Source of the DNA: an uncultured Kiritimatiellota bacterium
Lineage (GTDB): Bacteria > Verrucomicrobiota > Kiritimatiellia > RFP12 > DVOR01
Length of the DNA: 64,000 nt
Direction: 5' to 3'
Assembly (NCBI GenBank): GCA_944389945.1
Contig: CALXOF010000011.1
Coordinates: 539 to 64,538, forward strand
Positions 1 through 64,000 of the stretch are shown in pieces. The translations under genes and the position numbers were made by a program. The notes under the pieces are model-generated. The model was given only the letters and a program-made list of their open reading frames with translations, ran no database searches and had not been told where the DNA came from. Every line of letters starts with the position of its first letter. The first letter of the stretch is position 1.

Positions 1-1380
1 GAGACCATCTATTAATTTTAGTGTCTCCTCATCTTCAACCGAGACAATCAATGTTACTGTTCCAGAGTCCTTAAAGTCGTTAGCCGGGCCCGAGCGAATT
101 TCAATTTTGGCACCATCTTTATAGGCTTCCACCCAGTAGATATCAGCCCAAGGTTGCACCGCTGAGTGAAACGTAAGCCCGAACTTTTTCTCCAGTGCTT
201 CTTGAACGGCTTGAACCTCCTCTTCACGTTGCAATTCACTGCTCACATCGCAACGAAGGATGATAGCAACAATTCGATGACTATCCACTGTTCGTTCGAG
301 GTCTACATCCTTAAATCGACGAAAGGGGCGCGGCATAGTCCACGTTGCACGTTCATCGAATACCCAAAAAACTTCCTCATTGATTCTTTTAGGAAGAGGT
401 TGCCCCACTGTAATGCCAAAGATAGTAAAAGTAGGTGCCTTGATATTGGCGGCAACGGCCTGCCGAATCTTTGCCGGTGTACCACGTTGGGTAACTATTT
501 TCAGCGCAGTCGCGCCATCGTCACGAGCCTTGGTCACACTTGCACCATGTTTCAGCAAAAATTCCACCGCAGGGAAATTCTTCTCAAAAATAGCAGTCTG
601 CAACATTGTCTGCCCTTCATTACATACCGGTGTTTTATCCGGATCTGCACCATGTTTCAATAAGAATTGTGCGACTTCCAATGATTCTTTGTCGTTTTCA
701 AAAAACGCTCTATGCAATGCGAGATAAAGAGGCGTGAGGCCATCCAACGATGGATCCTCTGGATTCTTCACCTCTGCATCCACAGACGCACCACACTCCA
801 AGAGGATGCGCGCCATTTCCAGACGATTAAAATCACCGCCCTTCGCAGCAACGCATAACAATGCTGGGGCGCCATTTCGCTTGTTCCGCATGTCGAAATC
901 AAAATCGAATTCCTTAAGCACCTTTAGCCCTTCAGGGAAATTCGCCAACACACACTCTGTGGCATAAGTATTTCCGGAACCCAAAAGCGATTCTGGTGCT
1001 TGATATTCCAAGTCCAAACCTTTTTTTATCAGCTCTCGCATTCCTATTACACTATGATTCTCAATGGCCCGAGAGAGAAATGAAGCGTCGATATTTTTCT
1101 GCATCTCTTCCTGATTTGGTCTTCTAAAACGCGGACCATCTTCTTCTGTTGATACATCTTCCTCTATTTGCTCATCATCTTCTGAGGTGGACTCCGCTAC
1201 CGCTGGCGAATCTGCAATCTCATCCTTACCCTCCGAAATGGCATCCGCCGCCTCGGAGATGGTTTGAGATATCTCGGTAGTAGGTTGGGATTCCGGTTCC
1301 GCTTCCGGCTGTTGGGGTTGGTCACTGCAACCAATTGCGAGGAGCGACAGGCAAAGGGCGCCAATCAGTGTCCGTTTCAT
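1..1380 (-). CDS. Ankyrin-repeat lipoprotein (3' end of gene lies outside window; N-terminus at 1380)
   Basis: Reverse-strand translation from ATG at 1378-1380 gives MKRTLIGALCLSLLAIGCSD, a lipobox signal peptide. Downstream are multiple ankyrin-like repeats (LLKHGADPDKTPVCNEGQTMLQTAIFEKNFPAVEFLLKHGASV). The ORF continues in frame to the window edge and is absent from the ORF track because it is incomplete. Confidence 0.7.
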   Translation of the reverse strand, partial: MKRTLIGALCLSLLAIGCSDQPQQPEAEPESQPTTEISQTISEAADAISEGKDEIADSPAVAESTSEDDEQIEEDVSTEEDGPRFRRPNQEEMQKNIDASFLSRAIENHSVIGMRELIKKGLDLEYQAPESLLGSGNTYATECVLANFPEGLKVLKEFDFDFDMRNKRNGAPALLCVAAKGGDFNRLEMARILLECGASVDAEVKNPEDPSLDGLTPLYLALHRAFFENDKESLEVAQFLLKHGADPDKTPVCNEGQTMLQTAIFEKNFPAVEFLLKHGASVTKARDDGATALKIVTQRGTPAKIRQAVAANIKAPTFTIFGITVGQPLPKRINEEVFWVFDERATWTMPRPFRRFKDVDLERTVDSHRIVAIILRCDVSSELQREEEVQAVQEALEKKFGLTFHSAVQPWADIYWVEAYKDGAKIEIRSGPANDFKDSGTVTLIVSVEDEETLKLIDGL

Positions 1381-1571
1381 GTCCTTGTCCTTTCCATGAC
1401 GTACAACGATAACGTACTTATAGTACCACCCCCCCCCATTAAAGCAAGAGGAAAATCATTTTCTCGCAATATAATAGAAGAAATAGAGGAATGTCCCTTC
1501 GCCAGCGTTTCCTTACAAATCATGATACGCGGGGAGGCGAAAATGAAAGGGCCTGTAAGGGGGCTTTCTGA

Positions 1572-1664
1572 GACCCTATAGTGGTCGGAGGTCAACCACT
1601 ATAGTGGTCGAGGGTGAGACCCTATAGTGGTCGGGGTCGAAACCCTTAAGGGTCCAGAAAGGGC
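1572..1664 (+). repeat. REP-like palindromic element copy A1 (GACCCTATAGTGGTC / GACCACTATAGTGGTC triplet + ACCCTTAAGGGT)
   Basis: About 90-bp unit containing three copies of a 16-bp palindrome and a terminal ACCCTTAAGGGT palindrome. The same unit recurs at 1855, 14759, 28591, 35583, 49090 (partial) and 53046. Confidence 0.85.
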
Positions 1665-2137
1665 TATGGGACGCGTGCAATTTAGGCGTCGCCGGAGGCG
1701 ACAGCTCGGGCCCAAACCTCTTGGGCTCCTCCAAACCTCCAAACTTCCAAACCTCCAAGCGTCCAACCTTACAGGCCGTGTTCTTTGCGGAGGGCGCGGA
1801 GTTCGTCGCGGAGGAGGGCGGCGCGCTCAAACTCGAGGGCCTCGGCGGCCTGGCGACCCTATAGTGGTCGGAGGTCAACCACTATAGTGGTCGAGGGTGA
1901 GACCCTATAGTGGTCGGGGTCGAAACCCTTAAGGGTCCAGAAAGGGCTATGGGACGCGTGCAATTTAGGCGTCGCCGGAGGCGACAGCTCGGGCCCAAAC
2001 CTCTTGGGCTCCTCCAAACCTCCAAACTTCCAAACCTCCAAGCGTCCAACCTTACAGGCCGTGTTCTTTGCGGAGGGCGCGGAGTTCGTCGCGGAGGAGG
2101 GCGGCGCGCTCAAACTCGAGGGCCTCGGCGGCCTGGC
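1572..2137. repeat. 283-bp perfect tandem duplication (2 copies) containing the REP-like element, a CCAAACCTCCAAACTTCC tract and the last ~28 codons of uvrB
   Basis: Sequence 1572-1854 is repeated essentially identically at 1855-2137. The second copy runs into the intact uvrB 3' end (stop at 2052), so copy 1 carries a pseudo-fragment of the uvrB C-terminus. Confidence 0.85.
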
Positions 2138-4127
2138 GCATTTCGGCTTCCAGACGGGAGAGGGCCTCGAGGAGGTCTTCCTTGGCGAGGCCGAATTCAG
2201 CGACGAGAGAGGTGGGGGCGGGCTTTTTGGGCGGGGCGTGACGGCCCTTGCCGTGACGGGGTTGGCCGGGCGTGGGCGGGGCGGCGCCGCCGGGGGTGTC
2301 CTCGGCGGTGAGGTCCTCGTTGATGGCGCGGCGAACGGTGTGCGGGACGATGCCGTGGGCGGCGTTGTAGGCCTCCTGTTTGGCGCGGTGCTCGCGGGTG
2401 ACATCAAGGACGGCCTTGATGGCGGGGGTCTCGATGTCGGCATAGAGGATGACCTTGCCATCGACGTTGCGGGCGCAGCGGCCGGCGGTCTGAATGAGGG
2501 AGGTCTCGGAGCGCAGGAAGCCCTCTTTGTCGGCGTCGAGGATGGCGACGCGGGTAACCTCGGGGAGGTCGAGGCCCTCGCGCAGGAGGTTGACGCCAAT
2601 GAGCGCGTCGAAGTCTCCGCGGCGGAGGCGGCCCAAGATGTCCACGCGGCCGATGGCGTCGATGTCGGAGTGGAGCCACTCGGCGCGAACGCCGATGTCG
2701 GCGAGGTATTGCGAGAGGTCTTCGCAGGCGCGCTTGGTGAGGGCGGCGACGAGGGTGCGGCCGCCGCGCTCGGCGTTGGCGCGAATCTCCTCGATGAGGT
2801 CGTCTATCTGGCCGGCGAGGGGGCGGACCTCCACCACGGGGTCGAGGAGGCCGGTGGGGCGGATGACCTGCTGGGCGGTGACGGTGGAGACGGCGCGCTC
2901 GTGCGGGCCGGGCGTGGCGGAGACGTAGAGGATGCGGCCCACGCGCTCGTCGAACTCTTGGAAGGTGAGGGGGCGGTTGTCCTTGGCCGAGGGGAGACGG
3001 AAGCCGTTGTCCACGAGGATCTGCTTGCGGGCCTGGTCGCCGTTGTACATCGCGCGGATCTGGGGGAGCGTGACGTGGCTCTCGTCGATGATGCAGAGGA
3101 AGTCGCCGCCGAAGTAGTCGATGAGCGTGGGCGGGGGCACGCCGGAGGCGCGGTCGGCCAGGGGCGCGGAGTAGTTCTCGATGCCGGTGCAGTAACCCAT
3201 CTCCGCGAGCATGACGAGGTCGTACTCCGTGCGTTGGCGCAAGCGCTGCCCCTCGAGGAGCTTGCCGTCGCGGTCGAGTTCGGCCAGGCGTTCGCGGAGT
3301 TCCTCCTTGATGCGCTCGACGCCGCCCATGAGCTGGCTCTTGGGCATGACGAACTGCTTGGCGGGCGAGAGGAGGCACGAGGGCATCGAGCCGGCGACGC
3401 GCCCGGTGACGGCGTTGATGGACTTGAGGGACTCGATTTCGTCGCCGAAGAAGGAGACGCGGATGCCCTCGGTGGAATAGGAAGGGAAGATGTCGAGTAC
3501 GTCGCCGCGGACGCGGAAGACGCCGGGCTTGGGCTCGTAGTCGTTGCGCGTGTACTGAATCTCCGTCAGCTGGGCCATGAGGTCCTCGCGGACGATTTCC
3601 TGGCCCTCGCGCAGGGAGATCATCAGGCCGCGGTAATCCTCGGGCGAAAGCAGACCGTAGATGCAGGAGACGGAGGCGACGATGATGGTGTCGCGGCGAC
3701 CGAGGAGCGCGTGCGAGGCGGCCAGGCGGAAGCGCTCGAGGTCCTCGTTGATGGAGGCGTCCTTCTCGATGTAGGTGTCGGTCTGGGGGATGTACGCCTC
3801 GGGCTGATAGTAGTCGTAGTAGGAGATGAAGTACTCGACGGCGTTGTCGGGGAAGAAGCCCTTGAGCTCGGCGTAGAGCTGGGCCGCGAGGGTCTTGTTG
3901 TGCGAGATGACGAGGGTGGGCTTCTGGAGACGGGCGATGACGTTGGCCATTGTGAAGGTCTTGCCGCTGCCCGTCACGCCCTGGAGGATCTCGCGCGCGG
4001 CACCCTGCTCGAAGCCGCGGCAGACCGCGTCGATGGCCTCGGGCTGGTCGCCCATGGGCGCGAAGGGGGCTGACAGGCGAAAGCCCGCCGGCCCGGAGAC
4101 CCGCTCGTTCTCGAACCGCGTCTCCAC
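2052..4127 (-). CDS. uvrB: Excinuclease ABC subunit B (UvrB)
   Basis: 691-aa ORF with the UvrB N-terminus FRLSAPFAPMGDQPEAIDAV, Walker A GVTGSGKTFT and helicase motifs throughout. Start is probably GTG at 4127 or a nearby in-frame start. Confidence 0.95.
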   Translation of the reverse strand: METRFENERVSGPAGFRLSAPFAPMGDQPEAIDAVCRGFEQGAAREILQGVTGSGKTFTMANVIARLQKPTLVISHNKTLAAQLYAELKGFFPDNAVEYFISYYDYYQPEAYIPQTDTYIEKDASINEDLERFRLAASHALLGRRDTIIVASVSCIYGLLSPEDYRGLMISLREGQEIVREDLMAQLTEIQYTRNDYEPKPGVFRVRGDVLDIFPSYSTEGIRVSFFGDEIESLKSINAVTGRVAGSMPSCLLSPAKQFVMPKSQLMGGVERIKEELRERLAELDRDGKLLEGQRLRQRTEYDLVMLAEMGYCTGIENYSAPLADRASGVPPPTLIDYFGGDFLCIIDESHVTLPQIRAMYNGDQARKQILVDNGFRLPSAKDNRPLTFQEFDERVGRILYVSATPGPHERAVSTVTAQQVIRPTGLLDPVVEVRPLAGQIDDLIEEIRANAERGGRTLVAALTKRACEDLSQYLADIGVRAEWLHSDIDAIGRVDILGRLRRGDFDALIGVNLLREGLDLPEVTRVAILDADKEGFLRSETSLIQTAGRCARNVDGKVILYADIETPAIKAVLDVTREHRAKQEAYNAAHGIVPHTVRRAINEDLTAEDTPGGAAPPTPGQPRHGKGRHAPPKKPAPTSLVAEFGLAKEDLLEALSRLEAEMRQAAEALEFERAALLRDELRALRKEHGL

Positions 4128-4128
4128 C

Positions 4129-4713
4129 TTACTTCACGCCGATGCGCTGGGCGAAGAGAATTTCGTCCTCGCCGCGGCCCAGGGCGACGGCGAACTTGGC
4201 GCGGTCGACGGTGCCCAGGAAGACGGTCTTCCAGCCCTCGGAGGTGCAGAAGAGGTAGACATTCTGCCCGACGAAGCCGCAGTCGGCCAGCGCGGCGTCG
4301 CGGGACTGCATGGCCTTATTATAGTGGTAGATGAGGAGGGCGGAGGCGCCGCGCAGCTGGTCGTCCAGCTCCACGCAAGCGGGGGTCTCGATCAGCTCGT
4401 TGGCCACGGGATCCCACGTGAAGAGGCCATCCTTGGTGAGGACGGCGATCTCAATCTCGCGCTTGTCCATCGCCGAGGGCGCGGTGCGCTTGCCGTCGGG
4501 ACGCGTGATGCCGTTGGCGGCCCAGAGGAGGTTGGAGAGCTGCTGGGGCGTGGGGGCCTCGCCGGCCGTGCGGCGGCTGGTGGAACGCTTGGCCAACGCC
4601 TCCATCAAGGGCATCCCGCCCGTCTTCTGGGGTTCAGGCAACTTCACGTTCTCGGCCACGGCGCTCGCCGCCAGACCCAACATCGCAAACAACGCAATCG
4701 CACACTGCTTCAT
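4129..4713 (-). CDS. Secreted nitroreductase-family (SagB/ThcOx-like) protein
   Basis: Internal ATG gives MKQCAIALFAMLGLAASAVA, a signal peptide. LLWAANGITRPDG...RTAPSAMDKREIEIAV resembles the nitroreductase-family core. Confidence 0.55.
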   Translation of the reverse strand: MKQCAIALFAMLGLAASAVAENVKLPEPQKTGGMPLMEALAKRSTSRRTAGEAPTPQQLSNLLWAANGITRPDGKRTAPSAMDKREIEIAVLTKDGLFTWDPVANELIETPACVELDDQLRGASALLIYHYNKAMQSRDAALADCGFVGQNVYLFCTSEGWKTVFLGTVDRAKFAVALGRGEDEILFAQRIGVK

Positions 4714-4857
4714 GTCAGATTCCTTTCGTTCTTGCTTTGCATTATAGCATAGGGACGGCAACGCTGCCCCTATGCAGGAAGACAGAGAACAGAGAATGGA
4801 GAACTGAACGCAGGGGTGTTGCCAATCAGCCAATCAGCGGGACGGCAACGCCGCCCC

Positions 4858-5916
4858 TTAATCGAAGTGGATGCGGGGGTCAATCAGCATATAGCAGAAG
4901 TCGGAGAGGAGGTTGCCGAGGAGCTGGATGGAGGCGGTCATCACGAGCATCGCCATGAAGACGGCGTAGTCATGCTGCATCAACGCTTCGAGGGAGAGCT
5001 GGCCCATGCCGGGGATTTCGAAGAGGGTCTCGATAATCATCGAACCGGCGAAGAGGGCGCCCAGGATGCTGCCGAAGCCCGTCGCGATGGGAATCAAGGC
5101 GTTGCGCAGGGCGTGGCACCAGATGGCGCGCCGACGCGTGGCGCCTTTGGCCAGCACCGTGCGCACATATTCCGCGCTCATCTGTTCCATCAGCGAGTTC
5201 TTCATCATGATGGTCAGCAGGGCGAAGGAGGTCATCACATAGGCCGTCACGGGCAGGACCATGTGGTAGGCGCGGTCCCAGAACTGGGTCCACCAGCCGG
5301 CCTCTCCGGCGGCCACGGCCTGCACCACCGCGTCACTCTCGAAGCCACCGATGGGGAAGATGTCCCACAGGCCATCGACCGTGCCACTGAGGCACATCTT
5401 CAGAATCATACCGACCGCGAAGGCGGGGATCGAATAGGCCGTGAAGACCAGCGCACTGGTCGCGAAGTCGAAGGGTGCCCCATGGCGCAAGGCCTTCGCG
5501 ATGCCCAGCGGGATACAGACCAGATAGCTCAGCAGAAAGGCGACTACGCCGAACCACACCGAGACCGGCAGACGCTCGCTGATGCGCTCCCACGCCGTCG
5601 AGTCCGGATACATATAGCTATGCATGGACATGCCGAGGTGGTTTTCCACGGCCCAGGTGTAATACTGTTCCCAGATGGGACGGTCGAAACCGAACTGTTT
5701 GTTCAGCGTCGCGCGCATCTCTTCGCTGACCAGGGCCGCGTTTGCGCCGCCGCCGGCCTCGCCGCCACCGCCGCTCGCGCCCTGCATCTGCGCCAACATC
5801 ATATCCACCGGGCCGCCCGGCAACAGACGCGTCAGCAGGAAGCAAACCACCGTGATGCCGAAAAAGGTCGGCACCAACAACATCAAGCGACGAATCAAAT
5901 ACTGCAACCGGTTCAT
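4858..5916 (-). CDS. ABC transporter permease, OppB/YejB-like (peptide/microcin-type)
   Basis: Start MNRLQYLIRRLMLLVPTFFGITV is in frame at residue 291 of the track ORF. Multiple TM helices, an EAA-like loop, and an extended glycine-rich periplasmic loop typical of the YejB subgroup. The upstream part of the track ORF is repeat-derived and low-complexity. Confidence 0.8.
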   Translation of the reverse strand: MNRLQYLIRRLMLLVPTFFGITVVCFLLTRLLPGGPVDMMLAQMQGASGGGGEAGGGANAALVSEEMRATLNKQFGFDRPIWEQYYTWAVENHLGMSMHSYMYPDSTAWERISERLPVSVWFGVVAFLLSYLVCIPLGIAKALRHGAPFDFATSALVFTAYSIPAFAVGMILKMCLSGTVDGLWDIFPIGGFESDAVVQAVAAGEAGWWTQFWDRAYHMVLPVTAYVMTSFALLTIMMKNSLMEQMSAEYVRTVLAKGATRRRAIWCHALRNALIPIATGFGSILGALFAGSMIIETLFEIPGMGQLSLEALMQHDYAVFMAMLVMTASIQLLGNLLSDFCYMLIDPRIHFD

Positions 5917-6134
5917 CGGAACTCCCCTGCTCTGCGGAAACGACAATACCTTACCATAATCCTCCACCCCAGCGCAAATGGGCCGGCTCAATACTGTCCG
6001 GGGAAAATGGGAATCGCAAAGACGCAAGGGTAGGCGCGAACCGCTTCGGGCTCCATCGGTCGCTCTGCGGCTTCGCCGCTGACCGCGACCGCCGCCCTCC
6101 GTTTCGCGCCTTGTCGGGTTCTCGTGTCCCCATC

Positions 6135-6187
6135 CGTCGCCCCGCAGGGGCGCTCCGTTCTCCGTTTTCCGTTTTCCGTTCTCCGGC
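6135..6187. repeat. Mosaic intergenic repeat, family B (CGTCGCCCCGCAGGGGCG hairpin + CCGTTCTCCGTTTTCCG heptamer tract)
   Basis: Same composite unit at about 10808-10880, 11141-11210, 12891-12940, 14575-14690, 15105-15145, 28395-28470, 32095-32160, 39655-39745, 50495-50665, 52929-53010, 57725-57795 and 61340-61430. Confidence 0.85.
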
Positions 6188-6194
6188 GAACAGC

Positions 6195-7547
6195 CTAAGC
6201 CTGCTCGCCACGTCGGAGGGGGAGGAGGGTCGGCAAGGTGAGGGGAAGGGCCAGCAGGGCGGCGAGGAGATCGGCGAGGGATTGCGCGGCGACGACGCCG
6301 TTCAGGCCGAAGCAGAGGGGAAGGAGGGCGATGGCGGGGAGGAAACAGAGGCCTTGGCGGGAGGAGGCGCGGATGGGTTTGCGGATGGGTTTGCGGATGG
6401 CTTGCATCATCATGTTGCAGGGGACAATCCAGGCCGAGAGAACCAATGTGCCCATCTGCCAGCGTAGGGCCGAGGCGCCCACTTGGGTGACAAGCGGGTC
6501 GCCCGTCTGGAAGCAGTTGACCACCTCCGGGGCCCAAATCCAGCAGACTGCGGAGACGAGCGCGAGGAAGGCGCCGCCCGCGACGACCAGGAAGTGGAAA
6601 CCTTCGTAGACACGTCGCCAGAGCCGGGCGCCGTAGGCAAAGGCGCAGACCGGTTGGAAGCCTTGGCCCAGGCCGATGAGGGCCGCGCCGAAGAATTGGG
6701 TGAGGCGGGTGACGATGCCCATGCCGGCGAGGGCGGCGGCGCCGTAGGCCGCGGCGGCGTGGTTGAGCGCGGCCATCGCCACGCAAGCGAGGCCTTGGCG
6801 GAAGAGCGAGGGCGCACCGCCGCGCACAATCTCACCGAGCGCGGCGCGGGTGGGAGCAAAGGCCCGCAGACGCACGGGTACCACCGCGGCACGGCGGTTG
6901 AGTCGCCAGAGGAGCAGGAAGCTGACCGTCTGGCTGAGCGCAGTGGCGGCGGCGGCCCCGGCCACGCCCCACCCGAAGACGAAGATGAAGAGCGGGTCGA
7001 GCAGGCAGTTGAGGACGGCGCCGGCGACGATGCCGACCATCGCAAGGGTGGCTTTGCCCTGGAAGCGGAGTTGATTGTTGAGCGTGAGGGCCGCGCACAT
7101 GGGCGGCGCGCCGAGCAGGACGATGGCGACGTAGGGCGCGGCCACGGGGAGAAGGTCGGCGGGCGAGCCGATGGCCAGGGTGAGGGGTCGCAGGAAGAGC
7201 AGTCCCACCGCGGCGAGGATGCATCCGGCCAGCACGGAGCAGACCAACCCCACGGCGGCCATGCGCCGCGCGCCGTGGCGGTCCCCCGCGCCGAGCATGC
7301 GCGCCAGGGTGTTGCCCGAGCCGTGGCCGAAGAAGAAGCCCGTGGCCTGGATAACGGCCATAACGGGGAAGGCCACGCCCACGGCCGCCACGCTCGCGGT
7401 GTCGAGCCGCCCCACGAACCAAACGTCCGCCACGTTGTAGAAGGCGGAGATGAGCATGCTGGCGATGGTGGGGATGGCGAGACGCAGGATGAGCCCCCGC
7501 ACGGGGGCTTCGCGCAGGCGACGCAGGTCTTCGGTGGGGTGAGGCAC
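6195..7547 (-). CDS. MATE family efflux transporter
   Basis: 450 aa with 12 predicted TM segments. N-terminus LILRLAIPTIASMLISAFYNVADVWFVGRL is typical of MATE/NorM. Confidence 0.85.
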   Translation of the reverse strand: MPHPTEDLRRLREAPVRGLILRLAIPTIASMLISAFYNVADVWFVGRLDTASVAAVGVAFPVMAVIQATGFFFGHGSGNTLARMLGAGDRHGARRMAAVGLVCSVLAGCILAAVGLLFLRPLTLAIGSPADLLPVAAPYVAIVLLGAPPMCAALTLNNQLRFQGKATLAMVGIVAGAVLNCLLDPLFIFVFGWGVAGAAAATALSQTVSFLLLWRLNRRAAVVPVRLRAFAPTRAALGEIVRGGAPSLFRQGLACVAMAALNHAAAAYGAAALAGMGIVTRLTQFFGAALIGLGQGFQPVCAFAYGARLWRRVYEGFHFLVVAGGAFLALVSAVCWIWAPEVVNCFQTGDPLVTQVGASALRWQMGTLVLSAWIVPCNMMMQAIRKPIRKPIRASSRQGLCFLPAIALLPLCFGLNGVVAAQSLADLLAALLALPLTLPTLLPLRRGEQA

Positions 7548-7548
7548 G

Positions 7549-8052
7549 TCAGTTCAAGCGGCCGGACATCTTGTATTGGAAGAGCTGGGTGCGGATCTCG
7601 TTCTGGAGGGCCTCGTCGTAGGTGAACTTCTCAATCTTCTTGTGGTTCACGTTGGCGCGGACCAGGATTTTGGGGTAGAGCGGCGTGTCGTCATCGGGCT
7701 CACCCTCGTGGACGAAGAGGCCGGTGTCCACCAGGAGCTGGAGGGTCTGGCGGAAGAGCGCCGGGTCCATCTGGTAGTGGTACTTGCGGACATCGCCGAA
7801 GGAGGGGTCCTTGTAGTCGATGTTGAAGTCGTCTCCCACGGTTACGGACATGCCTTCGAGGATGGAGATTTGGCCTTCGTTGCGCATGTCACAGCGGACG
7901 CGCGGGGCGGTGGGGGACTCCTGGTAATAGATCTGCACCCAGTTGAGACGCGACTCCTCGACAGTGAATTCCTCGGGCGCGCGGTACCAATAGGGCGAGC
8001 AACCGGCGCAGGCGAGCAGGGCGAGGAGGGGCAGGAAGGCGAGACGTTTCAT
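7549..8052 (-). CDS. Hypothetical lipoprotein
   Basis: MKRLAFLPLLALLACAGCS lipobox; no recognisable domain. Start taken at the internal ATG (the track M is TTG). Confidence 0.55.
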   Translation of the reverse strand: MKRLAFLPLLALLACAGCSPYWYRAPEEFTVEESRLNWVQIYYQESPTAPRVRCDMRNEGQISILEGMSVTVGDDFNIDYKDPSFGDVRKYHYQMDPALFRQTLQLLVDTGLFVHEGEPDDDTPLYPKILVRANVNHKKIEKFTYDEALQNEIRTQLFQYKMSGRLN

Positions 8053-8064
8053 GGCGTGCTCCAA

Positions 8065-8664
8065 TCAAGGGGTGTCCCAAGGACGGTAAATGAAGAGGGG
8101 GGCCTCGCAACGGAGGCGGAGGGTGGGGGCCTCGGCGCGGTTGAGGGTGGCCCGCCAGAGGGAGGCCAGCAACAGGTCCTCCACCGGCCAGACGAGGCCG
8201 CGGGCCGTGACGCGTTGGGGCCGCAGGGAGATCAGCGAAACCGCGCCGCCGGGGCACACGTCCAGCGTGTGTTCGCCGGCGGGGAAGAGGTCGAAGCGGC
8301 CATCGTTCGCGAAGAGTGTGGCTTCGGTCGCGGTCTCGTAGATGTGCGCGAGGTTGGCGAGGGCGTGATCCATGCGGCGGCCCAAAACGGCGAAGTAGTC
8401 CAGCCGCGCGGCGGGGGCGTTGCGGCGGCACCAACGGATGGCCTTGGCCAGGTCGCAAGTCTCCTGTTCGTCCTCGTGGAAGAGGAGGCCCGGCGGGACG
8501 GCCTCGCGCAGGGTGTCGCCATCGCCCACCACCTGGAGGAGCGGGGGCGCGCCGGGCGGCGGCAGACGGTCGCAGCAAACGCAACCGTCGCAGGCCGCCA
8601 AGGCCGCGCGTTCCCCCGGTGTCTCGGGCGGGGCACCGTTCGCGATGACGGCCAGACGGGTCAT
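8065..8664 (-). CDS. Thiamine pyrophosphokinase-like protein
   Basis: 199 aa; VVGDGDTL and EDEQETCDLAKAI resemble TPK catalytic motifs. Its start overlaps the upstream HMA gene stop by 4 bp (ATGA). Confidence 0.45.
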   Translation of the reverse strand: MTRLAVIANGAPPETPGERAALAACDGCVCCDRLPPPGAPPLLQVVGDGDTLREAVPPGLLFHEDEQETCDLAKAIRWCRRNAPAARLDYFAVLGRRMDHALANLAHIYETATEATLFANDGRFDLFPAGEHTLDVCPGGAVSLISLRPQRVTARGLVWPVEDLLLASLWRATLNRAEAPTLRLRCEAPLFIYRPWDTP

Positions 8665-8867
8665 GGAACGAGCGTGTAGCCCAGGTCTTCGATGTCCGCC
8701 GCCAGGGTGTCGGGCAACGTGCCCACGACATCAAAGGCGTCCAGTCCGGCCTGGGTCACCTCCGTGACGCCCGGATAGCCGGCGAGCAATTTCCGCACGG
8801 CGCCCCGGCAATGGTCGCACATCATACCCTTGACGGTCACGCGGCGGGTGGTGTTCGGTTCGTTCAT
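8661..8867 (-). CDS. Heavy-metal-associated (HMA) domain metallochaperone, CopZ-like
   Basis: 68 aa with a GMMCDHC metal-binding motif near the N-terminus. Confidence 0.8.
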   Translation of the reverse strand: MNEPNTTRRVTVKGMMCDHCRGAVRKLLAGYPGVTEVTQAGLDAFDVVGTLPDTLAADIEDLGYTLVP

Positions 8868-9084
8868 GGTTGTTTCCTTTCATCAGTAGTATAGCATAGG
8901 GGCGGCGGCGTTGCCGCCACCCCGGGGAATGGAGCAATACTGTCCGGGAAAGTCCTCTCGTCGACCAACAGGGCGCCAAACTGTACCTTATATAAATAAG
9001 GCCACAGTGAGACCGGTTCCCCATGGTCAATCATTCGATACAAACACATCTATTCAGTTGTCAAAGATCAGGCGTGGTTGCTTC

Positions 9085-9190
9085 ATGACTGCTCCACGCA
9101 CCTTTGCCAAAGACCTGTCATTCGCCTTCTCTAAATCACTATCAACCACACTTTCTATAGTAAGATATGCCATCATTAAGACCTGTCATT
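9085..9190 (+). repeat. Mosaic repeat family H (…CAAAGACCTGTCATTCGCCTTCTCTAAATCA…)
   Basis: About 100-bp AT-richer unit. Related copies at 39850-39960 (reverse orientation) and 42125-42240 (partial). Confidence 0.75.
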
Positions 9191-9307
9191 TGGTACTTCG
9201 CTCTCGCCCGTCGCGCGCTTGCCGCGCGCTCCGTTCTCCAGGGCACCGCAGGTGCCCCTCCCCTCCAATCAGCTAATCAGACAATCAGCAGCATAAGGGC
9301 GGTTCTG

Positions 9308-9322
9308 CCGCCCTTATGCTAC
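9308..9322 (+). promoter_or_regulatory. Extended -10-like box (CTTATGCTACAAT) abutting the uvrC start
   Basis: TGcTACAAT lies 7 nt before the GTG. The same CTTATGCTACAAT box sits immediately before the ATG of the 54140 CDS. Confidence 0.35.
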
Positions 9323-9331
9323 AATTGCGCT

Positions 9332-10807
9332 GTGAACGACATCCTGCGAGAGAAACTCAAACACCTGCCAGAAAAGCCCGGTTGCTACCTCTATCGCGAC
9401 CGCGCCGGTACCATTATCTACGTCGGCAAAGCCGTTAACCTCCGCCGGCGCGTGCAGAGTTACTTCCGCGCCTCCACCATGCGCCACGCCCCGCCCAAAC
9501 TCCGCAGTTTGGTCCACCACGTTGAAGACCTCGAAATTCGCGTCGTCCGCACCGAGGCCGAGGCCCTCCTCACCGAGAGCCACCTCATCAAGACCTACCG
9601 CCCCCGCTTCAACATCCTCCTGCGCGACGACAAGCGCTACCTCTCCCTCAAGGCCGACCCCTCGCGCCCCTTCCCCCGCATTGTCACCTGCCGCATCGTC
9701 CGCGACGACGGCGCCCGTTACTTCGGCCCCTTCCCCTCTTCCACCGTCGTCCGCGCCGCCCTCGACTTCACCGAGAAACGCTACGGCCTGCGCAAGTGCG
9801 GCAGCCTCGACCCCTGCCCCGACGACCACACCCACTGCATGGCCGACGTCATCCGTTTCTGCACCGCGCCCTGCCTCGGCCGCATCTCCGAGGCCGACTA
9901 CCGCGCCCGTTTCGACGAGGCCTGCGCCTTCCTCCGCGGCGAGCGCCCCGCCGTCATCGAAGAGGTCCGCCAACAGATGCTCGAGGCCTCCGCCAAAGAG
10001 GACTTCGAGAAGGCCGCCCGCCTCCGCGACACCTGGCTCGCCCTCAAAGAGCTCACCCGCGAACGCGCCCGCGCCCGCCTCATCCCCGCCCTCAAAAAAC
10101 CCACCGCCGAAGAGGGCCTCACCCAGCTCGCCGAACTCCTCGGCCTCGACCGCCCCCCGCGCGTCATCGAGTGCTTCGACATCTCGCACCTCATGGGCAC
10201 CCACACCGTCGCCTCCATGGTCGTCGCCGTCGACGGCATGCCCGACAAACGCCGTTACCGCCGCTTCCGCATCCGCTCCGTCTCCAACGACGACCCCCAC
10301 GCCATGGCCGAGGTCATCCGCCGCCGCTACACCCGCGTCCTCAACGAAGGCCTCCCCCTCCCGCACCTCATCCTCTGCGACGGCGCCGAACTCCAGGTCC
10401 GCGCCACTCGCGCCGTCCTCCGCGAACTCTGCCTCTTCGACGCCATCCCCGTCGCCGGCCTCAACGAACACTTCGAGGAAATCGTCCTCGATGACGGCCG
10501 CCCCAACCTCATCCTCCCCCGCGACTCCCCCGCCCTCCAGATTCTCATCCGCCTCCGCGACGAAGCCCACCGCTTCGCCATCACCTTCAACCGCGCCCTC
10601 CGCCTCCGCGCCCTCAAAGAATCCGTCCTCGACGAGCTCCCCGGCATCGGTCCCGCCCGCAAACGCCAGCTCCTCGCCGCCTTCGGCTCCCTCCGCCGCC
10701 TCGCCGCCGCCTCCGAGGCAGACATTGCCGCCCAGCCCGGCATCACCCCCACCCTCGCCAAAGCCATCAAAGACGCCCTCCAAGTCCGCGTCCACGACTT
10801 CGACTAA
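9332..10807 (+). CDS. uvrC: Excinuclease ABC subunit C (UvrC)
   Basis: GIY-YIG motif PEKPGCYLYRDRAGTIIYVGKAVNLRRRVQSYF, UvrBC/RNaseH-like middle region, C-terminal HhH (LDELPGIGPARKRQLL). GTG start in frame 7 nt downstream of a TGCTACAAT -10-like box. Confidence 0.9.
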   Translation: MNDILREKLKHLPEKPGCYLYRDRAGTIIYVGKAVNLRRRVQSYFRASTMRHAPPKLRSLVHHVEDLEIRVVRTEAEALLTESHLIKTYRPRFNILLRDDKRYLSLKADPSRPFPRIVTCRIVRDDGARYFGPFPSSTVVRAALDFTEKRYGLRKCGSLDPCPDDHTHCMADVIRFCTAPCLGRISEADYRARFDEACAFLRGERPAVIEEVRQQMLEASAKEDFEKAARLRDTWLALKELTRERARARLIPALKKPTAEEGLTQLAELLGLDRPPRVIECFDISHLMGTHTVASMVVAVDGMPDKRRYRRFRIRSVSNDDPHAMAEVIRRRYTRVLNEGLPLPHLILCDGAELQVRATRAVLRELCLFDAIPVAGLNEHFEEIVLDDGRPNLILPRDSPALQILIRLRDEAHRFAITFNRALRLRALKESVLDELPGIGPARKRQLLAAFGSLRRLAAASEADIAAQPGITPTLAKAIKDALQVRVHDFD

Positions 10808-11209
10808 GGGGCGCTGACGCGCCCCGGAGAACGGAGAACGGAAAACGGAGAACAGAGCGCGCGACAAGCGCGCGACGGGTAAGCTACTGTATAAGTGGCA
10901 TCAGCCGCCTCGTCCTAGTCGTCCTATAGGTCCTATTGGTCCTACCGCGTCGCCAGTTGGCACGTCGCAGACGTGCCGGGGGTGCAGGGAGAACGTCTCC
11001 CTGCCGGGGCGTGGGGCAGCGCCCCACATCCTCCAATCAGCTAATCTGTGGTTCCCATTTCTGGCAGTCTTCGTGGTTCTTCGTGCACCTTCGTGTCAGC
11101 CCCGCAGGGCAAACCTTCCACACTCTCCCAACAACTGGCCCGTCGCGCGCTTGCCGCGCGTTCCGTTTTCCGTTTTCCGTTCTCCGTTCTCCGGGGCGCG
11201 TTAGCGCCC

Positions 11210-11959
11210 CTAAAACGTACAGCGGCCGGTGGCGCGGAGGGAGAGATAGGGCGGATCGATGTCGGGGCGGCCGAGGATGATGTGGTCGCGCAGGGGGATG
11301 CCGATGACGCGGCCCGCGCGGGCGAGAGCATCAGTGGCCTCGATGTCGCGCGGGGAGGGCGTGACGTCGCCGGAAGGATGGTTGTGCGCCACGATGACCG
11401 AGCTGGCGTTGAGGAGAATCGCGCGGCGGAAGAGGGCGGAGGCGTCGATGAGCGTCTGGTCGCGCAGACCCGAGGTGATGAGGTCGGGGTCATCCTTGAT
11501 AGGCCGCCGACCGTGGTCCAGGAAGAGCGCCCAGAAGCCCTCGCGCACGTGCCGCGTGGAGGCGCCGAAGAACCGTTGCGCCATATCGCTAGCCAACAGC
11601 AACGGTTTGGGGAGTTTCCCCTGCTTGCGCGGGGCGAAGACGCGCCGCCCGAACTCGATGGTGGCCAGCAGGGTGGAAATCTTATCATCGCCGATGCCCT
11701 TGAGCGTGTCGCGATGCTGAGCCACAAAGGCGACGAACTCATCGTGGTTGTAGGGCCGCAGTTTGGCGAGACCTTCGGTCCCTAGCTCGGCCACGAAGTG
11801 CTTCGCCAGTTCGCGCACATTACACCCGCTGACACCCGTGCGGAAGATGATGGCGAGCAACTCATCGTCCGTCAACGCCTCGGGCCCCAGACGGCGGAGA
11901 CGTTCGCGCGGACGCTCCTCGGGCGGCAGGTCGGTCATTTTGCCCATGGCATTCCCCAT
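11210..11959 (-). CDS. radC: RadC-like JAB/MPN domain protein
   Basis: HNHPSGDVTPSPRDIEAT JAMM motif and RadC N-terminal HhH region (LPPEERPRERLRRLGPEALTDDELLAIIFRTG). The true start may be the internal MTD at about 11938 to avoid overlap with miaA. Confidence 0.85.
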   Translation of the reverse strand: MGNAMGKMTDLPPEERPRERLRRLGPEALTDDELLAIIFRTGVSGCNVRELAKHFVAELGTEGLAKLRPYNHDEFVAFVAQHRDTLKGIGDDKISTLLATIEFGRRVFAPRKQGKLPKPLLLASDMAQRFFGASTRHVREGFWALFLDHGRRPIKDDPDLITSGLRDQTLIDASALFRRAILLNASSVIVAHNHPSGDVTPSPRDIEATDALARAGRVIGIPLRDHIILGRPDIDPPYLSLRATGRCTF

Positions 11960-12846
11960 TTCTCGGCGACGCGGCCGGCGAGGGTTTCGACAGCATCGCC
12001 GGGCGCGGCCTGCACCCAGTCGACGTCAAATTGGTGACGGAGATAGGTCTCCTGCCGACGGGCCAGTTGGCGCGTGCGGACGACGGTGCGTTCGCGGGCG
12101 GCGGCCTCGGTCAGCGTCCCATCGAGCACGGCAAAGGCCTCGGCGTAACCGATGGCCTGGGTGGCGGTGCGCGACCACGCGGGCCAACGCCGCCGAAGCG
12201 TCTCCGCCTCATTGAGAAGCCCTGCGGCATACATGGCATCGACCCGCTCGGCAATACGGCGGTGGAGCGTCTCGCGCGGCCACGTGAGGGCCACCAGGCG
12301 CGGACGCGCCCGTTCCCCCCACCCCGCCGGGAGGGTGCCGCCCTGCTCCAAAATCTCCAGCGCACGGACCAACCGTCGGGGATTCTCCGTGTCGGCGACG
12401 GTCTGCCCATGGGCGGCGAGACGCGCACGGAGTTCCTCCGCCGGCAACACCTCCAGGCTCGCCCGAAGCGCGGGATTCGCGGGCGGCGTGGGGTCAAGCC
12501 CACGCAACAAAGCGGAGAAGTAAAGCCCCGTGCCGCCGACGGCAATGAGTCGGGGCGATACGGCCTGGGCGCGATGGGCCTCTTCCAGCCACGCGGCGGC
12601 GGAGAAGGGTTCCCCCGGCGTCACCAAATCCAACCCATAATAAGGCACCTGTCCCCGCTCGGCAACCGTCGGTTTGGCCGTACCGATGTCCATCCCTTGA
12701 TAGACGAGCATGGCGTCGGCAGAGAGAATGGCCACCCCCAGACGCTCAGCCAGCACCTGCGCCACCGCCGTCTTACCGGAAGCGGTCGCACCGGCAAGAC
12801 ACAGGGTCGCGTCAGATTGGGAGATCACAGAGGAACACAGAGGCAT
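11935..12846 (-). CDS. miaA: tRNA dimethylallyltransferase (MiaA)
   Basis: P-loop LAGATASGKTAVAQVLAERLG..ILSADAMLVYQGMDIGTAKP is the IPP-transferase signature. Confidence 0.9.
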   Translation of the reverse strand: MPLCSSVISQSDATLCLAGATASGKTAVAQVLAERLGVAILSADAMLVYQGMDIGTAKPTVAERGQVPYYGLDLVTPGEPFSAAAWLEEAHRAQAVSPRLIAVGGTGLYFSALLRGLDPTPPANPALRASLEVLPAEELRARLAAHGQTVADTENPRRLVRALEILEQGGTLPAGWGERARPRLVALTWPRETLHRRIAERVDAMYAAGLLNEAETLRRRWPAWSRTATQAIGYAEAFAVLDGTLTEAAARERTVVRTRQLARRQETYLRHQFDVDWVQAAPGDAVETLAGRVAEKWGMPWAK

Positions 12847-12878
12847 ACACAGAGGCTCACAGAGAAAATCTCAAAACA

Positions 12879-13391
12879 TCAATCTCGCCCGTCGCCCCGC
12901 AGGGGCGCTCCGTTCTCCGTTTTCCGTTCTCCGTTCTCCTCGCCATAGACCCACTGCAACACCATTAAGGCAAAGACCCCAATACAGATCGCTGAATCGG
13001 CGATGTTGAAGCAGGGGAAGTGGCTGGCGCCCCAGTGGAAATCGAGGAAGTCGATGACATAGCCCAGGCGGACGCGGTCGATGAGGTTGCCGATGATGCC
13101 GCCAAGGAGGAGCCCGGCGACGGGCGCGGCCCAGGCATGGTCGCCGAAAATCTTGCGCCAGAAGACGAAGCAGAGGATGACGGCCAAGACGCCAATGCCG
13201 GCGAGCCACAGTTGGGCCCCCTGAAACATCCCCCACGCGGCGCCTTGGTTGCGCACGTAGGTGAGGGCAAAGACCGAGAGGACGTCCACGCTCTCCCCGG
13301 GCTGGAAGTCGGCCACCACCCACAGTTTGGTGAGCTGGTCGAGGGCGAGGACGGCGAGGGCGACGGCAGAGGCGATGAGGTATTTCCGCAT
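12879..13391 (-). CDS. lspA: Lipoprotein signal peptidase II (LspA); C-terminal about 20 codons and stop supplied by a family-B repeat
   Basis: Four TM helices with conserved N..D and FNIADSAI motifs. The ORF reads through the CCGTTCTCCGTTTTCCG repeat, giving the tail GEENGERKTENGAPLRGDGRD. Confidence 0.85.
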   Translation of the reverse strand: MRKYLIASAVALAVLALDQLTKLWVVADFQPGESVDVLSVFALTYVRNQGAAWGMFQGAQLWLAGIGVLAVILCFVFWRKIFGDHAWAAPVAGLLLGGIIGNLIDRVRLGYVIDFLDFHWGASHFPCFNIADSAICIGVFALMVLQWVYGEENGERKTENGAPLRGDGRD

Positions 13392-13392
13392 G

Positions 13393-14535
13393 TCAGCGAA
13401 CCTTGACGAAGAGGAGGAAGAGGATGGGCTGAAGGAGTCCCTGAAGCAGGAGGAAGCGGACGACGACCTGCTGCCCGGACCAGTGCAGGGCGTTGCGGCA
13501 ATGGTCATGCAACGGGAAGGTGACCGAGAAGAAGAGACGTTGCAGGAAGGTTCGCGGCTCGCCGGGTTTGGGGCGCGTCACGGGGTGCCCCGCGACCTTG
13601 AGCAGACGCAGGCAGGCCAGCTTGACCAACCCCAGGCCGCCGTTGAGCACAATCATCGGCGCCACCACAAAGATGACGCAGAGGTTGCCCGTGGCCAGCG
13701 CGGAGACGCCGATGACCATACCGAACATCCGCGACCCCGCGTCGCCCATCAGCAAGCTCGAAGGATAGCAGTTGTACCACAGATAGGCGCCCATCGTGCC
13801 GATGAAGGTACAGGCCAGGACGGCCCACTTGGCCGCGGAATCACTGTGCGGGATGATGAGATAATCCGCCACGGTGCGGTGGCCGACCACCACGTAGAGC
13901 AGGATGACGAGCGCAAAGAGCGAGAGGAGCGTGAGCAACCCCGCCAGGCCGTCAATGCCGTCGGAGCAGTTGGTGGTGTTGATGGCGCCGAAGAGGAGCA
14001 GCCCCGCGATGGGAACGTAGACCCAGACGGGGATAAGCGTCTCCGCCTGGAAGAAGGGCCACCAGACCGAGACCGCCTCGCCGCGGCAGAGCAGGAAGGC
14101 GCAGAGCAACGACACCGCCGCGTCGAAGAGCCCCTTCTTAAGGCCTCCCCACGGCAGGTCCGCGCGATCGTCCAGCCACCCCGAGAGCATGCTGAAGAAG
14201 ACGCACGCCACCACGCCGATATCCCACAGCGACTCCCAGGCATAGATAGGGAAGAAGAGCAAGAGGGCCGGCAACGTGAGCACGGCCATCAACACGCCCG
14301 CGCCCGTGGGCTTGCCGCCCGCCTTCCCCTCCGCGCCAATGGCCTTCACCGAGCCATCGGGCAACCGCACGGCCTTACCGCGGTCCACAGGCAGAAGTCC
14401 CTTCAGCCGCGGCAGAAACCACCACACCAGCAACGCCGCCAAAAAGGCACCGCCACCCATCATCACGGTGTGGTAACGGAACAGACGAAACGGCCCCCAA
14501 TAGGGCTCCAAAAACTCACTCAAGAGGTAAAGCAT
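13393..14535 (-). CDS. Glycosyltransferase family 4 polyprenyl-phosphate sugar-1-phosphate transferase (MraY/WecA family)
   Basis: Ten or more TM segments; NTTNCSDGIDGLAG matches the MraY/WecA NxxNxxDGxDGLA motif. Its start abuts the lspA start region. Confidence 0.7.
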   Translation of the reverse strand: MLYLLSEFLEPYWGPFRLFRYHTVMMGGGAFLAALLVWWFLPRLKGLLPVDRGKAVRLPDGSVKAIGAEGKAGGKPTGAGVLMAVLTLPALLLFFPIYAWESLWDIGVVACVFFSMLSGWLDDRADLPWGGLKKGLFDAAVSLLCAFLLCRGEAVSVWWPFFQAETLIPVWVYVPIAGLLLFGAINTTNCSDGIDGLAGLLTLLSLFALVILLYVVVGHRTVADYLIIPHSDSAAKWAVLACTFIGTMGAYLWYNCYPSSLLMGDAGSRMFGMVIGVSALATGNLCVIFVVAPMIVLNGGLGLVKLACLRLLKVAGHPVTRPKPGEPRTFLQRLFFSVTFPLHDHCRNALHWSGQQVVVRFLLLQGLLQPILFLLFVKVR

Positions 14536-14758
14536 AATGCCGATAGTATATCAAAAGGGGCGGCGAGGGGCGGCCGCTGGCCGCCCCAGAGAACGGAGAA
14601 CGGAGAACGGAGCGTGCAGGCGCGAAGCGCCAAACCTTCCACGGCCACGGAGCGCGCGACAAGCGCGCGACGGGTGAAGCCGTTGTACAATAAGCGCGAT
14701 GGGGAAGTTGCCCAAAAAGCCTAGCCTCCAAGTGGCTAAAATTCCCCCGATAAGGGGG

Positions 14759-14856
14759 CCTTTCTGGACCCTTAAGGGTTTCGGGTCGGACCACTATAGG
14801 GTCTCACCCTCGACCACTATAGTGGTTGACCTCGGACCACTATAGGGTCTCAGAAG
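14759..14856 (-). repeat. REP-like palindromic element copy A3
   Basis: Reverse-orientation copy of the GACCACTATAGTGGTC triplet unit. Confidence 0.85.
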
Positions 14857-14885
14857 GGCCCTTTACGGGCCCCTCTGGCCCCTCT

Positions 14886-14936
14886 CAGGAGATGCAGGAG
14901 ATGCAGGAGATGCAGGAGATGCAGGAGATGCAGGAG
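14886..14936. repeat. Simple tandem repeat, 9-bp unit CAGGAGATG x5.6
   Basis: Five perfect copies plus a partial one, located between the 3' end of the giant gene and the MraY-family gene start. Confidence 0.9.
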
Positions 14937-15072
14937 CGCCCTTTCGGGCGACGGACGAGCCGCTATCCAATCAGCTAATCAGCCAATCAGCGGGGCGCGT
15001 TAGCGCCCCTTACGTGTGCTGGCACGCCTTTAATCTGCAACACATCTGCGATTTCAGAGCGGGCGCACAGCG

Positions 15073-15102
15073 TAAAAAAGCGGGGCCGCCTTTCGGCGGC
15101 CT
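15073..15102 (-). terminator. Rho-independent terminator downstream of the giant gene
   Basis: On the minus strand: GGCCGCC-GAAA-GGCGGCC stem followed by CCGCTTTTTTACG. Confidence 0.7.
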
Positions 15103-15147
15103 CACTTGTCGCCCCGCAGGGGCGTTCTGTTCTCCGTTCTCTGTTCT

Positions 15148-18100
15148 CTAGGGGCGGGACACGTCAGTGGCCCGACCCTTTGCCTCGGCGTCTTTGACGG
15201 AGAGGAGGACGGCACGGAAGAAGTTGCAGTCGGTGCCGGAGAGGATGAGGACGCGCTCACCATTGAGGTCCTCGGGGTAGAGGCGCTGGATGTAGCGCCA
15301 CTCGGGGTCGTCGAGGCTGACCTTGCCGAGGAGAACGAGGGCGCCGTCGCCGCGGATGGCGGTGATGGGCTCGCCGTTGTTGGTGAAGGCGATGGAGACG
15401 GTGGGGACGGGCGCGGCGGGCTCGCCACCGGCAGCCACTGCGGCGTCTTCCTCGTAGGTGCCGATGCGGGTGAAGTTCAGGTTGACATCGGCGACCTCGA
15501 TGGCGCTATCGAAGCCGAGCCAGTACTTCTCGGAGGCGGTGACGCCGTCGTCCTGGGTCTGCTTGAGGATGGCATCGGGGTCGTTCTTGAGGACCCAGTC
15601 GAGGAAGCCATCGTCCTCGGAGTTGAGGGCACCGGTGTCATCGAGGCGCGCGGCGGCGGGGGAGTAGACGAGGGTGAGGACATAGTCGGTGTCCGCCTCG
15701 AGGAGGCCGCTGTCGATGGACATGGAGGGCGCGGCGCTGAGGGTGCCGGCGTCGGCGACGGAGAAGGTGGTGAGGCGCTTGGCCTGAGCCGCGAGGGGTT
15801 TGCCATTCTTGGTGATGGAGGAGAGGCGGAACCACTTGTCATCCCACAGCTGATTGACGGAGAGCGCGTAGGTATCGCCGAAGGAGCCGACGAAGGAGAC
15901 GGCGCGGCCGGTTTGGGCATTGGTGCCATTGTGCTGGAGGGCGAGGCTGCCGTCGCGGCCGCCGACAATCTGGGCGGAGAGGGCGAGCATACGGCCAGCG
16001 GCGGAGGTCTCCATCCGGAAGTCGGAGCGGGTCTGGGTGTACTCGGAGGTGTTGCCGACCCACCAACCGTTGGGGCCGGGGAAGGTGTTCATCTGGGTGG
16101 CATAGGGGTCAACGCCCCAGGAGGTGCCCTCGAAGGTGGCGACATCGTCGGCGGCCCCCAAGTTCGTGTGGCTAAACTCATCCACGAGCATATAGGACCC
16201 AGAGCCATTCTGAATCTCGGCCAGCGCCAAGCGGGTTGAGGTCACAGAGCGGACGGTGGCGGAAACGATGTGGGAGGCGTTCTCAATGTCGACGGCACGC
16301 TGAAGTTGTTCAGCGGCGGGGCCGACAAGCCAGTTTGCAGGATAGTCGCAGAAGAGGATTTCATCGGCGACGACCCCGTTGTCGCGAACGAGCTGGAGGG
16401 CATAGAGGGCGCCGTTGGAGTAGTTGCCGGAGAGGGCGGCGGCATCTGCGGGGACGTTGGCGAGGGGGTCTTCGGCGGGGAACCAGCTGAAGGTGTTCGC
16501 GTTGCCTTCCGTGTAGCGATGCTGGAGGAAGTGGAGATTGCCCTCCTCCTGGTCCTCGACAAAGCCATCCTCATAGGTGTTGCCGATGCGGGTGTCGCCG
16601 ATGACGTAGTAGTCCGTATCGTAGACATCGTTTTGCCCGGCGTGGGGGAGGAGACGGCGATAGGGGACCCAGCCCGTGAGCGGGATGTTGGTCTCGACAT
16701 CCGTCCACTCGATGGGGACATCGAGGGGGGCCGTCGTGGCGGGCAGGGGCGCAACCTTGAGGGCGATGCTCCAGCCATCGAGGGAGCGCTTGGGACGGAG
16801 GTAATAGCTATTGTAGTCGGTCGAGAGATTCGTGAGGGTGGCGGGGTCCACGTACGTGAGCGTCTCATCCTCGGCCCCGGTGACGACGGCGACGGGCGAG
16901 GCCTCCATGGCGAGCTCGATGCCGAAGGAGATGGTGTCTTCGCCGGCCGTGGTCTTACGGGTGGGACGGAACTCGTTGAGCCAGACGCCGGTGGGGGCGA
17001 TGTTGTAGATCCAGGCGTAGGGGGAGGGCTCGATCTTGCGCTCCTTGGCCACGGCATTGATGTTGGCCTGGTCGTCGGGGACGTACCAGGGGCAGTAGCC
17101 CTCGAAGCCATCGGAGGTGAAGTTGGCGATGCCCTGGGCGTCGTAGACGGTGCCTTCACTGTCGGCGACGACGATGGCGAAGCGGAGGACGGCGCCATTC
17201 TGCCAGAAGAGCTCATCGGTCATGTCGATGGACTGGGTGAAGGGCGCGAGGCCATCGGCGAAGCCGGACTCATCGAAGCCGCCGCCGGCGAACTCGTCGG
17301 GGGTCATGGTGCGGAAGGCGACGCGGGCATTGGCGAGGAACTCCTCGTCGGTGTAGTCGGCGGGGGCTTGGATGATGCCGCCGTCCTGCGCATCCTCGGA
17401 GACGACGAGGTCAGGGTCGCGGAAGCCGATGAACTTGAGCGGGACGATGCCGGCGGCGGCGCAGTAGTCGGTGCCGGTGGTGGCGTTATAGCTGGAAGCG
17501 AGCTTCTGGCGGATGGCGGAGAGGGTGGTGGTGAGGCCATCGCCAATGGAAGGCTTGGAGCCAATCCAGCGGGCGAGGCTCCACTGGTTGAAGAAGTCCG
17601 TGGAGGCAGTGGTGACGGAACCGCCGGTGGGGTCGGCAGCGTTGACGGTCGCGGCAGGGATGAGCGACCAGGCGAGGTAGAGGCGGGTGTTGTTGTTGGC
17701 GAAGTTCTGGCAGAGGGTCTGCGCATCGCCGAGTTTGCCGCCGATGAGGCCGCGGGAGGGGTCGATGACGACGGACATGCCGAGCGTGTCGCCGACGAGG
17801 GGCTGATAAAGCCAGCCGTGGACGTCCTTGTGCTCACCGCGGGCGTTACCCTCCGCATCGTCCCAGATGGGGAAGGTGACGGTCTCGCCGCCCTTGTCTT
17901 CGATGGGGTCGCCGGTGGCGGTGTCGATGGCGAAGAGGGTCTGGGTGGCGAGCCAAGCGCCGGCGCCGGTCTCGCCCTGGGCGAAGGAGACGGTGATGGT
18001 GTTGTTGGCGGAGGCGGGCTCGTCAACGAAGAGGAGGGTGATGACGAAGTCGTCCTGGTCGGCGAAGGTCTCGTCGCCGTCGGCGCCGTCCTCATCGAAC

Positions 18101-21100
18101 TCGCGGTCGAAGGAGATGACGCCGGTGGGGTTGCCGTTGGCGTCGCGCTCGACGGTGGCGCGGCCGTTGAGGGTGAGCCAGTCGCCGGTGGTGATGGTGG
18201 TGGGGTTATCGGCCGTATCTCGGGCCTGGATATTCTGGTTGTACGCCTGCAGGACGGTGTCCTCGGAGAGGACGCCATTGGACGAGCCGATGAGCATGAC
18301 GTGGCCGATGAGCTCGGGCGGGAGGGCGATGGAGTCGAAGCAGTAGCCGGTGCGCGGCTTGAAGGAGAAGACGTTGCCGTTGTTGAGCTCGCTATAGACC
18401 CAATCACGGCCGGAAGCGGTCTCGGTGGCGGTCTCGGTGCGGCCGGTGGTATTCTCGATGAAGTAGCCCTTGTTCCAGGAGCCGCAGAGGCCGGTGCCGT
18501 AGGTGACGTTGCGGAGGGTGATGGTGAAGGCGACCTGGTTCCATTCAGGCTCGGGGTCAGGCTTGATGGGGTTGCCGTTCTCATCGAGGTTGTCCTCGCC
18601 GAGGGTGGCGGCACGGAAGGCCCACTGGTCGCGCTCGGCGGCGAGGGAGGAGATGCCGCGATAGGCTTCATTGTCGCCGCGGCTGACGAGCCGGCCGACG
18701 AGCTGGACGGAGCCGGCCGTGCCGGTGGAGTCGGTGACGCCGTTGAAGACGTTGCCGGTGCCGCCAGGGGTGAGCCAGGGGGTCATCGTCAGGGAAGCCG
18801 GGCCGTTGACGGCGGTGCCGCCGGTCGCGTCGGCGGAGAGCCAGACGCCGCCCTCAGCCGCACCGCAAGGACGATGAAGGACGTAGGCGCGGAGGTCGTT
18901 GGAAGCCGAGAGGGTGGCAGTGTAGTAGGCGTAGGAGGTGGAACCGGACTGGGGTGCGTTTGCGGCATCGTCAGTTGGCGTGAGAGTGGCAGGGGTGGCG
19001 GCCTGTGCGCCGGTAGAATCATAAGTGAAGACCTGCCAGCCGTCGGGGGTGGTCTGGGGGACGCCGGCGGCGGTGATGCCGTCGCGCAGGACGGGCATGA
19101 CGACCTCGGCGGCGAGGTTGGTGGAGTCGCCGGCGGGGTTGGCGATGTTCACCTCGTTGAGCCAGGCGGATTCGGGCGGGGTGGAGTAGAGATAGAAGTA
19201 GGGCATGGCCGTGCCGGCGCCGGCGACGTTGAGGTCCTCGACGGGGGCGTACCAGGAGGGATAGACGAAGGGCGTGACGGAGGCGGACGCGGCCTCGCCG
19301 GGCAGGGCCTGGCGGACGAGGAAGTCGACGGAGCCGTTGCCGGAGTCGGTCTGGAAGGTGGCGCGGTAGACACCCCAGGCGACATAGGGGATGGCAGGCT
19401 CGATGCCGCCGCCATTGGTGGTGTCGTCCGGCGTGGAATAGGAGGTGCCGAGGATGCCGACGAGAGAGGCGCTGGCGAAGCGGCCGTCGTTGGGGTTGAG
19501 CTGGGCGACACGGGTGCCGTAGTCGGGCGTGAGGATGGTGGAAATCTGCTCGGTGGCATCCGCGAAGGTGCGGCCTTCGAGGGAGAGGGTGGGCGCGGGA
19601 GCCGTGGCATTGGGGTCGGTGTAGTTGGCGCCAACCCAAGCGGCGTTCAGGCCCCAGTCGGCACGGTGGCCGGGGTCGGGATAGAAGACGAGGATGGCCT
19701 CGAGGGAGAGGTTGTTCTGCTCCAGGAGGGTGGCATTATAGTCGGCCTCGAAGCCGAAGCCGCTGCCCCACCAAGGCTGGTTGCGCTGGGCGGAGACGGT
19801 GGGCGCGGAGCCGTCCGTGGTCTCCTCGGGGAGGGCGGTGCAGGGGCGGACGCCGGTGATGAGGGCACGGGCGTCGGGGTTGTCAGAGTCGAAGGCGAAG
19901 GTGGCCTCGGCCTCAAGGAGATAGCGGGTCTCCGTGTCATCGGGGTTATCCGGATCGTGGAGGATGGCCACAATATCGAAGGAGGTCGAATCGGCGGGCA
20001 GGGTGACGGAGACCCAGTTGTTGGTGACCGTGCCGAAGTCGAAGGAGCCACCAGTGGAGAAGGAGACCCGATCGGCGATGCCCGGGAGCGTGCGGCCGTC
20101 GACCGTCTGCGTGCCCTCGGCGAGGTAGGTGCCGGACTGGGAATCGAGCATGCGGACGCGGAGCCCGGTGAGGTGGTGGAAGGGCAATGCGTCGTAAGTG
20201 AGGGTGGCGGTGGGCTCGCCGGCGGCATCGACCGACCAAGAGACTTCCTCATTGCCGCCACGGCGGGTCTCGGTGGGGGTGGTCTTGTTGGGGAGGTAAA
20301 GGGTGTGGGTGCCGGCGCCGGAGATTTCGGAGATGACGCCGCACTGGGTGAGGCCGGAGTACTGGAGAATGTACTGGTCGGGGTTGACCTGGCGCGGGGT
20401 GACCTGGACGACGGGGGCGACGGCGTCAGTGTCCAACTCAATGGAATTATCGTCGGCCTCCACCGGCTCGTCGGGGCGGGTGTTCGTGACGGGGTTGAGA
20501 TCGTCGGGCCACGTGCCGGTGAGGATGTGGGTGAGGTCGCCGGGGCCATTATCGCCCACGCCGGCGACGGCGTTGCGGCGGGAGACCCACTTGCCGCCCA
20601 TGTCAACGGTGGAGACGGAGGCGGCGCGGGCGTTGGAGGCGCGCTCGTAGACCCAGGTCGGGGTGGCCGCGGCGTTGCCGGACCTATCGTAACGGCCGTT
20701 GGCATCGGCATAGAAGGAGTCGGCCACGGCCAGACGGCGGGCATGGGCAAGCGCGGAGACGCGGCGGTCGGCAAAGCCATCGTCGCCGGATTCATCTTCC
20801 CAAGAGGTGTCTAGGAAGGTCTGATACCAGGGGGAGCGGACGGCGAGCGCGTCATCCGTGTCGTCGCCCTCCGTGGCGGAGTCGACGGCAAAGCCGTTGT
20901 CGGAATAGGCACTGTAATAGGTGTCGCGGAGGTCGGCCAGGGCTTCCTTGTTGGTCGACCCAGAGGCGGAGCTCGCGGTGGCGGTGCTGAAGATGACGAT
21001 GTGCTCGGCACCGCCGGTGGGACGATAAAGCAGGGCAGAGGTGACGGCTCCATCGGTGGCAGTCTGGAAGATGCCATCACCGAGTTGAATTTGGTCACCC

Positions 21101-24100
21101 CAGCCGGCATTCCGGTGGTTCACGCCTTCGGTCAAGGGGCTGTCGTCTGCCGTACGGTAATAAGCACCATAGTTGGTGTGGATGGTGTAGAAGGTGCGGT
21201 TGGCGGAGGTGTTGCCCTGACGCTTGACGGGGACGACGCCGTTCTGCGGGGCCTCCAGATTATCCGCGTCATAGGTGTTCGGGACGGCGTAGGCAGCAGG
21301 AATCTCGGTGACATCACCGCTACTGGGGGTGGTGCTGGCGAAACGCCAAGAGGTGAGATTGACGCCGACGGGGACACAGATCTCCGCGAAGGAGGTGAGC
21401 GAGGGGGTGGCGGAGCTGTGGTCGGTGAAGTTCAGTTCATTGAGGAAGACTTCGCCGGGGACGCAGGAGTACATCCAGAAGTAGGGGGAGAAGAACTCGC
21501 TGCCGACCTCGGAGTCACCTTCGGGGAGGGCGGCGTTGTGGGCGTCGCGGATTTCCTTGTTGAGGCTGCGGGGGAAGTACCACGCGGGCTCCTTGTAGTC
21601 GGCGGCGTTGATGACGGACATGTACCACTCGGTGGACTCGGAGCCATCGGCGTTCAGCTGGGTGCCCTGGTAGACGGCCCAGACGACGTAGCGGACGAGG
21701 GAGTTCTCGGGGAGGCCGGCGATGCCCGTGCGGGAGAGGTCGCCGTAGAAGTAGGTGTTGCCGGCGGCACCGGGCTCGAGCTTGAGCTCGACGGTGTCCG
21801 AGCGCGTCCAATTGGGATCCTGGCCGACCTCGGCGGGGGTGGGCTTATTGAACCAAGCGGAGATGGGCCAGGTGTCGGTGGCCGCCGTCCAACGGTAGAT
21901 GGGGCTCTCCGGGGAGCCGTTGAAGGAGTTGCCGAAGACATCCGTGTAGGAACCGGAGGTGACCCGGAGGGTGGAGGCCTCGGTGGTCTGGTAGGTGAAG
22001 AAGACGCGGACGGTGTCGTCCTTCACGAGCTGACGGTTGCCGACGGTGGCGCAGACGCGGAGGATGGACGCGCCGGAGACGGGCTGGGAGAGCGGCGAGG
22101 TGGAGACGAACGCGTCGGGATTGTTGGGGCCGGCGACGTTAGAGAAGGCGACGTCCGTAATGCGGAGGTTGGGGGAGACGGGGTCGCAGACGGCGAGGCG
22201 GTCGATAAGGACGCGGCCATAGCCACCGTCATAGCCTTCAGGCGCGTAGGCAGAGGTGGGGGCGACCCAGAGGCGCAGGCGGCGGATGTCGCGGTAGGTG
22301 AAGGTGACACCCTCGGGGAAGGTGATCTTGGAGAGGTCGGGCTCGTAGACGGTGTAGACGGTGTTGGCGACGTCGACGGAGGTGAGGATGGAGAAGTCGC
22401 TGGCCTTCAGGTCCTTGAAATCTGCCGTGGAGGTGGTGCCGGCGATGTAGAGGCGGACGGGGTCAGCGTTCGACGCGGCGAGGCGCGCGGCAAAGGCGAC
22501 ACGGCCGACACCGGTGCCAGCCTCCAGGAGGGGCGAATCGATGTAGGTGTGGGTGAGCTGCTCGGTGACAACGTTGTTGAACTGGAAGGCGGTGGTGAGG
22601 GCGGCCTTCTCGGCGAAGGTGTCCTGGGTCAGGGTGTTGCCGTCCTCGGTGAGGAGCGTGTCGGCGGCCTGGCGGTCCTTCCAATAGAGGAGGTCGACGG
22701 GGGTGTCGGTGAGGCGGGCATTGCCGGCGGCCCAGGAGGCCAGGACGCCCTCGCGGTTGTCGGAGACGACGACATTGTCGAGGTAGACGTAGGGGTCGTA
22801 AGTGGAATCGCTGTTGGAGGAGACGACCATGACCAGACGGAGGGTGCCGCCCCTACCCCTGTCATCGCTGACAATCTCCTCGCCATCAACGCGCGGGGTG
22901 ACGGAGACGGAGGACCACTCGCCGGAGATATTGTTCAGCACGATGGGGTCGGAAGCGCTGACCCAGCCCGAGGTGGCATTGCGTTCGTCCGTCAAGAAGT
23001 TGGTGTTCTCACGGGTTCCGCTATTATACTGCAATATGAGGGTGACGGACTCGGGGGTGCCACTCTCGCGCGGGGGGATGCAGTAATCGAAGGAGACGGG
23101 GCCATAGCCGACGTTGCTCCAGGGGAAGTAGAGGGCCAGAGAGGCATCGGTGGTTCTCGTACCGTTGATAGTCGTCTCGGTGTACTTGGTGTTCCGGCGG
23201 GAGCGCTGCATCAGGAGGACCTGTTCGCCGGAGTAGCTCCACTGATTGACGTTGATTTCGGCATCGTCGCGCGGGCGCACCCAGACGCCGACGGCGGAGA
23301 AGCCGGCCCCGGTGGTGTCGCCGGAGAAGCCCTCGTTGGTGTTGGTGGGGACGCGCGTCTCGCCATTGCGGTTTTCGTCATCGCCGCACCAGGAGGTGAC
23401 GGTGATATCATCGACGAAGATGCCGGTCACATCGCTCGAGTTAGCGGCGGAGCAGGAGATGGAAAGGTCTGCGTTGGAGCGGCCAAGGGTGACGGTGGTG
23501 GTGGACATCGTGCCGAACTTAGCCTGCAACGTTTTGGTTACGACCGGCTGTCCTCGGCTGGAGAGGACGAGGCGCAACTGGCCGGACTGGGCGGAGGAAG
23601 GCCTATTGCGGGAGAGGCGAATCGTGCCGCCGCTCGTCTCGCGCTGAGCGGTCCAGCAAGCGCCCCAAGAAGGCGCATTGGGCAAGGAGGGCTGTTCGAA
23701 GGTGGTCTCGGCACCAACGCCATGGCCGCTGAAGGTGTTCACCGGCGCATTCCCAGACCGCAGGTAGCGGAAGGAGGGGGCGCATTCCGCCGAGCCGACG
23801 GCGAGGTAGAAGCCATCCTGCGGGACGGTGACGCGGTAGCTCTCGTGTGAACGGGCGATGGTGGTGGAGTAATCGTCGGTGTTGTTGGCATTCGAAGTGC
23901 GAGCGGCACGGAGACGACTATTCTCATCAAGCCAGAAGGCGAAGGCGCTTCCGGCGAGGGTGGTGATGTCCGGCACCACGACGGAATAGACGGTTCCAGC
24001 GTTGCTCGAGGCCAAGGGGATGGGGGTCACACTCCCGCTAGCCCAACTGTACATCTCGGCAATGATGCATTCGCGCGGCTCGCTGTCCGTGGCCGTGGTG

Positions 24101-27100
24101 AAGTTCAGGATTTGGGAGAGGCGGAGCTCGTAGGTGACGGACGCAGACGCATTTTCGAGGTAGTAAGAGATGGAGATACCGGAGGGCGCGCAGGAGGTGG
24201 TGAAGTTCGTGGTGTCGATGCCTGCGGAGAGGCCATAGCCGGTGAGCGCACCATCGTTGCCGATCAGCCTGGCACGATAGTTCATCTCATACGGCATGGA
24301 GAGAGTGTAAGAGAGCGAGACGGTACCGATGCCCTTCAGGTTCGCATCTTCGTTAGGCGTCAAGCTATCGTTGGGGCCGAGTCGCACCATGGCGTTGGGC
24401 ATCCAGGTGCCGTCGCCCAGGCGGGAGGTGTTGCGGCGCAAGACCAATTCGGTGCCCGAACTCAGTTCGAAATACTGCGACCATGGGGAGATGCCGGACA
24501 TCTCACTCGGCGTCTGGGACAGGAGGCCGGGGTTGGCGGAACCGGAGGCGGCGCCCCACTGGCGGAAGTTATACGTGCTGGCACGTTCGTTGTTGGGATA
24601 GTAGAAGGGATAGGCGCTAGACGCCAACTGCGTCGTGGTGCGGGCGACACCGAAGGAATCGGTGAAGGAGGAGGTCTCGGAGAGGGGGCCCTCATCGGGA
24701 ATCCAGCCTTCGACAATGGTGCGCTCGCCGGTGACGCTACTCGTGCCGAACTCACGGATATCGAAGTCGGCCGTATGGGTGGAGACGTCCTCGCGGAAGT
24801 CGGTGTTGGTGAAGCCGTCGTTCTCGTCGGAACCGATGGCATCCCAGGTGTTGAAGTCCTGGCAGTAGGAGCCGACAAGGGAGATGTCGGGCCCTTGTGC
24901 GTTGGTGGAGAAGTCGATGGCGACGGAGATGTGGGAGTTGGGGATGGAGAGGGGGACGACCACGGGCGTGGTAGTTTCCTCATCGCCAACGGCGACCAAG
25001 GTGGAGGAGGTGGCGGGGACGGCGGCGAGCGTGGCGGGCATGGTGGAGGCATTGCCGGAGGCGGCGGAGCCGAACCAAGAAAGCGAGCCATCGGGAGCGG
25101 TGGCAAAGACGCGGAAGGCAAGGTAGCCCTCGGTGCCGGTCTCGCTGCGGCCGGTCGCGCCATCGGGGAGCGTGAAGTAGGCGTCAGGGGCCCAGACGTA
25201 GACGGCAGAGTCATCGCGGGAGCCGTCGCTATGGGTGGCCTCGCGGAGGACGCGGGGGATGTCGGCGCGCCACAGTTTCGGGTTGAGGGCGTCGGGAAGC
25301 ATGGGCACGTCGAGCGTGAGGAAGGTGTAGCTGGTGCTCTCGTCGCCGCTACGGTAGAAGACGCGGAGGGTGACGCCCTCATTGGAGGTCTCCTGCTCAC
25401 GGAGGTCGGCGACCATGGGGTGATAAATAAACTCGGGGAGCTGCTCCTCCGCGGGGGCGGTGGCGTCGTAGTCAGGGTTCGGCGTGGTATAGACGGAGAT
25501 TTCGCCGAGAACGGACTCGCGCTGGTCGATGACCTCACGTCCGGCGAGGAAGGAGCCGAGGATGCCGTAATTCAGCTTGACGTCATAGACGCCGGGGAGG
25601 GCGCCGGTGACCCGGTTGGCGCTATTGAGGGCGAAGGCGTTCTCGGTGACGTTGACGGAACCGTTGGGATTGGTGGTCAGGGTGACGGGGGAGAAGGTGG
25701 CGGTGAGGTCGCTCACGTTGGCGGCGTTGGAGTTGGAGACCGTAACGTTTGCGGCGGAATACCATTGGGCGGTCGTGTCGTCATTGGCGCGGCGGCGGAG
25801 CTGGATGTCGGCCGTGTAGCCGCGGGGGAGATTGTCGGCGGCGCCGGTGGCCTTCAGGGTGAGGGTCCAGCGGCCATTGGCGGCGGCAAAGAGGGGGTCG
25901 GGGTTGACGATGGGGGCCGCATCGAAAGAGGCGGAGGGCGCGGCGGAACGCACAATCAGGTCGCGGATGGTGATGGCATACAGATACTGCTCGCCGCCCG
26001 AGTAGGTGCCGTCGCGCACGATGCGGAAACGGCAACCGGCGGTGCCGAGGTCTTCGGGGATGGCGACGGTATAGGTTTCGAGATTGATGGTGGGCATGAT
26101 GATGCCGGCGGGGTTTTCGTCCCCTTCGCCCACGAGCGTCCAGGCGGAGCCGTTCCAGACCTCGACGCGGAGGTACTGCTCCTCCATTGCGGAGGCGAGG
26201 GCGGCCTGGAAGGAGACGGAGGCAATGCCATCGGGATAGGTGGGGGAGACCAGGCTGGGCTTGAGGGTGCCGGAGCCTTCCGTGCTGAGGAGCTGAACGC
26301 CGCCCACGCCGTCAAAGGTGTCGCCGATGACGCCGCCATGGATTTCCCAAGTGGTGTCGCCGGGCATGACGCCCAGGGTCCAGTGATAGACGGAGCCCCA
26401 GCGGTCAAGGGTGTCGGTCAGGAGGCCGTCGGCCCAGTCGACCGTGGCACCCGAGCCGTCATCGTAGGCGCCTTCGTGGGAGACCCAGACGCGGGGGTCG
26501 GTGAAGGTCTGCTTGCGGCCGGCATCCTGGATGTCGGAGACACGAGTGAAGGAGCCGATACCGTAGGTGCCCGCGACGTACCATTCGTAGGTGCTCTCGC
26601 CGTTCAGCAACGAGGCGATGAAGGGATCGTCGGTGCCATAAGTCTCGCGGCTGAGGTAGGTGCACTCCCAGCGGGCGGGGTTGACCGAGGAGGTCTGTTC
26701 GGCAGAGGCGACGTAGTCCGGGGTAGCGTCGCCGGAGGTGACGACGTCGTAGTTCGTGGCGCCGGTCTGCGGCATGGGATAGAAGCCGCTGGCGGGGGTG
26801 GTGTCGCCCGCGGCATAGGGTGCATCGCGCACCAGGAGGATGGAGCCATCGAAGGCGGTCTCGGGGCCCTTGTGGGGGCGGAACATCAGGCGCGAGGGCC
26901 TGGCGTAGGTCGGCATGCCGTAGGTCGTGCCCGTGCGCGGGATGGAGAGGGTGACCTTGACGCGGACGCGATCACTGTCGCCGGTGGCGGGCTGGCCATC
27001 GGCGGTGGTCACGTTTTCATTGGTCGTGGCGTCGAGCAGAGAGACGGCGTAGAGCACCCTGTCGGACTGGACGATGCCGGTGTCCTGTTGCGCCCAAGCG

Positions 27101-27165
27101 GCGGGCCCTCCGAAGAGTCCCACCGCCACCGTCATCAGCGCCCAAAATTGGAAGCGTTTCATCAT
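15148..27165 (-). CDS. Giant secreted protein (4005 aa), T/S/D/N/G/W/Y-rich, no recognisable catalytic motif
   Basis: Uninterrupted 12-kb ORF, far too long to arise by chance. N-terminal signal peptide MMKRFQFWALMTVAVGLFGGPAAWAQQD. Composition is typical of a beta-rich extracellular adhesin-like protein. Its start is 3 bp downstream of the pseudopilin-like gene stop. Confidence 0.8.
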   Translation of the reverse strand: MMKRFQFWALMTVAVGLFGGPAAWAQQDTGIVQSDRVLYAVSLLDATTNENVTTADGQPATGDSDRVRVKVTLSIPRTGTTYGMPTYARPSRLMFRPHKGPETAFDGSILLVRDAPYAAGDTTPASGFYPMPQTGATNYDVVTSGDATPDYVASAEQTSSVNPARWECTYLSRETYGTDDPFIASLLNGESTYEWYVAGTYGIGSFTRVSDIQDAGRKQTFTDPRVWVSHEGAYDDGSGATVDWADGLLTDTLDRWGSVYHWTLGVMPGDTTWEIHGGVIGDTFDGVGGVQLLSTEGSGTLKPSLVSPTYPDGIASVSFQAALASAMEEQYLRVEVWNGSAWTLVGEGDENPAGIIMPTINLETYTVAIPEDLGTAGCRFRIVRDGTYSGGEQYLYAITIRDLIVRSAAPSASFDAAPIVNPDPLFAAANGRWTLTLKATGAADNLPRGYTADIQLRRRANDDTTAQWYSAANVTVSNSNAANVSDLTATFSPVTLTTNPNGSVNVTENAFALNSANRVTGALPGVYDVKLNYGILGSFLAGREVIDQRESVLGEISVYTTPNPDYDATAPAEEQLPEFIYHPMVADLREQETSNEGVTLRVFYRSGDESTSYTFLTLDVPMLPDALNPKLWRADIPRVLREATHSDGSRDDSAVYVWAPDAYFTLPDGATGRSETGTEGYLAFRVFATAPDGSLSWFGSAASGNASTMPATLAAVPATSSTLVAVGDEETTTPVVVPLSIPNSHISVAIDFSTNAQGPDISLVGSYCQDFNTWDAIGSDENDGFTNTDFREDVSTHTADFDIREFGTSSVTGERTIVEGWIPDEGPLSETSSFTDSFGVARTTTQLASSAYPFYYPNNERASTYNFRQWGAASGSANPGLLSQTPSEMSGISPWSQYFELSSGTELVLRRNTSRLGDGTWMPNAMVRLGPNDSLTPNEDANLKGIGTVSLSYTLSMPYEMNYRARLIGNDGALTGYGLSAGIDTTNFTTSCAPSGISISYYLENASASVTYELRLSQILNFTTATDSEPRECIIAEMYSWASGSVTPIPLASSNAGTVYSVVVPDITTLAGSAFAFWLDENSRLRAARTSNANNTDDYSTTIARSHESYRVTVPQDGFYLAVGSAECAPSFRYLRSGNAPVNTFSGHGVGAETTFEQPSLPNAPSWGACWTAQRETSGGTIRLSRNRPSSAQSGQLRLVLSSRGQPVVTKTLQAKFGTMSTTTVTLGRSNADLSISCSAANSSDVTGIFVDDITVTSWCGDDENRNGETRVPTNTNEGFSGDTTGAGFSAVGVWVRPRDDAEINVNQWSYSGEQVLLMQRSRRNTKYTETTINGTRTTDASLALYFPWSNVGYGPVSFDYCIPPRESGTPESVTLILQYNSGTRENTNFLTDERNATSGWVSASDPIVLNNISGEWSSVSVTPRVDGEEIVSDDRGRGGTLRLVMVVSSNSDSTYDPYVYLDNVVVSDNREGVLASWAAGNARLTDTPVDLLYWKDRQAADTLLTEDGNTLTQDTFAEKAALTTAFQFNNVVTEQLTHTYIDSPLLEAGTGVGRVAFAARLAASNADPVRLYIAGTTSTADFKDLKASDFSILTSVDVANTVYTVYEPDLSKITFPEGVTFTYRDIRRLRLWVAPTSAYAPEGYDGGYGRVLIDRLAVCDPVSPNLRITDVAFSNVAGPNNPDAFVSTSPLSQPVSGASILRVCATVGNRQLVKDDTVRVFFTYQTTEASTLRVTSGSYTDVFGNSFNGSPESPIYRWTAATDTWPISAWFNKPTPAEVGQDPNWTRSDTVELKLEPGAAGNTYFYGDLSRTGIAGLPENSLVRYVVWAVYQGTQLNADGSESTEWYMSVINAADYKEPAWYFPRSLNKEIRDAHNAALPEGDSEVGSEFFSPYFWMYSCVPGEVFLNELNFTDHSSATPSLTSFAEICVPVGVNLTSWRFASTTPSSGDVTEIPAAYAVPNTYDADNLEAPQNGVVPVKRQGNTSANRTFYTIHTNYGAYYRTADDSPLTEGVNHRNAGWGDQIQLGDGIFQTATDGAVTSALLYRPTGGAEHIVIFSTATASSASGSTNKEALADLRDTYYSAYSDNGFAVDSATEGDDTDDALAVRSPWYQTFLDTSWEDESGDDGFADRRVSALAHARRLAVADSFYADANGRYDRSGNAAATPTWVYERASNARAASVSTVDMGGKWVSRRNAVAGVGDNGPGDLTHILTGTWPDDLNPVTNTRPDEPVEADDNSIELDTDAVAPVVQVTPRQVNPDQYILQYSGLTQCGVISEISGAGTHTLYLPNKTTPTETRRGGNEEVSWSVDAAGEPTATLTYDALPFHHLTGLRVRMLDSQSGTYLAEGTQTVDGRTLPGIADRVSFSTGGSFDFGTVTNNWVSVTLPADSTSFDIVAILHDPDNPDDTETRYLLEAEATFAFDSDNPDARALITGVRPCTALPEETTDGSAPTVSAQRNQPWWGSGFGFEADYNATLLEQNNLSLEAILVFYPDPGHRADWGLNAAWVGANYTDPNATAPAPTLSLEGRTFADATEQISTILTPDYGTRVAQLNPNDGRFASASLVGILGTSYSTPDDTTNGGGIEPAIPYVAWGVYRATFQTDSGNGSVDFLVRQALPGEAASASVTPFVYPSWYAPVEDLNVAGAGTAMPYFYLYSTPPESAWLNEVNIANPAGDSTNLAAEVVMPVLRDGITAAGVPQTTPDGWQVFTYDSTGAQAATPATLTPTDDAANAPQSGSTSYAYYTATLSASNDLRAYVLHRPCGAAEGGVWLSADATGGTAVNGPASLTMTPWLTPGGTGNVFNGVTDSTGTAGSVQLVGRLVSRGDNEAYRGISSLAAERDQWAFRAATLGEDNLDENGNPIKPDPEPEWNQVAFTITLRNVTYGTGLCGSWNKGYFIENTTGRTETATETASGRDWVYSELNNGNVFSFKPRTGYCFDSIALPPELIGHVMLIGSSNGVLSEDTVLQAYNQNIQARDTADNPTTITTGDWLTLNGRATVERDANGNPTGVISFDREFDEDGADGDETFADQDDFVITLLFVDEPASANNTITVSFAQGETGAGAWLATQTLFAIDTATGDPIEDKGGETVTFPIWDDAEGNARGEHKDVHGWLYQPLVGDTLGMSVVIDPSRGLIGGKLGDAQTLCQNFANNNTRLYLAWSLIPAATVNAADPTGGSVTTASTDFFNQWSLARWIGSKPSIGDGLTTTLSAIRQKLASSYNATTGTDYCAAAGIVPLKFIGFRDPDLVVSEDAQDGGIIQAPADYTDEEFLANARVAFRTMTPDEFAGGGFDESGFADGLAPFTQSIDMTDELFWQNGAVLRFAIVVADSEGTVYDAQGIANFTSDGFEGYCPWYVPDDQANINAVAKERKIEPSPYAWIYNIAPTGVWLNEFRPTRKTTAGEDTISFGIELAMEASPVAVVTGAEDETLTYVDPATLTNLSTDYNSYYLRPKRSLDGWSIALKVAPLPATTAPLDVPIEWTDVETNIPLTGWVPYRRLLPHAGQNDVYDTDYYVIGDTRIGNTYEDGFVEDQEEGNLHFLQHRYTEGNANTFSWFPAEDPLANVPADAAALSGNYSNGALYALQLVRDNGVVADEILFCDYPANWLVGPAAEQLQRAVDIENASHIVSATVRSVTSTRLALAEIQNGSGSYMLVDEFSHTNLGAADDVATFEGTSWGVDPYATQMNTFPGPNGWWVGNTSEYTQTRSDFRMETSAAGRMLALSAQIVGGRDGSLALQHNGTNAQTGRAVSFVGSFGDTYALSVNQLWDDKWFRLSSITKNGKPLAAQAKRLTTFSVADAGTLSAAPSMSIDSGLLEADTDYVLTLVYSPAAARLDDTGALNSEDDGFLDWVLKNDPDAILKQTQDDGVTASEKYWLGFDSAIEVADVNLNFTRIGTYEEDAAVAAGGEPAAPVPTVSIAFTNNGEPITAIRGDGALVLLGKVSLDDPEWRYIQRLYPEDLNGERVLILSGTDCNFFRAVLLSVKDAEAKGRATDVSRP

Positions 27166-27168
27166 GCG

Positions 27169-28311
27169 TTATTTCCCATCTGGCGAGCCATTTCGGTTCA
27201 ACCCACCGGAGCCATAATACTTAGAGACCTTCTTGCGTGCGCTCGTGTCTGGGCTGTCGGGGTCTGAAGAGGGATCACGGATGGTCTCCACGCGACCATC
27301 GCCGAAGCAGACGTAGGCAATCCAAACGCCGCCGTCATCATGGTTGAAGCCGATGCACTCATCGTGCTCGTCCCAGTCCCACACCTGGTCGCCGGCCAAA
27401 CCATTCTGGTTGGAAATCTGTTCGTCGTCGAGGTCGAGCTCCACGAAGAGAACGGTGTTGGAGGGGGAGGCCTCCTGTCGCTCATTGTTGCCCTGACCGG
27501 TGCGGGGGCGGAGGGAGGTGGCGCCCAAGCGGATGGCCTTGTGCTGGGTCTTGCCGCCGCAGCAGAAGATTTGCTCGTAACCGGCGTCTTGGTAATAGTC
27601 GTCTTCGTAGAGGTCTCGGTCAGCGCCGGCGATGACATTCATGGCATAGGCGCGGACGACCTCGTCCTCGGTGGCGACACGGCCCAACTCCACGGCGCGC
27701 GTGTTGAAGGCGGGATTGGTGTAGGCCTCGAGGTTCTTGTTGAGGTATTCATAGAGGGCGCCGTTCATGATGGCGACCTGGCCGTTGGAGAACTTGCCCT
27801 CGTCCTTCTTGTCGGCCCAGGCGGCGGGGACGGCGTTGAGGCCGCCCTCTTCGCTGCGGGAGTCAAAGCAAATGCAGACGCCGGCCTCGTTGACCTCGTC
27901 GCCCTGGAGGTTGCCGTTCGCGTCGACCATGCCGATGCCGGCGAGGTCGCCCCCCTGCTTATGGTTGCCGTCGCCCACCTTGTCGCCGTTGGGGTCCTCG
28001 GAGCGGGGGCAATCATGCTCAAAATAGACCCACCCGCGGGAGCGGCCGAAACGCTCTTCGCGGCGAGAGCCATCGTAACTGGAAAATTCCGTGAAGACGC
28101 CGCCGGCGGCCGGCCACGCGCCGTGCTCGCTCTTATACGCCAAGGCCGCCTGCCCCAGATTACGCAAATTGTTCGTGGCCACCGCGGCATCACCGAAACC
28201 GAGCGCACCCCCGATCACCGGCACCAAAACGGCGGCCAGAATGCCCACAATCACGATGACCACAAGCAGTTCGATCAACGTGAAGCCTAGCTTACGCGCA
28301 ACATTTGTCAT
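27169..28311 (-). CDS. Prepilin-type N-terminal cleavage/methylation domain protein (T2SS pseudopilin-like, HX9DG/DUF1559-type)
   Basis: MTNVARKLGFTLIELLVVIVIVGILAAVLVPV is the class III signal and methylation motif. C-terminal AYVCFGDGRVETI matches the HX9DG-type motif abundant in PVC genomes. Confidence 0.85.
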   Translation of the reverse strand: MTNVARKLGFTLIELLVVIVIVGILAAVLVPVIGGALGFGDAAVATNNLRNLGQAALAYKSEHGAWPAAGGVFTEFSSYDGSRREERFGRSRGWVYFEHDCPRSEDPNGDKVGDGNHKQGGDLAGIGMVDANGNLQGDEVNEAGVCICFDSRSEEGGLNAVPAAWADKKDEGKFSNGQVAIMNGALYEYLNKNLEAYTNPAFNTRAVELGRVATEDEVVRAYAMNVIAGADRDLYEDDYYQDAGYEQIFCCGGKTQHKAIRLGATSLRPRTGQGNNERQEASPSNTVLFVELDLDDEQISNQNGLAGDQVWDWDEHDECIGFNHDDGGVWIAYVCFGDGRVETIRDPSSDPDSPDTSARKKVSKYYGSGGLNRNGSPDGK

Positions 28312-28590
28312 CTGCGAAACCTCGTACGTTGAGAATAGTATAGAGGAAACGGCGGCAAGATGGAAGGATTTTTTTGCGGCAAGCGCGCCTTTGGCCGCTT
28401 TACCGCAAAAAAAGAGAGAACGGAGAACGGAAAACAGAGAACAGAAGGGGTGGTTGCGCCACCCCGGAGAACAGAAAAAGGAAGGCAGAGGCCTGCGCGC
28501 GCGGCAACCGCGCGGCGACCCTCTTTATATAATAAGGTAGCATTGCGCCTCCCGCGCCTTCGAAAACACCCCCTCAAAAGGCTCTTCGCG

Positions 28591-28680
28591 GACCCTTAAG
28601 GGTTTCGACCCCGACCACTATAGGGTCTCACCTCCGACCACTATAGTGGTTGACCTCGGACCACTATAGGGTCTCAGAAA
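28591..28680 (-). repeat. REP-like palindromic element copy A4
   Basis: Same unit as at 14759. Confidence 0.85.
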
Positions 28681-28694
28681 GGCCCTTTTGGGGC

Positions 28695-30290
28695 TTAGAC
28701 GCGGGGGTCTAGGGGTGGTGCCGCTAGCGTTTCGACCACGGCGTCGTCAAGCGAATGGTTCTCGGACTTGAAGTTGAGGCCGATGAGGTGGATGGGCTTG
28801 TCCAGGGCGCGATAGGGCTCGGCATAGCCGTTGGCCTTGATTTGGGCGAGAGCCTCGGCGGCGGACTTGTCGACCTTGAGCTCGAAGACGTAGACGTTAC
28901 GTTGGCTCTCGACCACCAAATCGGCACGACCTTGGGCCTGCGTGTCCTCGGCAATCACGCGAAGTGCAGGGTGCGAGGCCAGCAGGGCATAGAGCGGGCG
29001 CAGGTAACCGGATTCATGCACACGCGCCTCGGTGGAGCCGTAAGTCAGGTGCGCGTAGAGCGCCTTGAGCTTGGCGAAGAAGCACGGAAAGTCGCCTTTG
29101 CCAAGGAGCGTACAGAGGGAACCGTGGTAGTCGACCGCGAAGTCCTTGGTGGCATATTGAGCCAAAAGCGAGGCGAGGCCACGGCGGACTTCCTCGTTGG
29201 GGACGCCGAGGGTGAAGCCCCATTCGGAGTAATCCTTGATGGTGAGGTAACCGCTTTGATAAAGGATGGAGACCGGCAAGATGGCCTCCAGACGGCAGAT
29301 GTCGAGGGCCTCCTCGGAGATGTTCTCCACGTTGTCGTAATCCATCTCCGTCAGTTCGTGATCAGACAGATAGTTGATTAGCACGGAAGGGGTTCCGGTC
29401 TTTGACCACGTGGGCGCAAAGATCTTCCGTTTCGCACCGAGTGTCTTGGCAATGGCGACGGGATTGTAGACGCGCGTCTCGCAATCCGGAGAGAAACGGT
29501 AGCCATTGTACCACCGGCGGAGCTCCGCGCGGTAGTCCTCGTAAGGAAGCCCCATGATATCGGCGTGCGCGTGCAGGGAGGGGCTGAAGTTGGCTTCCAA
29601 TTCCTCTTCCGTGTAACCCAGGAGCGTGGCATAGCGCGACTCCATCGTCAGGTCGTTGAGGTTGTTGAGCGCAGAGAAGACGGAGAGCTGAGTGAAGCGC
29701 GTGACCCCCGTCATCATCATGAAGCGGATGTCGGAGGCATTGTTCTTAATCTCACCGTAAAAAGCGGAAAGCGTCGCACGGATGGCCGTGGCCTTCGCGG
29801 GATCACTGAGCGCGGCGCCGACCGGCGCATCGTACTCGTCGACAAGGACAACTACGGGCTTACCGCGATGCCGGGCAAGCGCCTTAATGGCACGCGAGAA
29901 ATTGTCGTTTGGCGCGAGTGCCGGGTTATAGTCAACGTTGGCCGCATCAAACACTTCTTGCACACGCGCCACAAAGCCGGCCTTGAACCCTTCAAGCGTC
30001 TCCACATCCATCGTGGCGAAGTTGAAATGCAGGATGGGATACTCTGCCCAATCGTAGTCCATCTTGTCGATGGCGAGCCCCTTGAAGAGCTCGCGCTTGC
30101 CTTGGAAGATGTACTTCAGCGTCGAGAGCATGAGGGACTTGCCAAAACGCCGCGGACGGGAGATGAAGAAGAAAGAATCGCTCCCTCGCGTCAGCAAGGG
30201 ATACAACACCGCCGTCTTGTCGACATAGATATAGCCATCCTCCCGCAATTTACGGAAGTCAAAGACACTCTGTGCAATCTTCTGTTCCAT
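28695..30290 (-). CDS. AAA-ATPase-like domain protein with C-terminal PD-(D/E)XK nuclease-like domain (PF09820/PF08011-type), paralog 1
   Basis: Start MEQKIAQSVFDFRKLREDGYIYVDKT; P-loop ISRPRRFGKSLMLSTLKYIF; C-terminal GRADLVVESQRNVYVFELKVDKS is a PD-(D/E)XK-like core. About 80% aa identity to the ORF at 40206-41777. Confidence 0.85.
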   Translation of the reverse strand: MEQKIAQSVFDFRKLREDGYIYVDKTAVLYPLLTRGSDSFFFISRPRRFGKSLMLSTLKYIFQGKRELFKGLAIDKMDYDWAEYPILHFNFATMDVETLEGFKAGFVARVQEVFDAANVDYNPALAPNDNFSRAIKALARHRGKPVVVLVDEYDAPVGAALSDPAKATAIRATLSAFYGEIKNNASDIRFMMMTGVTRFTQLSVFSALNNLNDLTMESRYATLLGYTEEELEANFSPSLHAHADIMGLPYEDYRAELRRWYNGYRFSPDCETRVYNPVAIAKTLGAKRKIFAPTWSKTGTPSVLINYLSDHELTEMDYDNVENISEEALDICRLEAILPVSILYQSGYLTIKDYSEWGFTLGVPNEEVRRGLASLLAQYATKDFAVDYHGSLCTLLGKGDFPCFFAKLKALYAHLTYGSTEARVHESGYLRPLYALLASHPALRVIAEDTQAQGRADLVVESQRNVYVFELKVDKSAAEALAQIKANGYAEPYRALDKPIHLIGLNFKSENHSLDDAVVETLAAPPLDPRV

Positions 30291-30320
30291 GGCTCTGCTC
30301 CTTGCCCACAGTATAGCAAA
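30291..30320 (-). promoter_or_regulatory. -10-like box TTTTGCTATACT upstream of paralog 1 start
   Basis: Reverse complement reads cttttgctatactgtgggcaaggagcagagccATG. The same TTTTGCTATACTG box lies about 20 nt upstream of the paralog 2 ATG at 40206. Confidence 0.35.
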
Positions 30321-30370
30321 AGGGCAGAAGCTTATGCCGCCCAGAGAACGGAGGCCAAGGCGTTCGGCAA

Positions 30371-30403
30371 ACAAAAAAAGGCCCCCACGCGAAGGTGGAG
30401 GCC
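30371..30403 (-). terminator. Rho-independent terminator after folE (possibly bidirectional)
   Basis: AAAAAAA-GGCCCCCAC-GCGAA-GGTGGAGGCC-TTGTTTGG; on the minus strand the stem is followed by a T7 run. Confidence 0.65.
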
Positions 30404-30434
30404 TTGTTTGGATTGCCGTCCCCGGCGAGGACGG

Positions 30435-31004
30435 TCACTTGACGAGGGACATGAACTCGGCGCGGACGCCGGCATCGGTGCGGAAGGAGCCGAGGACAGA
30501 GGAGGTGACGGTGACGGCGTTCTGTTTCTCGACGCCGCGCATCATCATGCAGAGGTGGGCGCAGCTCATGACGACGCCGACGCCCTCGGCACCGGTGATG
30601 TCCTCGATGGCATGGGCAATCTCTTCGGTGAGGCGCTCCTGAATCTGGAGGCGGCGGGCGAAGCAATCGACGATGCGGGCGACCTTGCTGAGGCCGACGA
30701 CGTGGCCGTTGGCGATGTAGCCGACGTGGCAGCGTCCGTAGAAGGGCAGGAGATGGTGCTCGCAGAGGGAGTAGATCTCGATGTCGCGGACGATGACCAT
30801 ATTGTTGGCGGCGGACTCGAAGACGGCGCCGTTGAGGACCTCTTGGGGTGTCTGGCGGTAGCCTTGGGTGAGGTAGGTCATCGCCTTGGCGACGCGCTCG
30901 GGGGTCTTCAGGAGGCCTTCACGATCGGGATCCTCGCCGAGCTCGATGAGGAGCTGGCGGACGAGGGCGGCAATCTTGGTCTGGTCGGGTTCGCGGTTCA
31001 GCAT
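30435..31004 (-). CDS. folE: GTP cyclohydrolase I (FolE)
   Basis: CEHHLLPF...[34 protein letters not shown] is the FolE signature. Start taken at MLNREPD (the track ORF extends to 31046). Confidence 0.9.
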
Positions 31005-32077
31005 GGGAGGATGATTTCGTGGGGCGTGTGGGAGAGGACCTCGCAACCGGTCTCGGTGATGACGAGGAGGTCTTCGATGCGGACGCCGACGTCGCCGGGG
31101 ATGTAGATGCCGGGCTCGTCGGTGACGACCATGCCGGGCTGGAGGACGGTCTCGCAGCGGAAGGAGAGGTTGGGCTGCTCGTGGATTTCCAGACCCACGC
31201 TGTGGCCGAGGGAGTGGCCGAAGTAGTCACCGTAGCCGGCCTTGGCGATGATGTCGCGGGCGATCTTGTCGGCGTCGCAGCAGCGCATGCCGGGCTTGAT
31301 GGCGGCGCGGACGGCGGCGTTGGCCTCGAGGACGATGTTGAAAATCTCCTTGAAGCGGGGCGTGGGGTCGCCAAAGAAGACGGTGCGCGTCATGTCGGAG
31401 CAGTAGTCATCGACCTTGACGCCCATGTCGATGAGGAGCTCGGACTGGGGCTGAAGGATGGAGCCGTCGGGCTGGTGGTGGCACTCCACGGCGTTGACGC
31501 CGGCGCAGAGGATGGGGTCGAAGGACTCCACCAGGCCGCGCTCGGCCTCGGCGATGCGGAATTGGCGGAGCATCTCCAGCTCGCTCATGCCGGGGCGGAA
31601 GCGCGTGAGCAGGTCGGCCAGGAGCGCGTCGTTGGCGGCGGCGGAGCGGCGGATGGCGTCGATCTCGGCGGCACACTTGACGGCGCGGATGTCGCCGATG
31701 TGCTTGGTGACGCTCACCATCTTGGCCTTCGCGAAGGTCTCCTGCAAAGGCAGGAACTGCGCCACGGAGAGGTCGGATTCGTAGCCCACCTGCTTCCAGT
31801 TCGCACCCATCGCGGCATAGTCGGCGAGCTGCTCTTTGTCGAGCTTGAACTTGCGGATCTCCACACCGGTGAGGACGCGGTGGGCGACCTCGAGGTAGCG
31901 GAAGTCGGTGTAGAAGATGGGCGTCCCCTGGCGCTCCACGAGCAACAGGCCGTTGGAGGTTTGCAGACCCGTGAAGTAACGGCGGTTGACGGAGGAGTAA
32001 ATGAAGGCCGCGTCAATATCCGCCGCGGCCATGGCGGCCTGCAGCCGCCCAATGCGGGAAAGATGTTCGGCATCCAT
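30998..32077 (-). CDS. M24 family Xaa-Pro aminopeptidase
   Basis: [13 protein letters not shown] metal-binding motif and pita-bread-fold C-terminal region. Confidence 0.85.
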
Positions 32078-32273
32078 AAGGAAAACCTGTGATTAGGGGA
32101 AGGGCGCTAACGCGCCCTAGAAAACAGAGAACGGAGAACAGAAAACAGAGGCGCCCTAACGGGCGACGGAAGAATCGAAGGGGTGTGGGGCGGAACCCCA
32201 TCAAGAAGGCCAAGCCTCCAAACTTCCAAACTTCCGGACGCGAAGCGTCCTCCGTTTTCTGTTCTCTTGTTTG

Positions 32274-33833
32274 TTACTTGACGAAGAGGTCGTCGGCGGT
32301 CATCTGGACGGGCTTCTCGAGGCCGAGGAGGTCCAGGCAGGTGACGGCGATGTCGGAGAGCTTGCCATCGGGGCGCATGGTGCGCAGGTCGGCGTCCTTG
32401 GCCACATAGATGCACTCGACCTTGTTGAGAGTGTGGGAGGTCTTGGGCATGCCGGTGGCGTAGTCGACCATCTGCTCGGCGTTGCCGTGGTCGGCGGTGA
32501 TGAGGACGTGGGCGTCGAGCTCCATCAGGCGGGGGAGCACCTTGCCGATGCACTCATCGACGATCTCGACGGCGCGGGTGGCGGCCTCGAGGTTGCCGGT
32601 GTGGCCGACCATGTCGCAGTTGGCATAGTTCACCACGATGAAGCCGTAGGGGTTGTTCTCCAGGCGCTTGAGGAGTTCGTCGGTGACGTTGTAGGCCTCC
32701 ATCTCGGGGTGCGAGGCGAAGGTGGCGGGGTCGAAGCGGCTGGGCACTTCCACCTGGTCCTCACCCTCATAGGGCTTGGTGCTCTTGCCGTTGAAGAAGC
32801 TGGTGACGTGGCGGAACTTCTGAGTCTCGGCCAGGCGGAGCTGGCGGATGCCGGCCTTGGAGACGACCTCGCCCAGGAGCATGTCCATGGCGCCGTCGCC
32901 GCCCATCGCGCCGAGGAGGTAGTCGTTGAACTCGTCCCAGTAACGGGTGAAGCCGAGGTAGACGACCTTGGGGCGGCGGGGGCGCGCACCGGCGTAGTCG
33001 TCGCACACGAAGGCCTGGGTCAGCTGGATGGCGCGGTCCTGGCGATAGTTGGTGTGCATCACGCTGTCGCCGTCCTGGATGCCGGCGTAGTCGCCGATGA
33101 CGGAGCAGGGGATGTACTCATCGGTCATCGGGTCGCCGTCGGGGGTCTTCTCGGTGTCGTAGGCGGTCTTGACGGCCTCCTCGACGGTGGCGAAGCGCTT
33201 GCCCTTGGCGTCGACCAGGCACTCGAAGGCCTCGGAGGTCAGCACCCAGTTCTTGGAGCGGTCCATCGCGTAGTAGCGGCCCATCGCCGTGCCGATAACG
33301 CAGCCGCCGACCTCGGCCATCACGCCCTGGAGCTTGGCGAGGTATTCCAGCGTGGAGCGCGGGGGCGTGTCGCGGCCGTCCAGGAAAGGATGGACCACGA
33401 TGCGGCCCTCGGGGAACTCCTGGCGGGCGCGGCGCATGATCTTGAAGAGGTGCTCCTGGTGGGCGTGGACGCCCTCGTCCTGCAGCAGGCCCATGAGGTG
33501 GAGCTGGGAGTTGTTGGCCTTCCAGTTGGCGATGAGCGCCTCCCACTTCGGGCTCTTGAAGAGCTCGCCGCTCTTCAGGCCGTCGTCAATGCGCTTGAGC
33601 TCCTGCTCCACAATGCGGCCCGCGCCCATGTTCAGGTGGCCCACCTCGGAAGAGCCCTGGTAGCCATCGGGCAGGCCCACTTCCTCGCCCGAGCACTCAA
33701 TGCGGCACCACGGATAACGCGCGCGCAGACGGTCGATGACGGGGGTCTTGGCATTGAAGACGGAGTTGCCGGCGAAACGGGGATTCATCCCCCAGCCGTC
33801 GCGGATGATCAAGCAAACAGGACGTTTGGACAT
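32274..33833 (-). CDS. gpmI: 2,3-bisphosphoglycerate-independent phosphoglycerate mutase (GpmI)
   Basis: MSKRPVCLIIRDGWGMNP N-terminus and ITADHGNAEQM motif. Start is at residue 42 of the track ORF. Confidence 0.9.
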   Translation of the reverse strand: MSKRPVCLIIRDGWGMNPRFAGNSVFNAKTPVIDRLRARYPWCRIECSGEEVGLPDGYQGSSEVGHLNMGAGRIVEQELKRIDDGLKSGELFKSPKWEALIANWKANNSQLHLMGLLQDEGVHAHQEHLFKIMRRARQEFPEGRIVVHPFLDGRDTPPRSTLEYLAKLQGVMAEVGGCVIGTAMGRYYAMDRSKNWVLTSEAFECLVDAKGKRFATVEEAVKTAYDTEKTPDGDPMTDEYIPCSVIGDYAGIQDGDSVMHTNYRQDRAIQLTQAFVCDDYAGARPRRPKVVYLGFTRYWDEFNDYLLGAMGGDGAMDMLLGEVVSKAGIRQLRLAETQKFRHVTSFFNGKSTKPYEGEDQVEVPSRFDPATFASHPEMEAYNVTDELLKRLENNPYGFIVVNYANCDMVGHTGNLEAATRAVEIVDECIGKVLPRLMELDAHVLITADHGNAEQMVDYATGMPKTSHTLNKVECIYVAKDADLRTMRPDGKLSDIAVTCLDLLGLEKPVQMTADDLFVK

Positions 33834-34085
33834 GATTGGGTTCCTTTCTGAAAGTCGCCTATAAGTATAGCACATCCCGCCACCCCCCACGCACGCACCA
33901 ACCAAGACCCAATGTGTCCAAGGTAAGGGGAAGGCTCTGAGGCCTGAGCGACGCAAGAAAAACCGCAGATTCCGCAGATTTTGAGCAGATTAAGGGCGTG
34001 CTACCGCACGCAGGACTGCCAGCGTGTTTTGAAAATTACAAAGGATGCCAAGAACTCCGTGAGGCGTGAAGTGGAGGGCGGCGGG

Positions 34086-35381
34086 TCAGGCAAGCAGGAA
34101 GGTCGCGTAGAGCGGGAGGGAGAGGAGGTCCGGAGTGCGCCCGAAAGGTCGCTCGGAAAGCCGGACGGCGCGGAGACCGGGCGTGCGTTCGCGTAATACA
34201 CCAAGGCTCTTGGAGCGAACATGTTGGCCGCGTTTAACCTCGATTGCGACAGGTTCGCTCCGGCCATCATAAATGAAATCGACCTCGGCGGTACCTTTGC
34301 TTTCCCAATAATAGGGAGTCAGTCCGTTCGCGGTGAGCGCTTGGGCGACATAGGTTTCCGTGAGGCCTCCAAAGGCTTGGCCGGGGATGGCGGCGACAAT
34401 GTCGTCCGGCCGAAAGCCCGCCATCGCGGCAAAGAGGCCCACGTCCATGTGATAGGCCTTGAAGACCGCGGACTCGACATGGGGAGCCAATGGGGATTCC
34501 ACCACCGGAACGCGATGGCAGAGTGTGACCAGGCCGGCCTGCACCAACCAGTCAAGCGCGGTCTCAAAACGGCTGGCCGTCGCGCCGCGCTGCAACACGC
34601 TGTACTGGAACTTTTGGTTCTGCTTCGCCAACTGCTCGGGAAGGGAACGATAACAGGCCTGAATACGACGGCTCTCCGTGGCGGAGGCATAGCGCGTCAT
34701 GTCCGCGAGTGCACCTTGCTGAAGGTTGGCCTGCACGGTTCGGACCGCCATCCAGTCCGGCGCGGCGGGATGCTCCAGATAGGTCAGCACCGCCTCGGGC
34801 ATGCCACCGACAATCAAATAGTGGCGGTAAAGGCGGATGAGCTCCTCGTGAAGAAAGTTGGGGAAGTTGCCGGTTTTCAGGAAGTCCCGCAACAAGGCGG
34901 TCTGGAGGTCGCGCCCACAGGCCCACAAGAACTCCTCGAAATCCATGGGATGTAACGTCTCGATCGTCACCTTGCCCACGGGAAAGCCCGCATCCCCCGG
35001 ACGCACACTCACGCCCAAAAGACTCCCCGCCGCGGCAATAGGAATCTCCGGCTTCTGTTCGTAAAAGTACTTCAGAGAAGTCAGCGCACGTTTGCAGCTT
35101 TGGATTTCGTCGAAGAAGAGGAGCGTCCGCGGGGTGATGGGCCTATTGAGCTCTGCCGAAAGCATCTGCAAGAGCGTTTCCGGAAAGAGGCTCCCTTCGA
35201 AGAGTTCTCTGGCGCGGGCATTTTGCTCAAAGTTGACATAGGCCAGGCCTTCGAAGTGTGTGCGACCCAGCTCCTGCAACAGATAGGTCTTACCAATCTG
35301 GCGTGCACCCAGCAGGATAAGCGGTTTGCGTGTGGGAGAAGTCGCCCACGCCACCAATTTGTCCATCATTTTCCGCTTCAT
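34086..35381 (-). CDS. AAA+ ATPase with DUF4143 (AAA_14/DUF4143 family)
   Basis: Walker A LLGARQIGKTYLL and a C-terminal DUF4143-like region. Confidence 0.75.
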   Translation of the reverse strand: MKRKMMDKLVAWATSPTRKPLILLGARQIGKTYLLQELGRTHFEGLAYVNFEQNARARELFEGSLFPETLLQMLSAELNRPITPRTLLFFDEIQSCKRALTSLKYFYEQKPEIPIAAAGSLLGVSVRPGDAGFPVGKVTIETLHPMDFEEFLWACGRDLQTALLRDFLKTGNFPNFLHEELIRLYRHYLIVGGMPEAVLTYLEHPAAPDWMAVRTVQANLQQGALADMTRYASATESRRIQACYRSLPEQLAKQNQKFQYSVLQRGATASRFETALDWLVQAGLVTLCHRVPVVESPLAPHVESAVFKAYHMDVGLFAAMAGFRPDDIVAAIPGQAFGGLTETYVAQALTANGLTPYYWESKGTAEVDFIYDGRSEPVAIEVKRGQHVRSKSLGVLRERTPGLRAVRLSERPFGRTPDLLSLPLYATFLLA

Positions 35382-35582
35382 CTGCTGCCTCCTTTTGCCC
35401 GACAGTATACCACATTCTCTTCCTTATCTTCGGAAAAGTTGTATGAAGTGCAACTTTTTACATGGAAAAAGTTGCAAAAGTGATGACTTTTTCGAAGATA
35501 AGGGGATTGGCGCGGGGAAAAGGGGGCTCTAATAGAGGCAACACAGCGCGGGGGATGGGGAGGCCCAAAAGGGTCTTTTCTG

Positions 35583-35672
35583 GACCCTTAAGGGTTTCGG
35601 GTCAGACCACTATAGGGTCTCGCCCCCGACCACTATAGTGGTTGACCTCGGACCACTATAGGGTCTCAGAAA
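35583..35672 (-). repeat. REP-like palindromic element copy A5
   Basis: Same unit. Confidence 0.85.
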
Positions 35673-35686
35673 GGGGTGTTTAGGGG

Positions 35687-38600
35687 TCATTTGACGCTTG
35701 CGGTGCGGAGGGCTTCGAGGTCGGCGCGGTCGCGGGGGGTGAGGGTGGCGCCGAGGGAGACGCGGAGGGTGTCGGCAATGCGGCGGGCCTCGTCTTTCTT
35801 GCCTTCGCCGAGGGCGATCCAGGCATCGACAAAGGCGATGCGGGGGTCGACGGTGAGGTGGAGTTTCTCGGCAATGTCGTGGGCCTGTTGGAGGGCTTCG
35901 CGGGCTTCCTCGAGTTTGCCGGCGCGGGCCAGGGTGAGGGCATAGGTGGCGCGGAGGACGTAGTTCGCGGGGGCGAGGCGAAGGGAGGCGTCCTCGGCGA
36001 TGCGGATGGCTTTGTCGCGGTCGGCGGGGTCGTCGGAGCGCGCGAGGGTCTCGGCGTAGTTGTTGAGGAGCTCGAGGCCGGAGGCTTGGCCGAGGGCGTC
36101 GTAGGCCTGGCCGAAGTAGCGGCGGGCCTCGTTGAAGTTGGCGGCCTCCATGCGCTGGGTGCCGATGACGAAGTTGGCGAAGGGGTTGGAGGGCTCGTCG
36201 CGGAGGATGGCGAAGGCATCGGTCTCGGCGGCGGTCTTGTCGCCCAAGCGGCGGTCGATGTGGAGGATGCTTTCGAGGAGGCGGCTGCGGATACGGGGGC
36301 GGAGGGAGTAGGCGCGGCGGTAGTGGTCGCGGGCCTCTTTCCAACGCGCGCGGGCGGCGGGAGGCAGGGTGGCGGAGGAGACGGCCCCGGCCTCGGCCTT
36401 GAGCGCTTGGGACTGGGCCAGACGGCCGCGGATGATGGCCGCGAAGTAGGCGTCCTGCCCGGTGGCCTGGGTGAGGTGGGCGATGTAGCCATCGGCAACG
36501 CGGTAGTGTTCCTCGGCGCGGGTCTCGTTGTTGGCGGCGCGGGCCTTGTCGCCGCGCTCGATTTCGATCATGGCGAGCATGGCCCAGCCGTCGAGGGCCT
36601 CGGGATTGGCCTTGAGGTAGGCGGCGATTTCCTTCGCGGCGCCGTCCAGGTCGCCCATGGCCATGAGGTAGGCCGCTTGGTCGAAGATCAGGGGCGTGAG
36701 CGGCGGTCTGGCCTCATCGAGGGCCTGCCGGGCACGGACCAAGAAGCGCGCGGCCTCGGAGGGGTCGCCGTCGCGCAGGGCGATGCGAGTCAGGCCGCGC
36801 AGGGCCTCGGCGCGGAAGAGGGCGTTGCCCTGGCCTTCCGCCTCCTTCAAGAGTTGCTCGTAGTTCTCCTTGGGGAGGTCGGTCGGGCCCTTGAGGGCCT
36901 CGATGGCGCCGGCGGAGTCCTTGACGATGAGGCAGGCGTCGGCACGGGAGAGGGCCTCGGCGAAGACCGACTTGCGGGCATCGAAGTCGCGCATATAGAC
37001 ATCGACGACGGCCCCGGCGCGGGCCAGGTATTGGCCGGCCTCCTGTAGGTTGCCCCGCTGGAGCGACAGACGGGCCAGGCCGCGCAGGGCCTCGAAGTTG
37101 TCGGGATCGTACTTCAGCACGCCGCGATAGAGCGCCTCGGAGCTCTCCAGCTGGCCGTGGAGCTCGTAGACGGCGGCGGTGGCGACGTTGACGTTGGCGA
37201 GGGAGGCGTCGCCCAGCGCGGCGCGGCGGCCGCCCAGGTAGGAGAGGACGGCCTCTGGCGCGGCGGTGGCGGCCCAGCCCCACCCGCGTTGCACAAAGAA
37301 GGCGTAGTTGCGGATGTAGCCGTGGATGTAGCCCACCGAGCCGAAGTCGTAGCGGCGGCCGGTCTCCTGCAACGATTTGGCGAAGGCCTCGAAGTCGGTC
37401 CGAATTTCCTCGCGGTGCTCGGGCAGGAAGCCCCGCTCGACGCAGAGGTAGAAGGCGTTGAGCTTGGCCGAGAGGTTCTCCGGGTTGGTCTTGAAGGCGT
37501 AGTAGTAGCAATCGGCGGCCTGGGCCAGACGCTTCTGTGCGGTGGCCGCCAGGGTCTGCGCCTCATCGGTGCGGCCCTGGTGTGCGGCCTCGAGGGCGTT
37601 GGCCTCGGCCAGTGCGCCCTGGTCGTTGAGCCACACACCCTGGTTGTTGGCCATGAAGGCGAGGTGCCGGCGGACGGCGCCCTGCGTGCTACGGTTCAGG
37701 TCCCACCACGGGAGGGGCTCGCCCTCCACCACGGGCGCCCAACGGGTCTGCAAGTCGCGTTGCGCCGCGAGCAGGGCCTCCACCTCCGTCTCGGAGGCCA
37801 GGTGTTGAGCGGGCGTGGGCAGATAGAAGGTGCCCTTGGGCAGGGCCCGCTGCGCGCCGGCCCCAACGTCCTCCGTGACGCGATGCGCGTCAAGGGCGAA
37901 CCAGACGTCGGCCCGGTCATAGGTCGCCGCGATTTCACGCACGTTCGGCTGCGCCTTGAAGAAATCCTCCACGAAGACATAGAAATTGTAGTCCAGCAGG
38001 TGCGTCAGGCGCAGACGGTCCCCCACCCCAAGCGCGGGGTCCTCCTCCAGCCGCCGGCGCAGCCGCGCGGCATAGGTGTTGCGCCGCAGGGCGGCGTCCA
38101 ACGCCTTCTCGGCCTCGGAATCCGGCTCCGTTTCGGCCATCCCCAAGCGATCCGCCAGCCTCAGCACAAAGATGGTCAAAGGGAATCCGCGCTCCCGCGC
38201 CACCAGCGCCAGGTGCGGGTCAATCGTCCCCAGCCGGGAGCCCAGCAGATAGGTGCGGTTTTCCTGCCGCAACGCCTCCACCGTCTCGGCGGCGAAACGC
38301 GTCGCCATGCCCCGGTCCATCGCCAAGAAGCGCGCCGTCTGCACCCAGTCCGCCACTCCGAGCGCCGCAATCGCCGCCGCGAAGACCACGCCCGAGACGG
38401 CGCGCCCCGCCTTCACCGCCCCCGGCTCAAGATGCGTGTCCGGGTCAAGATAGGCCAGGGCCTTTGCAAAGAGCTGCACGCCCCAGCCAGCCACCAACAT
38501 GCCGCAGGCCAATGCGCCGGTCCACCCCACGGCCAACGGTTGCGCCCCGAGCCCCAGCCAATTCGCCCAGGGCGACAACGCCTCCAGGCCCCACTGCAAG

Positions 38601-39604
38601 GCCACCGCGCCCGCCGTGACCACCAGACCGGCCACCATCAGGCCCACCGAGCGCACATTGTCCATCAGCCGCCGCGCCACCCCCCAGGCCACCAGCGGCA
38701 ACACCACGGCCCCGCCCAAATTGATGAGCCACGGGCCCACGAACCATCCCGTGATGGTCGGCAAGGCCACCTGTGCCAAGACCTCGCGCTCCACCCCCCA
38801 TAGCGCCGTCGGCGAAAGTCCGCCCGTCACGCGCCACGTGTTGAAGGCCAGCGTCACCCCCGCGCCCAGAGCCAGACCCAGGAACCAAATCGGCAGATTC
38901 TTCGCGCTGTGGTCCCACAGACGCCACTCCGTCATCACCGCCCGCAGGAAGAGCACCGGCAGGAAGAGAAGCACCCACGGCGTCTCCACCGCGCACACAC
39001 CCAGCACAATCGACGCCACCGCCATCCAGCGCCGCTGACCGCCGTTCATCGCGTAGACATTTTGCAGCACCACGCAGAGCAGGAGCAACATGAAGCCCCA
39101 GGCGTTGAAGGTCAGCGCCGTTACGCCATAAAGGCCCGGCATCGTGAAGGTCAGCACCAAGCACACCGCCCCCGCGGCCACCCACGACCACCGCATCTTG
39201 GCCAGACGCCCAGACTCCTCCCCCATGCCGTCCAGACACCAAAAGCGCACCAGCAGCCACGTCAGCATCACCGTCAGCCCCATCACCGCCGCGCCCAACA
39301 GGTTCAGCGCCCCCATCGAAGGCACCTCCCCAAAGGCCCCCGCCAACGTCCACAACAGCGGGTGGCTCGCCCACAACACATTCTGCGGCCCCACAAACTC
39401 CATCACCACCGGCGAGCCCGAGAGCGCCGCCAGTGCCGTCGTGTTCTCGCCCGGCACCGCGAAGTCACCCCCCAGCACCGCGCCCACCACAAACGCCAGC
39501 AGACCAAAGCCCAGCGCCCACAACACCGCCCGCAACCGGGTAGGCCACCGCGGCGCCTCCGGATAAGGACGCGAACACAGATATTCCAGTAACGACCTAA
39601 ACAT
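35687..39604 (-). CDS. Large polytopic membrane protein with C-terminal TPR-repeat array (DUF2723/GT39-like N-domain)
   Basis: Start MFRSLLEYLCSRPYP is in frame. The N-terminal about 550 aa has many TM helices; the C-terminal about 700 aa has TPR-like repeats (ALRGLARLSLQRGNLQEAGQYLARA…). Upstream of this start, the track ORF translates repeat family H. Confidence 0.7.
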   Translation of the reverse strand: MFRSLLEYLCSRPYPEAPRWPTRLRAVLWALGFGLLAFVVGAVLGGDFAVPGENTTALAALSGSPVVMEFVGPQNVLWASHPLLWTLAGAFGEVPSMGALNLLGAAVMGLTVMLTWLLVRFWCLDGMGEESGRLAKMRWSWVAAGAVCLVLTFTMPGLYGVTALTFNAWGFMLLLLCVVLQNVYAMNGGQRRWMAVASIVLGVCAVETPWVLLFLPVLFLRAVMTEWRLWDHSAKNLPIWFLGLALGAGVTLAFNTWRVTGGLSPTALWGVEREVLAQVALPTITGWFVGPWLINLGGAVVLPLVAWGVARRLMDNVRSVGLMVAGLVVTAGAVALQWGLEALSPWANWLGLGAQPLAVGWTGALACGMLVAGWGVQLFAKALAYLDPDTHLEPGAVKAGRAVSGVVFAAAIAALGVADWVQTARFLAMDRGMATRFAAETVEALRQENRTYLLGSRLGTIDPHLALVARERGFPLTIFVLRLADRLGMAETEPDSEAEKALDAALRRNTYAARLRRRLEEDPALGVGDRLRLTHLLDYNFYVFVEDFFKAQPNVREIAATYDRADVWFALDAHRVTEDVGAGAQRALPKGTFYLPTPAQHLASETEVEALLAAQRDLQTRWAPVVEGEPLPWWDLNRSTQGAVRRHLAFMANNQGVWLNDQGALAEANALEAAHQGRTDEAQTLAATAQKRLAQAADCYYYAFKTNPENLSAKLNAFYLCVERGFLPEHREEIRTDFEAFAKSLQETGRRYDFGSVGYIHGYIRNYAFFVQRGWGWAATAAPEAVLSYLGGRRAALGDASLANVNVATAAVYELHGQLESSEALYRGVLKYDPDNFEALRGLARLSLQRGNLQEAGQYLARAGAVVDVYMRDFDARKSVFAEALSRADACLIVKDSAGAIEALKGPTDLPKENYEQLLKEAEGQGNALFRAEALRGLTRIALRDGDPSEAARFLVRARQALDEARPPLTPLIFDQAAYLMAMGDLDGAAKEIAAYLKANPEALDGWAMLAMIEIERGDKARAANNETRAEEHYRVADGYIAHLTQATGQDAYFAAIIRGRLAQSQALKAEAGAVSSATLPPAARARWKEARDHYRRAYSLRPRIRSRLLESILHIDRRLGDKTAAETDAFAILRDEPSNPFANFVIGTQRMEAANFNEARRYFGQAYDALGQASGLELLNNYAETLARSDDPADRDKAIRIAEDASLRLAPANYVLRATYALTLARAGKLEEAREALQQAHDIAEKLHLTVDPRIAFVDAWIALGEGKKDEARRIADTLRVSLGATLTPRDRADLEALRTASVK

Positions 39605-39849
39605 AAAGACTCCTCCGATGGAAATATCTGTAAGTATACCATAAGGGGCGAACGGCGTTGCCGCCCGCCCCGGAGAACGAAGGGCAGAGAATAGAGAACA
39701 GAGAACGGAGAACAGAAAACAGAACGCCCCCGCGGGGCGACGGGTGGAGCCAAGAAATCGGCAAGCCTCCTTTTCCCAGACTCTACTGCGAAGATAGCCG
39801 GCGCTGGGGGCTACCCAATGACAGGTGTCGAAGATGGCATATCTTGCGA

Positions 39850-39960
39850 AAGGCAGTGATGTTGATGTTGATTTAGAGAAGGCAAATGACAGGTCTTTAG
39901 CAAGGGTGTATGATACATTCACCGGCCTCTAAGCCGCTCAACTGCCATTTGGGTAGATTT
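39850..39960 (-). repeat. Mosaic repeat family H copy (reverse orientation)
   Basis: Reverse complement matches 9085-9190. Confidence 0.75.
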
Positions 39961-40003
39961 CTGGCAAGAGAGCATGGTGCCAATCACCAGGTTTTAAACC
40001 GGT

Positions 40004-40036
40004 GTTAACTCTTTGAGCGCCCCTTCAGGGGTGCGA
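40004..40036. repeat. Left 28-bp inverted repeat (CTTTGAGCGCCCCTTCAGGGGTGCGAT) bounding the paralog-2 segment
   Basis: Reverse complement of 42090-42122 (27/28 identity). Found only at these two sites in the window. Confidence 0.75.
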
Positions 40037-40205
40037 TAGCGTGGAAATCCCAAGGGCGGCGCAATCAACGGGAGCGAGGAAGCCCATAGGGTTTCCTCGC
40101 AAGACCGTCTTCGCGGTAAAACTTCCCCGGACACTGCTGGGGCTCATTACTGGGACGTTATCTCACGTGTGTGCTTTTGCTATACTGACGGCAAAGGAGC
40201 GCGAC

Positions 40206-41777
40206 ATGGGACAGAAAATCGCACAGGGTGTCTATGACTTCCGCATCATGCGGGAGGATGGCTACGTCTATGTGGACAAGACGGCGTTGCTGGGCGACTT
40301 GGTCACCGGCGGGCGCGATGCCTACTATTTCATCTCCCGTCCGCGGCGTTTCGGCAAGTCGCTCATGCTCTCCACGCTGAAGTACATCTTCCAGGGCAAG
40401 CGCGACCTCTTCAAGGGCCTTGCCATCGACAAGATGGACTACGACTGGGCGGAGTATCCCGTGTTGCACTTCTCCTTCGCCGGCATCAAGGTCAAAACGT
40501 TGGAAGCCTTTGAAAGAAATTTCTGCCTCCGTGTCAAGAAAGTGTTGACCGAGGCAGAATGTTCCTGGAATGAAGAGGCGTCCCCCGATGCGAACTTCAA
40601 TCAAGCCATCACAGAGCTTGCCAAAAAGAAGGGCAAGCCCGTGGTGATTCTCATTGACGAGTACGACGCGCCGGTGGGCCATGCCTTGGCTGACGCCAAA
40701 CTTGCCTCGGACATTAGGCAGGACCTCTCTGATTTCTATATCCAAATCAAGGAATGTGCCTCAGACGTCCGCTTTATGATGATGACGGGCGTCACGCGCT
40801 TTGCCCAACTCTCCGTCTTCTCCGCACTGAACAATCTCAACGACCTGACGATGGATGCGCGTTACGCCACGCTGTTGGGTTACACCGAGGAGGAGTTGGA
40901 CGCCAACTTTGATGAGGACCTGCGCGAGCACGCTGAAATCATGGACCTTTCCTATGAGGACTACCGAGCCGAACTCCGCCGGTGGTATAACGGCTACCGT
41001 TTCGCCAAGAACAACCCCGTGCGGGTCTACAATCCCGTCGCCATCGCCAAGACCCTCGGCCCGAAAGAGCCGACCTTTGCGCCCACGTGGTCGAAGACCG
41101 GAACCCCTTCCGTACTGATTAACTATCTGTCCGACCACGAACTGACGGAGATGGATTACGACAACGTGGAGAACATCTCCGAAGATGACCTCGACATCTG
41201 CCGCTTGGAGGCCATCTTGCCGGTCTCCATCCTCTATCAAAGCGGTTACCTCACCATCAAGGACTATTCCGAATGGGGCTTTACCCTTGGCGTCCCTAAC
41301 GAAGAGGTCCGCCGTGGTCTCGCCTTGCTCTTGGCTCAGTATGCCACCAAGGGTTTTGCGGTCGACTATCATGGTTCGCTCTGCACGCTTCTCAGCAAAT
41401 GCGACTTCCAAGGCTTTTTCGCCAAGCTCAAGGCGCTCTATGCACACCTGACCTACGGTTCCACTGAGATACACGTACACGAATCCAGTTACCTGCGTCC
41501 GCTCTATGCTCTGTTGGCCTCGCACCCCGCCCTCCGCGTGATTGCCGAGGATACGCAGGCCAAGGGACGTGCCGACCTCGTGGTCGAGAGCCAACGTAAC
41601 ATCTACGTCTTTGAGCTCAAGGTCGACAAAACCGCCGCCGAGGCCCTCGCGCAAATCAAAGAACGCGGCTATGCCGAGCCTTACAAAGCCCTGGGTAAGC
41701 CCATCCACCTCATCGGCCTCAACTTCAAATCCGCGACCCACTCCCTCGACGACGCCGTGGTCGAACCGTTGGCGTAA
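40206..41777 (+). CDS. AAA-ATPase-like domain protein with PD-(D/E)XK-like C-terminal domain, paralog 2
   Basis: MGQKIAQGVYDFRIMREDGYVYVDKT; ISRPRRFGKSLMLSTLKYIFQGKRDLFKGLAIDKMDYDWAEYP; C-terminal GRADLVVESQRNIYVFELKVDKT. Confidence 0.85.
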   Translation: MGQKIAQGVYDFRIMREDGYVYVDKTALLGDLVTGGRDAYYFISRPRRFGKSLMLSTLKYIFQGKRDLFKGLAIDKMDYDWAEYPVLHFSFAGIKVKTLEAFERNFCLRVKKVLTEAECSWNEEASPDANFNQAITELAKKKGKPVVILIDEYDAPVGHALADAKLASDIRQDLSDFYIQIKECASDVRFMMMTGVTRFAQLSVFSALNNLNDLTMDARYATLLGYTEEELDANFDEDLREHAEIMDLSYEDYRAELRRWYNGYRFAKNNPVRVYNPVAIAKTLGPKEPTFAPTWSKTGTPSVLINYLSDHELTEMDYDNVENISEDDLDICRLEAILPVSILYQSGYLTIKDYSEWGFTLGVPNEEVRRGLALLLAQYATKGFAVDYHGSLCTLLSKCDFQGFFAKLKALYAHLTYGSTEIHVHESSYLRPLYALLASHPALRVIAEDTQAKGRADLVVESQRNIYVFELKVDKTAAEALAQIKERGYAEPYKALGKPIHLIGLNFKSATHSLDDAVVEPLA

Positions 41778-41783
41778 GGCGGA

Positions 41784-41884
41784 CCGCCTCCCTCCATCTC
41801 GCCCCGAGAACTACATCCTCCGCGCCACCTACGCCCTCACCTTGGCCCGCGCCAACAAGCTCGAGGAGGCCCGCGAAGCCAGAT
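41784..41884 (+). pseudogene. About 100-bp fragment homologous to the 3' coding end of the TPR membrane protein gene (35687-39604)
   Basis: Encodes ENYILRATYALTLARANKLEEAREA, compared with ANYVLRATYALTLARAGKLEEAREA near the C-terminus of the full gene. About 88% nt identity over about 85 bp; opposite orientation to the full gene. Confidence 0.6.
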
Positions 41885-42050
41885 GGGCTAACGCCGGTCG
41901 CTTTGCGGCTAAACGCCCGCTGATCGCTCCCCCCCACCCATCGTCTTCGCGCTTGGGCCGTCTTAAGAAGCCCTTTTGCGCAGGAAAGAGGGGTGTGGGA
42001 GGGCGCACGACTGTGCGCCCGGCGTTAGCGCCCCACCTTTCCTGCAAGAT

Positions 42051-42089
42051 TTGCGTCTTTGCGGTCTCCATTTTCCCCGGACAGGATTG
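42051..42089 (+). repeat. 39-bp direct repeat TTGCGTCTTTGCGGTCTCCATTTTCCCCGGACAGGATTG (left copy; right copy at 49007-49045)
   Basis: Perfect 39/39 identity between the two copies, which bracket the low-GC island. A diverged reverse-orientation copy lies at about 5960-6000. Confidence 0.85.
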
Positions 42090-42122
42090 ATCGCGCCCCT
42101 GAAGGGGCGCTCAAAGAAGTCC
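42090..42122. repeat. Right 28-bp inverted repeat partner of 40004-40036
   Basis: GATCGCGCCCCTGAAGGGGCGCTCAAAG. Confidence 0.75.
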
Positions 42123-42345
42123 GATATACACTCCTACATTCAATTGTTAAAGATCAATCGCGGTGTAATGCTTAGTACCACGCCTCCTTACCAAAGGCCT
42201 GTCATTCGCCCTCCCTCTAAATCCCCACAACTTCTTCATTCCCATACCTATTCGCCATCTCCAAAATCTGTCACTGGCAGAGGGCGTTCCCTTCTGCCCA
42301 CCTTAGAGATGATAATTAGCATAATACTTCTCTTGTTACATCTCA

Positions 42346-42906
42346 CTAGTCACGAGGCCGCGTGTAGGGCACGGGGCCATAACGATTGGATCTCGGGTCA
42401 CTGGGATATAACAACATAATAAAAAGTGTAATCCAACCTATAATCGGGAGGAAATGCAGATACCACCATCCACCAGAGAAGTTCGCGTCATGCAACCTTC
42501 TGACCGTCAGCGAGATGCTTGGGATGCATGTAACAAGAACATAGAGAGAGATTACGATTCCTATGGGCGTACCAATGAAATAGCTTGAGTTTTCGTGATC
42601 ATAGAGAATTAAGACAAGCGCGTCCGGTAGAGCGAAGAGAATCCTCATCCACCAGTATTCTGCGCGAGAAGCACGCCCATTCAATGACCAATGAGTCCAA
42701 TACCCCATCCACGCCTCATCGAATGAGGCAATCCGTTGTGGACCTGCCGGGACTTCCTCTTCTCTTGGTACGTATTGTTGATTTTCCCTAGGAGGTGGCG
42801 TGCGCGGTGAATTCGCCTTACGGTCACTTGTTGGCCGTGTCCGTCTTTGTTGCTTGGCGTGCTTTTGCCCAATATGCTCTTTCAAGAATCGTTCCGCTTC
42901 ACTCAT
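42346..42906 (-). CDS. DUF805-family inner-membrane protein
   Basis: RASRAEYWW..RRLHD and 3-4 TM helices fit DUF805 (YhaH/YjdF-like), with an extra about 70-aa basic, P-rich N-terminal extension. Overlaps the upstream gene stop by 8 bp. Lies in the low-GC island. Confidence 0.65.
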   Translation of the reverse strand: MSEAERFLKEHIGQKHAKQQRRTRPTSDRKANSPRTPPPRENQQYVPREEEVPAGPQRIASFDEAWMGYWTHWSLNGRASRAEYWWMRILFALPDALVLILYDHENSSYFIGTPIGIVISLYVLVTCIPSISLTVRRLHDANFSGGWWYLHFLPIIGWITLFIMLLYPSDPRSNRYGPVPYTRPRD

Positions 42907-44005
42907 GGTCGCCCTCCTTATCTTTTCGGGCAGTAGGGATAGGAGTTCGTTGCATACGATTATTCTGCATCTGTGGTAATGACAAGCGCTCCATCACGAG
43001 ATCCCTTCCTTGACGTTGGCTGAAGGGGGAGTCTAAATGCTTTGATTGCGCGTTATTCGCAGAATTTGTCTCTTTTCTGTCGGGGACAACCTTATCTATT
43101 CCCTTTGGTTGGTTTTTGGGTGTTTCGACATCTTTATCTGGCGCTACTGATGGCTTCGCTTTTGTTGCCCCGTTTTGTTCTGCATTCATTTCTTGCAACG
43201 CATTCCGAGTTTGCTCCAACTCGATTACGAGGGCGTCTCGCTCTTTCTGTACTGTCGCATACTCTTCCGTAAGAGTTTCTAGCGTGCGTTTGGTGCTTTG
43301 CCATTGCCAAATGGTCCATCCCAACGCAGCGAGGGCCAAGAGCGTCGTAATCGCACAAGCAATTGTAATGGTCACACCAATAGAAGGCGTTTTAGACGAC
43401 TTTGGTACGCTGTGAGTAGATGCTACCCTGATTGAATTGGTCTGAGAAGGTCGTTTCAGAGTCGGGATTTTCCCAACATCGTGTGATACATGTGGGAATG
43501 AAGTTTTGACTTGCACGGATTCTCCCGGCGCGGATCTACGTAGGGTCGCCGAGGCTGTCGCTGGCAATGCTGCGACAAGCGCGCCAACCGAAACAAAATC
43601 AGACATCTTTGTGGGAATTGCGGATAAAGGCGACTGCGTTTGCCCATCGGCCTCGGCTTCGAAGAATGCTTGTGGGGCATGAGTCGGTTCGGCAAGTGCC
43701 GAATCGGCAAGAAGTGCCTCGAAATCCGTTGAAGCGGCATCTTCCCGTGTCACCCAGGTAACTGCCAGATAGGTCGCGTCCCGTCCACGGAAGTCCCATC
43801 CCGGCACACTCTGACACCGCATCGCGAAGACACGGTCGGGGGTAATCCAAATCCCCTCGAACCCGGCCTCACCTGCATCGAAGTCCGGCAATCCGCCAAA
43901 AGCTTTCCGGCAACCATCAAGGGAGGCAAAGTCAATCTCTGAGCGCGGATACTTCCAGTTCAACCCATGTTCCGCCGTATAAATGGCCAGAGGATATAGT
44001 CCCAT
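42899..44005 (-). CDS. Single-pass membrane protein: unknown about 230-aa N-terminal cytoplasmic domain, TM, coiled coil, disordered S/K/P-rich tail
   Basis: Start MGLYPLAIYTAEHGLNWKYPRSEIDF lies 2 bp after the PrsW-like gene stop. TM segment IGVTITIACAITTLLALAALGWTIWQW; coiled coil TLETLTEEYATVQKERDALVIELEQTRNALQEMNAEQ. No family recognised. Confidence 0.55.
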   Translation of the reverse strand: MGLYPLAIYTAEHGLNWKYPRSEIDFASLDGCRKAFGGLPDFDAGEAGFEGIWITPDRVFAMRCQSVPGWDFRGRDATYLAVTWVTREDAASTDFEALLADSALAEPTHAPQAFFEAEADGQTQSPLSAIPTKMSDFVSVGALVAALPATASATLRRSAPGESVQVKTSFPHVSHDVGKIPTLKRPSQTNSIRVASTHSVPKSSKTPSIGVTITIACAITTLLALAALGWTIWQWQSTKRTLETLTEEYATVQKERDALVIELEQTRNALQEMNAEQNGATKAKPSVAPDKDVETPKNQPKGIDKVVPDRKETNSANNAQSKHLDSPFSQRQGRDLVMERLSLPQMQNNRMQRTPIPTARKDKEGDHE

Positions 44006-44007
44006 CG

Positions 44008-45072
44008 TCACACTCCTTTCGGTGCCATTCCCCAAGCCGCAACTTGAGTTGCACCTCGTTTTGCAAGGTAAAAGATCAGAATCCACAGTGCCAAACAACC
44101 CCATCGCACTGGACCTTGCGCTGGTCCGTGTACCGGCACAATCATATTCCAAATGCAATGAATGACCGCCATGCCAATCAAAACCGCCCAAGGAAGCCAC
44201 CCTCCGAGAGCCAGCCATCCGATACGATTCGGACCGCGGGTTGCCCACATTGCCCCGCCAAGCGCACCGGTCCAAGCCAAATGCATCAATGGTGAGAGTA
44301 GGCCTCTTACCAAAAGAACCAATGTGGAGGGGGCGCCACCTTCACCATATCCATAGGCATAACCTATGGTTTCGAAGATGGCGAAGCCAGAGCCTACGCA
44401 GACTCCAAGGGCCAATCCAGAGAAAATCCCGGGGAATTGCTTGCTGAACATCGCCAGAATCAAAAGAACCAATCCTTTGGCGGGTTCTTCTATCAGCCCT
44501 GCGAGTTCAGCAGCAGGAGGGATTTCCAATAATTCCCATAAAAAGAGTGACAAAAATAGTGATAGAAACCCTCCTAGTATTGTCACTAATGCGGCAACCC
44601 ACCAGGTGACACGCCGTGTCACATCCATCTCGCAAAAGAGCGTGATGGCAGTCACAGGGATACAGGCCGCCATCACACAGGTATACAACCAGTGAAAGCC
44701 TGGTTCCACTGCCATCAACATCCACAATACGATGCACGTGGCCACCCCAGCACCCAGCACCCACCTCCACCGCCAACTCCATGGACGCCCCAACAGGCGA
44801 AACCAAGCATCGACCGGACATTCCACCGGCATATGTTTTGTTTCAGGCCATGGAGAGTCCCAATTGTTTCTCTCTTGCTCTTCATCTTGTTGAGAGAAAA
44901 TATAGTCCCATTCGTCTTCCCGTGTATTCTCTTCCGTCTCTCTCCATTCTGTCCGCTGCTGTGACTTAGAGGAATGCTCTTCTGGTCTAGGCCGAACCAC
45001 AGAGTGATACGTCGCCTTGTGGCCTTGTTCTCCGGAGAAGCGGCGTGCCAAAAAGTTGTCTTTTTGATTCAT
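44008..45072 (-). CDS. PrsW-family (CPBP-like) intramembrane glutamic protease
   Basis: Multi-TM protein with EEPAKG (EExxK), FAIFETIGY (FxxxE) and HLAWTGALGG motifs characteristic of PrsW-family proteases, plus an acidic about 100-aa N-terminal region. Confidence 0.65.
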   Translation of the reverse strand: MNQKDNFLARRFSGEQGHKATYHSVVRPRPEEHSSKSQQRTEWRETEENTREDEWDYIFSQQDEEQERNNWDSPWPETKHMPVECPVDAWFRLLGRPWSWRWRWVLGAGVATCIVLWMLMAVEPGFHWLYTCVMAACIPVTAITLFCEMDVTRRVTWWVAALVTILGGFLSLFLSLFLWELLEIPPAAELAGLIEEPAKGLVLLILAMFSKQFPGIFSGLALGVCVGSGFAIFETIGYAYGYGEGGAPSTLVLLVRGLLSPLMHLAWTGALGGAMWATRGPNRIGWLALGGWLPWAVLIGMAVIHCIWNMIVPVHGPAQGPVRWGCLALWILIFYLAKRGATQVAAWGMAPKGV

Positions 45073-45102
45073 CGTGGCAGAACCTTTGCGTCAAGACCTG
45101 AT

Positions 45103-47271
45103 TCAGAAGCCATAGCGCATACGAGCGCGTACGCGTTCAAGTGCCTTTTTTGCGTTTTCCTCCCCCACGTTGTAATTTTGCTTAGCGGCTTCCTTATACC
45201 ATTTCTCAGCTTCCTTAAGTTTATTCAATTCTTCATAGGCGACGCCAAGATAGTATTGCGCAGAGGCGTCCCCGCGCTTGGCGCGTGGTAAAATATAATT
45301 GACGGCTGTTGTGCAGTTCTTTTGGACACCGGTTCCGGTCAAATACATCATGCCCAAGTAAAATTGCGCATAATCGTCTCCGTTGTTCATAGCCATTTGA
45401 AGCCAACGAAGCGCTTCCGAATAAGAGACGGACACACCCCAGCCTTGGCAATACATGATTCCTAACACGCGTTGCGCCGCTGCATTTCCTTGCTCTGCGG
45501 GTTGAAGGAATAATCTGGCGGCCTCTTGGTAAGATTGGATAACCCCTTGCCCATTATAATAGAGACAGGCCAATTCATATTGTGCATCAACATAGCCTTG
45601 ATCTGCGGCCCTTTGATACCATCCCGCAGCTTTGGGATAAGACTGGGGAACGCCTGTCCCATTTGCGTAATGCACTGCCAAGTTATATTGCGCGGCAGGC
45701 ACGCCCTGGATTGCCGCTTTCGTATAATAATCTATGGCAACAGTGGTCGATGCATTAACCCCATATCCATTGTCGTACATCACGCCTAACAGATTGTAGG
45801 CCTTCCCATAATTTTGGTCGGCGGCCTTCCACAACCATTTTAAGGCTTCTTGATAGGAGCGTTGGCCTCCGGTTCCCAGAAAATAGGCTTCGGCGAGTTT
45901 ATATTGAGCCTCTGGGAGGTCTTCTTCCGCTGCTTTTAGGTACCACTCAACGGCCTTGTCCCATGATTGTTCAACTCCTAAACCCTTTTCATAAAGGTTG
46001 CCCAAGTTGGTCTGCGCATACAGATGACCTTGTTCTGCTGCTTGTTGATACCAATGAAAGGCCATCGCGTACGACTGCTCCACGCCATTACCATATTCAT
46101 ACAGGAGGCCAAGCAAATTTTGTGCAACGGGCTCTCCTCCTTCCGCAGCTTTCTCATACCAATCTGCGGCTTGAGACATGGATTGTCTCACACCCCTCCC
46201 ATTTGAATAGGCCCATCCAAGGTCCGTGTGAGCAACAAGGTCGCCGGCGTTCGCGGCTTTACGAAGCCAACGAAGACCATTTCGGTCGGATTGGAGACTT
46301 CCTTTTGAAAACAAATACAACTCGCCCAATAAACGCATGGCGATGACATTGTCTTGCTCTGCGGACCGTTTAAACCACTTTTGGGCTTCTGTTTCAGATT
46401 GGTCTACGCCATCCCCATTCTGATAGCATTCTCCAAGACGCATTTGCGCCTCCGCATTGCCTTGTTCTGCAGATTTACGAAACCATTCCGCTGCGCGCAT
46501 ATTTGACTGTTCAACCCCCTTGCCAAGCGCGTAGGCGTATGCGACAATGAGTTGGGCTTCTTCGTCTCCTTTTCCCGCCAAAGAGTGCCATACGATAAAT
46601 GCCTTTTCGGGAGATTTCTCAACGCCAAGTCCTTCTTCATACAGGACGGCGAGAATCCATTGGGCAAATGGATTATCCATATTGGCGGCTTTTAGTATCC
46701 AGGGAAATGCTTTTCCGTAGTCTTGCGGGACAAGTATCCCTTTACAATATACCTCCCCAAGCGCGACCATTGCCTCTAGATAGTCCTTGTTTGCCGCGTT
46801 TGTCAGCCAGGTGACCATCGCGTTGCCGTCTTTGGGAAGCGAGTTGTCTTTCAATCTTCCAGTGTCTGTTTCGTACCCATAATGGCGGGCCACATAAAAA
46901 CAAACCTCCGCAGAGGCGTGCACGACAGCATCATCACCTGCGGCAGAAAGAAGGTTGTCCAGCGTCACATGGGCATCACTCAAGCAGGTCTCAAAGTCGT
47001 TGTTATGTAGAGGGCATATCTGAAGCGTGGTGGACTCTCTGTCCTCAAATCCAAAGTTCGCGCAAAGGGCAAGGCGACATTGTGCCGTTTCGTTGGCTCT
47101 GTTGGCGGCTTCTCGATAACAATTATATGCGCTGGCGTCACCTGATTGTAGGAGCGTGTCGCCACGTTCACAGTAAGCATCCGCACGATAGGACCGAATG
47201 AGCGGACGAGCGATGAAAGCTGACAACAGAAGAATGACTTCTATGACAATGATGGGGGTAATTTTTTGCAT
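45103..47271 (-). CDS. Sel1-repeat (SLR) protein, 722 aa, N-terminally membrane-anchored
   Basis: N-terminal TM/signal anchor ITPIIVIEVILLLSAFIA, then about 19 tandem Sel1-like repeats (G.GV.QS...A..WY.KAAEQG). GC is clearly lower than window average. Confidence 0.85.
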   Translation of the reverse strand: MQKITPIIVIEVILLLSAFIARPLIRSYRADAYCERGDTLLQSGDASAYNCYREAANRANETAQCRLALCANFGFEDRESTTLQICPLHNNDFETCLSDAHVTLDNLLSAAGDDAVVHASAEVCFYVARHYGYETDTGRLKDNSLPKDGNAMVTWLTNAANKDYLEAMVALGEVYCKGILVPQDYGKAFPWILKAANMDNPFAQWILAVLYEEGLGVEKSPEKAFIVWHSLAGKGDEEAQLIVAYAYALGKGVEQSNMRAAEWFRKSAEQGNAEAQMRLGECYQNGDGVDQSETEAQKWFKRSAEQDNVIAMRLLGELYLFSKGSLQSDRNGLRWLRKAANAGDLVAHTDLGWAYSNGRGVRQSMSQAADWYEKAAEGGEPVAQNLLGLLYEYGNGVEQSYAMAFHWYQQAAEQGHLYAQTNLGNLYEKGLGVEQSWDKAVEWYLKAAEEDLPEAQYKLAEAYFLGTGGQRSYQEALKWLWKAADQNYGKAYNLLGVMYDNGYGVNASTTVAIDYYTKAAIQGVPAAQYNLAVHYANGTGVPQSYPKAAGWYQRAADQGYVDAQYELACLYYNGQGVIQSYQEAARLFLQPAEQGNAAAQRVLGIMYCQGWGVSVSYSEALRWLQMAMNNGDDYAQFYLGMMYLTGTGVQKNCTTAVNYILPRAKRGDASAQYYLGVAYEELNKLKEAEKWYKEAAKQNYNVGEENAKKALERVRARMRYGF

Positions 47272-47282
47272 AGCGCCCTCCT

Positions 47283-48464
47283 TTATGCGGTCGCGATGAC
47301 AAACCACCAAGCGATGAGTATCAGCACACCAAGTAAAATTGTGATGGCGATGGCTGCAAATCGTTTTTCACGAGAGTCGGCAGTGGCCTGCAGATAACGA
47401 GAAATCCCTGCCAAGAGCGCGTTTTTCCACCGAGCGCCGAGTTCGGTTTTCGGGTCACAATCGCAAAGCCTTTCGGCAAGGCCTTGTGATCCATGCCGGA
47501 CACAATCAAGCAATGCCCGGATATCCTTTTGTTCATCAGAGGAAAAGATGATGCCGTTCTCAACGAGTCCACGTTCTGAGAAAAACCACAATGCTACGGA
47601 AGCTTTACGTGCGGAGAGATAGGCATTCCAATCGTGGATAAGGGAGTGCGCATCCCGTTCGGACAGTGTTTCGCAAAAGTCCTTCCAGGCATGCGAAAAA
47701 GCCCTAAGCGCATTTTGCAATGCCTCAAAGGGGTTTTGAACACAGGGTGCGTCAACAAAACAACGCGCAAATAGGCCATCAAGTCCAAATGTCTCATGGG
47801 CCTCACCAATGGCGGAAACGGCAAGGACGTCTAGCGATGGGAAGTTTTTGGCGAGAAGGGGAAGGTAATGGGCAACATATGCTTGTGGGTCAAACTCCCC
47901 CATGCCAAGGTCGACGTAACGGTCGATTTGGGTGAGGAGGAGGGTGATTTGGGGGTGAGAGGGGAGGCGGTGGAGGTAGTCCAGGCAGGCGTTGGTGACC
48001 CAGACGGCATCAAGATTGGCGCCATTGCCGGCCACATCCTCCGCATCGGCAAGATTAAAAAGGACGAAAACCTGATCAGAGTCAATCAAATGCCCAAGGA
48101 GTGCGGAAATCTCCTCTTGGTTTGCGGCAACACGTTCGCGAAAGCCGTCTGGGTCTGGGTCGTCCTTTGCATCAAGGAAGGCCAAACGGTAGACTTCACC
48201 CGGATAATCGAGGATGTCCAACGTCCGTTGAACCTCGTCTTGGTATACCACACTCCATTGCAACTGTCGCAACGATGTGGTCTGGTGCGGCAGGCTGTTC
48301 CCGGAGACATTCTCCGGCACCTGCGAGAGAAAACGGAAGGCACCGCGGGTTTCAGGGCGCAGATACCACCCTTCAGCCTCGTGCGCCTTGAAGGCATTGA
48401 CGAGCGCCATTGTCAACACCGTCTTACCGGAACCTTCGACACCCAAAAAGGTTACATTTCCCAT
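47283..48464 (-). CDS. Ras-like/TRAFAC P-loop GTPase with C-terminal transmembrane tail anchor
   Basis: Start MGNVTFLGVEGSGKTVLTMAL (G1), DILDYPGE (G3 DxxG) and LLTQID (G4-like), a helical middle domain, and C-terminal TM FAAIAITILLGVLILIAWWFVIATA. AAGGAG Shine-Dalgarno box 7 nt upstream. Confidence 0.65.
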   Translation of the reverse strand: MGNVTFLGVEGSGKTVLTMALVNAFKAHEAEGWYLRPETRGAFRFLSQVPENVSGNSLPHQTTSLRQLQWSVVYQDEVQRTLDILDYPGEVYRLAFLDAKDDPDPDGFRERVAANQEEISALLGHLIDSDQVFVLFNLADAEDVAGNGANLDAVWVTNACLDYLHRLPSHPQITLLLTQIDRYVDLGMGEFDPQAYVAHYLPLLAKNFPSLDVLAVSAIGEAHETFGLDGLFARCFVDAPCVQNPFEALQNALRAFSHAWKDFCETLSERDAHSLIHDWNAYLSARKASVALWFFSERGLVENGIIFSSDEQKDIRALLDCVRHGSQGLAERLCDCDPKTELGARWKNALLAGISRYLQATADSREKRFAAIAITILLGVLILIAWWFVIATA

Positions 48465-49006
48465 GATATTCTCCTTATTGATGCCAATGGACAACACGAG
48501 GACCGGGCATGGTACACCATGCCGGATGGTTTACACGACAGATTCTGATTGCGACAGACAACATAAAAGGCGCACTCCGTTTGCACGTTCCCAAACAGAG
48601 GCCGACCAAAGCCCGCAAAAGAAAACGTACAAACAAAAGCACGCCAGGGGATAACCCTGACGCGCCTCCGCGGTACCTTCGCCTTTTGCGTAGAAATTGG
48701 TCGTTTCTGTTTGGCGACTGTATGCGAAAACGCATCCAAAGCGCTCCAAAGGGGGAGCCCTCTGGAGCTATGTGCCATAAGAATAGCTCATAACCCGAGC
48801 AACTGTCAACTCTCAATAGTGTTCGGGGAAGGTTTTGTCCATGTATATTGTTTTCCGCGCCTCGAAGAGGGGTAAAGTGTTCTGCCACACTGCCAGACCT
48901 TTTTCCTGTAGAAAAGATCACGAGGCGCGAAACGGAGGGCGGCGGGCGCGGTCAGCGGCGAAGCCGCAGAGCGGCCGATGGAGTCCGAAGCGGTTCGCGC
49001 CCACAG

Positions 49007-49045
49007 TTGCGTCTTTGCGGTCTCCATTTTCCCCGGACAGGATTG
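49007..49045 (+). repeat. 39-bp direct repeat, right copy (see 42051-42089)
   Basis: Identical 39-mer. Confidence 0.85.
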
Positions 49046-49089
49046 GGGCAAAGAGCCCCCCGCCGGTGCCCCTTAAAGGGGCTTTCGCG

Positions 49090-49160
49090 GACCCTTAAGG
49101 GTTTCGCCTCGGACCACTATAGGGTCTCACCTCGGACCCTTAAGGGTTTCTCCAAGAGCC
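49090..49160 (-). repeat. REP-like element copy A6 (truncated)
   Basis: Contains GGACCACTATAGGGTCTCACC and two ACCCTTAAGGGT palindromes. Confidence 0.7.
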
Positions 49161-49415
49161 CTCCAGCCCCCTGGGGAAAGGGGGCCGGATGGCCTCTACA
49201 TCTGCTATATAATTATATAATAAGGTAGGGGCGAAAGGGGCGCTGATGCGCCCCGGAGAACGGTGCCAGTTTCCACGAAGACACAAAAGGAACGCAAGGG
49301 CCTGGGCACTTCACCGTTCGGCGCATATGCGCCTCACTCACTATCCCCATCCCTTGCGTTTCTGGAGTTTTGTGATACAACAGTTTTGTGATACAACAGT
49401 GATGGGAAATAAAAG

Positions 49416-49448
49416 TGACGGGGACATGCCCCGTCACTTTCGATTGGC
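49416..49448 (-). terminator. Rho-independent terminator after the acidic protein gene
   Basis: Perfect hairpin GTGACGGGGCATGTCCCCGTCAC followed on the minus strand by TTTTATTTCCC. Confidence 0.65.
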
Positions 49449-49488
49449 CATTCAGCCGATGCTGTTGTCGCGGCTTTCGCCGACAGGC

Positions 49489-50331
49489 TCAGTCCTCCTC
49501 GCCGTCTTCGTCTTCCTCGTCGTCCAACGGCTTGACGAGGGCAAAGAATTCCTCCACCGCGTCATTGACCTTCTTGATCAGGTGGTTGACGTCTGTCCGG
49601 TCGGCCTTCTTGGGAAGGTTTTCCGGGGTGATCAATTCGCCGAGGTCCTCCGTGAGGTGCTTGATACGGCCGATATAGGCATGGGTGTCGCTCGTGATCG
49701 AACGCAAGAGTTGATGTCGGTGCTCGGGGTCTGCGATTTCGTTGGCGAGGATGTTGGCGAAATGAAGGGTCGTGGAAGGATCGGCAATCATGAGGACAAA
49801 CCGAAAGCCCTCGATGGTCCCGGAGGGGTCAATGGTAATCCGGGGATCCTCTTTCAAGATGGAGATAAGGAAAGAGGCGGTGTGAAGATCGTCTGTCGCG
49901 GCGTTGACGAAGTTGGCGCGCCCATATTCCTTCACAATCTCGTCCAATTCCTCGGCAGAGAGGTCGTCGAGGGGCTCATCTCCCGTCTCCTCTTCCTCCG
50001 CATCTTCCTCTTCTGAGACCTCACTGTCGCCATCGTCGTCCTCGTCTTCCGGTTGGACGACGAGGCGGTCGTAGAGATCGGAGATGGATTCGGCGCGTCC
50101 GGGGAGGCCACGGCTATCCCGGATGACACCCCAATCCTCGTCCTTGATTGCGATGTCGAGGTCACCGACAAACCCGATGTGAAGCACATCCTTGTCCTTC
50201 TCATCGAAGCAAACCCCCTGGATGTCCTGCCACCCAACGAGGAAGCCACCTCGGCACTTCGGCAAGAAAAGTCCCTCTTCCACAAAAATCGCCGCATAGG
50301 CGAGTTCGGGGTTTTCGTCTACATTGTCCAT
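49489..50331 (-). CDS. Hypothetical acidic protein (poly-D/E stretches)
   Basis: 280-aa ORF with reasonable composition and a strong downstream terminator; no motif recognised. Confidence 0.5.
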   Translation of the reverse strand: MDNVDENPELAYAAIFVEEGLFLPKCRGGFLVGWQDIQGVCFDEKDKDVLHIGFVGDLDIAIKDEDWGVIRDSRGLPGRAESISDLYDRLVVQPEDEDDDGDSEVSEEEDAEEEETGDEPLDDLSAEELDEIVKEYGRANFVNAATDDLHTASFLISILKEDPRITIDPSGTIEGFRFVLMIADPSTTLHFANILANEIADPEHRHQLLRSITSDTHAYIGRIKHLTEDLGELITPENLPKKADRTDVNHLIKKVNDAVEEFFALVKPLDDEEDEDGEED

Positions 50332-50676
50332 GATTCAACCTTCCTTCTGGATTGTCTTTCGTGCGGTAGACACCGGGCAGACTTCCCGCCAAGCATATCA
50401 CGCAACGCCATTGTAGCATAATCCCCGCGACAACCAATAATATCGGGGAGAGCTTTTCACGAAGACACAAAGGAACGCAAGGGACTGGCACAAGGGGCGC
50501 TAGCGCCCCCCGGAGATTAGCTGATTGGCTGATTGGTGGCGGCTGACGCCGCTCTGCACAACGCCCCCTCCGTCGCGCGCTTGCCGCGCGTTCCGTTCTC
50601 CGTGGCCGTGGAAGGTTTGTCCCTTCGGGCCTGCACGCTCCGTTTTCCGTTCTCCGGGGATGGCCATCGGCCGCCC

Positions 50677-50692
50677 CCTATTATGTTATAAT
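50677..50692 (+). promoter_or_regulatory. -10 box (TATTATGTTATAAT) upstream of flp
   Basis: TATAAT ends 8 nt before the ATG at 50699, implying a leaderless or very short leader. Confidence 0.4.
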
Positions 50693-50698
50693 GACGGC

Positions 50699-50842
50699 AT
50701 GAGATCCGGGCAGACGATGGTCGAGTATATCCTGGTGCTGGTGGCGCTCTTGGGGGCGGCGCTGGCGGCGGGTTTCTTGGTCAGGGCCGTGGACGCGCAG
50801 GAGGCGCGGACGGAGACGTTGCTCGGGTCGGGTTACCCTTAA
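50699..50842 (+). CDS. Flp-family type IVb pilin 1
   Basis: MRSGQTMVEYILVLVALLGAALAAGFLV has the Flp G-x4-EY prepilin peptidase motif; 47 aa. Confidence 0.7.
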   Translation: MRSGQTMVEYILVLVALLGAALAAGFLVRAVDAQEARTETLLGSGYP

Positions 50843-50858
50843 AGGAAAGGACCGAACG

Positions 50859-51095
50859 ATGCGGATGCGTAAGAGCAAGCAAGGTCAGGCGATGGTGGAA
50901 TACATCATCATCGTGGTGTTGATCGCAATCGCCGGCATCGCGCTGTGGACGCTCTTCGGCGACGCCATCGCGAAGAAGGTCTCCGGCGCCACCTCGGCCA
51001 TCGACGAGGAGAAGGGCTCCGAGGCCCAGGACGCCTACCAGGAGATGGAAGGCGGCGAGGGTCTGCGGCGCTTGGACGAAAGCGGCAATATGTGA
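50859..51095 (+). CDS. Flp-family type IVb pilin 2
   Basis: MRMRKSKQGQAMVEYIIIVVLIAIAGIALWTLF has the same G-x4-EY motif; 78 aa. Confidence 0.7.
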   Translation: MRMRKSKQGQAMVEYIIIVVLIAIAGIALWTLFGDAIAKKVSGATSAIDEEKGSEAQDAYQEMEGGEGLRRLDESGNM

Positions 51096-51637
51096 GCGCG
51101 CGACGCGACAACGGCCAACGGCGCGGTCAGGCGATGATTGAGAGCCTGATCGTCTTGGTCTTTTTGTTGGCGGCGTTCTACTTCCTCTACGACTTCGCCT
51201 ACGCGGCAGTGGCGCGCACGCTCCTGGAGAACGGCGCGGCCAGCGCGGCGCGGGCAGATGCCGTAGGCTTCAACGATTTCCAACAGGCCAAGAGTCTGCG
51301 GGTGGGAATGATTCCCGTCTCGGGCCGCCGCTTGGTGCCCGACGGCGGGCGCCAGGTGAACGGCGCGGGCGGGGAATTGGCCCTGGTGCGTACCTATTTG
51401 CAGACTCAGAACTGGTCGGAGGCGAACGGCGTGCTCAACTATGAGCGCTGGGAGGGGCTGACCCACACGGCGCGGCAGGATGGGGGCCTCTCGCGCGTGG
51501 AGGCGACCTTCGAGATGCCGATGGGGATGCCGTGGCGCTTGGGCGCAATCTTCGGCTATGCGCCGTGGGACGACACGCGGGAAATCCGCGCGGATTGGGC
51601 GGTGGAGGACCATGCGTCGCTCTATCTCTCGCGCTAA
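51092..51637 (+). CDS. TadE-like pseudopilin
   Basis: GTG start; leader VSARRDNGQRRG followed by QAMIESLIVLVFLLAAFYF (G-x4-E). Size and layout typical of TadE/TadF. Confidence 0.6.
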   Translation: MSARRDNGQRRGQAMIESLIVLVFLLAAFYFLYDFAYAAVARTLLENGAASAARADAVGFNDFQQAKSLRVGMIPVSGRRLVPDGGRQVNGAGGELALVRTYLQTQNWSEANGVLNYERWEGLTHTARQDGGLSRVEATFEMPMGMPWRLGAIFGYAPWDDTREIRADWAVEDHASLYLSR

Positions 51638-52928
51638 GGCCGGCCAAGCGGTGGTCTTGCTGCTGGCGCTCTTGGTGGCGCTCGCGGCCATCGTGGTCTG
51701 GATTGCCGTCTCGAACAGCCTCACCCTGCGGCGTCTGCGCCTCCGCGACGGCGGGGACGCGGCGGCGCTCGCGGCGGCGCGTTGGCAGGCGGCGGGGCTG
51801 AATCTGGTGGGCGAGCTGAACCTCATCCAGGCCTATATGTTGGCAGACAACGCGGACAACGCCGCGGCCGCGGAGGCCCTCCACGAACTGCGCCAGCGTG
51901 TCCAGTTGGCGACCCCCTTCCTGGCGCTCGTCTCGGCCAGCGAGACGGCCGCGGCCAACGACCTGCCGGAGATTCCGGAAGCGGCGGAGGTGGTGCGCGA
52001 AATCGCCGACGAGGCCCTCTTCCAAGACTTCTATCCCGGCGCGGAGGCGGACTTCCGCGCGATGGCCCAGGCGGCCACCCTACGTCCCCTCCATGCGGCC
52101 CCGGCCAGTCCGGGAATGGGTCCGGACGGCGGCAACCTCTTGGTGAATCAGGATTTCTACGAAGCCGTGTTGGGCGACGATTGGTGTTGGTTCTGGTTCA
52201 ACGCCTATTCCTTCCTGCAACACTACGGCGGCCACACCCACTTCGGGCCCGTGCCGCCCCTGGCCACGGAGCCCTTCCTCGGCCTCCGCTTGACGACGTT
52301 GGAAACCTCGCTGAACGACCTCATTGGCGCCGGCGCTCCCATCAACGCACAGTTGGTCGAGTTGGGCCACCCCACCCTTCAGCCGCCCGCGGACAACGGC
52401 ACGGCGGCGGCCCTCGAGCGGACGCAGGTGGTGCGGTGGAGCGCCTATGACTCCGGCTCTTGGGGCCCGTGGGAGGCCATGCACGCGGGCGAATTGCCAA
52501 TCGATGGCACGCTGAAAGAGGAATACGACTACTTCGGCGCCTCGGCGGCCATCTCGGTCGCGGAGGAGGGCTATGAGTGGCTGGCCGTGGCCAAGGCCTT
52601 CGGCGACGTGGGCGGCGGCAACCCGACCGCGGCGGGTCTGGTGTTGGGCGGCTTTGACGACGTGCGCCTTATCCCGGTGGACGCGGGCGACGTGGGCATC
52701 ACCGCCTTCAACCCGACGTGGATTCGCCACCTCCGCCGCCATATCCAGAGCTACGCCTCCACGGGCCTGACCTTCGATAACTGCCGTTACTGCGAGGCCC
52801 TGCGCAAGTTCGACAACCGCGCCTGGCGTACCCAAGTCATCGCCTGGCTCGCCCAAAACGGCCACACCTGCCGCCGTCCCACCCCAGACGGCGACGGTTC
52901 CGGCGGCGGCGCCCGATTCGGCCACTAG
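51612..52928 (+). CDS. TadG-like (Tad_N) putative pilus-associated protein
   Basis: MRRSISRAKAGQAVVLLLALLVALAAIVVWIAV is a TadE/TadG-type N-terminus. 438 aa, overlapping the previous gene by 26 bp. Confidence 0.5.
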   Translation: MRRSISRAKAGQAVVLLLALLVALAAIVVWIAVSNSLTLRRLRLRDGGDAAALAAARWQAAGLNLVGELNLIQAYMLADNADNAAAAEALHELRQRVQLATPFLALVSASETAAANDLPEIPEAAEVVREIADEALFQDFYPGAEADFRAMAQAATLRPLHAAPASPGMGPDGGNLLVNQDFYEAVLGDDWCWFWFNAYSFLQHYGGHTHFGPVPPLATEPFLGLRLTTLETSLNDLIGAGAPINAQLVELGHPTLQPPADNGTAAALERTQVVRWSAYDSGSWGPWEAMHAGELPIDGTLKEEYDYFGASAAISVAEEGYEWLAVAKAFGDVGGGNPTAAGLVLGGFDDVRLIPVDAGDVGITAFNPTWIRHLRRHIQSYASTGLTFDNCRYCEALRKFDNRAWRTQVIAWLAQNGHTCRRPTPDGDGSGGGARFGH

Positions 52929-53045
52929 GGGCGGCGGCGTTGCCGCCGCCCTGGAGAACGGAGACCGGAAAACGGAGAACAGAGCGTGCGGCAAGCGCGC
53001 GACGGAGATGCCGCTGTATGACCTCCTTTAGCACATCCCAAAAGG

Positions 53046-53150
53046 GTCCTTTCTGAGACCCTATAGTGGTCCGAGGTCAACCACTATAGTGGTCGGAGGT
53101 GAGACCCTATAGTGGTCGGGGTCGAAACCCTTAGGGGTCCAGAAAGGGCC
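53046..53150 (+). repeat. REP-like palindromic element copy A7
   Basis: GAGACCCTATAGTGGTCCGAGGTCAACCACTATAGTGGTCGGAGGTGAGACCCTATAGTGGTCGGGGTCGAAACCCTTAGGGGTCC. Confidence 0.85.
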
Positions 53151-53232
53151 CTTTAGAGGCCCCCTGCGAACGGTAAAACTTTCCCCGGAGGGCAGTGGGT
53201 GTGCTAGAATAACGGCAGAAAGGATGTGAACG

Positions 53233-54024
53233 ATGAACCTGTGTCTTTTGGGGCCTCTTTGGGGCGATATCTGCGGCGTGCCTTATGAATTCAACCCGGA
53301 ACGTGACCCGGCGCGGTTGGATTTGGCGCATCCGCGGCAGACCTTTTCGGACGATTCCATTTTGACGTTGGCGGTGGCGAAGGCCATCGTGGAGGGCCGG
53401 CCTTACGCGGAGACCATCTTTGAACTAGCCATGCGTTATCCGGATGCAGGATGGGGCGGACGTTTCCGCAGTCTGTGGGTGGTGGGGCGAGACCCGCGGC
53501 CTTACGGCAGCTTTGGCAATGGCGCGGCCATGCGCGTGGCGCCGGTGGGTTGGGCCTTTGATACGGTGGCGGACGTGTTGGCACAGGCGGAGGCTTCGGC
53601 GGCCTGTTCGCACGACCATCCCAAGGGCATCGAAATCGCCCAGGCCACGGCCTTGGCCGTCTTTCTGGCGCGCAAGGGGCAGGACAAGGAGGAAATCCGC
53701 GACGCGCTGGAAGAACGCTTCGGGTGGGACCTTTCCCTGACGTTGCCGGAAATCCGCGAACAGGCGCTCCGCGACGGTTTCGATGAGACGTGGAAGTCCG
53801 TGCCGCCGGCCATCGGTGTCTTTTTGAACACGGAGGACTTCACGGACTGTCTCCGCCAGACCATCGCCTTGGGGTGCGACGCAGATACGCAAGCGTGTAT
53901 CTCGTGCGCCGTTGCGGAGGCGTATTATGGTCCGGACGAGGCGCTCCTGCCGCGGGTGCTGGCGCACCTGGACAAGCCGCTCGCCCGTATCTTGGAGGCC
54001 TTCTGCGGAAAGTTCGGCGTGTGA
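53233..54024 (+). CDS. ADP-ribosylglycohydrolase family protein
   Basis: GDICGVPYEF..DDS and GSFGNGAAMRVAPVG motifs of the ARH/DraG fold. Confidence 0.8.
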   Translation: MNLCLLGPLWGDICGVPYEFNPERDPARLDLAHPRQTFSDDSILTLAVAKAIVEGRPYAETIFELAMRYPDAGWGGRFRSLWVVGRDPRPYGSFGNGAAMRVAPVGWAFDTVADVLAQAEASAACSHDHPKGIEIAQATALAVFLARKGQDKEEIRDALEERFGWDLSLTLPEIREQALRDGFDETWKSVPPAIGVFLNTEDFTDCLRQTIALGCDADTQACISCAVAEAYYGPDEALLPRVLAHLDKPLARILEAFCGKFGV

Positions 54025-54139
54025 GGGTTTCCCGCAAAGACACCAAAGGAACACAAGGGCCTGGACACAAGGGGGGGCTGACGCCCCTCCCGTTCTCCGG
54101 GCCGGCACTTTCGTGCCGGCCTTATGCTACAATAACGTT

Positions 54140-55264
54140 ATGAATCCGATTACGTATTGCATGAATGTCCACCCGGGAGAGGACTTGGGCGCTGTGATGA
54201 AGGCGTTGGAGACGGTGACCTTGCCGTTGCGCGACGCACTTGGCGAAGAGGAAGTCTTCCCGCTGGGGTTACGGTTTGGCAGTCAGGCGGCCAAGGCCCT
54301 GCGCGTGCCCGAGACGATGCGTTCGCTCGTTGGCTTCATGCAGCGCAACCACTTGACGGTCATCGGCATCAATGGCTTCCCTTATGGGACCTTCCATGGG
54401 CAGACCGTCAAAACCCAGGTCTACGAGCCGGATTGGGAGAACGAGCACCGCGTCTCTTACACGCGCGACCTCTTCTACGCGCTCACGCGTCTGCCGGGGG
54501 CGCGTCTCTCCAACGACCACCGCCTCTCCGTCACCACCGTGCCGCTGGCCTATGACCGCGGGCAGGGCGTCACCGAGGCCATGCTCCGGAACATCTGCGC
54601 GATGGCCCTCTTCCTGCGTAAGCTGGAGGGCTTCACCGGTCTGCGTATGTGCCTGGCCCTGGAGCCCGAACCCGATTGCCTGTTGCAGGACACCCGCACC
54701 ACCATCGACTTCTTCGAGCGCCTCTGGCAACATCCGGATTGGAACCCCGCCTATCGCGACCTCATCGGCCTCTGCTTCGACACCTGCCACTTCGCCGTTG
54801 GCTACGAAGACCCCCTCAACGCCCTCCGCCTCCTCGTCTCGTCTAACGTCCCCATCTCCCGCATTCAGGTCTCCGCCGCCCTCGAATTCACCCAATACGC
54901 CACCGCGAACGACCTGGAGCCCTTCCTCGACTCCGTCTACCTCCATCAGACCGTCCGCCGCGAGGACGATGCCTCCATCACCTGCTTCCCGGATCTCACG
55001 CGCGACATCCTTCCCGAGCTCATCGGCCACCGCGGCCGCATCCACTATCACATCCCCCTCACGTGGAACGGCACCGGCCGCCTGGGCACCACCCGCCACG
55101 CCCTCACCCCCGCCTTCTGGCGCTACGTCCGCGCCGGCGGTTGGCCCGTCGAGATCGAGTCCTACGCCTACTTCGTCTATCCCGACTACCTCCGCACCCG
55201 CACCCTCTCCGAATCCCTCCTCGCCGACTTGAATTGGACTCGCGAGCAACTCCGCAACGCCTAG
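54140..55264 (+). CDS. Xylose-isomerase-like TIM-barrel protein (sugar phosphate isomerase/epimerase family; possibly EboE-like)
   Basis: Start MNPITYCMNVHPGEDLG; internal ALEPEP and CFDTCHFAVGYE motifs resemble the AP-endonuclease-2/xylose-isomerase TIM barrel. ATG is immediately preceded by CTTATGCTACAATAACGTT. Confidence 0.55.
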   Translation: MNPITYCMNVHPGEDLGAVMKALETVTLPLRDALGEEEVFPLGLRFGSQAAKALRVPETMRSLVGFMQRNHLTVIGINGFPYGTFHGQTVKTQVYEPDWENEHRVSYTRDLFYALTRLPGARLSNDHRLSVTTVPLAYDRGQGVTEAMLRNICAMALFLRKLEGFTGLRMCLALEPEPDCLLQDTRTTIDFFERLWQHPDWNPAYRDLIGLCFDTCHFAVGYEDPLNALRLLVSSNVPISRIQVSAALEFTQYATANDLEPFLDSVYLHQTVRREDDASITCFPDLTRDILPELIGHRGRIHYHIPLTWNGTGRLGTTRHALTPAFWRYVRAGGWPVEIESYAYFVYPDYLRTRTLSESLLADLNWTREQLRNA

Positions 55265-55266
55265 CC

Positions 55267-55659
55267 ATGAAGCACAACGTCAAAGTCACCATCCTTGACA
55301 AGAAATGCTATCCTGAGCTCCAGCGACAGTATTGCAAAGACCCCAACGCCGGTCCCTGCCCCTGCTACAACATCGGCGATGAGTTCATCTTTATGCGTGA
55401 TGAAGGGCGCGATGACTATTGGCACCTGGGCCTCAACACCCTCGTCAAGACAACCGGCAATCCCGACACCGTCGCCGGCGGGCCCAAGATGCCCTTCTGC
55501 TCCGAACTCTGGGACGCCATCTCCCGCTATATCTACACCGGTCTGCAGGGCGGCTCCATCATGGAGGGCTGGATGACCCAGGAAAACACCATGATCACCT
55601 GCTGTAACGACGGCACCCGCCCCGTCATCGTCAAAATCGAACGTATCGACTACGAATAA
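55267..55659 (+). CDS. Small cysteine-rich protein, TIGR04076-like
   Basis: 130 aa; MKHNVKVTILDKKCYPELQRQYC..GPCPCYNIGDEFIF matches my recollection of the TIGR04076 family; assignment tentative. Confidence 0.45.
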   Translation: MKHNVKVTILDKKCYPELQRQYCKDPNAGPCPCYNIGDEFIFMRDEGRDDYWHLGLNTLVKTTGNPDTVAGGPKMPFCSELWDAISRYIYTGLQGGSIMEGWMTQENTMITCCNDGTRPVIVKIERIDYE

Positions 55660-55663
55660 GCCC

Positions 55664-57385
55664 ATGCACGTCTTCGCACGCCTGGCCGCCGTGGCCGCAC
55701 TGACGCTCGTCGCCGGGGCGGCCTCCGCCGCGCCGACCTACCTCCTGCAACGGACCGACGGCCCCATCACGGTGGACGGCGTGCTCGACGAGTCCACCTG
55801 GGCCAAGGCCGCGCCCACCAGCCCCCTGCGCGACCTCTCCGGCGGCCCGAGCGACTACGCCGCCGACATCCGCATGGCCTACGACGACACCTGCCTCTAC
55901 GTCGCCGCACGCCTCCCCGCCACGCGCCTCCGCGCCACCCTCACCGAGCGCGACAGCGTCATCTACCGCGACGACGACTTCGAGGTCTTCATCGACCCCT
56001 TCGCCCGCGGCCGCGACTATCTGGAGCTGGAAATCAACCAATTGGGCACCGTGTGGGACCTCTTCCTCACCGCGCCCTACCGCGACCCCGAGTGCCTGGC
56101 CCTGCACGATTGGGACATCAAGGGCCTGAAGACCGCCGTCACCCTCCAAGGCACCCTCAACGACGACACCGATGACCAAGGCTGGTGCGTCGAAATCGCC
56201 TGGCCCTGGGCCTCCATCACCGGCCACTCCAACCACCCCCGCACCGGCACACCCCCGCCCCCCGGCACCGAGATGCGCATGAACTTCTCGCGCGTCGACC
56301 ACCCCGCCCCCGGCGACGAACGCAACACCGTCTGGGCCCCCACCCGCCAGGCCACCATCCACGCCCCCGAGCACTGGGGCCGCGTCCGCCTCTCGCCCAA
56401 CCCCGTCGGCACCCCGGAGGCCTTCCCGCCCACCGTCGGCCTCTGGGTCCACGCCGATAATCCCGACCTCTCCCCCGCCGATGTCCGCGCCTGGAAAGCC
56501 GCCGGCATCACCACCCTCATCCTCGGCGGCACCGACGCCAACATCGCCAAGCTCGCCCAATGGGCCCACACCGAGGGCCTCCGCGCCGTCGCCTGGCTCT
56601 GGGCCCTCAACCGCCCCGACGACCCCGTCGCCCTCGCCCACCCCGACTGGCACGCCGTCAGCCTCGAAGGCAAGTCCACCTTCCGCCCGGAGGACCGTCC
56701 CTTCGTGGCCTACTACCAGTTCCTCTGCCCCACCCACCCCGAGGTCCGCGCCTACCTCGCCGACAAGGCCCGCGCCCTCGCCGCGCTCCCCTGCGTCGAC
56801 GCCGTCCAGCTCGACTACATCCGTCTGCCCGATGTCGTCCTCCCCAAGGCCCTCTGGCCCACCTACGGCCTCGACATGTCCACCCTCCTCCCGCCCTACG
56901 ACTTCTGCTACTGCCCCCGTTGCAAGGCCGCCTTCGGCAAGGAGCCCGACCCCAACGACCCCGCCTGGGCCGACTTCCGCCTCACGCAGGTCGCCGTTGT
57001 CGCCAACACCGTCGCCGACGCCGTCCGCGCCGCCGGCAAACCCTGCGGCGCCGCCGTCTTCCCCACCCCGCGCCTCGCCGCCAAAATGGTCTACCAAGAC
57101 TGGGCCCGTTTCCGCCTCGACTTCGCCCTCCCCATGGACTACGCCTCCTTCTACAGCGAAGGCGACCCGTGGGTTCTCGACCGCCTCCGCGAGGCCCAAA
57201 GCGCCATCGACGGCGCCTTCCCCATCCTCCCCGGCCTCCACATCCCCGATTTCTACACCCGTCCCGACGCCCTCCGCGCCCTTATCCAGGCCATCCTCAA
57301 AGAAAACCCCGCCGGCTTCTGCCTCTTCTCCGACAGCGAACTCCGCCGCCTCCACGAACAACACCCCACCGCCCCCCTCCTATAA
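55664..57385 (+). CDS. Secreted protein with N-terminal CBM9-like/DOMON-like domain and C-terminal glycoside-hydrolase-like TIM-barrel region
   Basis: Signal peptide MHVFARLAAVAALTLVAGAASA. DGVLDESTWAKA...FEVFIDP..YLELEINQLGTVWD is the CBM9-like fold pattern. The C-terminal half resembles GHL/DUF4015-type domains. Confidence 0.55.
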   Translation: MHVFARLAAVAALTLVAGAASAAPTYLLQRTDGPITVDGVLDESTWAKAAPTSPLRDLSGGPSDYAADIRMAYDDTCLYVAARLPATRLRATLTERDSVIYRDDDFEVFIDPFARGRDYLELEINQLGTVWDLFLTAPYRDPECLALHDWDIKGLKTAVTLQGTLNDDTDDQGWCVEIAWPWASITGHSNHPRTGTPPPPGTEMRMNFSRVDHPAPGDERNTVWAPTRQATIHAPEHWGRVRLSPNPVGTPEAFPPTVGLWVHADNPDLSPADVRAWKAAGITTLILGGTDANIAKLAQWAHTEGLRAVAWLWALNRPDDPVALAHPDWHAVSLEGKSTFRPEDRPFVAYYQFLCPTHPEVRAYLADKARALAALPCVDAVQLDYIRLPDVVLPKALWPTYGLDMSTLLPPYDFCYCPRCKAAFGKEPDPNDPAWADFRLTQVAVVANTVADAVRAAGKPCGAAVFPTPRLAAKMVYQDWARFRLDFALPMDYASFYSEGDPWVLDRLREAQSAIDGAFPILPGLHIPDFYTRPDALRALIQAILKENPAGFCLFSDSELRRLHEQHPTAPLL

Positions 57386-57831
57386 TGCCAGAGATGAGAA
57401 CCGCAGATTGCGCAGATTTGTTGCAGATTTTTGGCGTGCTACCGCACGCAGGACTGCCAGAATAGTTTTATCACAAAGGCCACAAAGAACCACAAGGGCC
57501 ACAAAGGGAATCAACTGATTGGTTGATTGGAAAGGTGTGGGGCGCCGCCCCACGCCCCGGCAGGGAGAAGTTCTCCCTGCACCCCCGGCACGTCTGCGAC
57601 GTGCCAATAGGCGACGCGGTAGGACGGCTAGGACGGGCGGCTTCGCCGTCGGAAGTTTGAAAGTTTAGAGGTTTGGAGGCTTGGCTTGATTGGGCGGGGC
57701 TTCGCCCCACACCCCTTCAACCCCGCCCGTCGCGCGCTTGCCGCGCGCTCTGTTCTCTGTTCTCTGTTCTCTGGGGCGCGTTAGCGCCCCATTTGCCGCC
57801 AGGCAAGGGAAATTGGTATACTTAACTTACT

Positions 57832-58101
57832 ATGAGACGGCTACTCCTTTGGTTGATGGCGTTGGTGGCGTTGCCGGTGGCGGCGCTCCCCGCCCCCGGC
57901 TACTGCGACGAAGTCCACCACCACTTCTTCGCCACCCTCGCCGCCGAACCCGCCGGCCAGCCCCTCGACACCGATGAGAACCTCGCCCCCATCCCCCTCA
58001 CCGCCGCCGAGATCGACGCCGCCATCGATGACGGCACCATCACCGACGGCAAGACCATCATCCTCTGGCACCTCTACAAGCGCAAACACCCCTCCCCCTG
58101 A
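57832..58101 (+). CDS. Small secreted hypothetical protein
   Basis: Signal peptide MRRLLLWLMALVALPVAALPAPG; followed by a strong terminator. Confidence 0.35.
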   Translation: MRRLLLWLMALVALPVAALPAPGYCDEVHHHFFATLAAEPAGQPLDTDENLAPIPLTAAEIDAAIDDGTITDGKTIILWHLYKRKHPSP

Positions 58102-58180
58102 CGCCGGCCGATCGCCGTGCGGATTGGCGGCGCACCGGAAGGTGTCCGACAGAAAGCGGACATACTATATCTAGTAGGTC

Positions 58181-58217
58181 GACCCTTTTGAGACGTGCTC
58201 CCAAAAGGGTCTTTTTT
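58181..58217 (+). terminator. Rho-independent terminator
   Basis: GACCCTTTTG-(loop)-CAAAAGGGTC followed by TTTTTTG. Confidence 0.7.
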
Positions 58218-58334
58218 GCCCCCTGAAAAGGTCGGTTTCGGAGGCGTTTTGGGCGCCCTTCCGGGGCACCTTTGCCAGATATTGCACAACCCATTGATTT
58301 TATAGCAACAAAAGAGGGCCTTGTCGAAAACCTG

Positions 58335-58445
58335 AAAAGTCTCGCGGAGAAACCGTTAGGGTTTTGAGGTGAAACCTCCTAGGTTTCGGGTCCAAACCGT
58401 AACGGTTTCGAGGTGAAACCTAGGAGGTTACAAAACGCACCCTTT
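58335..58445. repeat. Two tandem about 40-bp units, each internally palindromic (GAGGTGAAACCTCCTAGGTTTC / GAGGTGAAACCTAGGAGGTTAC)
   Basis: aaaccgttagggttttgaggtgaaacctcctaggtttc followed by aaaccgtaacggtttcgaggtgaaacctaggaggttac, in an AT-richer convergent intergenic region. Confidence 0.6.
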
Positions 58446-58533
58446 GGCGCGGAGATTGAGCCCCAAAAGGTCGCCTCCCCAAAAGGGGGCGACCTGCTAC
58501 ATCTAGTGGCACCGGGGGTGTCGGGGCGGAGGG

Positions 58534-60306
58534 TCAGGGATGGTGTTCGGCGGGAGGCTCGGCGGTCACATTGTCGCAGGCGCGGAGGGTGAGCCATTGG
58601 CGGTTCCAGTGGTAGGGGGCATAGTCGGTGTTGCGCACCAGGCGGTTGCCCGTGACGGTCAGTCCGTCGACGCTTTTGGCGAAGACGAGGGGGGCGTCGA
58701 AGGCGACGAAGGTGTTGCCGGTGATGCGGATGTCGCCGTGGAGGCGGCGCTTCTGGGCGGCGAGGTCGGGGATTTCGGGGCAGATGCTGATGACGGCCTC
58801 GGTGAATTGGAAGGGGGAGGTGAGCGCATTGACGAAGAGGTTGCCTTGGATGAGGACATCTTTGGCGGCGCCGGTTTCGTACCATCCGTTGCAGTCGCCG
58901 CAGATGAGGATGGCGCTGCCGCTGGTGTGGTCGAAGAGGTTGTTCAGGCAGCGCACCGGCTTGGGCGTGGAGAAGAGGGCGCCGCGGGCGCGGTTGTCGG
59001 CGATGCGGTTGCCGATGAAGTCGACGCTTGGGGTGCGGGTGAGGTTCTCGATGCCCCAGGCCTCTTGGGCGGGGTCGATCTCCGGCGGGAGGGGGTCGCG
59101 GAAGGTGAGGCGGAGGCGTTTGGCGCCGTCGCGGACGGTGGGTTTGTCCAGCGCCGTGACGGTTTGCAGAATGTTGTCCGCGCCCGGCGCATGCTCCATG
59201 GTACGCGAGCGGATGAAGGTGACGGCCTCGCCGGGGGCGCCCCATTCCATGCCATAGGATTGGCCGTGCATGTAGGCGCATTCCAGGGTGCGGTCGTCCA
59301 CGCGGCGGATCAGGCGCAGATAGGTGCCGTGCACGTTGATGGCGTCGTCCATCATGCCCACGAATTCGCCCGCCGTGCAGCGGATGTGGCCGGAACATCC
59401 GGAGAAGTGCAGGGCGTCGGCCTGGGTGGAGAAGGCGCGCCCTTTGGCGCGGTTGGGCACCACGCGGATGCGTTCGAGGGTGATGGTCTCGGTGTTTTGC
59501 CCCAGCACGCCCATGCCATCGGCGGCGTGGAGGGTCACGTCGCGGAGGGTCACGTCGCGCGAATCCGAGAGGACGATTCCCGGCGCGGGGCGTTCGCCGG
59601 TGCGCAGGGCCATGCGTTGGCCCGGGCGGAAGGCGCGATGGGCGCAGCCGGCCGCCGTGAAGGAGCCATCGGCGTTCCGCGAGACGCGGGCGAGGCTGAA
59701 GCCCAGGTCCGACGTGCGGTAGGCGATGCGGCCGTCGGCCTCGAAGAGGATGCCGCCGCCGGGGCTGACGCGGAAATCCGGACCGGTAAAGAAGAGGCGT
59801 GTGCCCTCGAGCGTGGGGTTGGCCTCCGGCAGGAGGGTGAAGGTGACGGTTTGGGCCGCGGCGTCCACCGCCGTCAGGTTGATCTGCGTCATCGGCTGCG
59901 TTTCGCAGTCGATGGTCAGGCCCTGCACCGTCACGTTCGCGCTGTCCCAGACGCCCAGGGCGATGATACGACCCCGCAGGTTGATGAAGGCGCCCTCCGC
60001 GCGCACCGTCAGGTCGCGGATGCCTTCCAGCGGCAGGAAGACGCGCCGGGGGTTCGTTTGGTCGTGGTTGGAAATGAACCACGTCCGCGTCTGGCATTGC
60101 GCCGCGCCCACGTCGTAGCGGCCGGGCTCGAGGAGGAGGGTCTTGTCGCCTTCCGTCCGGCGCAAATCCTCCACCAGGCGAGCCACCTGCCCCGCCGAGA
60201 AGGCGTTCCCGGGCACAATGCCGTAATCCGCGGCCCGGAAGGCCGCCGCACCCTGCGCCGACGCGGCCATCGCCGCCGCCAACACCGTCATCGCAATCGT
60301 TTTCAT
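58534..60306 (-). CDS. Secreted right-handed parallel beta-helix (pectate-lyase-fold) protein, likely glycoside hydrolase/lyase
   Basis: Signal peptide MKTIAMTVLAAAMAASAQGAAA. Recurring NN/N..F..G..IxG beta-helix turn pattern. Confidence 0.6.
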   Translation of the reverse strand: MKTIAMTVLAAAMAASAQGAAAFRAADYGIVPGNAFSAGQVARLVEDLRRTEGDKTLLLEPGRYDVGAAQCQTRTWFISNHDQTNPRRVFLPLEGIRDLTVRAEGAFINLRGRIIALGVWDSANVTVQGLTIDCETQPMTQINLTAVDAAAQTVTFTLLPEANPTLEGTRLFFTGPDFRVSPGGGILFEADGRIAYRTSDLGFSLARVSRNADGSFTAAGCAHRAFRPGQRMALRTGERPAPGIVLSDSRDVTLRDVTLHAADGMGVLGQNTETITLERIRVVPNRAKGRAFSTQADALHFSGCSGHIRCTAGEFVGMMDDAINVHGTYLRLIRRVDDRTLECAYMHGQSYGMEWGAPGEAVTFIRSRTMEHAPGADNILQTVTALDKPTVRDGAKRLRLTFRDPLPPEIDPAQEAWGIENLTRTPSVDFIGNRIADNRARGALFSTPKPVRCLNNLFDHTSGSAILICGDCNGWYETGAAKDVLIQGNLFVNALTSPFQFTEAVISICPEIPDLAAQKRRLHGDIRITGNTFVAFDAPLVFAKSVDGLTVTGNRLVRNTDYAPYHWNRQWLTLRACDNVTAEPPAEHHP

Positions 60307-60682
60307 GGCACGAGTTTAACATATCCATGCGCGCGGCCGGGGCACGCGCGGCAGATTCCTTCATGGGACGGCTCTGCCGTATGCAGGCGCAGGACTGCCA
60401 AGATGGGAAACCGCAGATTTCGCAGATTAGGGCAGATTGAGGGCGTGCTGGCGCACGCAGGACTGCCAGAATAGTTTTATCACAAAGGCCACAAAGAACC
60501 ACAAGGGCCACAAAGGAAATTGGCTGATTGGCTGATTAGCTGATTGGAAGGCGTCGCGGTAGGACATATAGGACGGGGTGGCTAATGCCGCCCTGTATGT
60601 ACAGCGGCCTCTTCGTCGCCCCGGAGGGGCGGGCCAAGCCTCCAAGCCTCTAAACTTCCAAGCTTCCCACAGCGGGGCGCTT

Positions 60683-61135
60683 TTAGCGCTCCGCTGTGTG
60701 CTGTCCGGGGGTGGCGAGGTAGGTGGGGAGGTCGTCAATGAGGTGGGCGGGGAGGAGGTTGGCGGCTTTGAGGGAGGGGGCGTCGAAGGGGACCCAGGCG
60801 AAGGCAATCCAGGGCTCGGCGGCGGGGAGGGCCGCGGGGGGCGGGGGCAGGGTGGAGACGTCGAGGCGGAAGATGAGGTTGATCTCGCAGTGGCGTTCGC
60901 CGCCTTGGACGAAGGCGTTTTCGGTGACGGCGAGGAAGTCGCCGGCGGTGGAGTCCAGGCCGAGTTCTTCCTTGACTTCACGGACGAGGGCCTGTCGGCC
61001 GGTCTCGTTGAACTCGATGTGTCCGCCGGGGAGGTAGGCGCGGCCGCCTTTGGCGGGTTTGCAGAGGAGGATGTGACCATCGCGGATGCAGACGCCGCGG
61101 GCGATGGTCTCGATGTTGGCGTTTTCGTAGGACAT
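60683..61135 (-). CDS. NUDIX hydrolase
   Basis: Nudix box GGHIEFNETGRQALVREVKEELGL. Confidence 0.85.
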   Translation of the reverse strand: MSYENANIETIARGVCIRDGHILLCKPAKGGRAYLPGGHIEFNETGRQALVREVKEELGLDSTAGDFLAVTENAFVQGGERHCEINLIFRLDVSTLPPPPAALPAAEPWIAFAWVPFDAPSLKAANLLPAHLIDDLPTYLATPGQHTAER

Positions 61136-61533
61136 AGCGTGGAAGTTTGGAAGTTTGGAGGCTTGGAAGTTTGGAGGAGCCCCGGAGGTTGAAGCCCGAG
61201 CCGCCGCCGTTGGCGGCGATGAGACCGAACGTTGCGCGGCACCCGCAAAGGGCACAAAGGACTGCCAGGATGGGGAACCGCCGATTCCGCCGATTGGAGC
61301 CGATTAGGGGCCGGCTGCCGCCGGCAGGACTGCCAGAGGGCGCTACGCGCCCGGAGAACAGAGCGTGCAGGCCCGAAGGGACAAACCTTCCACGGCTACG
61401 GAGAACGGAGCGCCCCTGCGGGGCGACGAAAAATCGGAAGCCAGAGGCGGTTTGCCGGTCGCCCCGGAGGGGCGGAACCAAGCATCCAAGCCTCGAAGCT
61501 TCCAAGCTTCCCGCGTAAGGGCGCGGGGCGCCC

Positions 61534-62550
61534 TTACGCGTCGTAGCCGTTGGGGTTCATGGACTGCCACTTCCAGGAGGAAGCGCACATGTCGTCGAGG
61601 GTGTGGGTGGCTTGCCAGCCGAGGAGTTCCTTGGCGTAGGTGGGGTCGGCGTAGCACTCGGGGGCGTCGCCGGGGCGGCGGTCGACGATCTCGTAGGGGA
61701 TTTCCTTGCCGCAGGCGCGGGAGAAGGCGTGGATCATGTCGAGGACGGAGTAGCCGGTGCCGGTGCCGAGGTTGACGGTGTAGATGGCGCCGGGCTCCTG
61801 CTCGAGCTTCTTGAGGGCGGCGAGGTGGCCGCGGGCGAGGTCGACGACGTGGATGTAGTCGCGCACGCCGGTGCCGTCCTTGGTGGGGTAGTCGTTGCCG
61901 AAGACGCGGACCTTGGGGAGGCGGCCGACGGCGACCTGGGCGATGTAGGGCATGAGGTTGTTGGGGATGCCGTTGGGGTTTTCGCCGATGCGGCCGCTGG
62001 GGTGGGCGCCGACGGGGTTGAAGTAGCGCAGGAGCATGACGCCGAGGTCGGGCTCGGCGACGTGGACGTCGGAGAGGACGCGCTCGAGGAAGAGCTTGGT
62101 GGCGCCGTAGGGGTTGAGGGCGCCGGTGGAGCAGTGTTCGTCGAGGGGGACCTTCTCGGGCATGCCGTAGACGGTGGCGGAGGAGGAGAAGACGATGTTG
62201 CGGCAGCCGTACTGCTTCATGAGCTTGAGCAGGTTGAAGGTGCCGGTCATATTGTTGTGATAGTAGAAGAGGGGCTTGGCGACGGATTCACCGACGGCCT
62301 TGAGGCCGGCGAAGTGGATGACGGCGTCGTAGTGGGCGGCCTTGAAGACGGCTTCGAGGGCGTCGTAGTCGAGGAGGTCGACTTTGTGGAAGATGGGTGC
62401 GCGGCCGGCGAGCTCGGCGCCGCGGCGGACGGCCTCTTCCTGGGAGTTGTAGAGGTTGTCGACGATGGTGACGTCGTAGCCCGCCTGGAGGAGCTCGATG
62501 ACGGTGTGGGTGCCGATATATCCGGCGCCGCCGGTGACGAGGATGTGCAT
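61534..62550 (-). CDS. galE: UDP-glucose 4-epimerase (GalE)
   Basis: MHILVTGGAGYIGTHTV Rossmann motif, YxxxK, and the conserved GalE C-terminal region. Confidence 0.9.
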   Translation of the reverse strand: MHILVTGGAGYIGTHTVIELLQAGYDVTIVDNLYNSQEEAVRRGAELAGRAPIFHKVDLLDYDALEAVFKAAHYDAVIHFAGLKAVGESVAKPLFYYHNNMTGTFNLLKLMKQYGCRNIVFSSSATVYGMPEKVPLDEHCSTGALNPYGATKLFLERVLSDVHVAEPDLGVMLLRYFNPVGAHPSGRIGENPNGIPNNLMPYIAQVAVGRLPKVRVFGNDYPTKDGTGVRDYIHVVDLARGHLAALKKLEQEPGAIYTVNLGTGTGYSVLDMIHAFSRACGKEIPYEIVDRRPGDAPECYADPTYAKELLGWQATHTLDDMCASSWKWQSMNPNGYDA

Positions 62551-62567
62551 GGTGCGTTCCTTTCGTG

Positions 62568-63473
62568 TTACCATTCAGCGTTAAAGGCGACCGAGCTTTC
62601 GCCCGGCTGGAGAGGGGTGGCGAGGAGGGGTTCGTTCGCGTAGAGTCGCGCGATGTCCGCTTCCAACGTTTCCCAATTAGGATAGCGCAAAGTGCGGTCT
62701 TTGGCAAGCATGCGATTGAGCATGAGCGCGAGTGCGCGGGGGACGGAGGGTACGAGTGTGCGGGGGTCGCGGGCGAAGTTGGGGCCGATGTGGGCGTCGA
62801 CGACCTGCTGGTCGGTCTTGCCGGGGAAGAGGGAGGTGCCGGTGAGGAGGTGGTAGGCGGTGGCGCCGAGGGAGTAGATGTCTGCGCGGCAGTCGAGGTC
62901 GGGGAGGTCGTAGATCTGGTCTGGGCTGATGTAGGCGGGGGTGCCCATGATCTCGCCAGCGGCGTCGGCGCCGGAGCCGCGCGCGGCGGTGAGGAGGGAG
63001 CGCGAGATGCCCAGGTCCATGAGCTTGACGGTGCCGTCGGCGTCGACCATCAGGTTGTCGGGCTTGAGGTCGCAGTGGACGACGCGGAACTTCTGCCAGG
63101 CGTATTCGAGCGCGGCGCAGACGGCCTCGAGGATGATGAGGACGTCGCCGACGGCCACCTGGCCCTTGCGGCGGAGGTAGCTGGCGAAGGTGTAGCCCTC
63201 GACAAGCTCCATGACGAAGTAGTAAATGCCTTGCTCCTGGCCGACGTCGTAGACGCGGACGATGTTGCGGTGGCGGAAGCGGGCGGCGGCCTTGGCCTCG
63301 TTCACGAAGCGGTCGATGTCTTCGGAGGTGCGCACGAAGTCGGCGTCGAGGACCTTGACGGCGACCTCGCGGCCCGTGGAGAGCTGGCGCGCGCGGTAGA
63401 CGATGGCGGTGCCGCCGCGGCCGATCTCGGCCTCCAGACGCAGGTTCGGAAGCGAGACGCCTTCCTCACTCAT
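62568..63473 (-). CDS. Serine/threonine protein kinase (kinase domain only)
   Basis: GRGGTAIVYRA..VAVK, HRNIVRVYD, HCDLKPDNLMV, DLG, GTPAYISPD. Start MSEEGVS at residue 73 of the track ORF; upstream part is low-complexity. Confidence 0.8.
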   Translation of the reverse strand: MSEEGVSLPNLRLEAEIGRGGTAIVYRARQLSTGREVAVKVLDADFVRTSEDIDRFVNEAKAAARFRHRNIVRVYDVGQEQGIYYFVMELVEGYTFASYLRRKGQVAVGDVLIILEAVCAALEYAWQKFRVVHCDLKPDNLMVDADGTVKLMDLGISRSLLTAARGSGADAAGEIMGTPAYISPDQIYDLPDLDCRADIYSLGATAYHLLTGTSLFPGKTDQQVVDAHIGPNFARDPRTLVPSVPRALALMLNRMLAKDRTLRYPNWETLEADIARLYANEPLLATPLQPGESSVAFNAEW

Positions 63474-64000
63474 CTTCGAGCACCACCGTGAGCGCGAGGA
63501 GCGCGTAGCTGGTGGAGAGGGCGGGGTCGCCCTCCCAGTAGCGATTGCTGGTGTTAACCCACGAGCCGTCGGGCTTCTGGCGCTTGAGGATGGCGCGGAC
63601 GAGCTCCTCGCGCCAATCGACCTCGCCGCCGTCCGCGAGCGGGAGTTTGTCCACCTGCGCGGCGTCGAGGGCGCGCGCCAGTACGTCATAATAGAAGTAG
63701 AGGCCCTGGTTGCCCTGGCCGGCGTTCTCGTCGGTGGACCAATGCTTACCCAGCCACTGGAGGGCCGAACGCACGCGCGGGTCGTCGCGGGAGAGCTGAC
63801 AGTGGAGCATGGCCAGGAGCCCGGCGTAGGTCATCGAGCCGTAGGAACGGAGCGTCTCGCCCTCGCGCGGGGTCTCGCGATTGTAGAGGAAGCCGCCGGC
63901 GTCCTCGCCCTCGGCCTGCTGCATGGAGAGGATGTAGCGCTTGGCCTTGTCCCAATCGATGTCGACGCGCTTGCCGCCGGGGCGGACCTCCTCCACGTCG
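63466..64000 (-). CDS. Prenyltransferase/squalene-oxidase-repeat (alpha/alpha toroid) protein, 5' end outside window
   Basis: QKPDGSW and GGFLYNRETP...YAGLLAM QW-type repeats; ORF runs off the window end. Confidence 0.5.
   Translation of the reverse strand, partial: DVEEVRPGGKRVDIDWDKAKRYILSMQQAEGEDAGGFLYNRETPREGETLRSYGSMTYAGLLAMLHCQLSRDDPRVRSALQWLGKHWSTDENAGQGNQGLYFYYDVLARALDAAQVDKLPLADGGEVDWREELVRAILKRQKPDGSWVNTSNRYWEGDPALSTSYALLALTVVLEDE

Follow-up and report, generated by a model that had tools for sequence, protein, structure and literature searches.

What fills the space between the genes of this uncultured Kiritimatiellia bacterium, and how might it have come to be there? The first-pass annotation of the 64,000-nt stretch analysed here (the window) described intergenic regions built from a small vocabulary of recurring short units. 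We compared the window with 236 kb of a near-conspecific Kiritimatiellaeota metagenome-assembled genome (MAG), ~300 kb altogether. Most intergenic DNA proved to be pieced together from about a dozen tiny modules, in which GC-rich hairpins are joined to tandem 7–9-base units. Far from being confined to the window, the modules also occur on 21 other contigs of the MAG, which shows that they are genome-wide, and the proposal of a lineage-specific, combinatorial repeat system of unusually high density was borne out.

The motifs listed by the annotation are real and lie at or near the places it gave, where chance would produce none. Octamer tracts of the CCAAACTT type were found at 1731–1766, 2014–2049, 32210–32235, 57650–57685, 60634–60667, 61140–61175 and 61478–61511, and CCAATCAG/CTAATCAG octamers gave 10 matches against 0.02 expected (at 4822, 9265, 11033, 14967, 50513, 57515 and 60524). 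Nonamers of CCGCAGATT followed by GGCGTGCT.CCGCACGCAGGACTGCCAG occur at 33963, 57400 and 60408, and a CCGCCGATT variant is present at 61278. Heptamer tracts (GGAGAAC/CCGTTCT) of at least two units, with hairpins, occupy 13 sites (6157, 10826, 11165, 12912, 14588, 15129, 28415, 32119, 32254, 39693, 50642, 52953 and 57752), and weaker ones lie additionally at 4782, 49250 and 61350–61410. Two of the listed families held in part: ACAAAGGCCACAAAGAACCACAAGGGCC is exact at 57473 and 60482 only, the copies proposed at 49270, 50460, 54030 and 61240 being degenerate relatives, and of the four GGGGCGGCGGCGTTGCCGCCGCCCC-type hairpins that the annotation placed right after stop codons, this position is correct for the one at 52928 and for a related hairpin at 4838, whereas those at 8899 and ~39650 lie upstream of start codons.

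The claim that spacers consist almost entirely of repeats was overstated, yet a repeat-derived majority stands: at least 63% of intergenic bases in the window have a copy elsewhere in the window or the 236 kb of its relative, against 6.9% of coding bases (blastn), rising to 76–100% in the repeat-richest spacers. The spacer 58102–58533 and the spacers within the low-GC island hold none of these repeat families. Each of the top 11-mers has 25–100 occurrences in the 71 kb of intergenic sequence and 0–5 in the 225 kb of coding sequence, and tandem tracts of period 7–10 (n = 190 in 73 kb of spacer DNA) reach 2.6/kb in intergenic versus 0.16/kb in coding sequence, a density ratio of at least 16-fold for both 11-mers and tracts. 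Tract units include GGAGAAC, CCAATCAG, CCAAACTT, CACAAAGGC, CCGCAGATT and others. Tracts of at least three RGARAAC units are intergenic in 36 of 37 cases, and coding instances number only 0–1 per family for the heptamer, CCAATCAG, CCAAACTT, CACAAAGG, GCAGATT, AGGACTGCCAG and AAACCTTCCAC. Perfect hairpins (stem at least 6 bp) are likewise denser in spacers than in coding DNA (6.2/kb versus 2.1/kb).

The basic block is a GC-rich hairpin plus a tandem tract of a 7–9-nt unit, chained as hairpin-tract-hairpin-tract, and the hairpin is often CGTC/TGTC-tagged (CGTCGCCCCGCAGGGGCG or CGTCGCGCGCTTGCCGCGCG). When picked by a [C/T]GTCGC start, tagged hairpins number 80 in ~300 kb, of which 68 are intergenic, and a tract follows directly after 59 of these 68. 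Their main types are CGT- or TGT-CGCCCC GCA GGGGCG and CGCGCG CTTGC CGCGCG, with GC-only stems of 5–7 bp and loops of 3–5 nt; the final base of the tag is the first base of the stem, and the “tail” is the tandem tract. Heptamer units (n = 37) have a hairpin on the 5′ side in 30 cases, with at least 12 different stems, and on the 3′ side in 33, including compensatory variants (CGCCCC/GGGGCG, CGCGCG/CGCGCG, CGCCCG/CGGGCG). Overall, 45% of tracts have a perfect hairpin (at least 6 bp) within 6 nt, compared with 9% of controls. Hairpin arrays of 22–23-bp period are also present, as is a 35-nt hairpin micro-element of fixed length, nested in four tract types (heptamer, CCAATCAG, CACAAAGG and GCAGATT), whose hairpin shows covariation at three of five pairs (observed score reached by 0 of 500 shuffles). 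Comparing module order, or “sentences”, over the window and 30 MAG loci, we found about ten modules in varying order with some strings recurrent, and multi-module composites of 100–250 bp recurring at unlinked loci with 77–95% identity.

The resulting islands are dyad-symmetric or foldback in layout, their outer hairpins adjoin the flanking genes, and inverted partner arms lie 259–508 nt apart with other modules between them. One stop-to-stop convergent spacer (10807..11211) is a single element with 73-nt terminal inverted repeats (10807–10879 and 11139–11211, 93% complementary), each arm comprising a hairpin, (GGAGAAC)4 and a CGTC-tagged hairpin, around an interior of GTCCTA nonamers, a triple hairpin, CCAATCAG, CTTCGTG nonamers and a AAACCTTCCAC unit. 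This whole 402-bp spacer (10808–11209) folds into one hairpin (z = −13.4), with TAA at both flanks, both being stop-codon contexts. The island at 61136..61533 has inverted 43-nt octamer arms (61141–61183 and 61469–61511) enclosing CCGCCGATT nonamers, two copies of AGGACTGCCAG, heptamers interrupted by the 35-nt micro-element (61364–61398) and a CGTC-tagged hairpin (61411–61428). In a 612-bp island (14536..15147), plus-strand heptamers (14588–14608) interrupted by the micro-element (14613–14647) are followed by a CGTC-tagged hairpin (14653–14672), a 23-bp hairpin array (14775–14852), (CAGGAGATG)5.7 at 14886–14936, a CCAATCAG tract (14967–14990), a canonical terminator (15101–15084) and inverted heptamers on the minus strand (15129–15149). 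The mixed island 32078..32273 similarly runs from a hairpin, heptamers (32119–32146) and a CGTC-tagged hairpin (32152–32168) through a hairpin, octamers (32210–32235) and a further hairpin to an inverted heptamer remnant (32254–32267). An ordered island at 57386..57855 contains GCAGATT nonamers, a hairpin, AGGACTGCCAG, four copies of CACAAAGGC, CTGATTGG, a triple hairpin, TAGGAC units, GGAAGTTTG octamers, a CGTC-tagged hairpin (57728–57747), CTCTGTT heptamers (57748–57773), a hairpin and promoter-like sequence; the island at 60307..60682 shares its module order with 57386–57530, then continues with TAGGAC units, hairpins and CCAAGCYT octamers (60634–60667).

The same modules recur in other combinations along the window. 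Downstream of uvrB (1549..2051), a 23-bp-period hairpin array (1572–1632 and 1855–1915) and CCAAACYT octamers (1731–1766 and 2014–2049) are all doubled by an exact 283-bp tandem duplication (1572–2138). A short spacer (4782..4857) holds a heptamer-like tract (4782–4804), two CCAATCAG units (4822–4837) and a hairpin, GGGACGGCAACGCCGCCCC, abutting the stop codon of a permease gene, and the MatE-adjacent spacer (5917..6194, minus strand) holds a long dispersed unit (5986–6114), a CGTC-tagged hairpin (6135–6152) and (GGAGAAC)4 on the minus strand (6157–6184), 10 nt past the MatE stop. Modules also overlap reading frames: the 546-aa uvrC gene call (9167–) overruns the modules of a divergent spacer (8868..9331: hairpin 8899–8923, CGTC-tagged hairpin 9209–9228 plus a single heptamer unit, another hairpin, and CCAATCAG repeated in tandem at 9265–9289), and the tail and stop codon of lspA are supplied by a fused heptamer unit, (GGAGAAC)4 with a CGTC-tagged hairpin (12890–12907), in the last ~60 nt of the frame (12879..12939, minus strand). 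Further along are a heptamer cassette (28412–28520) and a 23-bp hairpin array (28591–28676) in 28312..28694; a plus-strand spacer (33957..34085) of CCGCAGATT nonamers (33963–33995), then a hairpin, GGCGTGCTACCGCACGC, then AGGACTGCCAG (34012–34022); a 23-bp-period hairpin array directly downstream of a TPR gene (35559..35686); and a divergent spacer (39605..40205) with a hairpin, heptamers (39693–39720), a CGTC-tagged hairpin (39725–39742) and a dispersed ~130-bp unit (40009–40141). Bordering the low-GC island on its left side, dispersed long units (41778..42089) end in a 39-bp repeat (42051–42089), and this repeat recurs at 49007–49045 within a dispersed unit (48920–49045) of a long mixed spacer (48900..49488), together with a hairpin array (49088–49150), a hairpin plus heptamer, degenerate CACRAAG nonamers (~49270) and a 16-bp tandem (49366–49400). 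The divergent spacer 50332..50716 combines degenerate CACRAAG nonamers (~50460), a CTGATTRG tract (50513–50536), a CGTC-tagged hairpin (50571–50590) and heptamers interrupted by the micro-element on the minus strand (50603–50637), and the post-stop spacer 52929..53232 (plus strand) combines a hairpin abutting the stop codon (52928–52952), heptamers (52953–52980), a CGTC-type hairpin and a 23-bp hairpin array (53054–53140).

Such structures could arise from faulty assembly or binning of a metagenome scaffold; indeed, contigs of other assemblies end inside repeats (at 57452, 2062 and 42068) and the exact 283-bp duplication could be an assembly error. However, several independent assemblies from different samples (ENA, Logan) reproduce the spacers at 99.6–100% identity, another MAG has the repeats on 21 contigs, and we rejected the artefact explanation as scarcely credible. 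Differences between strains follow the repeat units. One extra heptamer (+7 bp) is present at 57758 in strain L046 and one extra octamer (+8 bp) in the 32078..32273 island of L032, while strain L045 has an extra 141-bp block (+141) and one missing nonamer (−9 bp) in 60307..60682, and two octamers missing from one tract (−16) and three from the other (−24) in 61136..61533. Indels of 7, 8, 9, 16 and 24 bp are exact multiples of the local unit, hence they represent unit-number polymorphism. In strain L033 the heptamer cassette at 28412–28520 is replaced by unrelated modules, with the hairpin array and promoter-proximal part retained; a compensatory hairpin swap was also seen between strains, and where the window and MAG locus L025 lose synteny, the breaks lie in repeat-rich spacers. 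No unambiguous target-site duplication and no clean pair of empty and filled sites was seen, and the 141-bp indel, lying between two octamer tracts, could equally be a recombinational deletion.

Gain and loss of whole units by strains, the adjacency of tracts and hairpins, and the occurrence of plain (CCAATCAG)n microsatellites in many unrelated metagenome contigs are all consistent with a purely local mutational by-product, in which hairpins stall replication, the neighbouring sequence expands by slippage, and tracts recur in place without moving between loci. We regard this as very unlikely to be the whole account, given that the 100–250-bp multi-module composites stand at unlinked loci, that an element of fixed 35-nt length sits in four different tract contexts, and that about ten specific words dominate the tracts rather than a random set.

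The vocabulary turns over among relatives. Some words of the related species L053 are common with the window and others are its own, the related species L178 builds the same architecture from different words, and the repeat system is absent from relatives L055, L057 and L179. The architecture itself (hairpin plus 7–9-nt tract, hairpin arrays of 22–23-bp period, and spacer edges marked by inverted pairs) was found in three species with GC contents from 47% to 65% and largely different units. That architecture rather than words is conserved would fit a clade-specific protein machinery which generates, copies or binds the units and co-evolves with them, and the islands would then be gene-boundary insulators, not junk, although we consider this distinctly unlikely; candidates for the machinery would be a HUH/RAYT-like enzyme that is directed by hairpins and has so far gone unrecognised, or a cold-shock/OB-fold system that binds single strands and reads the tract words.

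Tract orientation follows spacer geometry, not transcription. Co-directional gene pairs show no bias relative to transcription (41 versus 43), whereas in 91 of 124 tracts (p = 2e-7) the G-rich strand is directed away from the gene closest to it, as it is in 54 of 61 tracts within 150 nt and 33 of 35 within 60 nt. Part of this outward polarity follows from geometry, since composite elements fill whole spacers, but being strongest beside genes the polarity also speaks for a functional gene-boundary system, with hairpins and tracts selected as terminators or insulators, as stabilisers of mRNA 3′ ends, or as binding-site arrays for a nucleic-acid-binding protein; on the C-rich strand, transcription heading into a gene would be halted by a hairpin with a C/T-rich tract behind it. 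CTGATTGG is the Y-box core bound by cold-shock-domain proteins. Hairpins do abut some stop codons, as the annotation had observed, and strong ones (dG ≤ −25) are about twice as common after stops as elsewhere (19% versus 8–9%). Furthermore, the CGTC-tagged hairpin with CT-rich heptamers fits a lenient terminator pattern (15 sites versus 8.5 ± 3.1 expected) and is always directed toward the adjacent gene, and octamer tracts rich in C immediately precede start codons (e.g. 61143, and 11718 in L053), as do some TAACTGA repeats of Beggiatoaceae (PMC4679880). Compensatory change that preserves hairpins, together with hairpins abutting stops, would also fit selection for function. Set against this are the unbiased orientation relative to transcription, the variation in unit number, blocks and cassettes between near-identical strains, the coexistence of canonical hairpin-plus-T-tract terminators with the units (that at 15101–15084 lies downstream of a heptamer unit), the replacement of words between species and their absence from close relatives, the unit within the lspA frame, and the lack of any Rfam match at gathering thresholds. 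We judge a selected boundary system unlikely, and regulatory sites, U-tract-less terminators or small RNAs, which the first-pass annotation had suggested, are unsupported as the main explanation.

The spacers probably hold a REP/BIME/NIME-like mosaic that is specific to this lineage, is made of very small repeat elements without autonomy of their own, and appears to have evolved by nested insertion, slippage and recombination. The modules behave like miniature selfish or recombining DNA and are best read as a hitherto undescribed form of the REP/BIME-type repeats found in other bacteria. Units would spread as DNA by inserting next to or into existing hairpins and tracts, and lethality of insertions on the gene side of a boundary hairpin could account for the polarity of outward hairpins and inward tracts. 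The putative enzyme would most obviously be a HUH/RAYT-type transposase that acts on single strands, recognises hairpins and has its gene in another part of the genome; the window, the 236 kb of the MAG and the neighbourhoods of ten hairpin arrays in the MAG yielded no transposase, no RAYT (Y1 HUH) and no multi-copy gene, and ~300 kb is a small fraction of the genome. After insertion, slippage during replication, unequal recombination and gene conversion among the copies may remodel the islands. As copies are 77–95% alike and not near-identical, no recent burst is visible. Any effect on termination, insulation or mRNA stability would be secondary, and the repeats may have such a co-opted role at gene boundaries.

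The mosaic is an unusually dense, many-family example of REP/BIME-like repeats outside Proteobacteria. Since contigs of several assemblies break in islands and gene calls overrun them (uvrC N-terminus, lspA tail), the repeats affect MAG quality and gene models in this lineage. Strains that are otherwise identical differ in their tracts by whole units, which provides VNTR markers ready for use in tracking strains of this uncultured organism in metagenomes. Graded relatives that share, replace or lack the system make possible a comparative search for the responsible enzyme and a test of whether the mosaics are selfish or co-opted.

By analogy, the mosaic resembles in kind the enterobacterial REP/BIME and Neisseria NIME/dRS3 arrays, with the addition of short tandem tracts like cyanobacterial STRRs. 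With BIMEs, the REP/PU hairpin mosaics of Escherichia coli and relatives, it shares an extragenic, high-copy patchwork of few short motifs around GC-rich palindromes, occasional tandem hairpin arrays, and a location between genes and in 3′ UTRs (PMC2817692, PMC3116915). It differs in that the motifs between hairpins are tandem 7–9-nt tracts, that its module families, more than ten in number, account for at least 63% of the spacer sequence, and that it belongs to another phylum without sequence similarity to enterobacterial PU/REP, which are bound by IHF, gyrase or Pol I; no RAYT was found in ~300 kb, a difference that holds equally for REPINs. NIMEs of Neisseria, in which RS units are split by dRS3 hairpins classed as CGTC-1 REPs, also place variable units between short CGTC-tagged palindromes in large mosaic spacers (PMC3733652), and both systems are linked with recombination and rearrangement; NIME RS blocks, however, are 50–150 bp, in contrast to the short tandem tracts and micro-hairpins with GC-only 5–7-bp stems seen here. 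REPINs and the CGTC/GTAG-tagged REP superfamilies share the unpaired CGTC/TGTC tag, inverted head-to-head pairs able to fold into larger hairpins, hairpin diversity kept by compensatory change, and lineage-specific families, but REPIN partners are tens of nt apart, compared with 259–508 nt and intervening modules here. Published CGTC REP families have 8–9-bp stems starting with complementary A/T pairs, loops of 4–5 and a CCA-type tail (Di Nocera et al. 2013); the present repeats carry the terminal CGTC (or TGTC/CCTC) tag of that superfamily but lack its A/T-start 8–9-bp stems and CCA tail.

Intergenic tandem tracts of the heptamer class are shared with STRRs of cyanobacteria, the small dispersed repeats (SDR) of Nostoc and TAACTGA repeats of Beggiatoaceae. 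Elhai and colleagues (2008, cited in PMC5861425) are said to have reported mobile elements of 21–27 nt in Nostoc. The heptamers here are confined to spacers at many loci, as STRRs are, but have neither the sequences nor the host range of cyanobacterial STRRs; words and phylum differ from all three systems, and here the tracts are joined to hairpins, fall into many families and form inverted pairs at spacer edges. Like MITEs and foldback elements, the islands reach 300–600 bp, have long terminal inverted repeats, are confined to spacers and are without coding capacity, but they show no clear target-site duplication and no cognate transposase was found in ~300 kb; copies are mosaics rather than uniform family members, with terminal repeats built of tandem units. 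Finally, mycobacterial MIRU/VNTR loci are also intergenic tandem repeats whose unit number varies between strains, but their units are 40–100 nt long, whereas those here are 7–9 nt, attached to hairpins and dispersed over hundreds of mosaic sites.

The window is chromosomal DNA of about 65% GC carrying the housekeeping genes uvrB, uvrC, miaA, lspA, iPGM and folE, and it further encodes a 4005-aa protein and contains two low-GC islands. A metagenome scaffold in ENA (ONAT22-1_SAMEA6814568 scaffold_624) is 100% identical to it, and several other samples yielded near-identical contigs. A 20-nt anchor from the REP-like array matched at least 30 stretches on at least 21 contigs; among the matches listed, all were in the Kiritimatiellaeota MAG BRZ_EK_bin27 (CALXMT01), whose uvrC and permease genes are 95–97% identical to those of the window. 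Homologues of the window iPGM are labelled Kiritimatiellia or Kiritimatiellae in their source records, and scans of the window for tRNA and tmRNA genes found none.

Two groups of genes deserve separate mention. The 4005-aa protein (15148–28311) has no Pfam match on record, a 380-aa protein with an N-terminal prepilin-type methylation motif is encoded directly upstream, and in the strain contig L033 the large protein is 3987 aa long, the DNA being only ~95.5% identical with 47 gap positions. Two paralogous genes with AAA-ATPase_like and PDDEXK_9 domains (28695–30290 and 40206–41777), which share 79% identity across 1.6 kb, face in opposite directions on either side of a ~10-kb segment; a DUF4143 ATPase gene stands between them, and the pair could serve as inversion substrates.

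Spacers in this DNA are rich in modules, short repeats in which GC hairpins are joined to tandem 7–9-nt tracts. All motif families named in the first-pass annotation are present at or near the positions reported for them, with a chance expectation of essentially zero. Tandem Repeats Finder detected dozens of arrays in the window spacers, with periods of 7, 8, 9 and 23. In the window and 236 kb of MAG sequence combined, the most frequent 11-mers have 25–100 copies in 71 kb of spacer and 0–5 in 225 kb of coding sequence, and tracts of period 7–10 are 16 times denser in spacers (2.6 vs 0.16 per kb). With blastn against the window and MAG sample, another copy was found for 63% of the window's intergenic bases vs 6.9% of its coding bases, the former being a lower bound because the sample is only a fraction of one related genome; repeat coverage reached 84–100% in spacers 10808–11209, 61136–61533, 57386–57855 and 14536–15147.

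Some details of the first-pass annotation needed correction. Repeats were said to occupy nearly every spacer, yet spacer 58102–58533 has none of these families, with no match in the MAG sample either; it holds a separate AAACCKTWAGGTTTCGAGGTG-like hairpin array of 22-bp period (58328–58422). Two of four hairpins described as following stop codons are actually upstream of start codons, and the long CACAAAGG motif is exact at two sites only, the other proposed sites being inexact. A suspected palindrome near promoters, CCTTATWWATAAGG, does not occur in the window, either exactly or with one mismatch. A metagenome scan for (CCAATCAG)3 returned at least 120 matches in unrelated contigs (GC 0.32–0.71), none with other modules; we rejected these as generic microsatellites, so the scan is uninformative on the distribution of the system, and a single tract word has no diagnostic value.

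The building block that keeps recurring couples a hairpin with a tandem tract. In its best-defined case, the heptamer unit, a variable GC hairpin is followed by (RGARAAC)3–10, AGA and a second hairpin. In 30 of 37 units the tract starts exactly where the first hairpin ends; this hairpin has 12 or more different stems, some being unique and overlapping the adjoining gene's stop codon. The second hairpin, found in 33 of the 37 units, takes the forms ACGCCCCTGCGGGGCGAC, ACGCGCGRCAAGCGCGCGAC and ACGCCCGCAAGCGGGCGAC, variants linked by compensatory changes, and begins with CGTC or TGTC on the other strand. Such CGTC/TGTC hairpins number 80 in the ~300 kb examined (window plus MAG sample), 68 of them intergenic, and a tandem tract comes immediately next in 59 of these 68 (44 heptamer, nine CATCTCCTG, five CCAATCAG, one CCAAACTT). 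Across all families, 45% of tracts have a perfect hairpin of at least 6 bp within 6 nt, vs 9% of random spacer positions. About ten word families dominate the tracts, including GGAGAAC/AGAGAAC, CCAATCAG/CTAATCAG, CCAAACTT/CCAAGCYT, CACAAAGGN, CCGCAGATT, GTCCTAYNN, CAGGAGATG and CACAGAGGN.

Modules are also nested and combined. A 35-nt micro-element of fixed length, CGTGCAGG-hairpin-CCAAACCTTCCACGGCYA, occurs in 30 copies, in heptamer tracts that continue on either side of it, in CCAATCAG and CACRAAG tracts, and adjoining GCAGATT tracts; its inner hairpin shows both-sided changes at three of five pairs, with a covariation score matched by none of 500 shuffles. Composites of several modules, 100–250 bp long, are repeated at unlinked loci with 77–95% identity. 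The octamer CTGATTGG (50513–50536, 57515–57530 and 60519–60547) equals the Y-box (inverted CCAAT) core bound by cold-shock-domain proteins, which offers a possible lead to a binding protein.

Tract orientation is indifferent to transcription, with 41 G-rich and 43 C-rich tracts on the sense strand between co-directional genes. These counts led us to reject a role in Rho utilisation or insulation, which predicts a C-rich sense strand there. Of 124 tracts, 91 have the G-rich strand pointing away from the closest gene (p = 2e-7); the counts are 54 of 61 for tracts within 150 nt and 33 of 35 for those within 60 nt, be the gene end a start or a stop. The islands are therefore dyad-symmetric; this polarity is partly trivial because composite elements fill whole spacers, a notable fact in its own right. 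Between uvrC and radC one 402-bp element runs from stop to stop, its 73-nt ends 93% complementary and its single strand forming one long hairpin when folded (z = −13.4). Spacer 61136–61533 has inverted octamer arms at both bounds.

Modules also reach into genes and gene calls. The last ~60 nt of lspA (12879–12939), about 20 codons with the stop codon, derive from a heptamer unit with its CGTC-tagged hairpin, and this tail lies beyond the end of the Peptidase_A8 domain. The public uvrC call (546 aa) places the start ~55 codons upstream of the one given by coding potential (9332) and crosses a CGTC-tagged hairpin, a heptamer unit and a CCAATCAG tract (9167–9331); the GIY-YIG domain begins only at residue 71 of the called protein, and the annotated N-terminus is probably spurious. 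At 1572–2138 an exact (100%) 283-bp tandem duplication spans the final 86 nt of uvrB together with a hairpin array and an octamer tract, and reflects a very recent duplication or else an error of assembly; the contig of another assembly, L047, ends within it (2062). The repeat-rich uvrB spacer adjoins a low-GC (~50%) segment encoding an ankyrin-repeat protein (1–1400). A second low-GC (~51%) island of ~6.9 kb (42090–49006) lies between two exact direct repeats, 39 bp each and belonging to a dispersed unit (42051–42089 and 49007–49045). Its products are a DUF805 protein, a coiled-coil protein, a PrsW-family protease, a 13-repeat Sel1 protein and an unknown protein. The island has the look of an insertion, or of a stretch prone to deletion, between copies of the repeat; the BRZ_KF contig (L032) stops at 42068.

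Independent metagenome contigs of the same species revealed differences between close strains. One (L046) has an additional heptamer with zero substitutions over 4.1 kb, and L032 an additional octamer at 99.6% identity. With flanking genes 96–98% identical, L045 lacks one nonamer, two octamers and three octamers in four tracts, carries an additional 141-bp block between two octamer tracts (octamers, triple hairpin, TAGGAC unit and hairpin), and has one hairpin exchanged for a compensated variant (GCGTGC..GCACGC to GCCGGC..GCCGGC). In L033 unrelated modules replace the heptamer cassette of 28312–28694 between conserved flanks. A 130-aa gene (55267–55659) is missing or replaced in L045 (1777–1809) with both neighbours kept. 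Spacer 57386–57855 is identical in the window and L045; we do not read this as a sign of selection, as it lies inside a ~3-kb identical tract, probably the product of recombination. The genes around uvrB, the permease gene and uvrC are arranged differently in the window and the MAG locus L025, with breakpoints in repeat-rich spacers at CCAATCAG tracts (window 4822–4837 and 9265–9289; L025 1880 and 2270), reflecting either real rearrangement at repeats or MAG misassembly.

This variation of unit number, blocks and cassettes among near-identical strains argues against function as the primary explanation for the hairpins and tracts, which we consider unlikely even though hairpins stand directly at stop codons and structures are kept through compensatory change. 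The CGTC hairpin with a C/T-rich tract does match a lenient terminator pattern aimed at the adjacent gene, but canonical T-tract terminators are present alongside the units and the window had no Rfam match at gathering thresholds; C-rich octamers just upstream of some start codons, a further point for function, recall the Beggiatoaceae TAACTGA repeats (PMC4679880).

Loci around iPGM homologues, ranked by iPGM amino acid identity to the window, extend the comparison to related species. The window's architecture is present in L053/L054 (GCA_965337195.1, GCA_965339085.1; iPGM 88%, GC 59%), which have CCAATCAG, CCAAACTT and GCCTTCGTG tracts in common with the window, their own words TAAGGAGCT and GGAATGC and their own 22-bp hairpin array; their iPGM–pepP spacer has an inverted CCAATCAG tract pair where the orthologous window spacer has heptamers. 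L178 (GCA_045613865.1; 88%, GC 47%) has the same architecture with entirely different words, CAATGTTGC in an inverted pair and the hairpin array TTCAAACAGGTGCTGTTTGACC. There is little or none in 11.7 kb of L179 (94%, GC 68%) or in L055/L056 (85%, GC 52–53%), and none in L057 (79%, GC 63%). The architecture is thus patchy among related Kiritimatiellia, and tract words turn over among them. Near iPGM, L055 carries a type V (Cpf1/Cas12a) CRISPR-Cas locus and an IS110-family (Transposase_20) gene (17269–21560).

Small non-autonomous selfish or neutral DNA fits the modules better than a fixed regulatory code, because they are confined to spacers, indifferent to transcription, nested inside tracts, combined into composites at unlinked loci, turned over between strains and replaced in vocabulary between species. 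Such DNA would spread by insertion beside or into hairpins and tracts and then be remodelled through slippage, unequal recombination and gene conversion. A ‘tract plus hairpin’ unit inserting beside an existing hairpin would explain both the alternating hairpin/tract chains and the varied hairpins ahead of the same tract, and the outward-hairpin polarity may arise because gene-side insertion would be lethal. In the ~300 kb examined we found no transposase or RAYT (REP-associated Y1 HUH transposase): window genes and ten genes beside hairpin arrays matched only housekeeping families in Pfam scans, all-against-all BLASTP gave no multi-copy gene, and no unambiguous target-site duplication was found. 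Conservation of architecture while words change suggests a more novel possibility, namely clade-specific machinery that generates or reads the units.

The CGTC/TGTC tag is that of one of two REP superfamilies (Di Nocera et al.). The hairpins here lack the other published CGTC-family features because their stems are 5–7 bp and G:C only, and the modules differ from CGTC-REP families in the detailed characters and agree only partly with REPINs and MITEs. Judged by sequence, they belong to no described family. Four features are new: the physical coupling of hairpins to tandem 7–9-mers across more than ten families, islands of dyad symmetry in the spacers, the repeat density and the host, an uncultured Kiritimatiellia lineage. 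In kind, the system is a mosaic of the REP/BIME or NIME type that also has STRR-like tracts and nested micro-elements like SDRs.

Follow-up and report, generated by a model that had tools for sequence, protein, structure and literature searches.

The window analysed here, a 64-kb stretch of DNA from a gut-type Kiritimatiellota bacterium, raises the question of whether a small pilin-like protein and a giant secreted protein, encoded by adjacent genes, work together. The two genes, their domains and their regulatory features described below lie on the minus strand. Translation and the junction sequence bear out both ORFs as originally predicted: the pilin-like gene (27169..28311) encodes a 380-aa prepilin-like product, and the giant gene, 3 bp downstream (15148..27165), encodes a secreted product of 4005 aa. 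The 3-bp spacer, CGC (27166..27168), separates the pilin stop codon from the giant start codon, and this tight TAA-CGC-ATG junction may allow translational coupling of the two genes. They are nevertheless two separate ORFs and not the translational fusion that had been proposed; the in-frame layout is not conserved in other lineages, where gaps of 1 to 86 bp occur in mixed frames.

A terminator-like hairpin, GGCCGCC-GAAA-GGCGGCC followed by a T-run, lies 47 nt past the giant stop codon (15074..15101). With seven of seven G-C pairs it was the top-ranked site in an intrinsic-terminator scan, and this strong hairpin marks the end of the two-gene operon. The upstream non-coding region (28312..28568) contains a candidate -10 box, TATACTAT, at 28335-28342 and a GAGG Shine-Dalgarno-like element, and would represent the operon promoter and 5'UTR. 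The same TATACTAT is also found 5' of the neighbouring GT4 gene, and a strict sigma-70 scan returned no site. Genes neighbouring the operon are housekeeping genes; neither the 64-kb window nor any of the fetched loci contains a T2SS or T4P assembly gene (secretin, ATPase, platform or prepilin peptidase), and gspD/E/F are missing from the operon flanks. Repeat elements occur on both sides of the operon. The original prediction had placed a 9-bp tandem repeat and a REP element directly downstream, and both are present (14886-14936, 5.7 copies with 100% matches, and a REP-like array at 14745-14870), but they are unrelated to the operon: their families are dispersed over at least eight intergenic sites in the window and are thus not specific to it.

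The giant ORF has a GC3 of 0.87, indicating that it is a true coding frame. It is unbroken in 49 variants of at least 90% identity (3992-4011 aa) and in many independent assemblies, and equally so in 18 full-length relatives whose identity falls as low as 25%. The ORF is therefore no artefact of assembly; strain-level indels are present. Its family is tiny, with 23 matches among 1.84 billion cluster representatives, nearly all of them 3100-4084 aa long and collinear with the query. The sole reference-genome match is a Kiritimatiellota MAG, which bears out the earlier guess of a PVC organism. Searches of the whole protein and of 520-aa tiles against Pfam and NCBIfam gave no match, and neither did searches of PHROGs and PDB sequences.

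As predicted, the giant begins with a Sec-type signal peptide (residues 1-25; 27091..27165), which reads MMKRFQFWALMTVAVGLFGGPAAWA with a putative cleavage site between AWA and QQ and without a lipobox Cys. Pattern-based reading finds n-, h- and c-regions and A-x-A sites in 19 of 19 family members, including all 18 full-length relatives. No transmembrane segments were detected after the signal peptide, and the protein has neither a lipobox nor a known C-terminal sorting signal. It is very acidic, with a net charge of -253, and contains 1.2% Lys and 2.2% Trp. The 278 near-invariant residues are mostly W, G, P, F and Y and include only one His and one Lys, arguing that the giant has no catalytic motif.

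The N-terminal third (residues 27-1226; 23488..27087) is predicted to form a beta-sandwich chain of MAM/CBM-like jelly rolls. Its AF2 model (m4621c3fcaaec; mean pLDDT 73) consists almost entirely of strands, and Foldseek against the PDB identifies the RPTPmu MAM-Ig module (E 1.4e-5) as well as meprin MAM and neprosin. Foldseek also returns CBM6, CBM16, CBM22 and CBM27, with single-domain TM scores of 0.45-0.55 (over 130-150 columns for the first three). The CBM/MAM resemblance, statistically significant yet modest, is at the level of fold only (E 1e-5 to 1e-2), with sequence models unmatched. The C-terminal third (residues 2806-4005; 15151..18750) is modeled as a mixed alpha/beta multidomain region (m3482b9ddc007; pLDDT 70.8), so that the giant, expected to be beta-rich, is all-beta at its N-terminal third but not at its C-terminal third. 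Foldseek of this region gave no significant neighbour in the PDB (best E 0.02, to generic Ig, FimA and Gram-positive-pilin sandwiches) and nothing convincing in BFVD. Conservation within the giant is among the highest over its last ~200 residues, and its C-terminal 246 aa match only fragments of the giant family.

Profile comparison reveals three cryptic paralogous modules in the giant, which had been described as free of recognisable catalytic or repeat motifs; that description stands for catalytic motifs but not for these modules. Module A (residues ~1824-2065; 20971..21696) has the core SPYFWMYS..PGEVFLNELN...FAEICVP...LTSW, and modules B and C cover residues ~2592-2774 (18844..19392) and ~3344-3611 (16333..17136). 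In hhalign comparisons of family sub-alignments, module A matches B and C with a probability of 97.8-98.1%. Smith-Waterman alignment, which also detects A and B, scores 162 for module A versus 61 ± 10 in shuffles, and BLAST finds no internal repeats in the giant. The C-terminal AF2 model shows module C as a beta-sandwich starting at VWLNEF. The pattern shared by the modules, W-L-N-E ... E-[IV] ... G-W, is one that we take to resemble the lamin-tail domain (LTD; PF00932). LTD is the only Pfam family that recurs in the pooled modules, although below threshold (3/30, best E 0.022); the pooled A/B/C profile has no match among PDB sequences, and no LTD appears among the top Foldseek matches of the C-terminal tile. 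Modules A, B and C may be weakly similar to lamin-tail domains.

The pilin-like protein starts with MTNVARKLG and continues, past the predicted processing site, with FTLIELLVV, placing Gly at -1, Phe at +1 and Glu at +5. An N_methyl match over residues 6-29 and a detected hydrophobic segment delimit the class III (prepilin) signal with its hydrophobic alpha-1 helix (28225..28296), in which KLG is followed by FTLIELLVVIVIVGILAAV. For PF07963 (N_methyl) the score across these residues is 29.3 bits (cut-off 21.2), and TIGR02532 passes with 28.9 bits against 16.3. The family profile aligns with solved pilins (PilA) and with GspG over the first ~60 residues only. Judged by this predicted class III signal, the N terminus of the 380-aa protein is that of the type IV pilin and T2SS pseudopilin superfamily. 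GspG (TIGR01710) is the closest curated model (E 8.9e-11). Identity with this major pseudopilin was rejected, as the match reaches 42 bits versus the required 88.85, spans residues 9-69 only and sets a 380-aa protein against a ~134-aa model.

The remaining globular domain of ~310 aa has no known relative. Two conserved C-terminal blocks, GDQVWDWD (residues 307-314) and FNH..G...VCFxDG (residues 322-339), consist of invariant or near-invariant columns in the orthologue alignment (27289..27393), and GDQVWDWD and SKWYGSGG are unique to the family. The protein had been classed as HX9DG-type, an assignment that does not hold literally: its C-terminal motif, NHDDGGVWIAYVCFGDG, has H-X13-DG spacing, and TIGR04294 (H-X9-DG) gives no match at E<=1. 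DUF1559 (PF07596, SBP_bac_10) stays below its threshold of 23.3 with 16.5 bits (E 0.0089) over residues 46-94 only, and there are no precomputed PF07596 matches among the full-length orthologues. TIGR04294 weakly matches 6 of 11 orthologues (best E 0.0046), and the window pilin is probably a divergent relative of that family rather than a member. Full-length orthologues are encoded in 10 other loci (mean column identity, 52%). The family is sharply bounded, with ~67 clusters at 243 bits or more and the next match at 67 bits, and its homologues are labelled Kiritimatiellia in their source records.

The pairing of the two genes is conserved, as the original prediction had anticipated. Pilin and giant are adjacent in each of the 12 other lineages examined; giant homologues led to 10 of these and pilin homologues to 2, and the genes flanking the pair differ between lineages. 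These loci span giant identities down to 25% and GC contents of 0.44 to 0.69. The intergenic gap is 1-7 bp in nine of the 12 and 36-86 bp in the three most distant. No locus has a second prepilin gene within ±5-10 kb, and no lone copy of either gene was seen in either search direction; both families are narrow and co-distributed. The two proteins evolve at different rates. At similar dS, the giant has a dN/dS of 0.59, compared with 0.14 for the pilin and 0.08 for the flanking GT4 gene; identities to the proteins of locus L007 are 72.5%, 92.4% and 95.5%, respectively. By these substitution patterns, the giant evolves rapidly, much as surface proteins do.

Together, these results suggest a Kiritimatiellia-specific two-gene operon whose products, a dedicated pilin-like protein and a giant exoprotein resembling an adhesin, work as a pair, a reading that we put forward tentatively, at slightly short of an even chance. 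The pair could act at the cell surface as an adhesin or glycan binder that depends on a pilus or pseudopilus. Sec would carry the 4005-aa giant across the inner membrane, and the giant would fold into an elongated, very acidic chain of beta-sandwiches, its N-terminal third made up of MAM/CBM-like jelly rolls and its C-terminal half containing the three LTD-like modules. Prepilin peptidase would cleave the pilin-like protein, which would join a T2SS/T4P-type (pseudo)pilus via its Glu5-bearing alpha-1 helix, using machinery encoded elsewhere in the genome. The unique ~310-aa domain of the pilin would be the cognate dock for the giant, and the growing filament would take the giant through the secretin with it. 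Held at the tip of the filament or on the cell surface, the giant would bind glycans or particles. We infer the physical interaction of the two proteins, the export route, surface retention over release and the ligand. A more specific version, in which the pilin is a private carrier whose novel head pairs 1:1 with the 430-kDa Sec-exported, lectin-like giant and a shared T2SS/T4P machine extrudes the complex with the giant at the filament tip, is conceivable but doubtful.

A requirement for a T2SS/T4P-like pseudopilus in secretion or display of the giant, which had been predicted, is suggested by the synteny, by the filament-competent pilin N terminus and by the T2SS reported in the phylum, whose type strain is described as having Sec, Tat and T2SS (PMC5148204). 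There is a precedent in Omnitrophota, where giant genes adjoin T2SS-like loci and genes with class III signals (bioRxiv 10.1101/2023.11.21.568195). As neither the window nor the fetched loci contain an assembly gene, the machinery is assumed. A folded 430-kDa protein would be an unusual cargo for a secretin, and known tip adhesins such as PilY1 are accompanied by several minor pilins, not one; both points speak against a pilus route. Pseudopilin-like paralogues without an assigned role also number in the dozens in PVC genomes (PMC10632474), so incorporation into a pilus is not a given.

The same conserved synteny would be seen if the giant were a released T2SS exoprotein, pushed through the secretin into the medium, for example as a glycan-scavenging or matrix protein, with the pilin as a substrate-specific pseudopilin adaptor only. 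The giant has no recognisable anchor, GspG is the closest curated model for the pilin, and a T2SS is reported in the phylum (PMC5148204), all of which fit release. We consider it unlikely, however, since the strict 1:1 pairing and tight coupling are more readily explained by a stoichiometric complex than by a catalytic adaptor, a private pseudopilin is normally not needed by T2SS substrates, and the GspG match is confined to the N-terminal helix. It is quite unlikely that the pair forms an envelope scaffold without any pilus, the pilin-like protein being, as many DUF1559-type paralogues of PVC bacteria may also be, a helix-anchored inner-membrane receptor that tethers the giant in the periplasm for a structural or polysaccharide-handling role. 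The giant's dN/dS and strain-level indels are more typical of exposed proteins, and the conserved Glu+5 and the GspG/PilA-like alpha-1 helix suggest filament assembly. In favour of a scaffold are the missing machinery genes nearby, the lack of an outer-membrane targeting signal on the giant, and PVC pseudopilin-like expansions without a demonstrated pilus role, such as the 68 DUF1559 paralogues of Planctopirus (PMC10632474).

The two genes could also be co-transcribed yet functionally independent, kept adjacent by shared regulation or stable inheritance, their products never meeting physically; the sampled lineages seemingly belong to one class, so their synteny could be partly inherited. The pair nonetheless persists amid reshuffled flanks across the full range of giant identity and GC, and the families are narrow, co-distributed and without lone copies, making independence very unlikely. 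The great length of the ORF, its lack of database annotation and the repeats on both sides of the operon could mean that it is misassembled, a pseudogene or a fibre gene of phage origin, a reading to which we assign a negligible chance: the ORF is intact across variants, assemblies and diverged homologues, its GC3 and a dN/dS below 1 are those of a functional gene, the flanking repeat is a dispersed element, and the absence of a PHROG match or convincing viral fold match, together with the housekeeping neighbours, argues against phage origin.

The preferred reading, a pilin and giant working as a pair, bears on broader questions. Kiritimatiellota break down complex and often sulfated glycans in guts and sediments, an important role that has received little study, and the genomes of PVC bacteria contain dozens to hundreds of pseudopilin-like genes without an assigned role. 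A pilin strictly tied to one giant offers a tractable test case of whether such pilins are cargo-specific docks or carriers. With its lectin-like architecture, extreme acidity and rapid evolution, the giant is a candidate for the main surface adhesin or antigen of these bacteria. If the pilin is indeed a private carrier, the pair would represent an undescribed route for displaying giant proteins and a Kiritimatiellia-specific means of capturing particles or glycans in gut and sediment habitats, possibly hinting at a role for orphan PVC pseudopilin paralogues. The giant and partner pilin families defined here are named by no current database, and the conserved pilin-giant unit has not previously been described or named.

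Among known systems, T4P tip adhesins and their minor pilins (PilY1/PilC with FimU-PilVWX; the GspK-I-J tip of the T2SS) probably use a pilin filament to present a large Sec-exported non-pilin protein for adhesion. The window pair is similar in encoding such a protein beside a pilin-like gene, but the giant exceeds PilY1/PilC in size three- to fourfold, a single 380-aa pilin takes the place of four minor pilins, and no machinery genes adjoin the pair. PilY1/PilC identity was rejected, as Pfam searches of the whole protein and tiles find no beta-propeller domain, the C-terminal model matches no propeller-like structure in the PDB, and there is only one pilin. T1SS giant adhesins such as SiiE (PMC6272769) and LapA are likewise very large, acidic and rich in beta-sandwiches. 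In those proteins BIg repeats are arranged in tandem and the T1SS signal is C-terminal, with ABC/MFP/OMP genes next to the adhesin gene, whereas the window giant has an N-terminal Sec signal, no BLAST-detectable tandem repeats and no nearby T1SS genes.

Omnitrophota giants also adjoin genes with class III signal peptides, and structure prediction identifies domains in them that are implicated in attachment and carbohydrate binding (bioRxiv 10.1101/2023.11.21.568195). They reach 85,804 aa, with numerous transmembrane regions and with SecA-DEAD domains, and lie behind a secretion locus of more than 10 genes. The window giant differs in its 4005 aa, cleavable Sec signal and single pilin gene, and was not assigned to this type (criterion, a gene over 25 kb): its gene is 12 kb, and it has no transmembrane segment beyond the signal peptide, no Pfam domain and no flanking gspD/E/F. 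The Verru_Chthon cassette (TIGR02596-TIGR02600; large protein A with pilin-like B, C and D) similarly brings together, in a PVC lineage, prepilin-type proteins and a large protein without an assigned function. Membership was rejected, since the giant has no NCBIfam match, cassette protein A included, and each locus has one pilin gene, not three; the pilin scores 21.2 bits versus 70 for Verru_Chthon D and 13.4 versus 256.5 for C, over the N-terminal helix only. The DUF1559 / H-X9-DG paralogues (PF07596, TIGR04294) share with the window pilin a prepilin N terminus and a related C-terminal H...DG block, and JGI labels some of its 50%-identical homologues as H-X9-DG proteins. In contrast to these paralogues, the window pilin belongs to an orthologous family with unique sequence blocks, H-X13-DG spacing and a fixed giant partner.

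The prepilin-like protein (380 aa; minus strand, 27169-28311; hereafter the pilin) and the 4005-aa secreted protein (minus strand, 15148-27165; hereafter the giant) have GC3 values of 0.80 and 0.87, respectively, in a genome of ~65% GC, indicating that both ORFs are true coding frames. Between the TAA stop of the pilin and the ATG of the giant stands only CGC, a spacer of 3 bp, and a strong terminator-like hairpin (GGCCGCC-GAAA-GGCGGCC plus a T-run) lies 47 nt past the giant stop, indicating that the pilin and giant genes form a two-gene operon. Unrelated housekeeping genes lie downstream (a GT4/MraY-like transferase, MiaA, and RadC) and upstream (an AAA-ATPase_like/PDDEXK_9 protein, FolE, an M24 peptidase, and iPGM). 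No RNA family was detected with Rfam across the whole window. The octamer TATACTAT, found just 5' of the pilin and GT4 start codons (28335-28342 and ~14548-14555), is a candidate -10 box in this organism; a strict sigma-70 scan found no promoter around either copy. Two AAA-ATPase_like plus PDDEXK_9 paralogues sit 10 kb apart (28695-30374, minus; 40041-41777, plus), and a homologue also occurs near the pair in L008, a locus from another lineage.

To follow the pair across lineages, we searched in both directions. Starting from giant homologues, we recovered 10 lineages (L007, L008/9, and L010-L017), all with an N_methyl protein of 334 to 384 aa directly upstream on the same strand. In the reverse direction, two pilin homologues picked from long contigs each had a giant gene after them (4056 and 3968 aa). 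The two genes are thus found together in 12/12 other lineages, bearing out the expectation that the pairing is conserved; GC at these loci spans 0.44 to 0.69. The two genes are 1 to 7 bp apart in nine lineages and 36 to 86 bp apart in the remaining three, the most distant of the set. The pilin stop and giant start are in frame in the window and some lineages and out of frame in others, and this variation in gap length and frame rejects a stop-codon read-through fusion. Of the "translational fusion" in the original prediction, the in-frame 3-bp gap of the window stands, but the frame is not conserved. In the three most distant lineages (L011-L013), the giant gene is followed by a conserved block of Lip_A_acyltrans (LpxL-like) and then an HNH gene, with a small GDT1 gene between them in L012 and additional TP_methylase and DUF481 genes in L011 and L013. 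Near the L010 pair, TP_methylase and DUF481 genes occur as well, so that the L010-L013 neighborhoods show partial synteny with envelope-biogenesis genes.

The pilin begins MTNVARKLG/FTLIELLVV (Gly-1, Phe+1, and Glu+5) and scores above the thresholds of PF07963 and TIGR02532. Curated models for specific pilins match its N-terminal helix only, far under their cut-offs (GspG, 42 bits versus 88.85). Likewise, a profile of 11 orthologues aligns to geopilin, PilA, and GspG over the first ~60 residues only, and with this profile the ~310-aa globular part has no relative among solved structures. The label "HX9DG-type" fits loosely: TIGR04294 (H-X9-DG) does not match the window pilin, DUF1559 reaches 16.5 bits against a threshold of 23.3, and the C-terminal motif is spaced H-X13-DG (NHDDGGVWIAYVCFGDG). 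TIGR04294 is touched weakly by 6/11 orthologues, and some 50%-identical homologues carry the JGI label "H-X9-DG protein." Divergent relationship to the PVC DUF1559/HX9DG pseudopilin-like group, rather than membership in it, is therefore the best description of the pilin. The partner pilins are orthologous along their full length (mean column identity, 52%), with three invariant cysteines and blocks that are unique to and invariant in them (GDQVWDWD, FNH..G...VCFxDG, and SKWYGSGG). The edge of the family is sharp: ~67 clusters score at least 243 bits, and the next match, at 67 bits, covers the N terminus only. Source labels of the homologues are Kiritimatiellia or Kiritimatiellae.

The giant is not an assembly artifact. 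Its exact sequence is present in a public collection within a cluster of 49 members at ≥90% identity, it recurs in many independent assemblies, and it has 18 full-length relatives. Full-length variants among the cluster members listed span 3992 to 4011 aa, indicating that they differ in length by in-frame indels. An exhaustive HMMER search with residues 1739 to 2934 against 1.84 billion cluster representatives returned only 23 proteins, nearly all of 3100 to 4084 aa and collinear with the query; a word-prefiltered search with the N-terminal 1000 aa came back empty even though the collection contains the giant, which reflects a limit of the prefilter rather than absence. The window giant and its relatives (n = 19) align end to end at 25 to 72% identity, and 19/19 start with a Sec-type signal peptide. 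The sole reference-genome match is a Kiritimatiellota MAG (L007). Pfam, NCBIfam, and PHROGs gave nothing usable for the whole protein, its tiles, or distant members, and neither the family profile (A1) nor the pooled profile of its internal modules (A6) matched PDB sequences. Both this family and that of the partner pilins are unnamed. A phage origin is ruled out by the neighboring genes and by null results from PHROGs and a viral structure library. Within 10 kb of the pair, L018 encodes a 4662-aa protein with Laminin_G_3 (1-3586) and L019 one of at least 1703 aa in which Laminin_G_3 and F5_F8_type_C signals are faint (1-3236); those genomes thus encode several giant lectin-like proteins.

The giant contains 10.6% Ala, 10.2% Thr, 8.6% Gly, 8.3% Ser, 7.5% Asp, 2.2% Trp, and 1.2% Lys and has a net charge of -253. 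BLAST detects no internal repeats, in line with the original prediction, but three paralogous modules, A to C (~1824-2065, ~2592-2774, and ~3344-3611), emerge when family sub-alignments are compared profile to profile, with module-to-module hhalign probabilities of 96 to 98%. Modules A and B reach a Smith-Waterman score of 162 (shuffles, 61 ± 10) and the modules share the core pattern SPY.W.YS..P..W.NE.N ... E ... GW. LTD (PF00932) is the sole recurring Pfam family over 30 pooled modules, in 3/30, all subthreshold. An AlphaFold2 model of residues 27 to 1226, built from a 15-sequence family alignment, is almost all-beta (pLDDT 73); its neighbors are MAM domains, neprosin, and CBM6/16/22/27 jelly rolls (E down to 1.4e-5; single-domain TM 0.45 to 0.55). 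The predicted fold of residues 2806 to 4005 is mixed alpha/beta (pLDDT 70.8), so "beta-rich" describes the N-terminal third and not the C-terminal one. The latter model has no significant neighbor in the PDB (best E 0.02, generic Ig/FimA-like sandwiches) or the viral structure library. The last 246 aa match fragments of the giant family only, arguing against a C-terminal domain of a generic sorting or docking type that other proteins share. Among the 278 near-invariant residues, W, G, P, F, and Y predominate, with only one His and one Lys; thus, there is no apparent catalytic motif.

The 9-bp tandem repeat (14886-14936) and REP-like element (14745-14870) noted beside the giant gene are real, but they are a genome-wide feature rather than part of the operon, since REP-like 23-nt arrays occupy at least eight intergenic sites in the window and the 9-bp unit CATCTCCTG (5.7 copies) recurs in L007 (3.7 copies). 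The arrays, starting at 1571, 1855, 14775, 28591, 35591, 49088, 53054, and 58328, consist of 23-nt sub-repeats around the imperfect palindrome GACCCTATAGTGGTC. The element flanks the operon in a 126-nt form (14745-14870 and 28569-28694), which recurs at 49068 and at 35561, the latter copy directly following the gene for a 1411-aa TPR-repeat protein (35687-39922, minus); this dispersal, and flanks that vary between lineages, reject the 126-nt repeats as mobile-element ends. Nearly all intergenic spacers carry G+C-rich hairpins between short tandem repeats (the heptamer GTTCTCC/GAGAACG, octamers such as TGGAAGCT, and the 9-mer), for example at 6134-6184, 10820-10892, 12889-12939, 14582-14619, 15106-15156, 28409-28497, 39666-39754, 52947-53019, and 57715-57773. 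In L007, the spacer downstream of the giant (22082-23484) is 1.4 kb of such units. Elsewhere, a low-GC segment (42051-49045; ~0.51 versus ~0.65) bounded by perfect 39-bp direct repeats (42051-42089 and 49007-49045) was probably acquired horizontally as an island; its products are DUF805, a coiled-coil protein, a PrsW protease, two unknowns, and a 735-aa protein bearing 13 Sel1 repeats, and no integrase was seen among them. A 283-bp unit in perfect (100%) tandem duplication (1572-2138), with a REP-like array inside, meets or extends into uvrB (2052-4127, minus) at its 3' end and could be genuine or an assembly artifact.

Exposed surface proteins typically evolve fast at the protein level, and the giant does so with its 12-kb frame strictly kept. 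Between the window and L007, protein identity and dN/dS are 95.5% and 0.08 for the flanking GT4, 92.4% and 0.14 for the pilin, and 72.5% and 0.59 for the giant, at similar dS (0.26 to 0.34). Changes among near-identical giant variants are spread lengthwise with a hotspot at residues 2301 to 2700 and the least variation in the last 200 residues.

The best-supported reading, which we advance tentatively, is a dedicated module of a pilin and a giant adhesin-like exoprotein, for which we infer the interaction, export route, and ligand. The giant would cross the inner membrane by Sec, and the pilin would enter a T2SS/T4P-type filament, with the machinery genes located elsewhere in the genome; the 64-kb window holds no further prepilin motif or secretion-machinery gene. 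The unique pilin head domain may dock the giant for secretin passage or for tip or surface display, and the lectin-like domains may bind glycans or particles. As background to this reading, a T2SS has been reported for the type strain of the phylum (PMC5148204). The giant has no transmembrane segment past its signal peptide. Release of the giant as a free T2SS substrate seems unlikely for a protein found with a pilin in every lineage checked. A periplasmic scaffold, in which a non-polymerizing pilin-like anchor holds the giant, is distinctly unlikely; the pilin has the N terminus of a prepilin, and the giant evolves as exposed proteins do. Mere co-regulation is very improbable for operon partners that stay together while the genes flanking them vary by lineage.

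Our literature search found no paper connecting Kiritimatiellota with pseudopilins. Further background to the proposed module comes from Omnitrophota, whose giant genes adjoin T2SS-like loci and genes with class III signals (bioRxiv 10.1101/2023.11.21.568195). Although the pair does not qualify as a member of any of them, its arrangement follows a logic similar to that of PilY1/PilC with minor pilins, the Verru_Chthon cassette, and these Omnitrophota giant-gene loci.

Follow-up and report, generated by a model that had tools for sequence, protein, structure and literature searches.

The window, which here means the whole 64,000-nucleotide stretch analysed from an uncultured Kiritimatiellota bacterium, contains a perfect pair of 39-mers on the same strand, between which lie five co-directional minus-strand genes (Table 1). 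Identity between the two copies breaks off sharply at each edge in the pairwise alignment, and none of 100 shuffles gave a match. On the outer sides stand two conserved genes, of which the 280-aa gene adjoins Flp/Tad pilus genes.

Table 1. Features of the repeat-bounded segment and related elements in the window
Feature	Position	Strand	Description
Third MITE of the window, head and B1 body	5989..6213	+	Opposite orientation to the island-bounding copies
Half MITE	40010..40139	+	Hairpin module to tail TIR ...CTTCCCCGGACACTGCTG; inverted repeat
Left flank gene, 523 aa	40206..41777	+	Conserved; AAA-ATPase_like and PD-(D/E)XK (PDDEXK_9); native codon usage
TPR-gene fragment, 100 nt	41781..41880	+	Copy of the 3' part of the TPR gene (35894-35993), 87% identity
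Left MITE, head and B2 body	41881..42089	-	Truncated, no tail TIR
Left 39-nt repeat	42051..42089	-	Head of the left MITE, a B2-type element; exact match
Inner-left non-coding end of the island	42090..42345	.	GC 0.47
Gene 5, 186 aa, DUF805 membrane protein	42346..42906	-	PF05656 at 1e-27; TM segments
Gene 4, 368 aa	42899..44005	-	N-terminal TagF/longin-like domain (residues 1-175)
Gene 3, 354 aa, PrsW-family intramembrane protease	44008..45072	-	PF13367 at 3e-21; at least 5 TM segments
Gene 2, 722 aa, Sel1 protein	45103..47271	-	N-terminal membrane anchor, then about 14 Sel1 repeats
Gene 1, 393 aa, Ras-like/TRAFAC GTPase	47283..48464	-	Motifs GVEGSGKT, DYPGE, TQID
Upstream non-coding stretch	48465..48813	-	Particular to this cargo; no other copy among the loci examined
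Right MITE, complete, 232 nt	48814..49045	-	Head, B1 body (to 48920), short interior, tail TIR
Right 39-nt repeat	49007..49045	-	Head (terminal inverted repeat) of the right MITE; exact match
Right outer flank 'U'	49046..49488	.	REP-like array of GACCCTTAAGGGTC units at 49069-49150
Right flank gene, 280 aa	49489..50331	-	Conserved; acidic, no known domain, native codon usage

The segment is of foreign composition, with a GC content of 0.51 versus 0.65 for its surroundings. GC is 0.49-0.54 in each of the seven 1-kb bins between 42 and 49 kb, and the island mean lies at z = -3.1 against a background of mean 0.646 and standard deviation 0.042 (52 bins outside 39-50.5 kb). Both 3.5-kb windows that cover the island are at a tetranucleotide distance of 0.043-0.044 from the remaining sequence of the window, about twice that of any other stretch (at most 0.0225). 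Raw GC is also rather low (0.55-0.60) across 39.5 to 50.5 kb, but despite this wider dip the codon-level break matches the repeat-bounded segment: GC3 is 0.49-0.56 in the five island genes versus 0.72-0.89 in flanking genes, with values of 0.76 and 0.72 in the two native genes that abut the repeats (AAA-ATPase and 280-aa, respectively). The initial annotation, which had described exact 39-bp direct repeats, a fall in GC from about 65% to about 50% and five genes of deviant codon usage, is thus borne out, and the two measures that it had proposed, windowed GC and tetranucleotide usage, both deviate strongly, as does GC3.

The five genes are separated by gaps of 11, 30, 2 and -8 nt, as in a tight operon, and all their products have TM segments. 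A promoter-like TTGACA-18-TATTCT at 48809-48780 comes from a consensus search that gave no more hits than chance would. The GTPase (gene 1) has a helical C-terminal part that ends in a membrane anchor (TM segment 372-390), and its structure model (pLDDT 90.6) matches Rag, MglA and Ras in Foldseek. The Sel1 protein is recognised by Pfam at E = 1.4e-112, and in gene 4, whose product is a putative regulator, the TagF/longin-like domain is followed by a TM segment, a long helix (209-278) and a disordered tail. Variation of the operon between strains is greatest in the Sel1 protein, which has a variant allele of 1091 aa in three records (L003, L008, L010), and in the C-terminus of the GTPase.

The same order, GTPase-Sel1-PrsW-x-DUF805, recurs between housekeeping genes in other Kiritimatiellia, with a GC of 0.45 versus 0.51 in the flanks. 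A homologous GTPase cassette (L046) has a GC of 0.446 versus 0.55-0.62, and the genes downstream of it have no Pfam hits. In every case examined, the GC of the GTPase cassette is below that of its host.

Judged by its sequence, the GTPase appears to be a distant relative of the DO-GTPases: it scores E = 0.009 against PF19993 (16 bits, below the cutoff of 27), and among 30 homologues 17 hit DO-GTPase2 and 13 hit DO-GTPase1, the best E being 1e-5, below Pfam thresholds. Conflict systems centred on DO-GTPases (Kaur, Burroughs, Iyer & Aravind 2020, PMC7159879) share with this operon a TRAFAC GTPase in which glutamate follows the Walker B DxxG (DYPGE), membrane-proximal components, an associated peptidase, a hypervariable repeat protein and a setting among defence genes. 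Unlike those systems, the cargo has one GTPase and no pair, and the partner has a TagF/longin-like fold; GAP1 was not detected, the GAP1-N/M/C domains giving no Pfam hit in the other four cargo proteins. The cargo is predicted to be a membrane-associated GTPase switch and, because of its neighbours at this hotspot, is possibly a conflict or defence module. It matches no system among the PADLOC defence models. A hit of the Sel1 protein as PtuA was spurious, being due to the repeats with no domain passing, and the other four proteins gave no hits.

The 39-mer as the end of a MITE family

The 39-mer is no att site: it forms the terminal inverted repeat ('head') in members of a mosaic MITE family. 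A scan of GTDB species found the head pattern at at least 24 places in one Kiritimatiellaeota MAG and in none of the other species. The elements are intergenic, 230-360 nt long and without coding capacity; they share the 39-nt head and then diverge into body types B1, B2 and B3, with a hairpin module in the interior of full-length copies. In 16 elements, among them the right MITE of the window, a head and a tail are paired in inverted orientation at a distance of 232-357 nt. Exact 9-bp target duplications surround two copies (TGTTTGTGG in L038 and CGTCAAATC in L032) and weaker ones two others (8/9 match in L029, approximate in L025), while neither of the island-bounding copies has one. The diverged copy claimed earlier at about 5960-6000 is real: a 39-mer in opposite orientation at 5989-6027, part of an element of about 225 nt that 31 nt replace in two strains (L065 and L066), and which is therefore an insertion polymorphism. 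Among the loci examined, no transposase lies near any MITE copy, and no inverted pair of these ends 0.8-3 kb apart, as expected of an autonomous IS, was seen. The family matched nothing in Rfam, and no literature on MITEs in Kiritimatiellae came up in a full-text search.

The two copies that bound the island differ in structure. The right one, whose tail TIR is CAATAGTGTTCGGGGAAGG (48814-48832), is a chimera without target-site duplication, with a B2-type head on a B1 body. Its head carries the variants CAATCC and GGAGACC; elsewhere, GGAGACC accompanies 8 of 11 B2 bodies and 0 of 13 B1 bodies (Fisher p = 2e-4), and CAATCC is common to both island heads and found at no other locus. The outer terminus of this head, CAATCC..., abuts the conserved flank U. 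The left MITE is broken off where the TPR-gene fragment starts, and is kept in the empty-site alleles; the fragment, present in all alleles that have the left MITE, is an old rearrangement scar. The left end of the island adjoins the left head with a MITE-interior hairpin module (42090-42117), and a half MITE lies directly 5' of the promoter-like TGCTATACT of the AAA-ATPase gene. The locus does not have the form of an IMU-like MITE-bounded composite transposon, as there is neither an outward TIR pair nor a duplication around the whole unit.

Alleles of the site in other strains

A precise empty site, which the initial annotation had proposed to look for in close relatives, occurs in five independent conspecific metagenome contigs from five samples (L017, L055, L057, L060, L064). 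In all five, the alignment to the window runs as far as 42089 and resumes at 49007, the two parts overlapping by exactly the 39-mer, so that a single copy of it joins the flanks. The order is U|head|B2 in every contig, with flank U joined straight to a head without mismatches. The empty allele is a coherent B2 head on a B2 body, and its flanking haplotypes are diverse, with 89-98% identity to the window.

Filled sites are also diverse. In one MAG (L020), the same two heads enclose a ResIII and Eco57I restriction-modification pair instead of the GTPase operon, and this strain shares with the window the head-B1 end and an inner-left end of 211 nt, 100% identical (42090-42300). The filled alleles diverge from each other at 48923 and 42300, away from the heads, and cassette exchange therefore needs no heads. 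Further alleles contain a PEP-CTERM protein, phosphonate-uptake genes (phosphonate ABC/Fe-ADH/HAD) or an rpoD-joined arrangement; in the PEP-CTERM and phosphonate alleles, the heads are entirely absent. Across strains, the site holds at least 7 kinds of content, and the GTPase operon comes in two subtypes. The 280-aa and AAA-ATPase/PDDEXK genes bracket the site in most alleles, the exceptions being L062 and L063 without the former and L015 without the latter. A right MITE with the same private head stands next to other genes, without the island, in L015 and also in L022, the reference MAG. The island was never found at any other MITE head in the contigs examined, and filled contigs were recovered independently in at least 8 records, one of which matches the window at 100% identity over 10.5 kb.

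Proposed routes of gain, loss and exchange of the cassette

We consider it probable that 42090-49006 is a horizontally acquired accessory cassette in a strain-variable hotspot, gained and lost by recombination across the direct MITE heads. The initial annotation had read the segment as acquired horizontally by recombination at a repeat, which composition and empty sites support; its caveat, that a dispersed repeat may mark a recombination hotspot rather than an att site, proves to be the more accurate half, the 39-mer being a MITE TIR. Repeat-bounded presence or absence as found here is a well-documented, ordinary kind of genome variation. Short direct repeats, such as IS or REP, mediate deletion or Campbell-type integration, and the likeness extends to one repeat at the empty site, two flanking the filled site, and no site-specific recombinase encoded in the segment. 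Unlike in those cases, the repeat here is only 39 nt long, about the lower limit for efficient RecA-dependent exchange.

In this reading, the hotspot lies between the conserved 280-aa gene and the AAA-ATPase/PD-(D/E)XK gene. A loop-out across the two identical heads in the same orientation would leave flank-head-B2, and in the reverse step a circle carrying a head would integrate in Campbell fashion. RecA or a transposase would presumably act at the 39-mer: the most probable route is ordinary homologous recombination over the 39 identical bases, and assistance by the MITE transposase would be a less probable one. Cassettes could also replace one another inside the same scaffold, through homologous recombination in the ends that they share and in the flanking genes. 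No recombination intermediate, whether circle or junction read, is visible in the assembled contigs.

Both how the recombination proceeded and which way the event ran are inferred. For the direction, we lean towards insertion into an ancestral flank-head-B2 site, versus deletion from a filled site. The private CAATCC of both heads, the chimeric right MITE without duplication and the coherent B2 empty allele with its diverse flanking haplotypes point this way. Two observations are less easily accommodated. The right MITE without the island in L015 and L022 fits an old filled or rearranged state, of which the empty sites would be deletions. Moreover, a crossover between two unlike heads gives no identical pair, so that an identical incoming head, or later conversion, must be assumed.

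Three other scenarios of how the segment came and went are considered. The first is replacement alone: the site would be a 'minimal mobile element', swapped by homologous recombination in the flank genes after DNA uptake, with the heads as bystanders and the empty alleles as secondary deletions between direct repeats. The variety of contents between two conserved flank genes, the divergence points inside the filled alleles, the head-less PEP-CTERM and phosphonate alleles and the right MITE found without the island all agree with it. However, five precise empty sites still require head-to-head recombination, and replacement leaves unexplained both the private variant in the two heads and the chimeric right MITE without target duplication; we therefore regard it as possible, though clearly the less likely account. 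It overlaps heavily with recombination across the heads, the main difference being the role and direction given to the heads.

Second, the cognate transposase of the MITE may have moved the segment as a MITE-bounded composite or a one-ended element. The repeats are true ends of a transposon, which at other sites has made 9-bp target duplications, one insertion junction coincides exactly with the outer end of a head, and MITE-flanked mobilisation was proposed earlier for integrons in Acinetobacter (PMC3934969). Yet the heads are in direct rather than inverted orientation; at 42090, where the inserted DNA begins on the left, there is no TIR; the segment lacks a surrounding 9-bp duplication (flanks ...CTCTTTGCCC and the next sequence); and the lack of a nearby transposase among the loci examined and the restriction of the island to this locus also make such a movement improbable.

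Third, the 39-mers could be attL and attR of an integrative island, such as an integrase-mediated prophage remnant, IME or ICE, as perfect direct repeats bounding a segment of foreign composition and an empty site with one copy would suggest. This reading is effectively refuted, and has very little probability left. A TIR dispersed over so many sites per genome, with inverted partners and target duplications, is not expected of an att site, and the same repeats enclose the unrelated restriction-modification cargo. The flank search for integrase or tRNA proposed in the initial annotation found neither: the precomputed Pfam hits of the called genes include no integrase, recombinase or transposase domain in the island or within 10 kb on either side, and the 64-kb window has no tRNA or tmRNA. 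The island has no plasmid or phage DNA match either.

Finally, that the empty site or the island is a metagenome misassembly is scarcely credible: a de Bruijn assembler with k < 39 could skip a loop between identical 39-mers, but the empty state was recovered from five samples, in contigs whose flanks diverge from those of the filled strain by 2-11% and which also show other structural differences, and the filled state has its own independent records.

Returning to the proposed gain and loss of a cassette across MITE heads, parallels exist in known systems. The 439-bp MITEs that flank class 1 integrons and blaPER-1 in Acinetobacter (PMC3934969) and the Correia repeat enclosed elements of Neisseria (PMC2649163) are likewise short non-autonomous TIR elements, scattered in intergenic DNA and bracketing accessory genes, proposed to mobilise or rearrange genes 'via transposition or homologous recombination'. 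As in MITE-flanked cargo systems, the cargo changes here within constant MITE boundaries, set by a family with its own 39-nt TIR, 9-bp duplication and mosaic B1/B2/B3 bodies. In Acinetobacter, however, the unit lies between two full-length MITEs of identical sequence, and transposition is supported by a target duplication, whereas the present unit has one complete, chimeric MITE and one truncated copy, and the directly oriented 39-nt heads alone are shared, with no duplication around the unit.

The site also resembles a hotspot of the minimal mobile elements described in Neisseria (Saunders & Snyder 2002; Snyder et al. 2007). In the definition quoted in PMC3082526, these are whole-gene cassettes, varying between two conserved genes among strains; they have no mobility functions of their own, typically carry low-GC cargo, and are thought to be exchanged by homologous recombination, a route that by analogy may operate here. 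Unlike the elements so defined, the present site lies in an uncultured Kiritimatiellota bacterium, is bounded by two directly oriented MITE ends, and has a presence or absence that maps exactly to 39 nt.

Composition of the island and states of the site

The initial annotation described a low-GC island bounded by identical 39-bp direct repeats, and read it as a horizontally acquired segment recombined at a repeat. The 39-mer indeed occurs in exactly two copies in the window, both on the same strand, none of 100 shuffles matched it, and identity is lost abruptly at both 39-nt edges when the two repeat regions are aligned. Each of the seven 1-kb bins in the repeat-bounded segment has a GC content of 0.49 to 0.54, versus a mean of 0.646 +/- 0.042 in bins outside 39-50.5 kb (island z = -3.1). 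Measured against the remainder of the window, the island has a tetranucleotide distance of 0.043 to 0.044, versus at most 0.0225 for all other 3.5-kb stretches. The deviant codon usage claimed for the five genes was also recovered, with GC3 values of 0.49 to 0.56 versus 0.72 to 0.89 in the neighbours, both repeat-touching genes included. Although mildly low raw GC spans 39.5-50.5 kb, the codon-level break falls at the repeat-bounded segment.

This foreign composition supports the proposed acquisition, as does a precise empty site found in other strains. Contigs were gathered by exact-protein look-ups with the two flank genes, one gene of the island and a pilin gene close by, which gave dozens of same-species metagenome contigs with flanks 89 to 100% identical. 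The site, flanked by the 280-aa gene on one side and the AAA-ATPase/PD-(D/E)XK gene on the other, was found in at least seven states. The window's operon is present in at least eight records, one of them 100% identical across 10.5 kb, and three loci (L003, L008, L010) carry the same operon with a GTPase that is diverged at its C-terminus and a Sel1 protein of 1091 aa. The site is otherwise occupied by a ResIII and Eco57I restriction-modification pair (L020, NCBI MAG GCA_949285125.1), a PEP-CTERM protein (L012, L013, L016, L018, L019) or a phosphonate ABC / Fe-ADH / HAD set (L059, L061, L062, L063); in L015 there is a junction to rpoD, and five contigs from five samples (L017, L055, L057, L060, L064) are empty.

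The check proposed at the outset, a search for flanks joined across one 39-mer, thus had a clear outcome: the alignment of each empty contig with the window runs to 42089 and resumes at 49007, the overlap being exactly the 39-mer, and all five read right flank, head (the 39-nt terminal inverted repeat, TIR, of a MITE family), B2 body, with zero mismatches in the head. We exclude that these contigs are misassemblies of the filled strain, because their flanks differ from it by 2 to 11% and other structural differences are present. The restriction-modification allele shares with the window both heads and the head-B1 end (to 48923), its inner-left end (42090-42300, 211 nt) is identical to that of the window, and the difference is confined to the middle.

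The locus behaves like a minimal-mobile-element hotspot that is bounded by MITEs and has a precise empty site, where a single position is empty, holds one cargo or holds several others, with base-pair-exact junctions. It is a population-level case of short non-autonomous transposon ends structuring a gene-content hotspot, in the uncultured and little-studied Kiritimatiellota; current ideas are not overturned, and known mechanisms are extended to a new lineage.

Features of the island, its surroundings and the rest of the window
Feature	Position	Strand	Remarks
39-mer TTGCGTCTTTGCGGTCTCCATTTTCCCCGGACAGGATTG, left and right copies	42051-42089, 49007-49045		identical, same strand
Right MITE	48814-49045	-	complete, 232 nt; tail TIR CAATAGTGTTCGGGGAAGG at 48814
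Left MITE	41881-42089		head + B2 body; ends where a 100-nt copied fragment of nearby TPR gene starts
Hairpin module	42090-42117		MITE debris; abuts left head
Half element, hairpin to tail	40010-40139		MITE debris
Further MITE copy	5989-6213	+	missing in two other strains, 31 nt in its place
GTPase, 393 aa	47283-48464	-	motifs GVEGSGKT, DYPGE, TQID; C-terminal membrane anchor
Sel1 protein, 722 aa		-	membrane-anchored; ~14 Sel1 repeats
PrsW-family intramembrane protease, 354 aa		-	
TagF/longin-like protein, 368 aa	42899-44005	-	membrane-anchored
DUF805 protein, 186 aa		-	
280-aa gene	49489-50331	-	hotspot flank
AAA-ATPase_like/PD-(D/E)XK paralogues	28695-30374, 40206-41777	-, +	84% identical across 1 kb
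Second variable spot	~50400-50650		between Flp pilin genes and 280-aa gene, 1 kb off
Inversion polymorphism, ~4 kb	4839-8918		L065, L066 vs L067-L072
Solo MITE-TIR-like CAATACTGTCCGGGAAAGT	8935-8953		adjoins inversion breakpoint
Tandem duplication, 284 bp	1572-1855/1855-2138		perfect, 100% identity
uvrB	2052-4127	-	3' end overlapped by the duplication
Second low-GC stretch	1-1500		GC 0.47; at edge; no convincing ORF
REP-like arrays	1557-1664, 1855-1947, 14759-14872, 28572-28692, 35568-35675, 49069-49150, 53037-53159		~22-nt units
~100-nt repeat	9099-9195, 39812-39908, 42178-42230	+, -, +	
130-aa ORF	55267-55659		between CBM9 gene and 367-aa gene
4005-aa ORF, 12 kb	15148-27165	-	in high-GC part

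The repeat family and its copies at the site

It had been cautioned that the 39-mer belongs to a dispersed family, with a copy near 5960-6000, and may mark a hotspot of recombination, not a specific att site. This caution was well placed: about 125 nt continuing from the head of the right copy (minus strand) recur with 91% identity at 5989-6114 (+), in a further MITE copy. All copies have a common head, CAATACTGTCCGGGGAAAATGGrrAyCGCAAAGACGCAA, followed by one of three body types (B1, B2, B3), and in full-length copies the far end is an inverted, slightly diverged head (...TTGCGGTAAAACTTCCCCGGACACTATTG); 16 such head/tail pairs are spaced 232 to 357 nt apart. Direct duplications of 9 bp flank the elements in L038 (TGTTTGTGG) and L032 (CGTCAAATC), and the flanking duplication matches at 8 of 9 positions in L029 and approximately in L025. 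Among GTDB genomes, one per species, a degenerate head pattern hit 24 sites, all in the MAG 'uncultured Kiritimatiellaeota bacterium BRZ_EK__bin27', and no other GTDB species; JGI metagenomes and IMG/VR viral contigs gave no match, hence no extra alleles.

A known RNA is ruled out, since no Rfam family matched the whole window at gathering thresholds and over both junction regions a cutoff of E up to 1 brought only chance miRNA matches. The 39-mer includes ATG GAG ACC..., but a gene start at this point was likewise rejected: the two 'ORFs' diverge at once and look non-coding. Given the head/tail pairs, the 9-bp duplications, the absence of one copy from two strains and the lack of an Rfam match, we conclude that the repeat family is a mosaic MITE of which the 39-mer is the TIR. 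The family (39-nt TIRs, 9-bp target duplication, mosaic) is new. No autonomous IS with the same TIRs was found in the compared loci.

At the hotspot, both window heads carry the variant CAATCC, which among 27 heads is found at this locus only. The right MITE has a head of the GGAGACC variant on a B1 body; elsewhere this variant lies on 8 of 11 B2 bodies and on none of the 13 with a B1 body (Fisher p = 2e-4), which makes the right MITE a head/body chimera. Target duplication is absent there. Two further possibilities were discarded. An inversion between the hairpin modules (40010-40037/42090-42117) leaves one incoherent junction in either orientation, and no evidence for it was found; in L015, the B2 element that follows rpoD differs from the window's left MITE in the head region and is thus a separate copy. 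Orthology of the reference-MAG loci with the window is limited to 552 nt around the right MITE.

Mechanism and direction

The relation of empty to filled alleles is exactly that expected from recombination between two direct 39-nt heads, which could have run either way. An empty site may be ancestral, head-bearing DNA having then recombined into it, for instance by Campbell-type integration of a head-bearing circle; alternatively, a loop-out deletion across the two heads would turn a filled site into an empty one. We favour the ancestral empty site because the private CAATCC is common to both heads, the chimeric right MITE lacks a target duplication, and the empty allele is coherent, with a B2 head on a B2 body, and is found on diverse haplotypes. 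Against insertion, the chimeric right MITE also exists without the island (L015, reference MAG), and two identical heads are not expected from a single crossover between unlike heads. As the evidence points both ways, we lean only slightly towards insertion over deletion. Polarisation by SNPs in the right outer flank (49046-49488) and the B2 body yielded too few informative positions and was disturbed by indels in repeat number.

Homologous replacement within the shared scaffold and flanking genes must operate too, because the breakpoints between filled alleles, at 48923 and 42300, lie outside the heads. Such replacement defines the minimal mobile elements of Neisseria (PMC3082526), which the present hotspot resembles, but it is MITE-bounded and has a precise empty site.

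MITE-flanked integrons have been proposed to move as composite transposons driven by a transposase (PMC3934969). Such a route is a poor fit here, with heads in direct orientation, a left edge that has no TIR, and no 9-bp duplication around the unit. The flanks had been marked for an integrase or tRNA search; no integrase, recombinase or transposase domain is present in the island genes or in genes within 10 kb either side, and no tRNA or tmRNA in the 64-kb window. The whole island matched no plasmid or phage DNA (blastn, distant mode). No flanking repeats surround the same operon in other genomes; the operon is not self-mobile.

We consider quite unlikely the bolder idea that the 39-nt head goes beyond passive homology and is a portable recombination site for a trans-encoded transposase or recombinase shuffling cassettes at several loci in this species, with a novel membrane GTPase switch in phage defence or conflict as cargo. 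If true, a MITE-based system would capture, excise and shuffle gene cassettes, and the cargo switch would comprise the Ras-like GTPase, a TagF/longin-like regulator, a PrsW protease, Sel1 and DUF805.

Cargo operon and other variable regions

The five minus-strand genes overlap or almost abut, and membrane segments are predicted for each of their products. The structure model of the 393-aa protein (pLDDT 90.6) has an N-terminal domain resembling Rag, MglA, Ras and Rab GTPases (Foldseek, E about 1e-4). Its homologues match profiles of the DO-GTPase family (PMC7159879), all below threshold; DO-GTPase systems have a GAP1 partner, whereas none is present in this cargo. PDB searches with the single 393-aa and 368-aa sequences and with a profile of the 393-aa family returned P-loop noise only, and neither PADLOC nor NCBIfam gave a system or equivalog for the cargo.

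The order GTPase, Sel1, PrsW, x, DUF805 recurs between housekeeping genes in other Kiritimatiellia, with a GC of 0.45 versus 0.51 around; a further GTPase-homologue cassette has a GC of 0.446 versus 0.55 to 0.62, and its downstream genes have no Pfam matches. We infer that the cargo encodes a putative membrane-associated GTPase switch and moves horizontally within the class. It is a conserved membrane module of five genes, centred on a Ras-like GTPase and a TagF/longin-like partner, and is always compositionally foreign to its host. These two membrane-anchored proteins of one operon also seem to share contigs across Kiritimatiellia (L045, L048), as judged from matching longest-contig values in the two homologue lists (263684, 113908, 72364, 30322 and 19376, for example), and appear to be a putative, uncharacterised bacterial GTPase-regulator pair.

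In other strains the place of the module is taken by restriction-modification and abortive-infection genes. A role in defence or conflict is suggested only by these hotspot neighbours (restriction-modification genes, Abi_2, RloB/AAA_21), and PADLOC gives it no support. At the second variable spot, some strains (L012, L013, L018, L019, ~7575-9574) have a RloB + AAA_21 (OLD/abortive-infection-like) pair.

Several other parts of the window vary or are repeated. The AAA-ATPase alleles flanking the hotspot are 82 to 98% identical among strains, a range that suggests exchange between the two paralogues. In two strains a block of permease-MatE-167aa-TPK-HMA, between uvrB/nitroreductase and uvrC, is inverted, with inverted copies of another repeat (CTGGCAGTCCTGCGTGCGCTAGCACGCCCTTAATCTGC) at the junctions in L065/L066. 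The 284-bp tandem duplication contains REP-like units and may be either genuine or a product of assembly. The stretch at 1-1500 is probably another variable region, because related contigs have an ankyrin-repeat gene at this position, just 78% identical in one strain. The REP-like arrays, with palindrome GACCCTTAAGGGTC (or ...TATAGGGTC), vary in copy number among strains, and one borders the right MITE head on its outer side. Two copies of the ~100-nt repeat (CCAAAGrCCTGTCATTCGCCyTCTCTAAATC...) are upstream of uvrC and the TPR gene, and the third is in the non-coding inner-left end of the island, which suggests that this end is what remains of a native promoter or leader region. The 130-aa ORF is present in some strains only and cleanly absent from, for example, L016 and L017.
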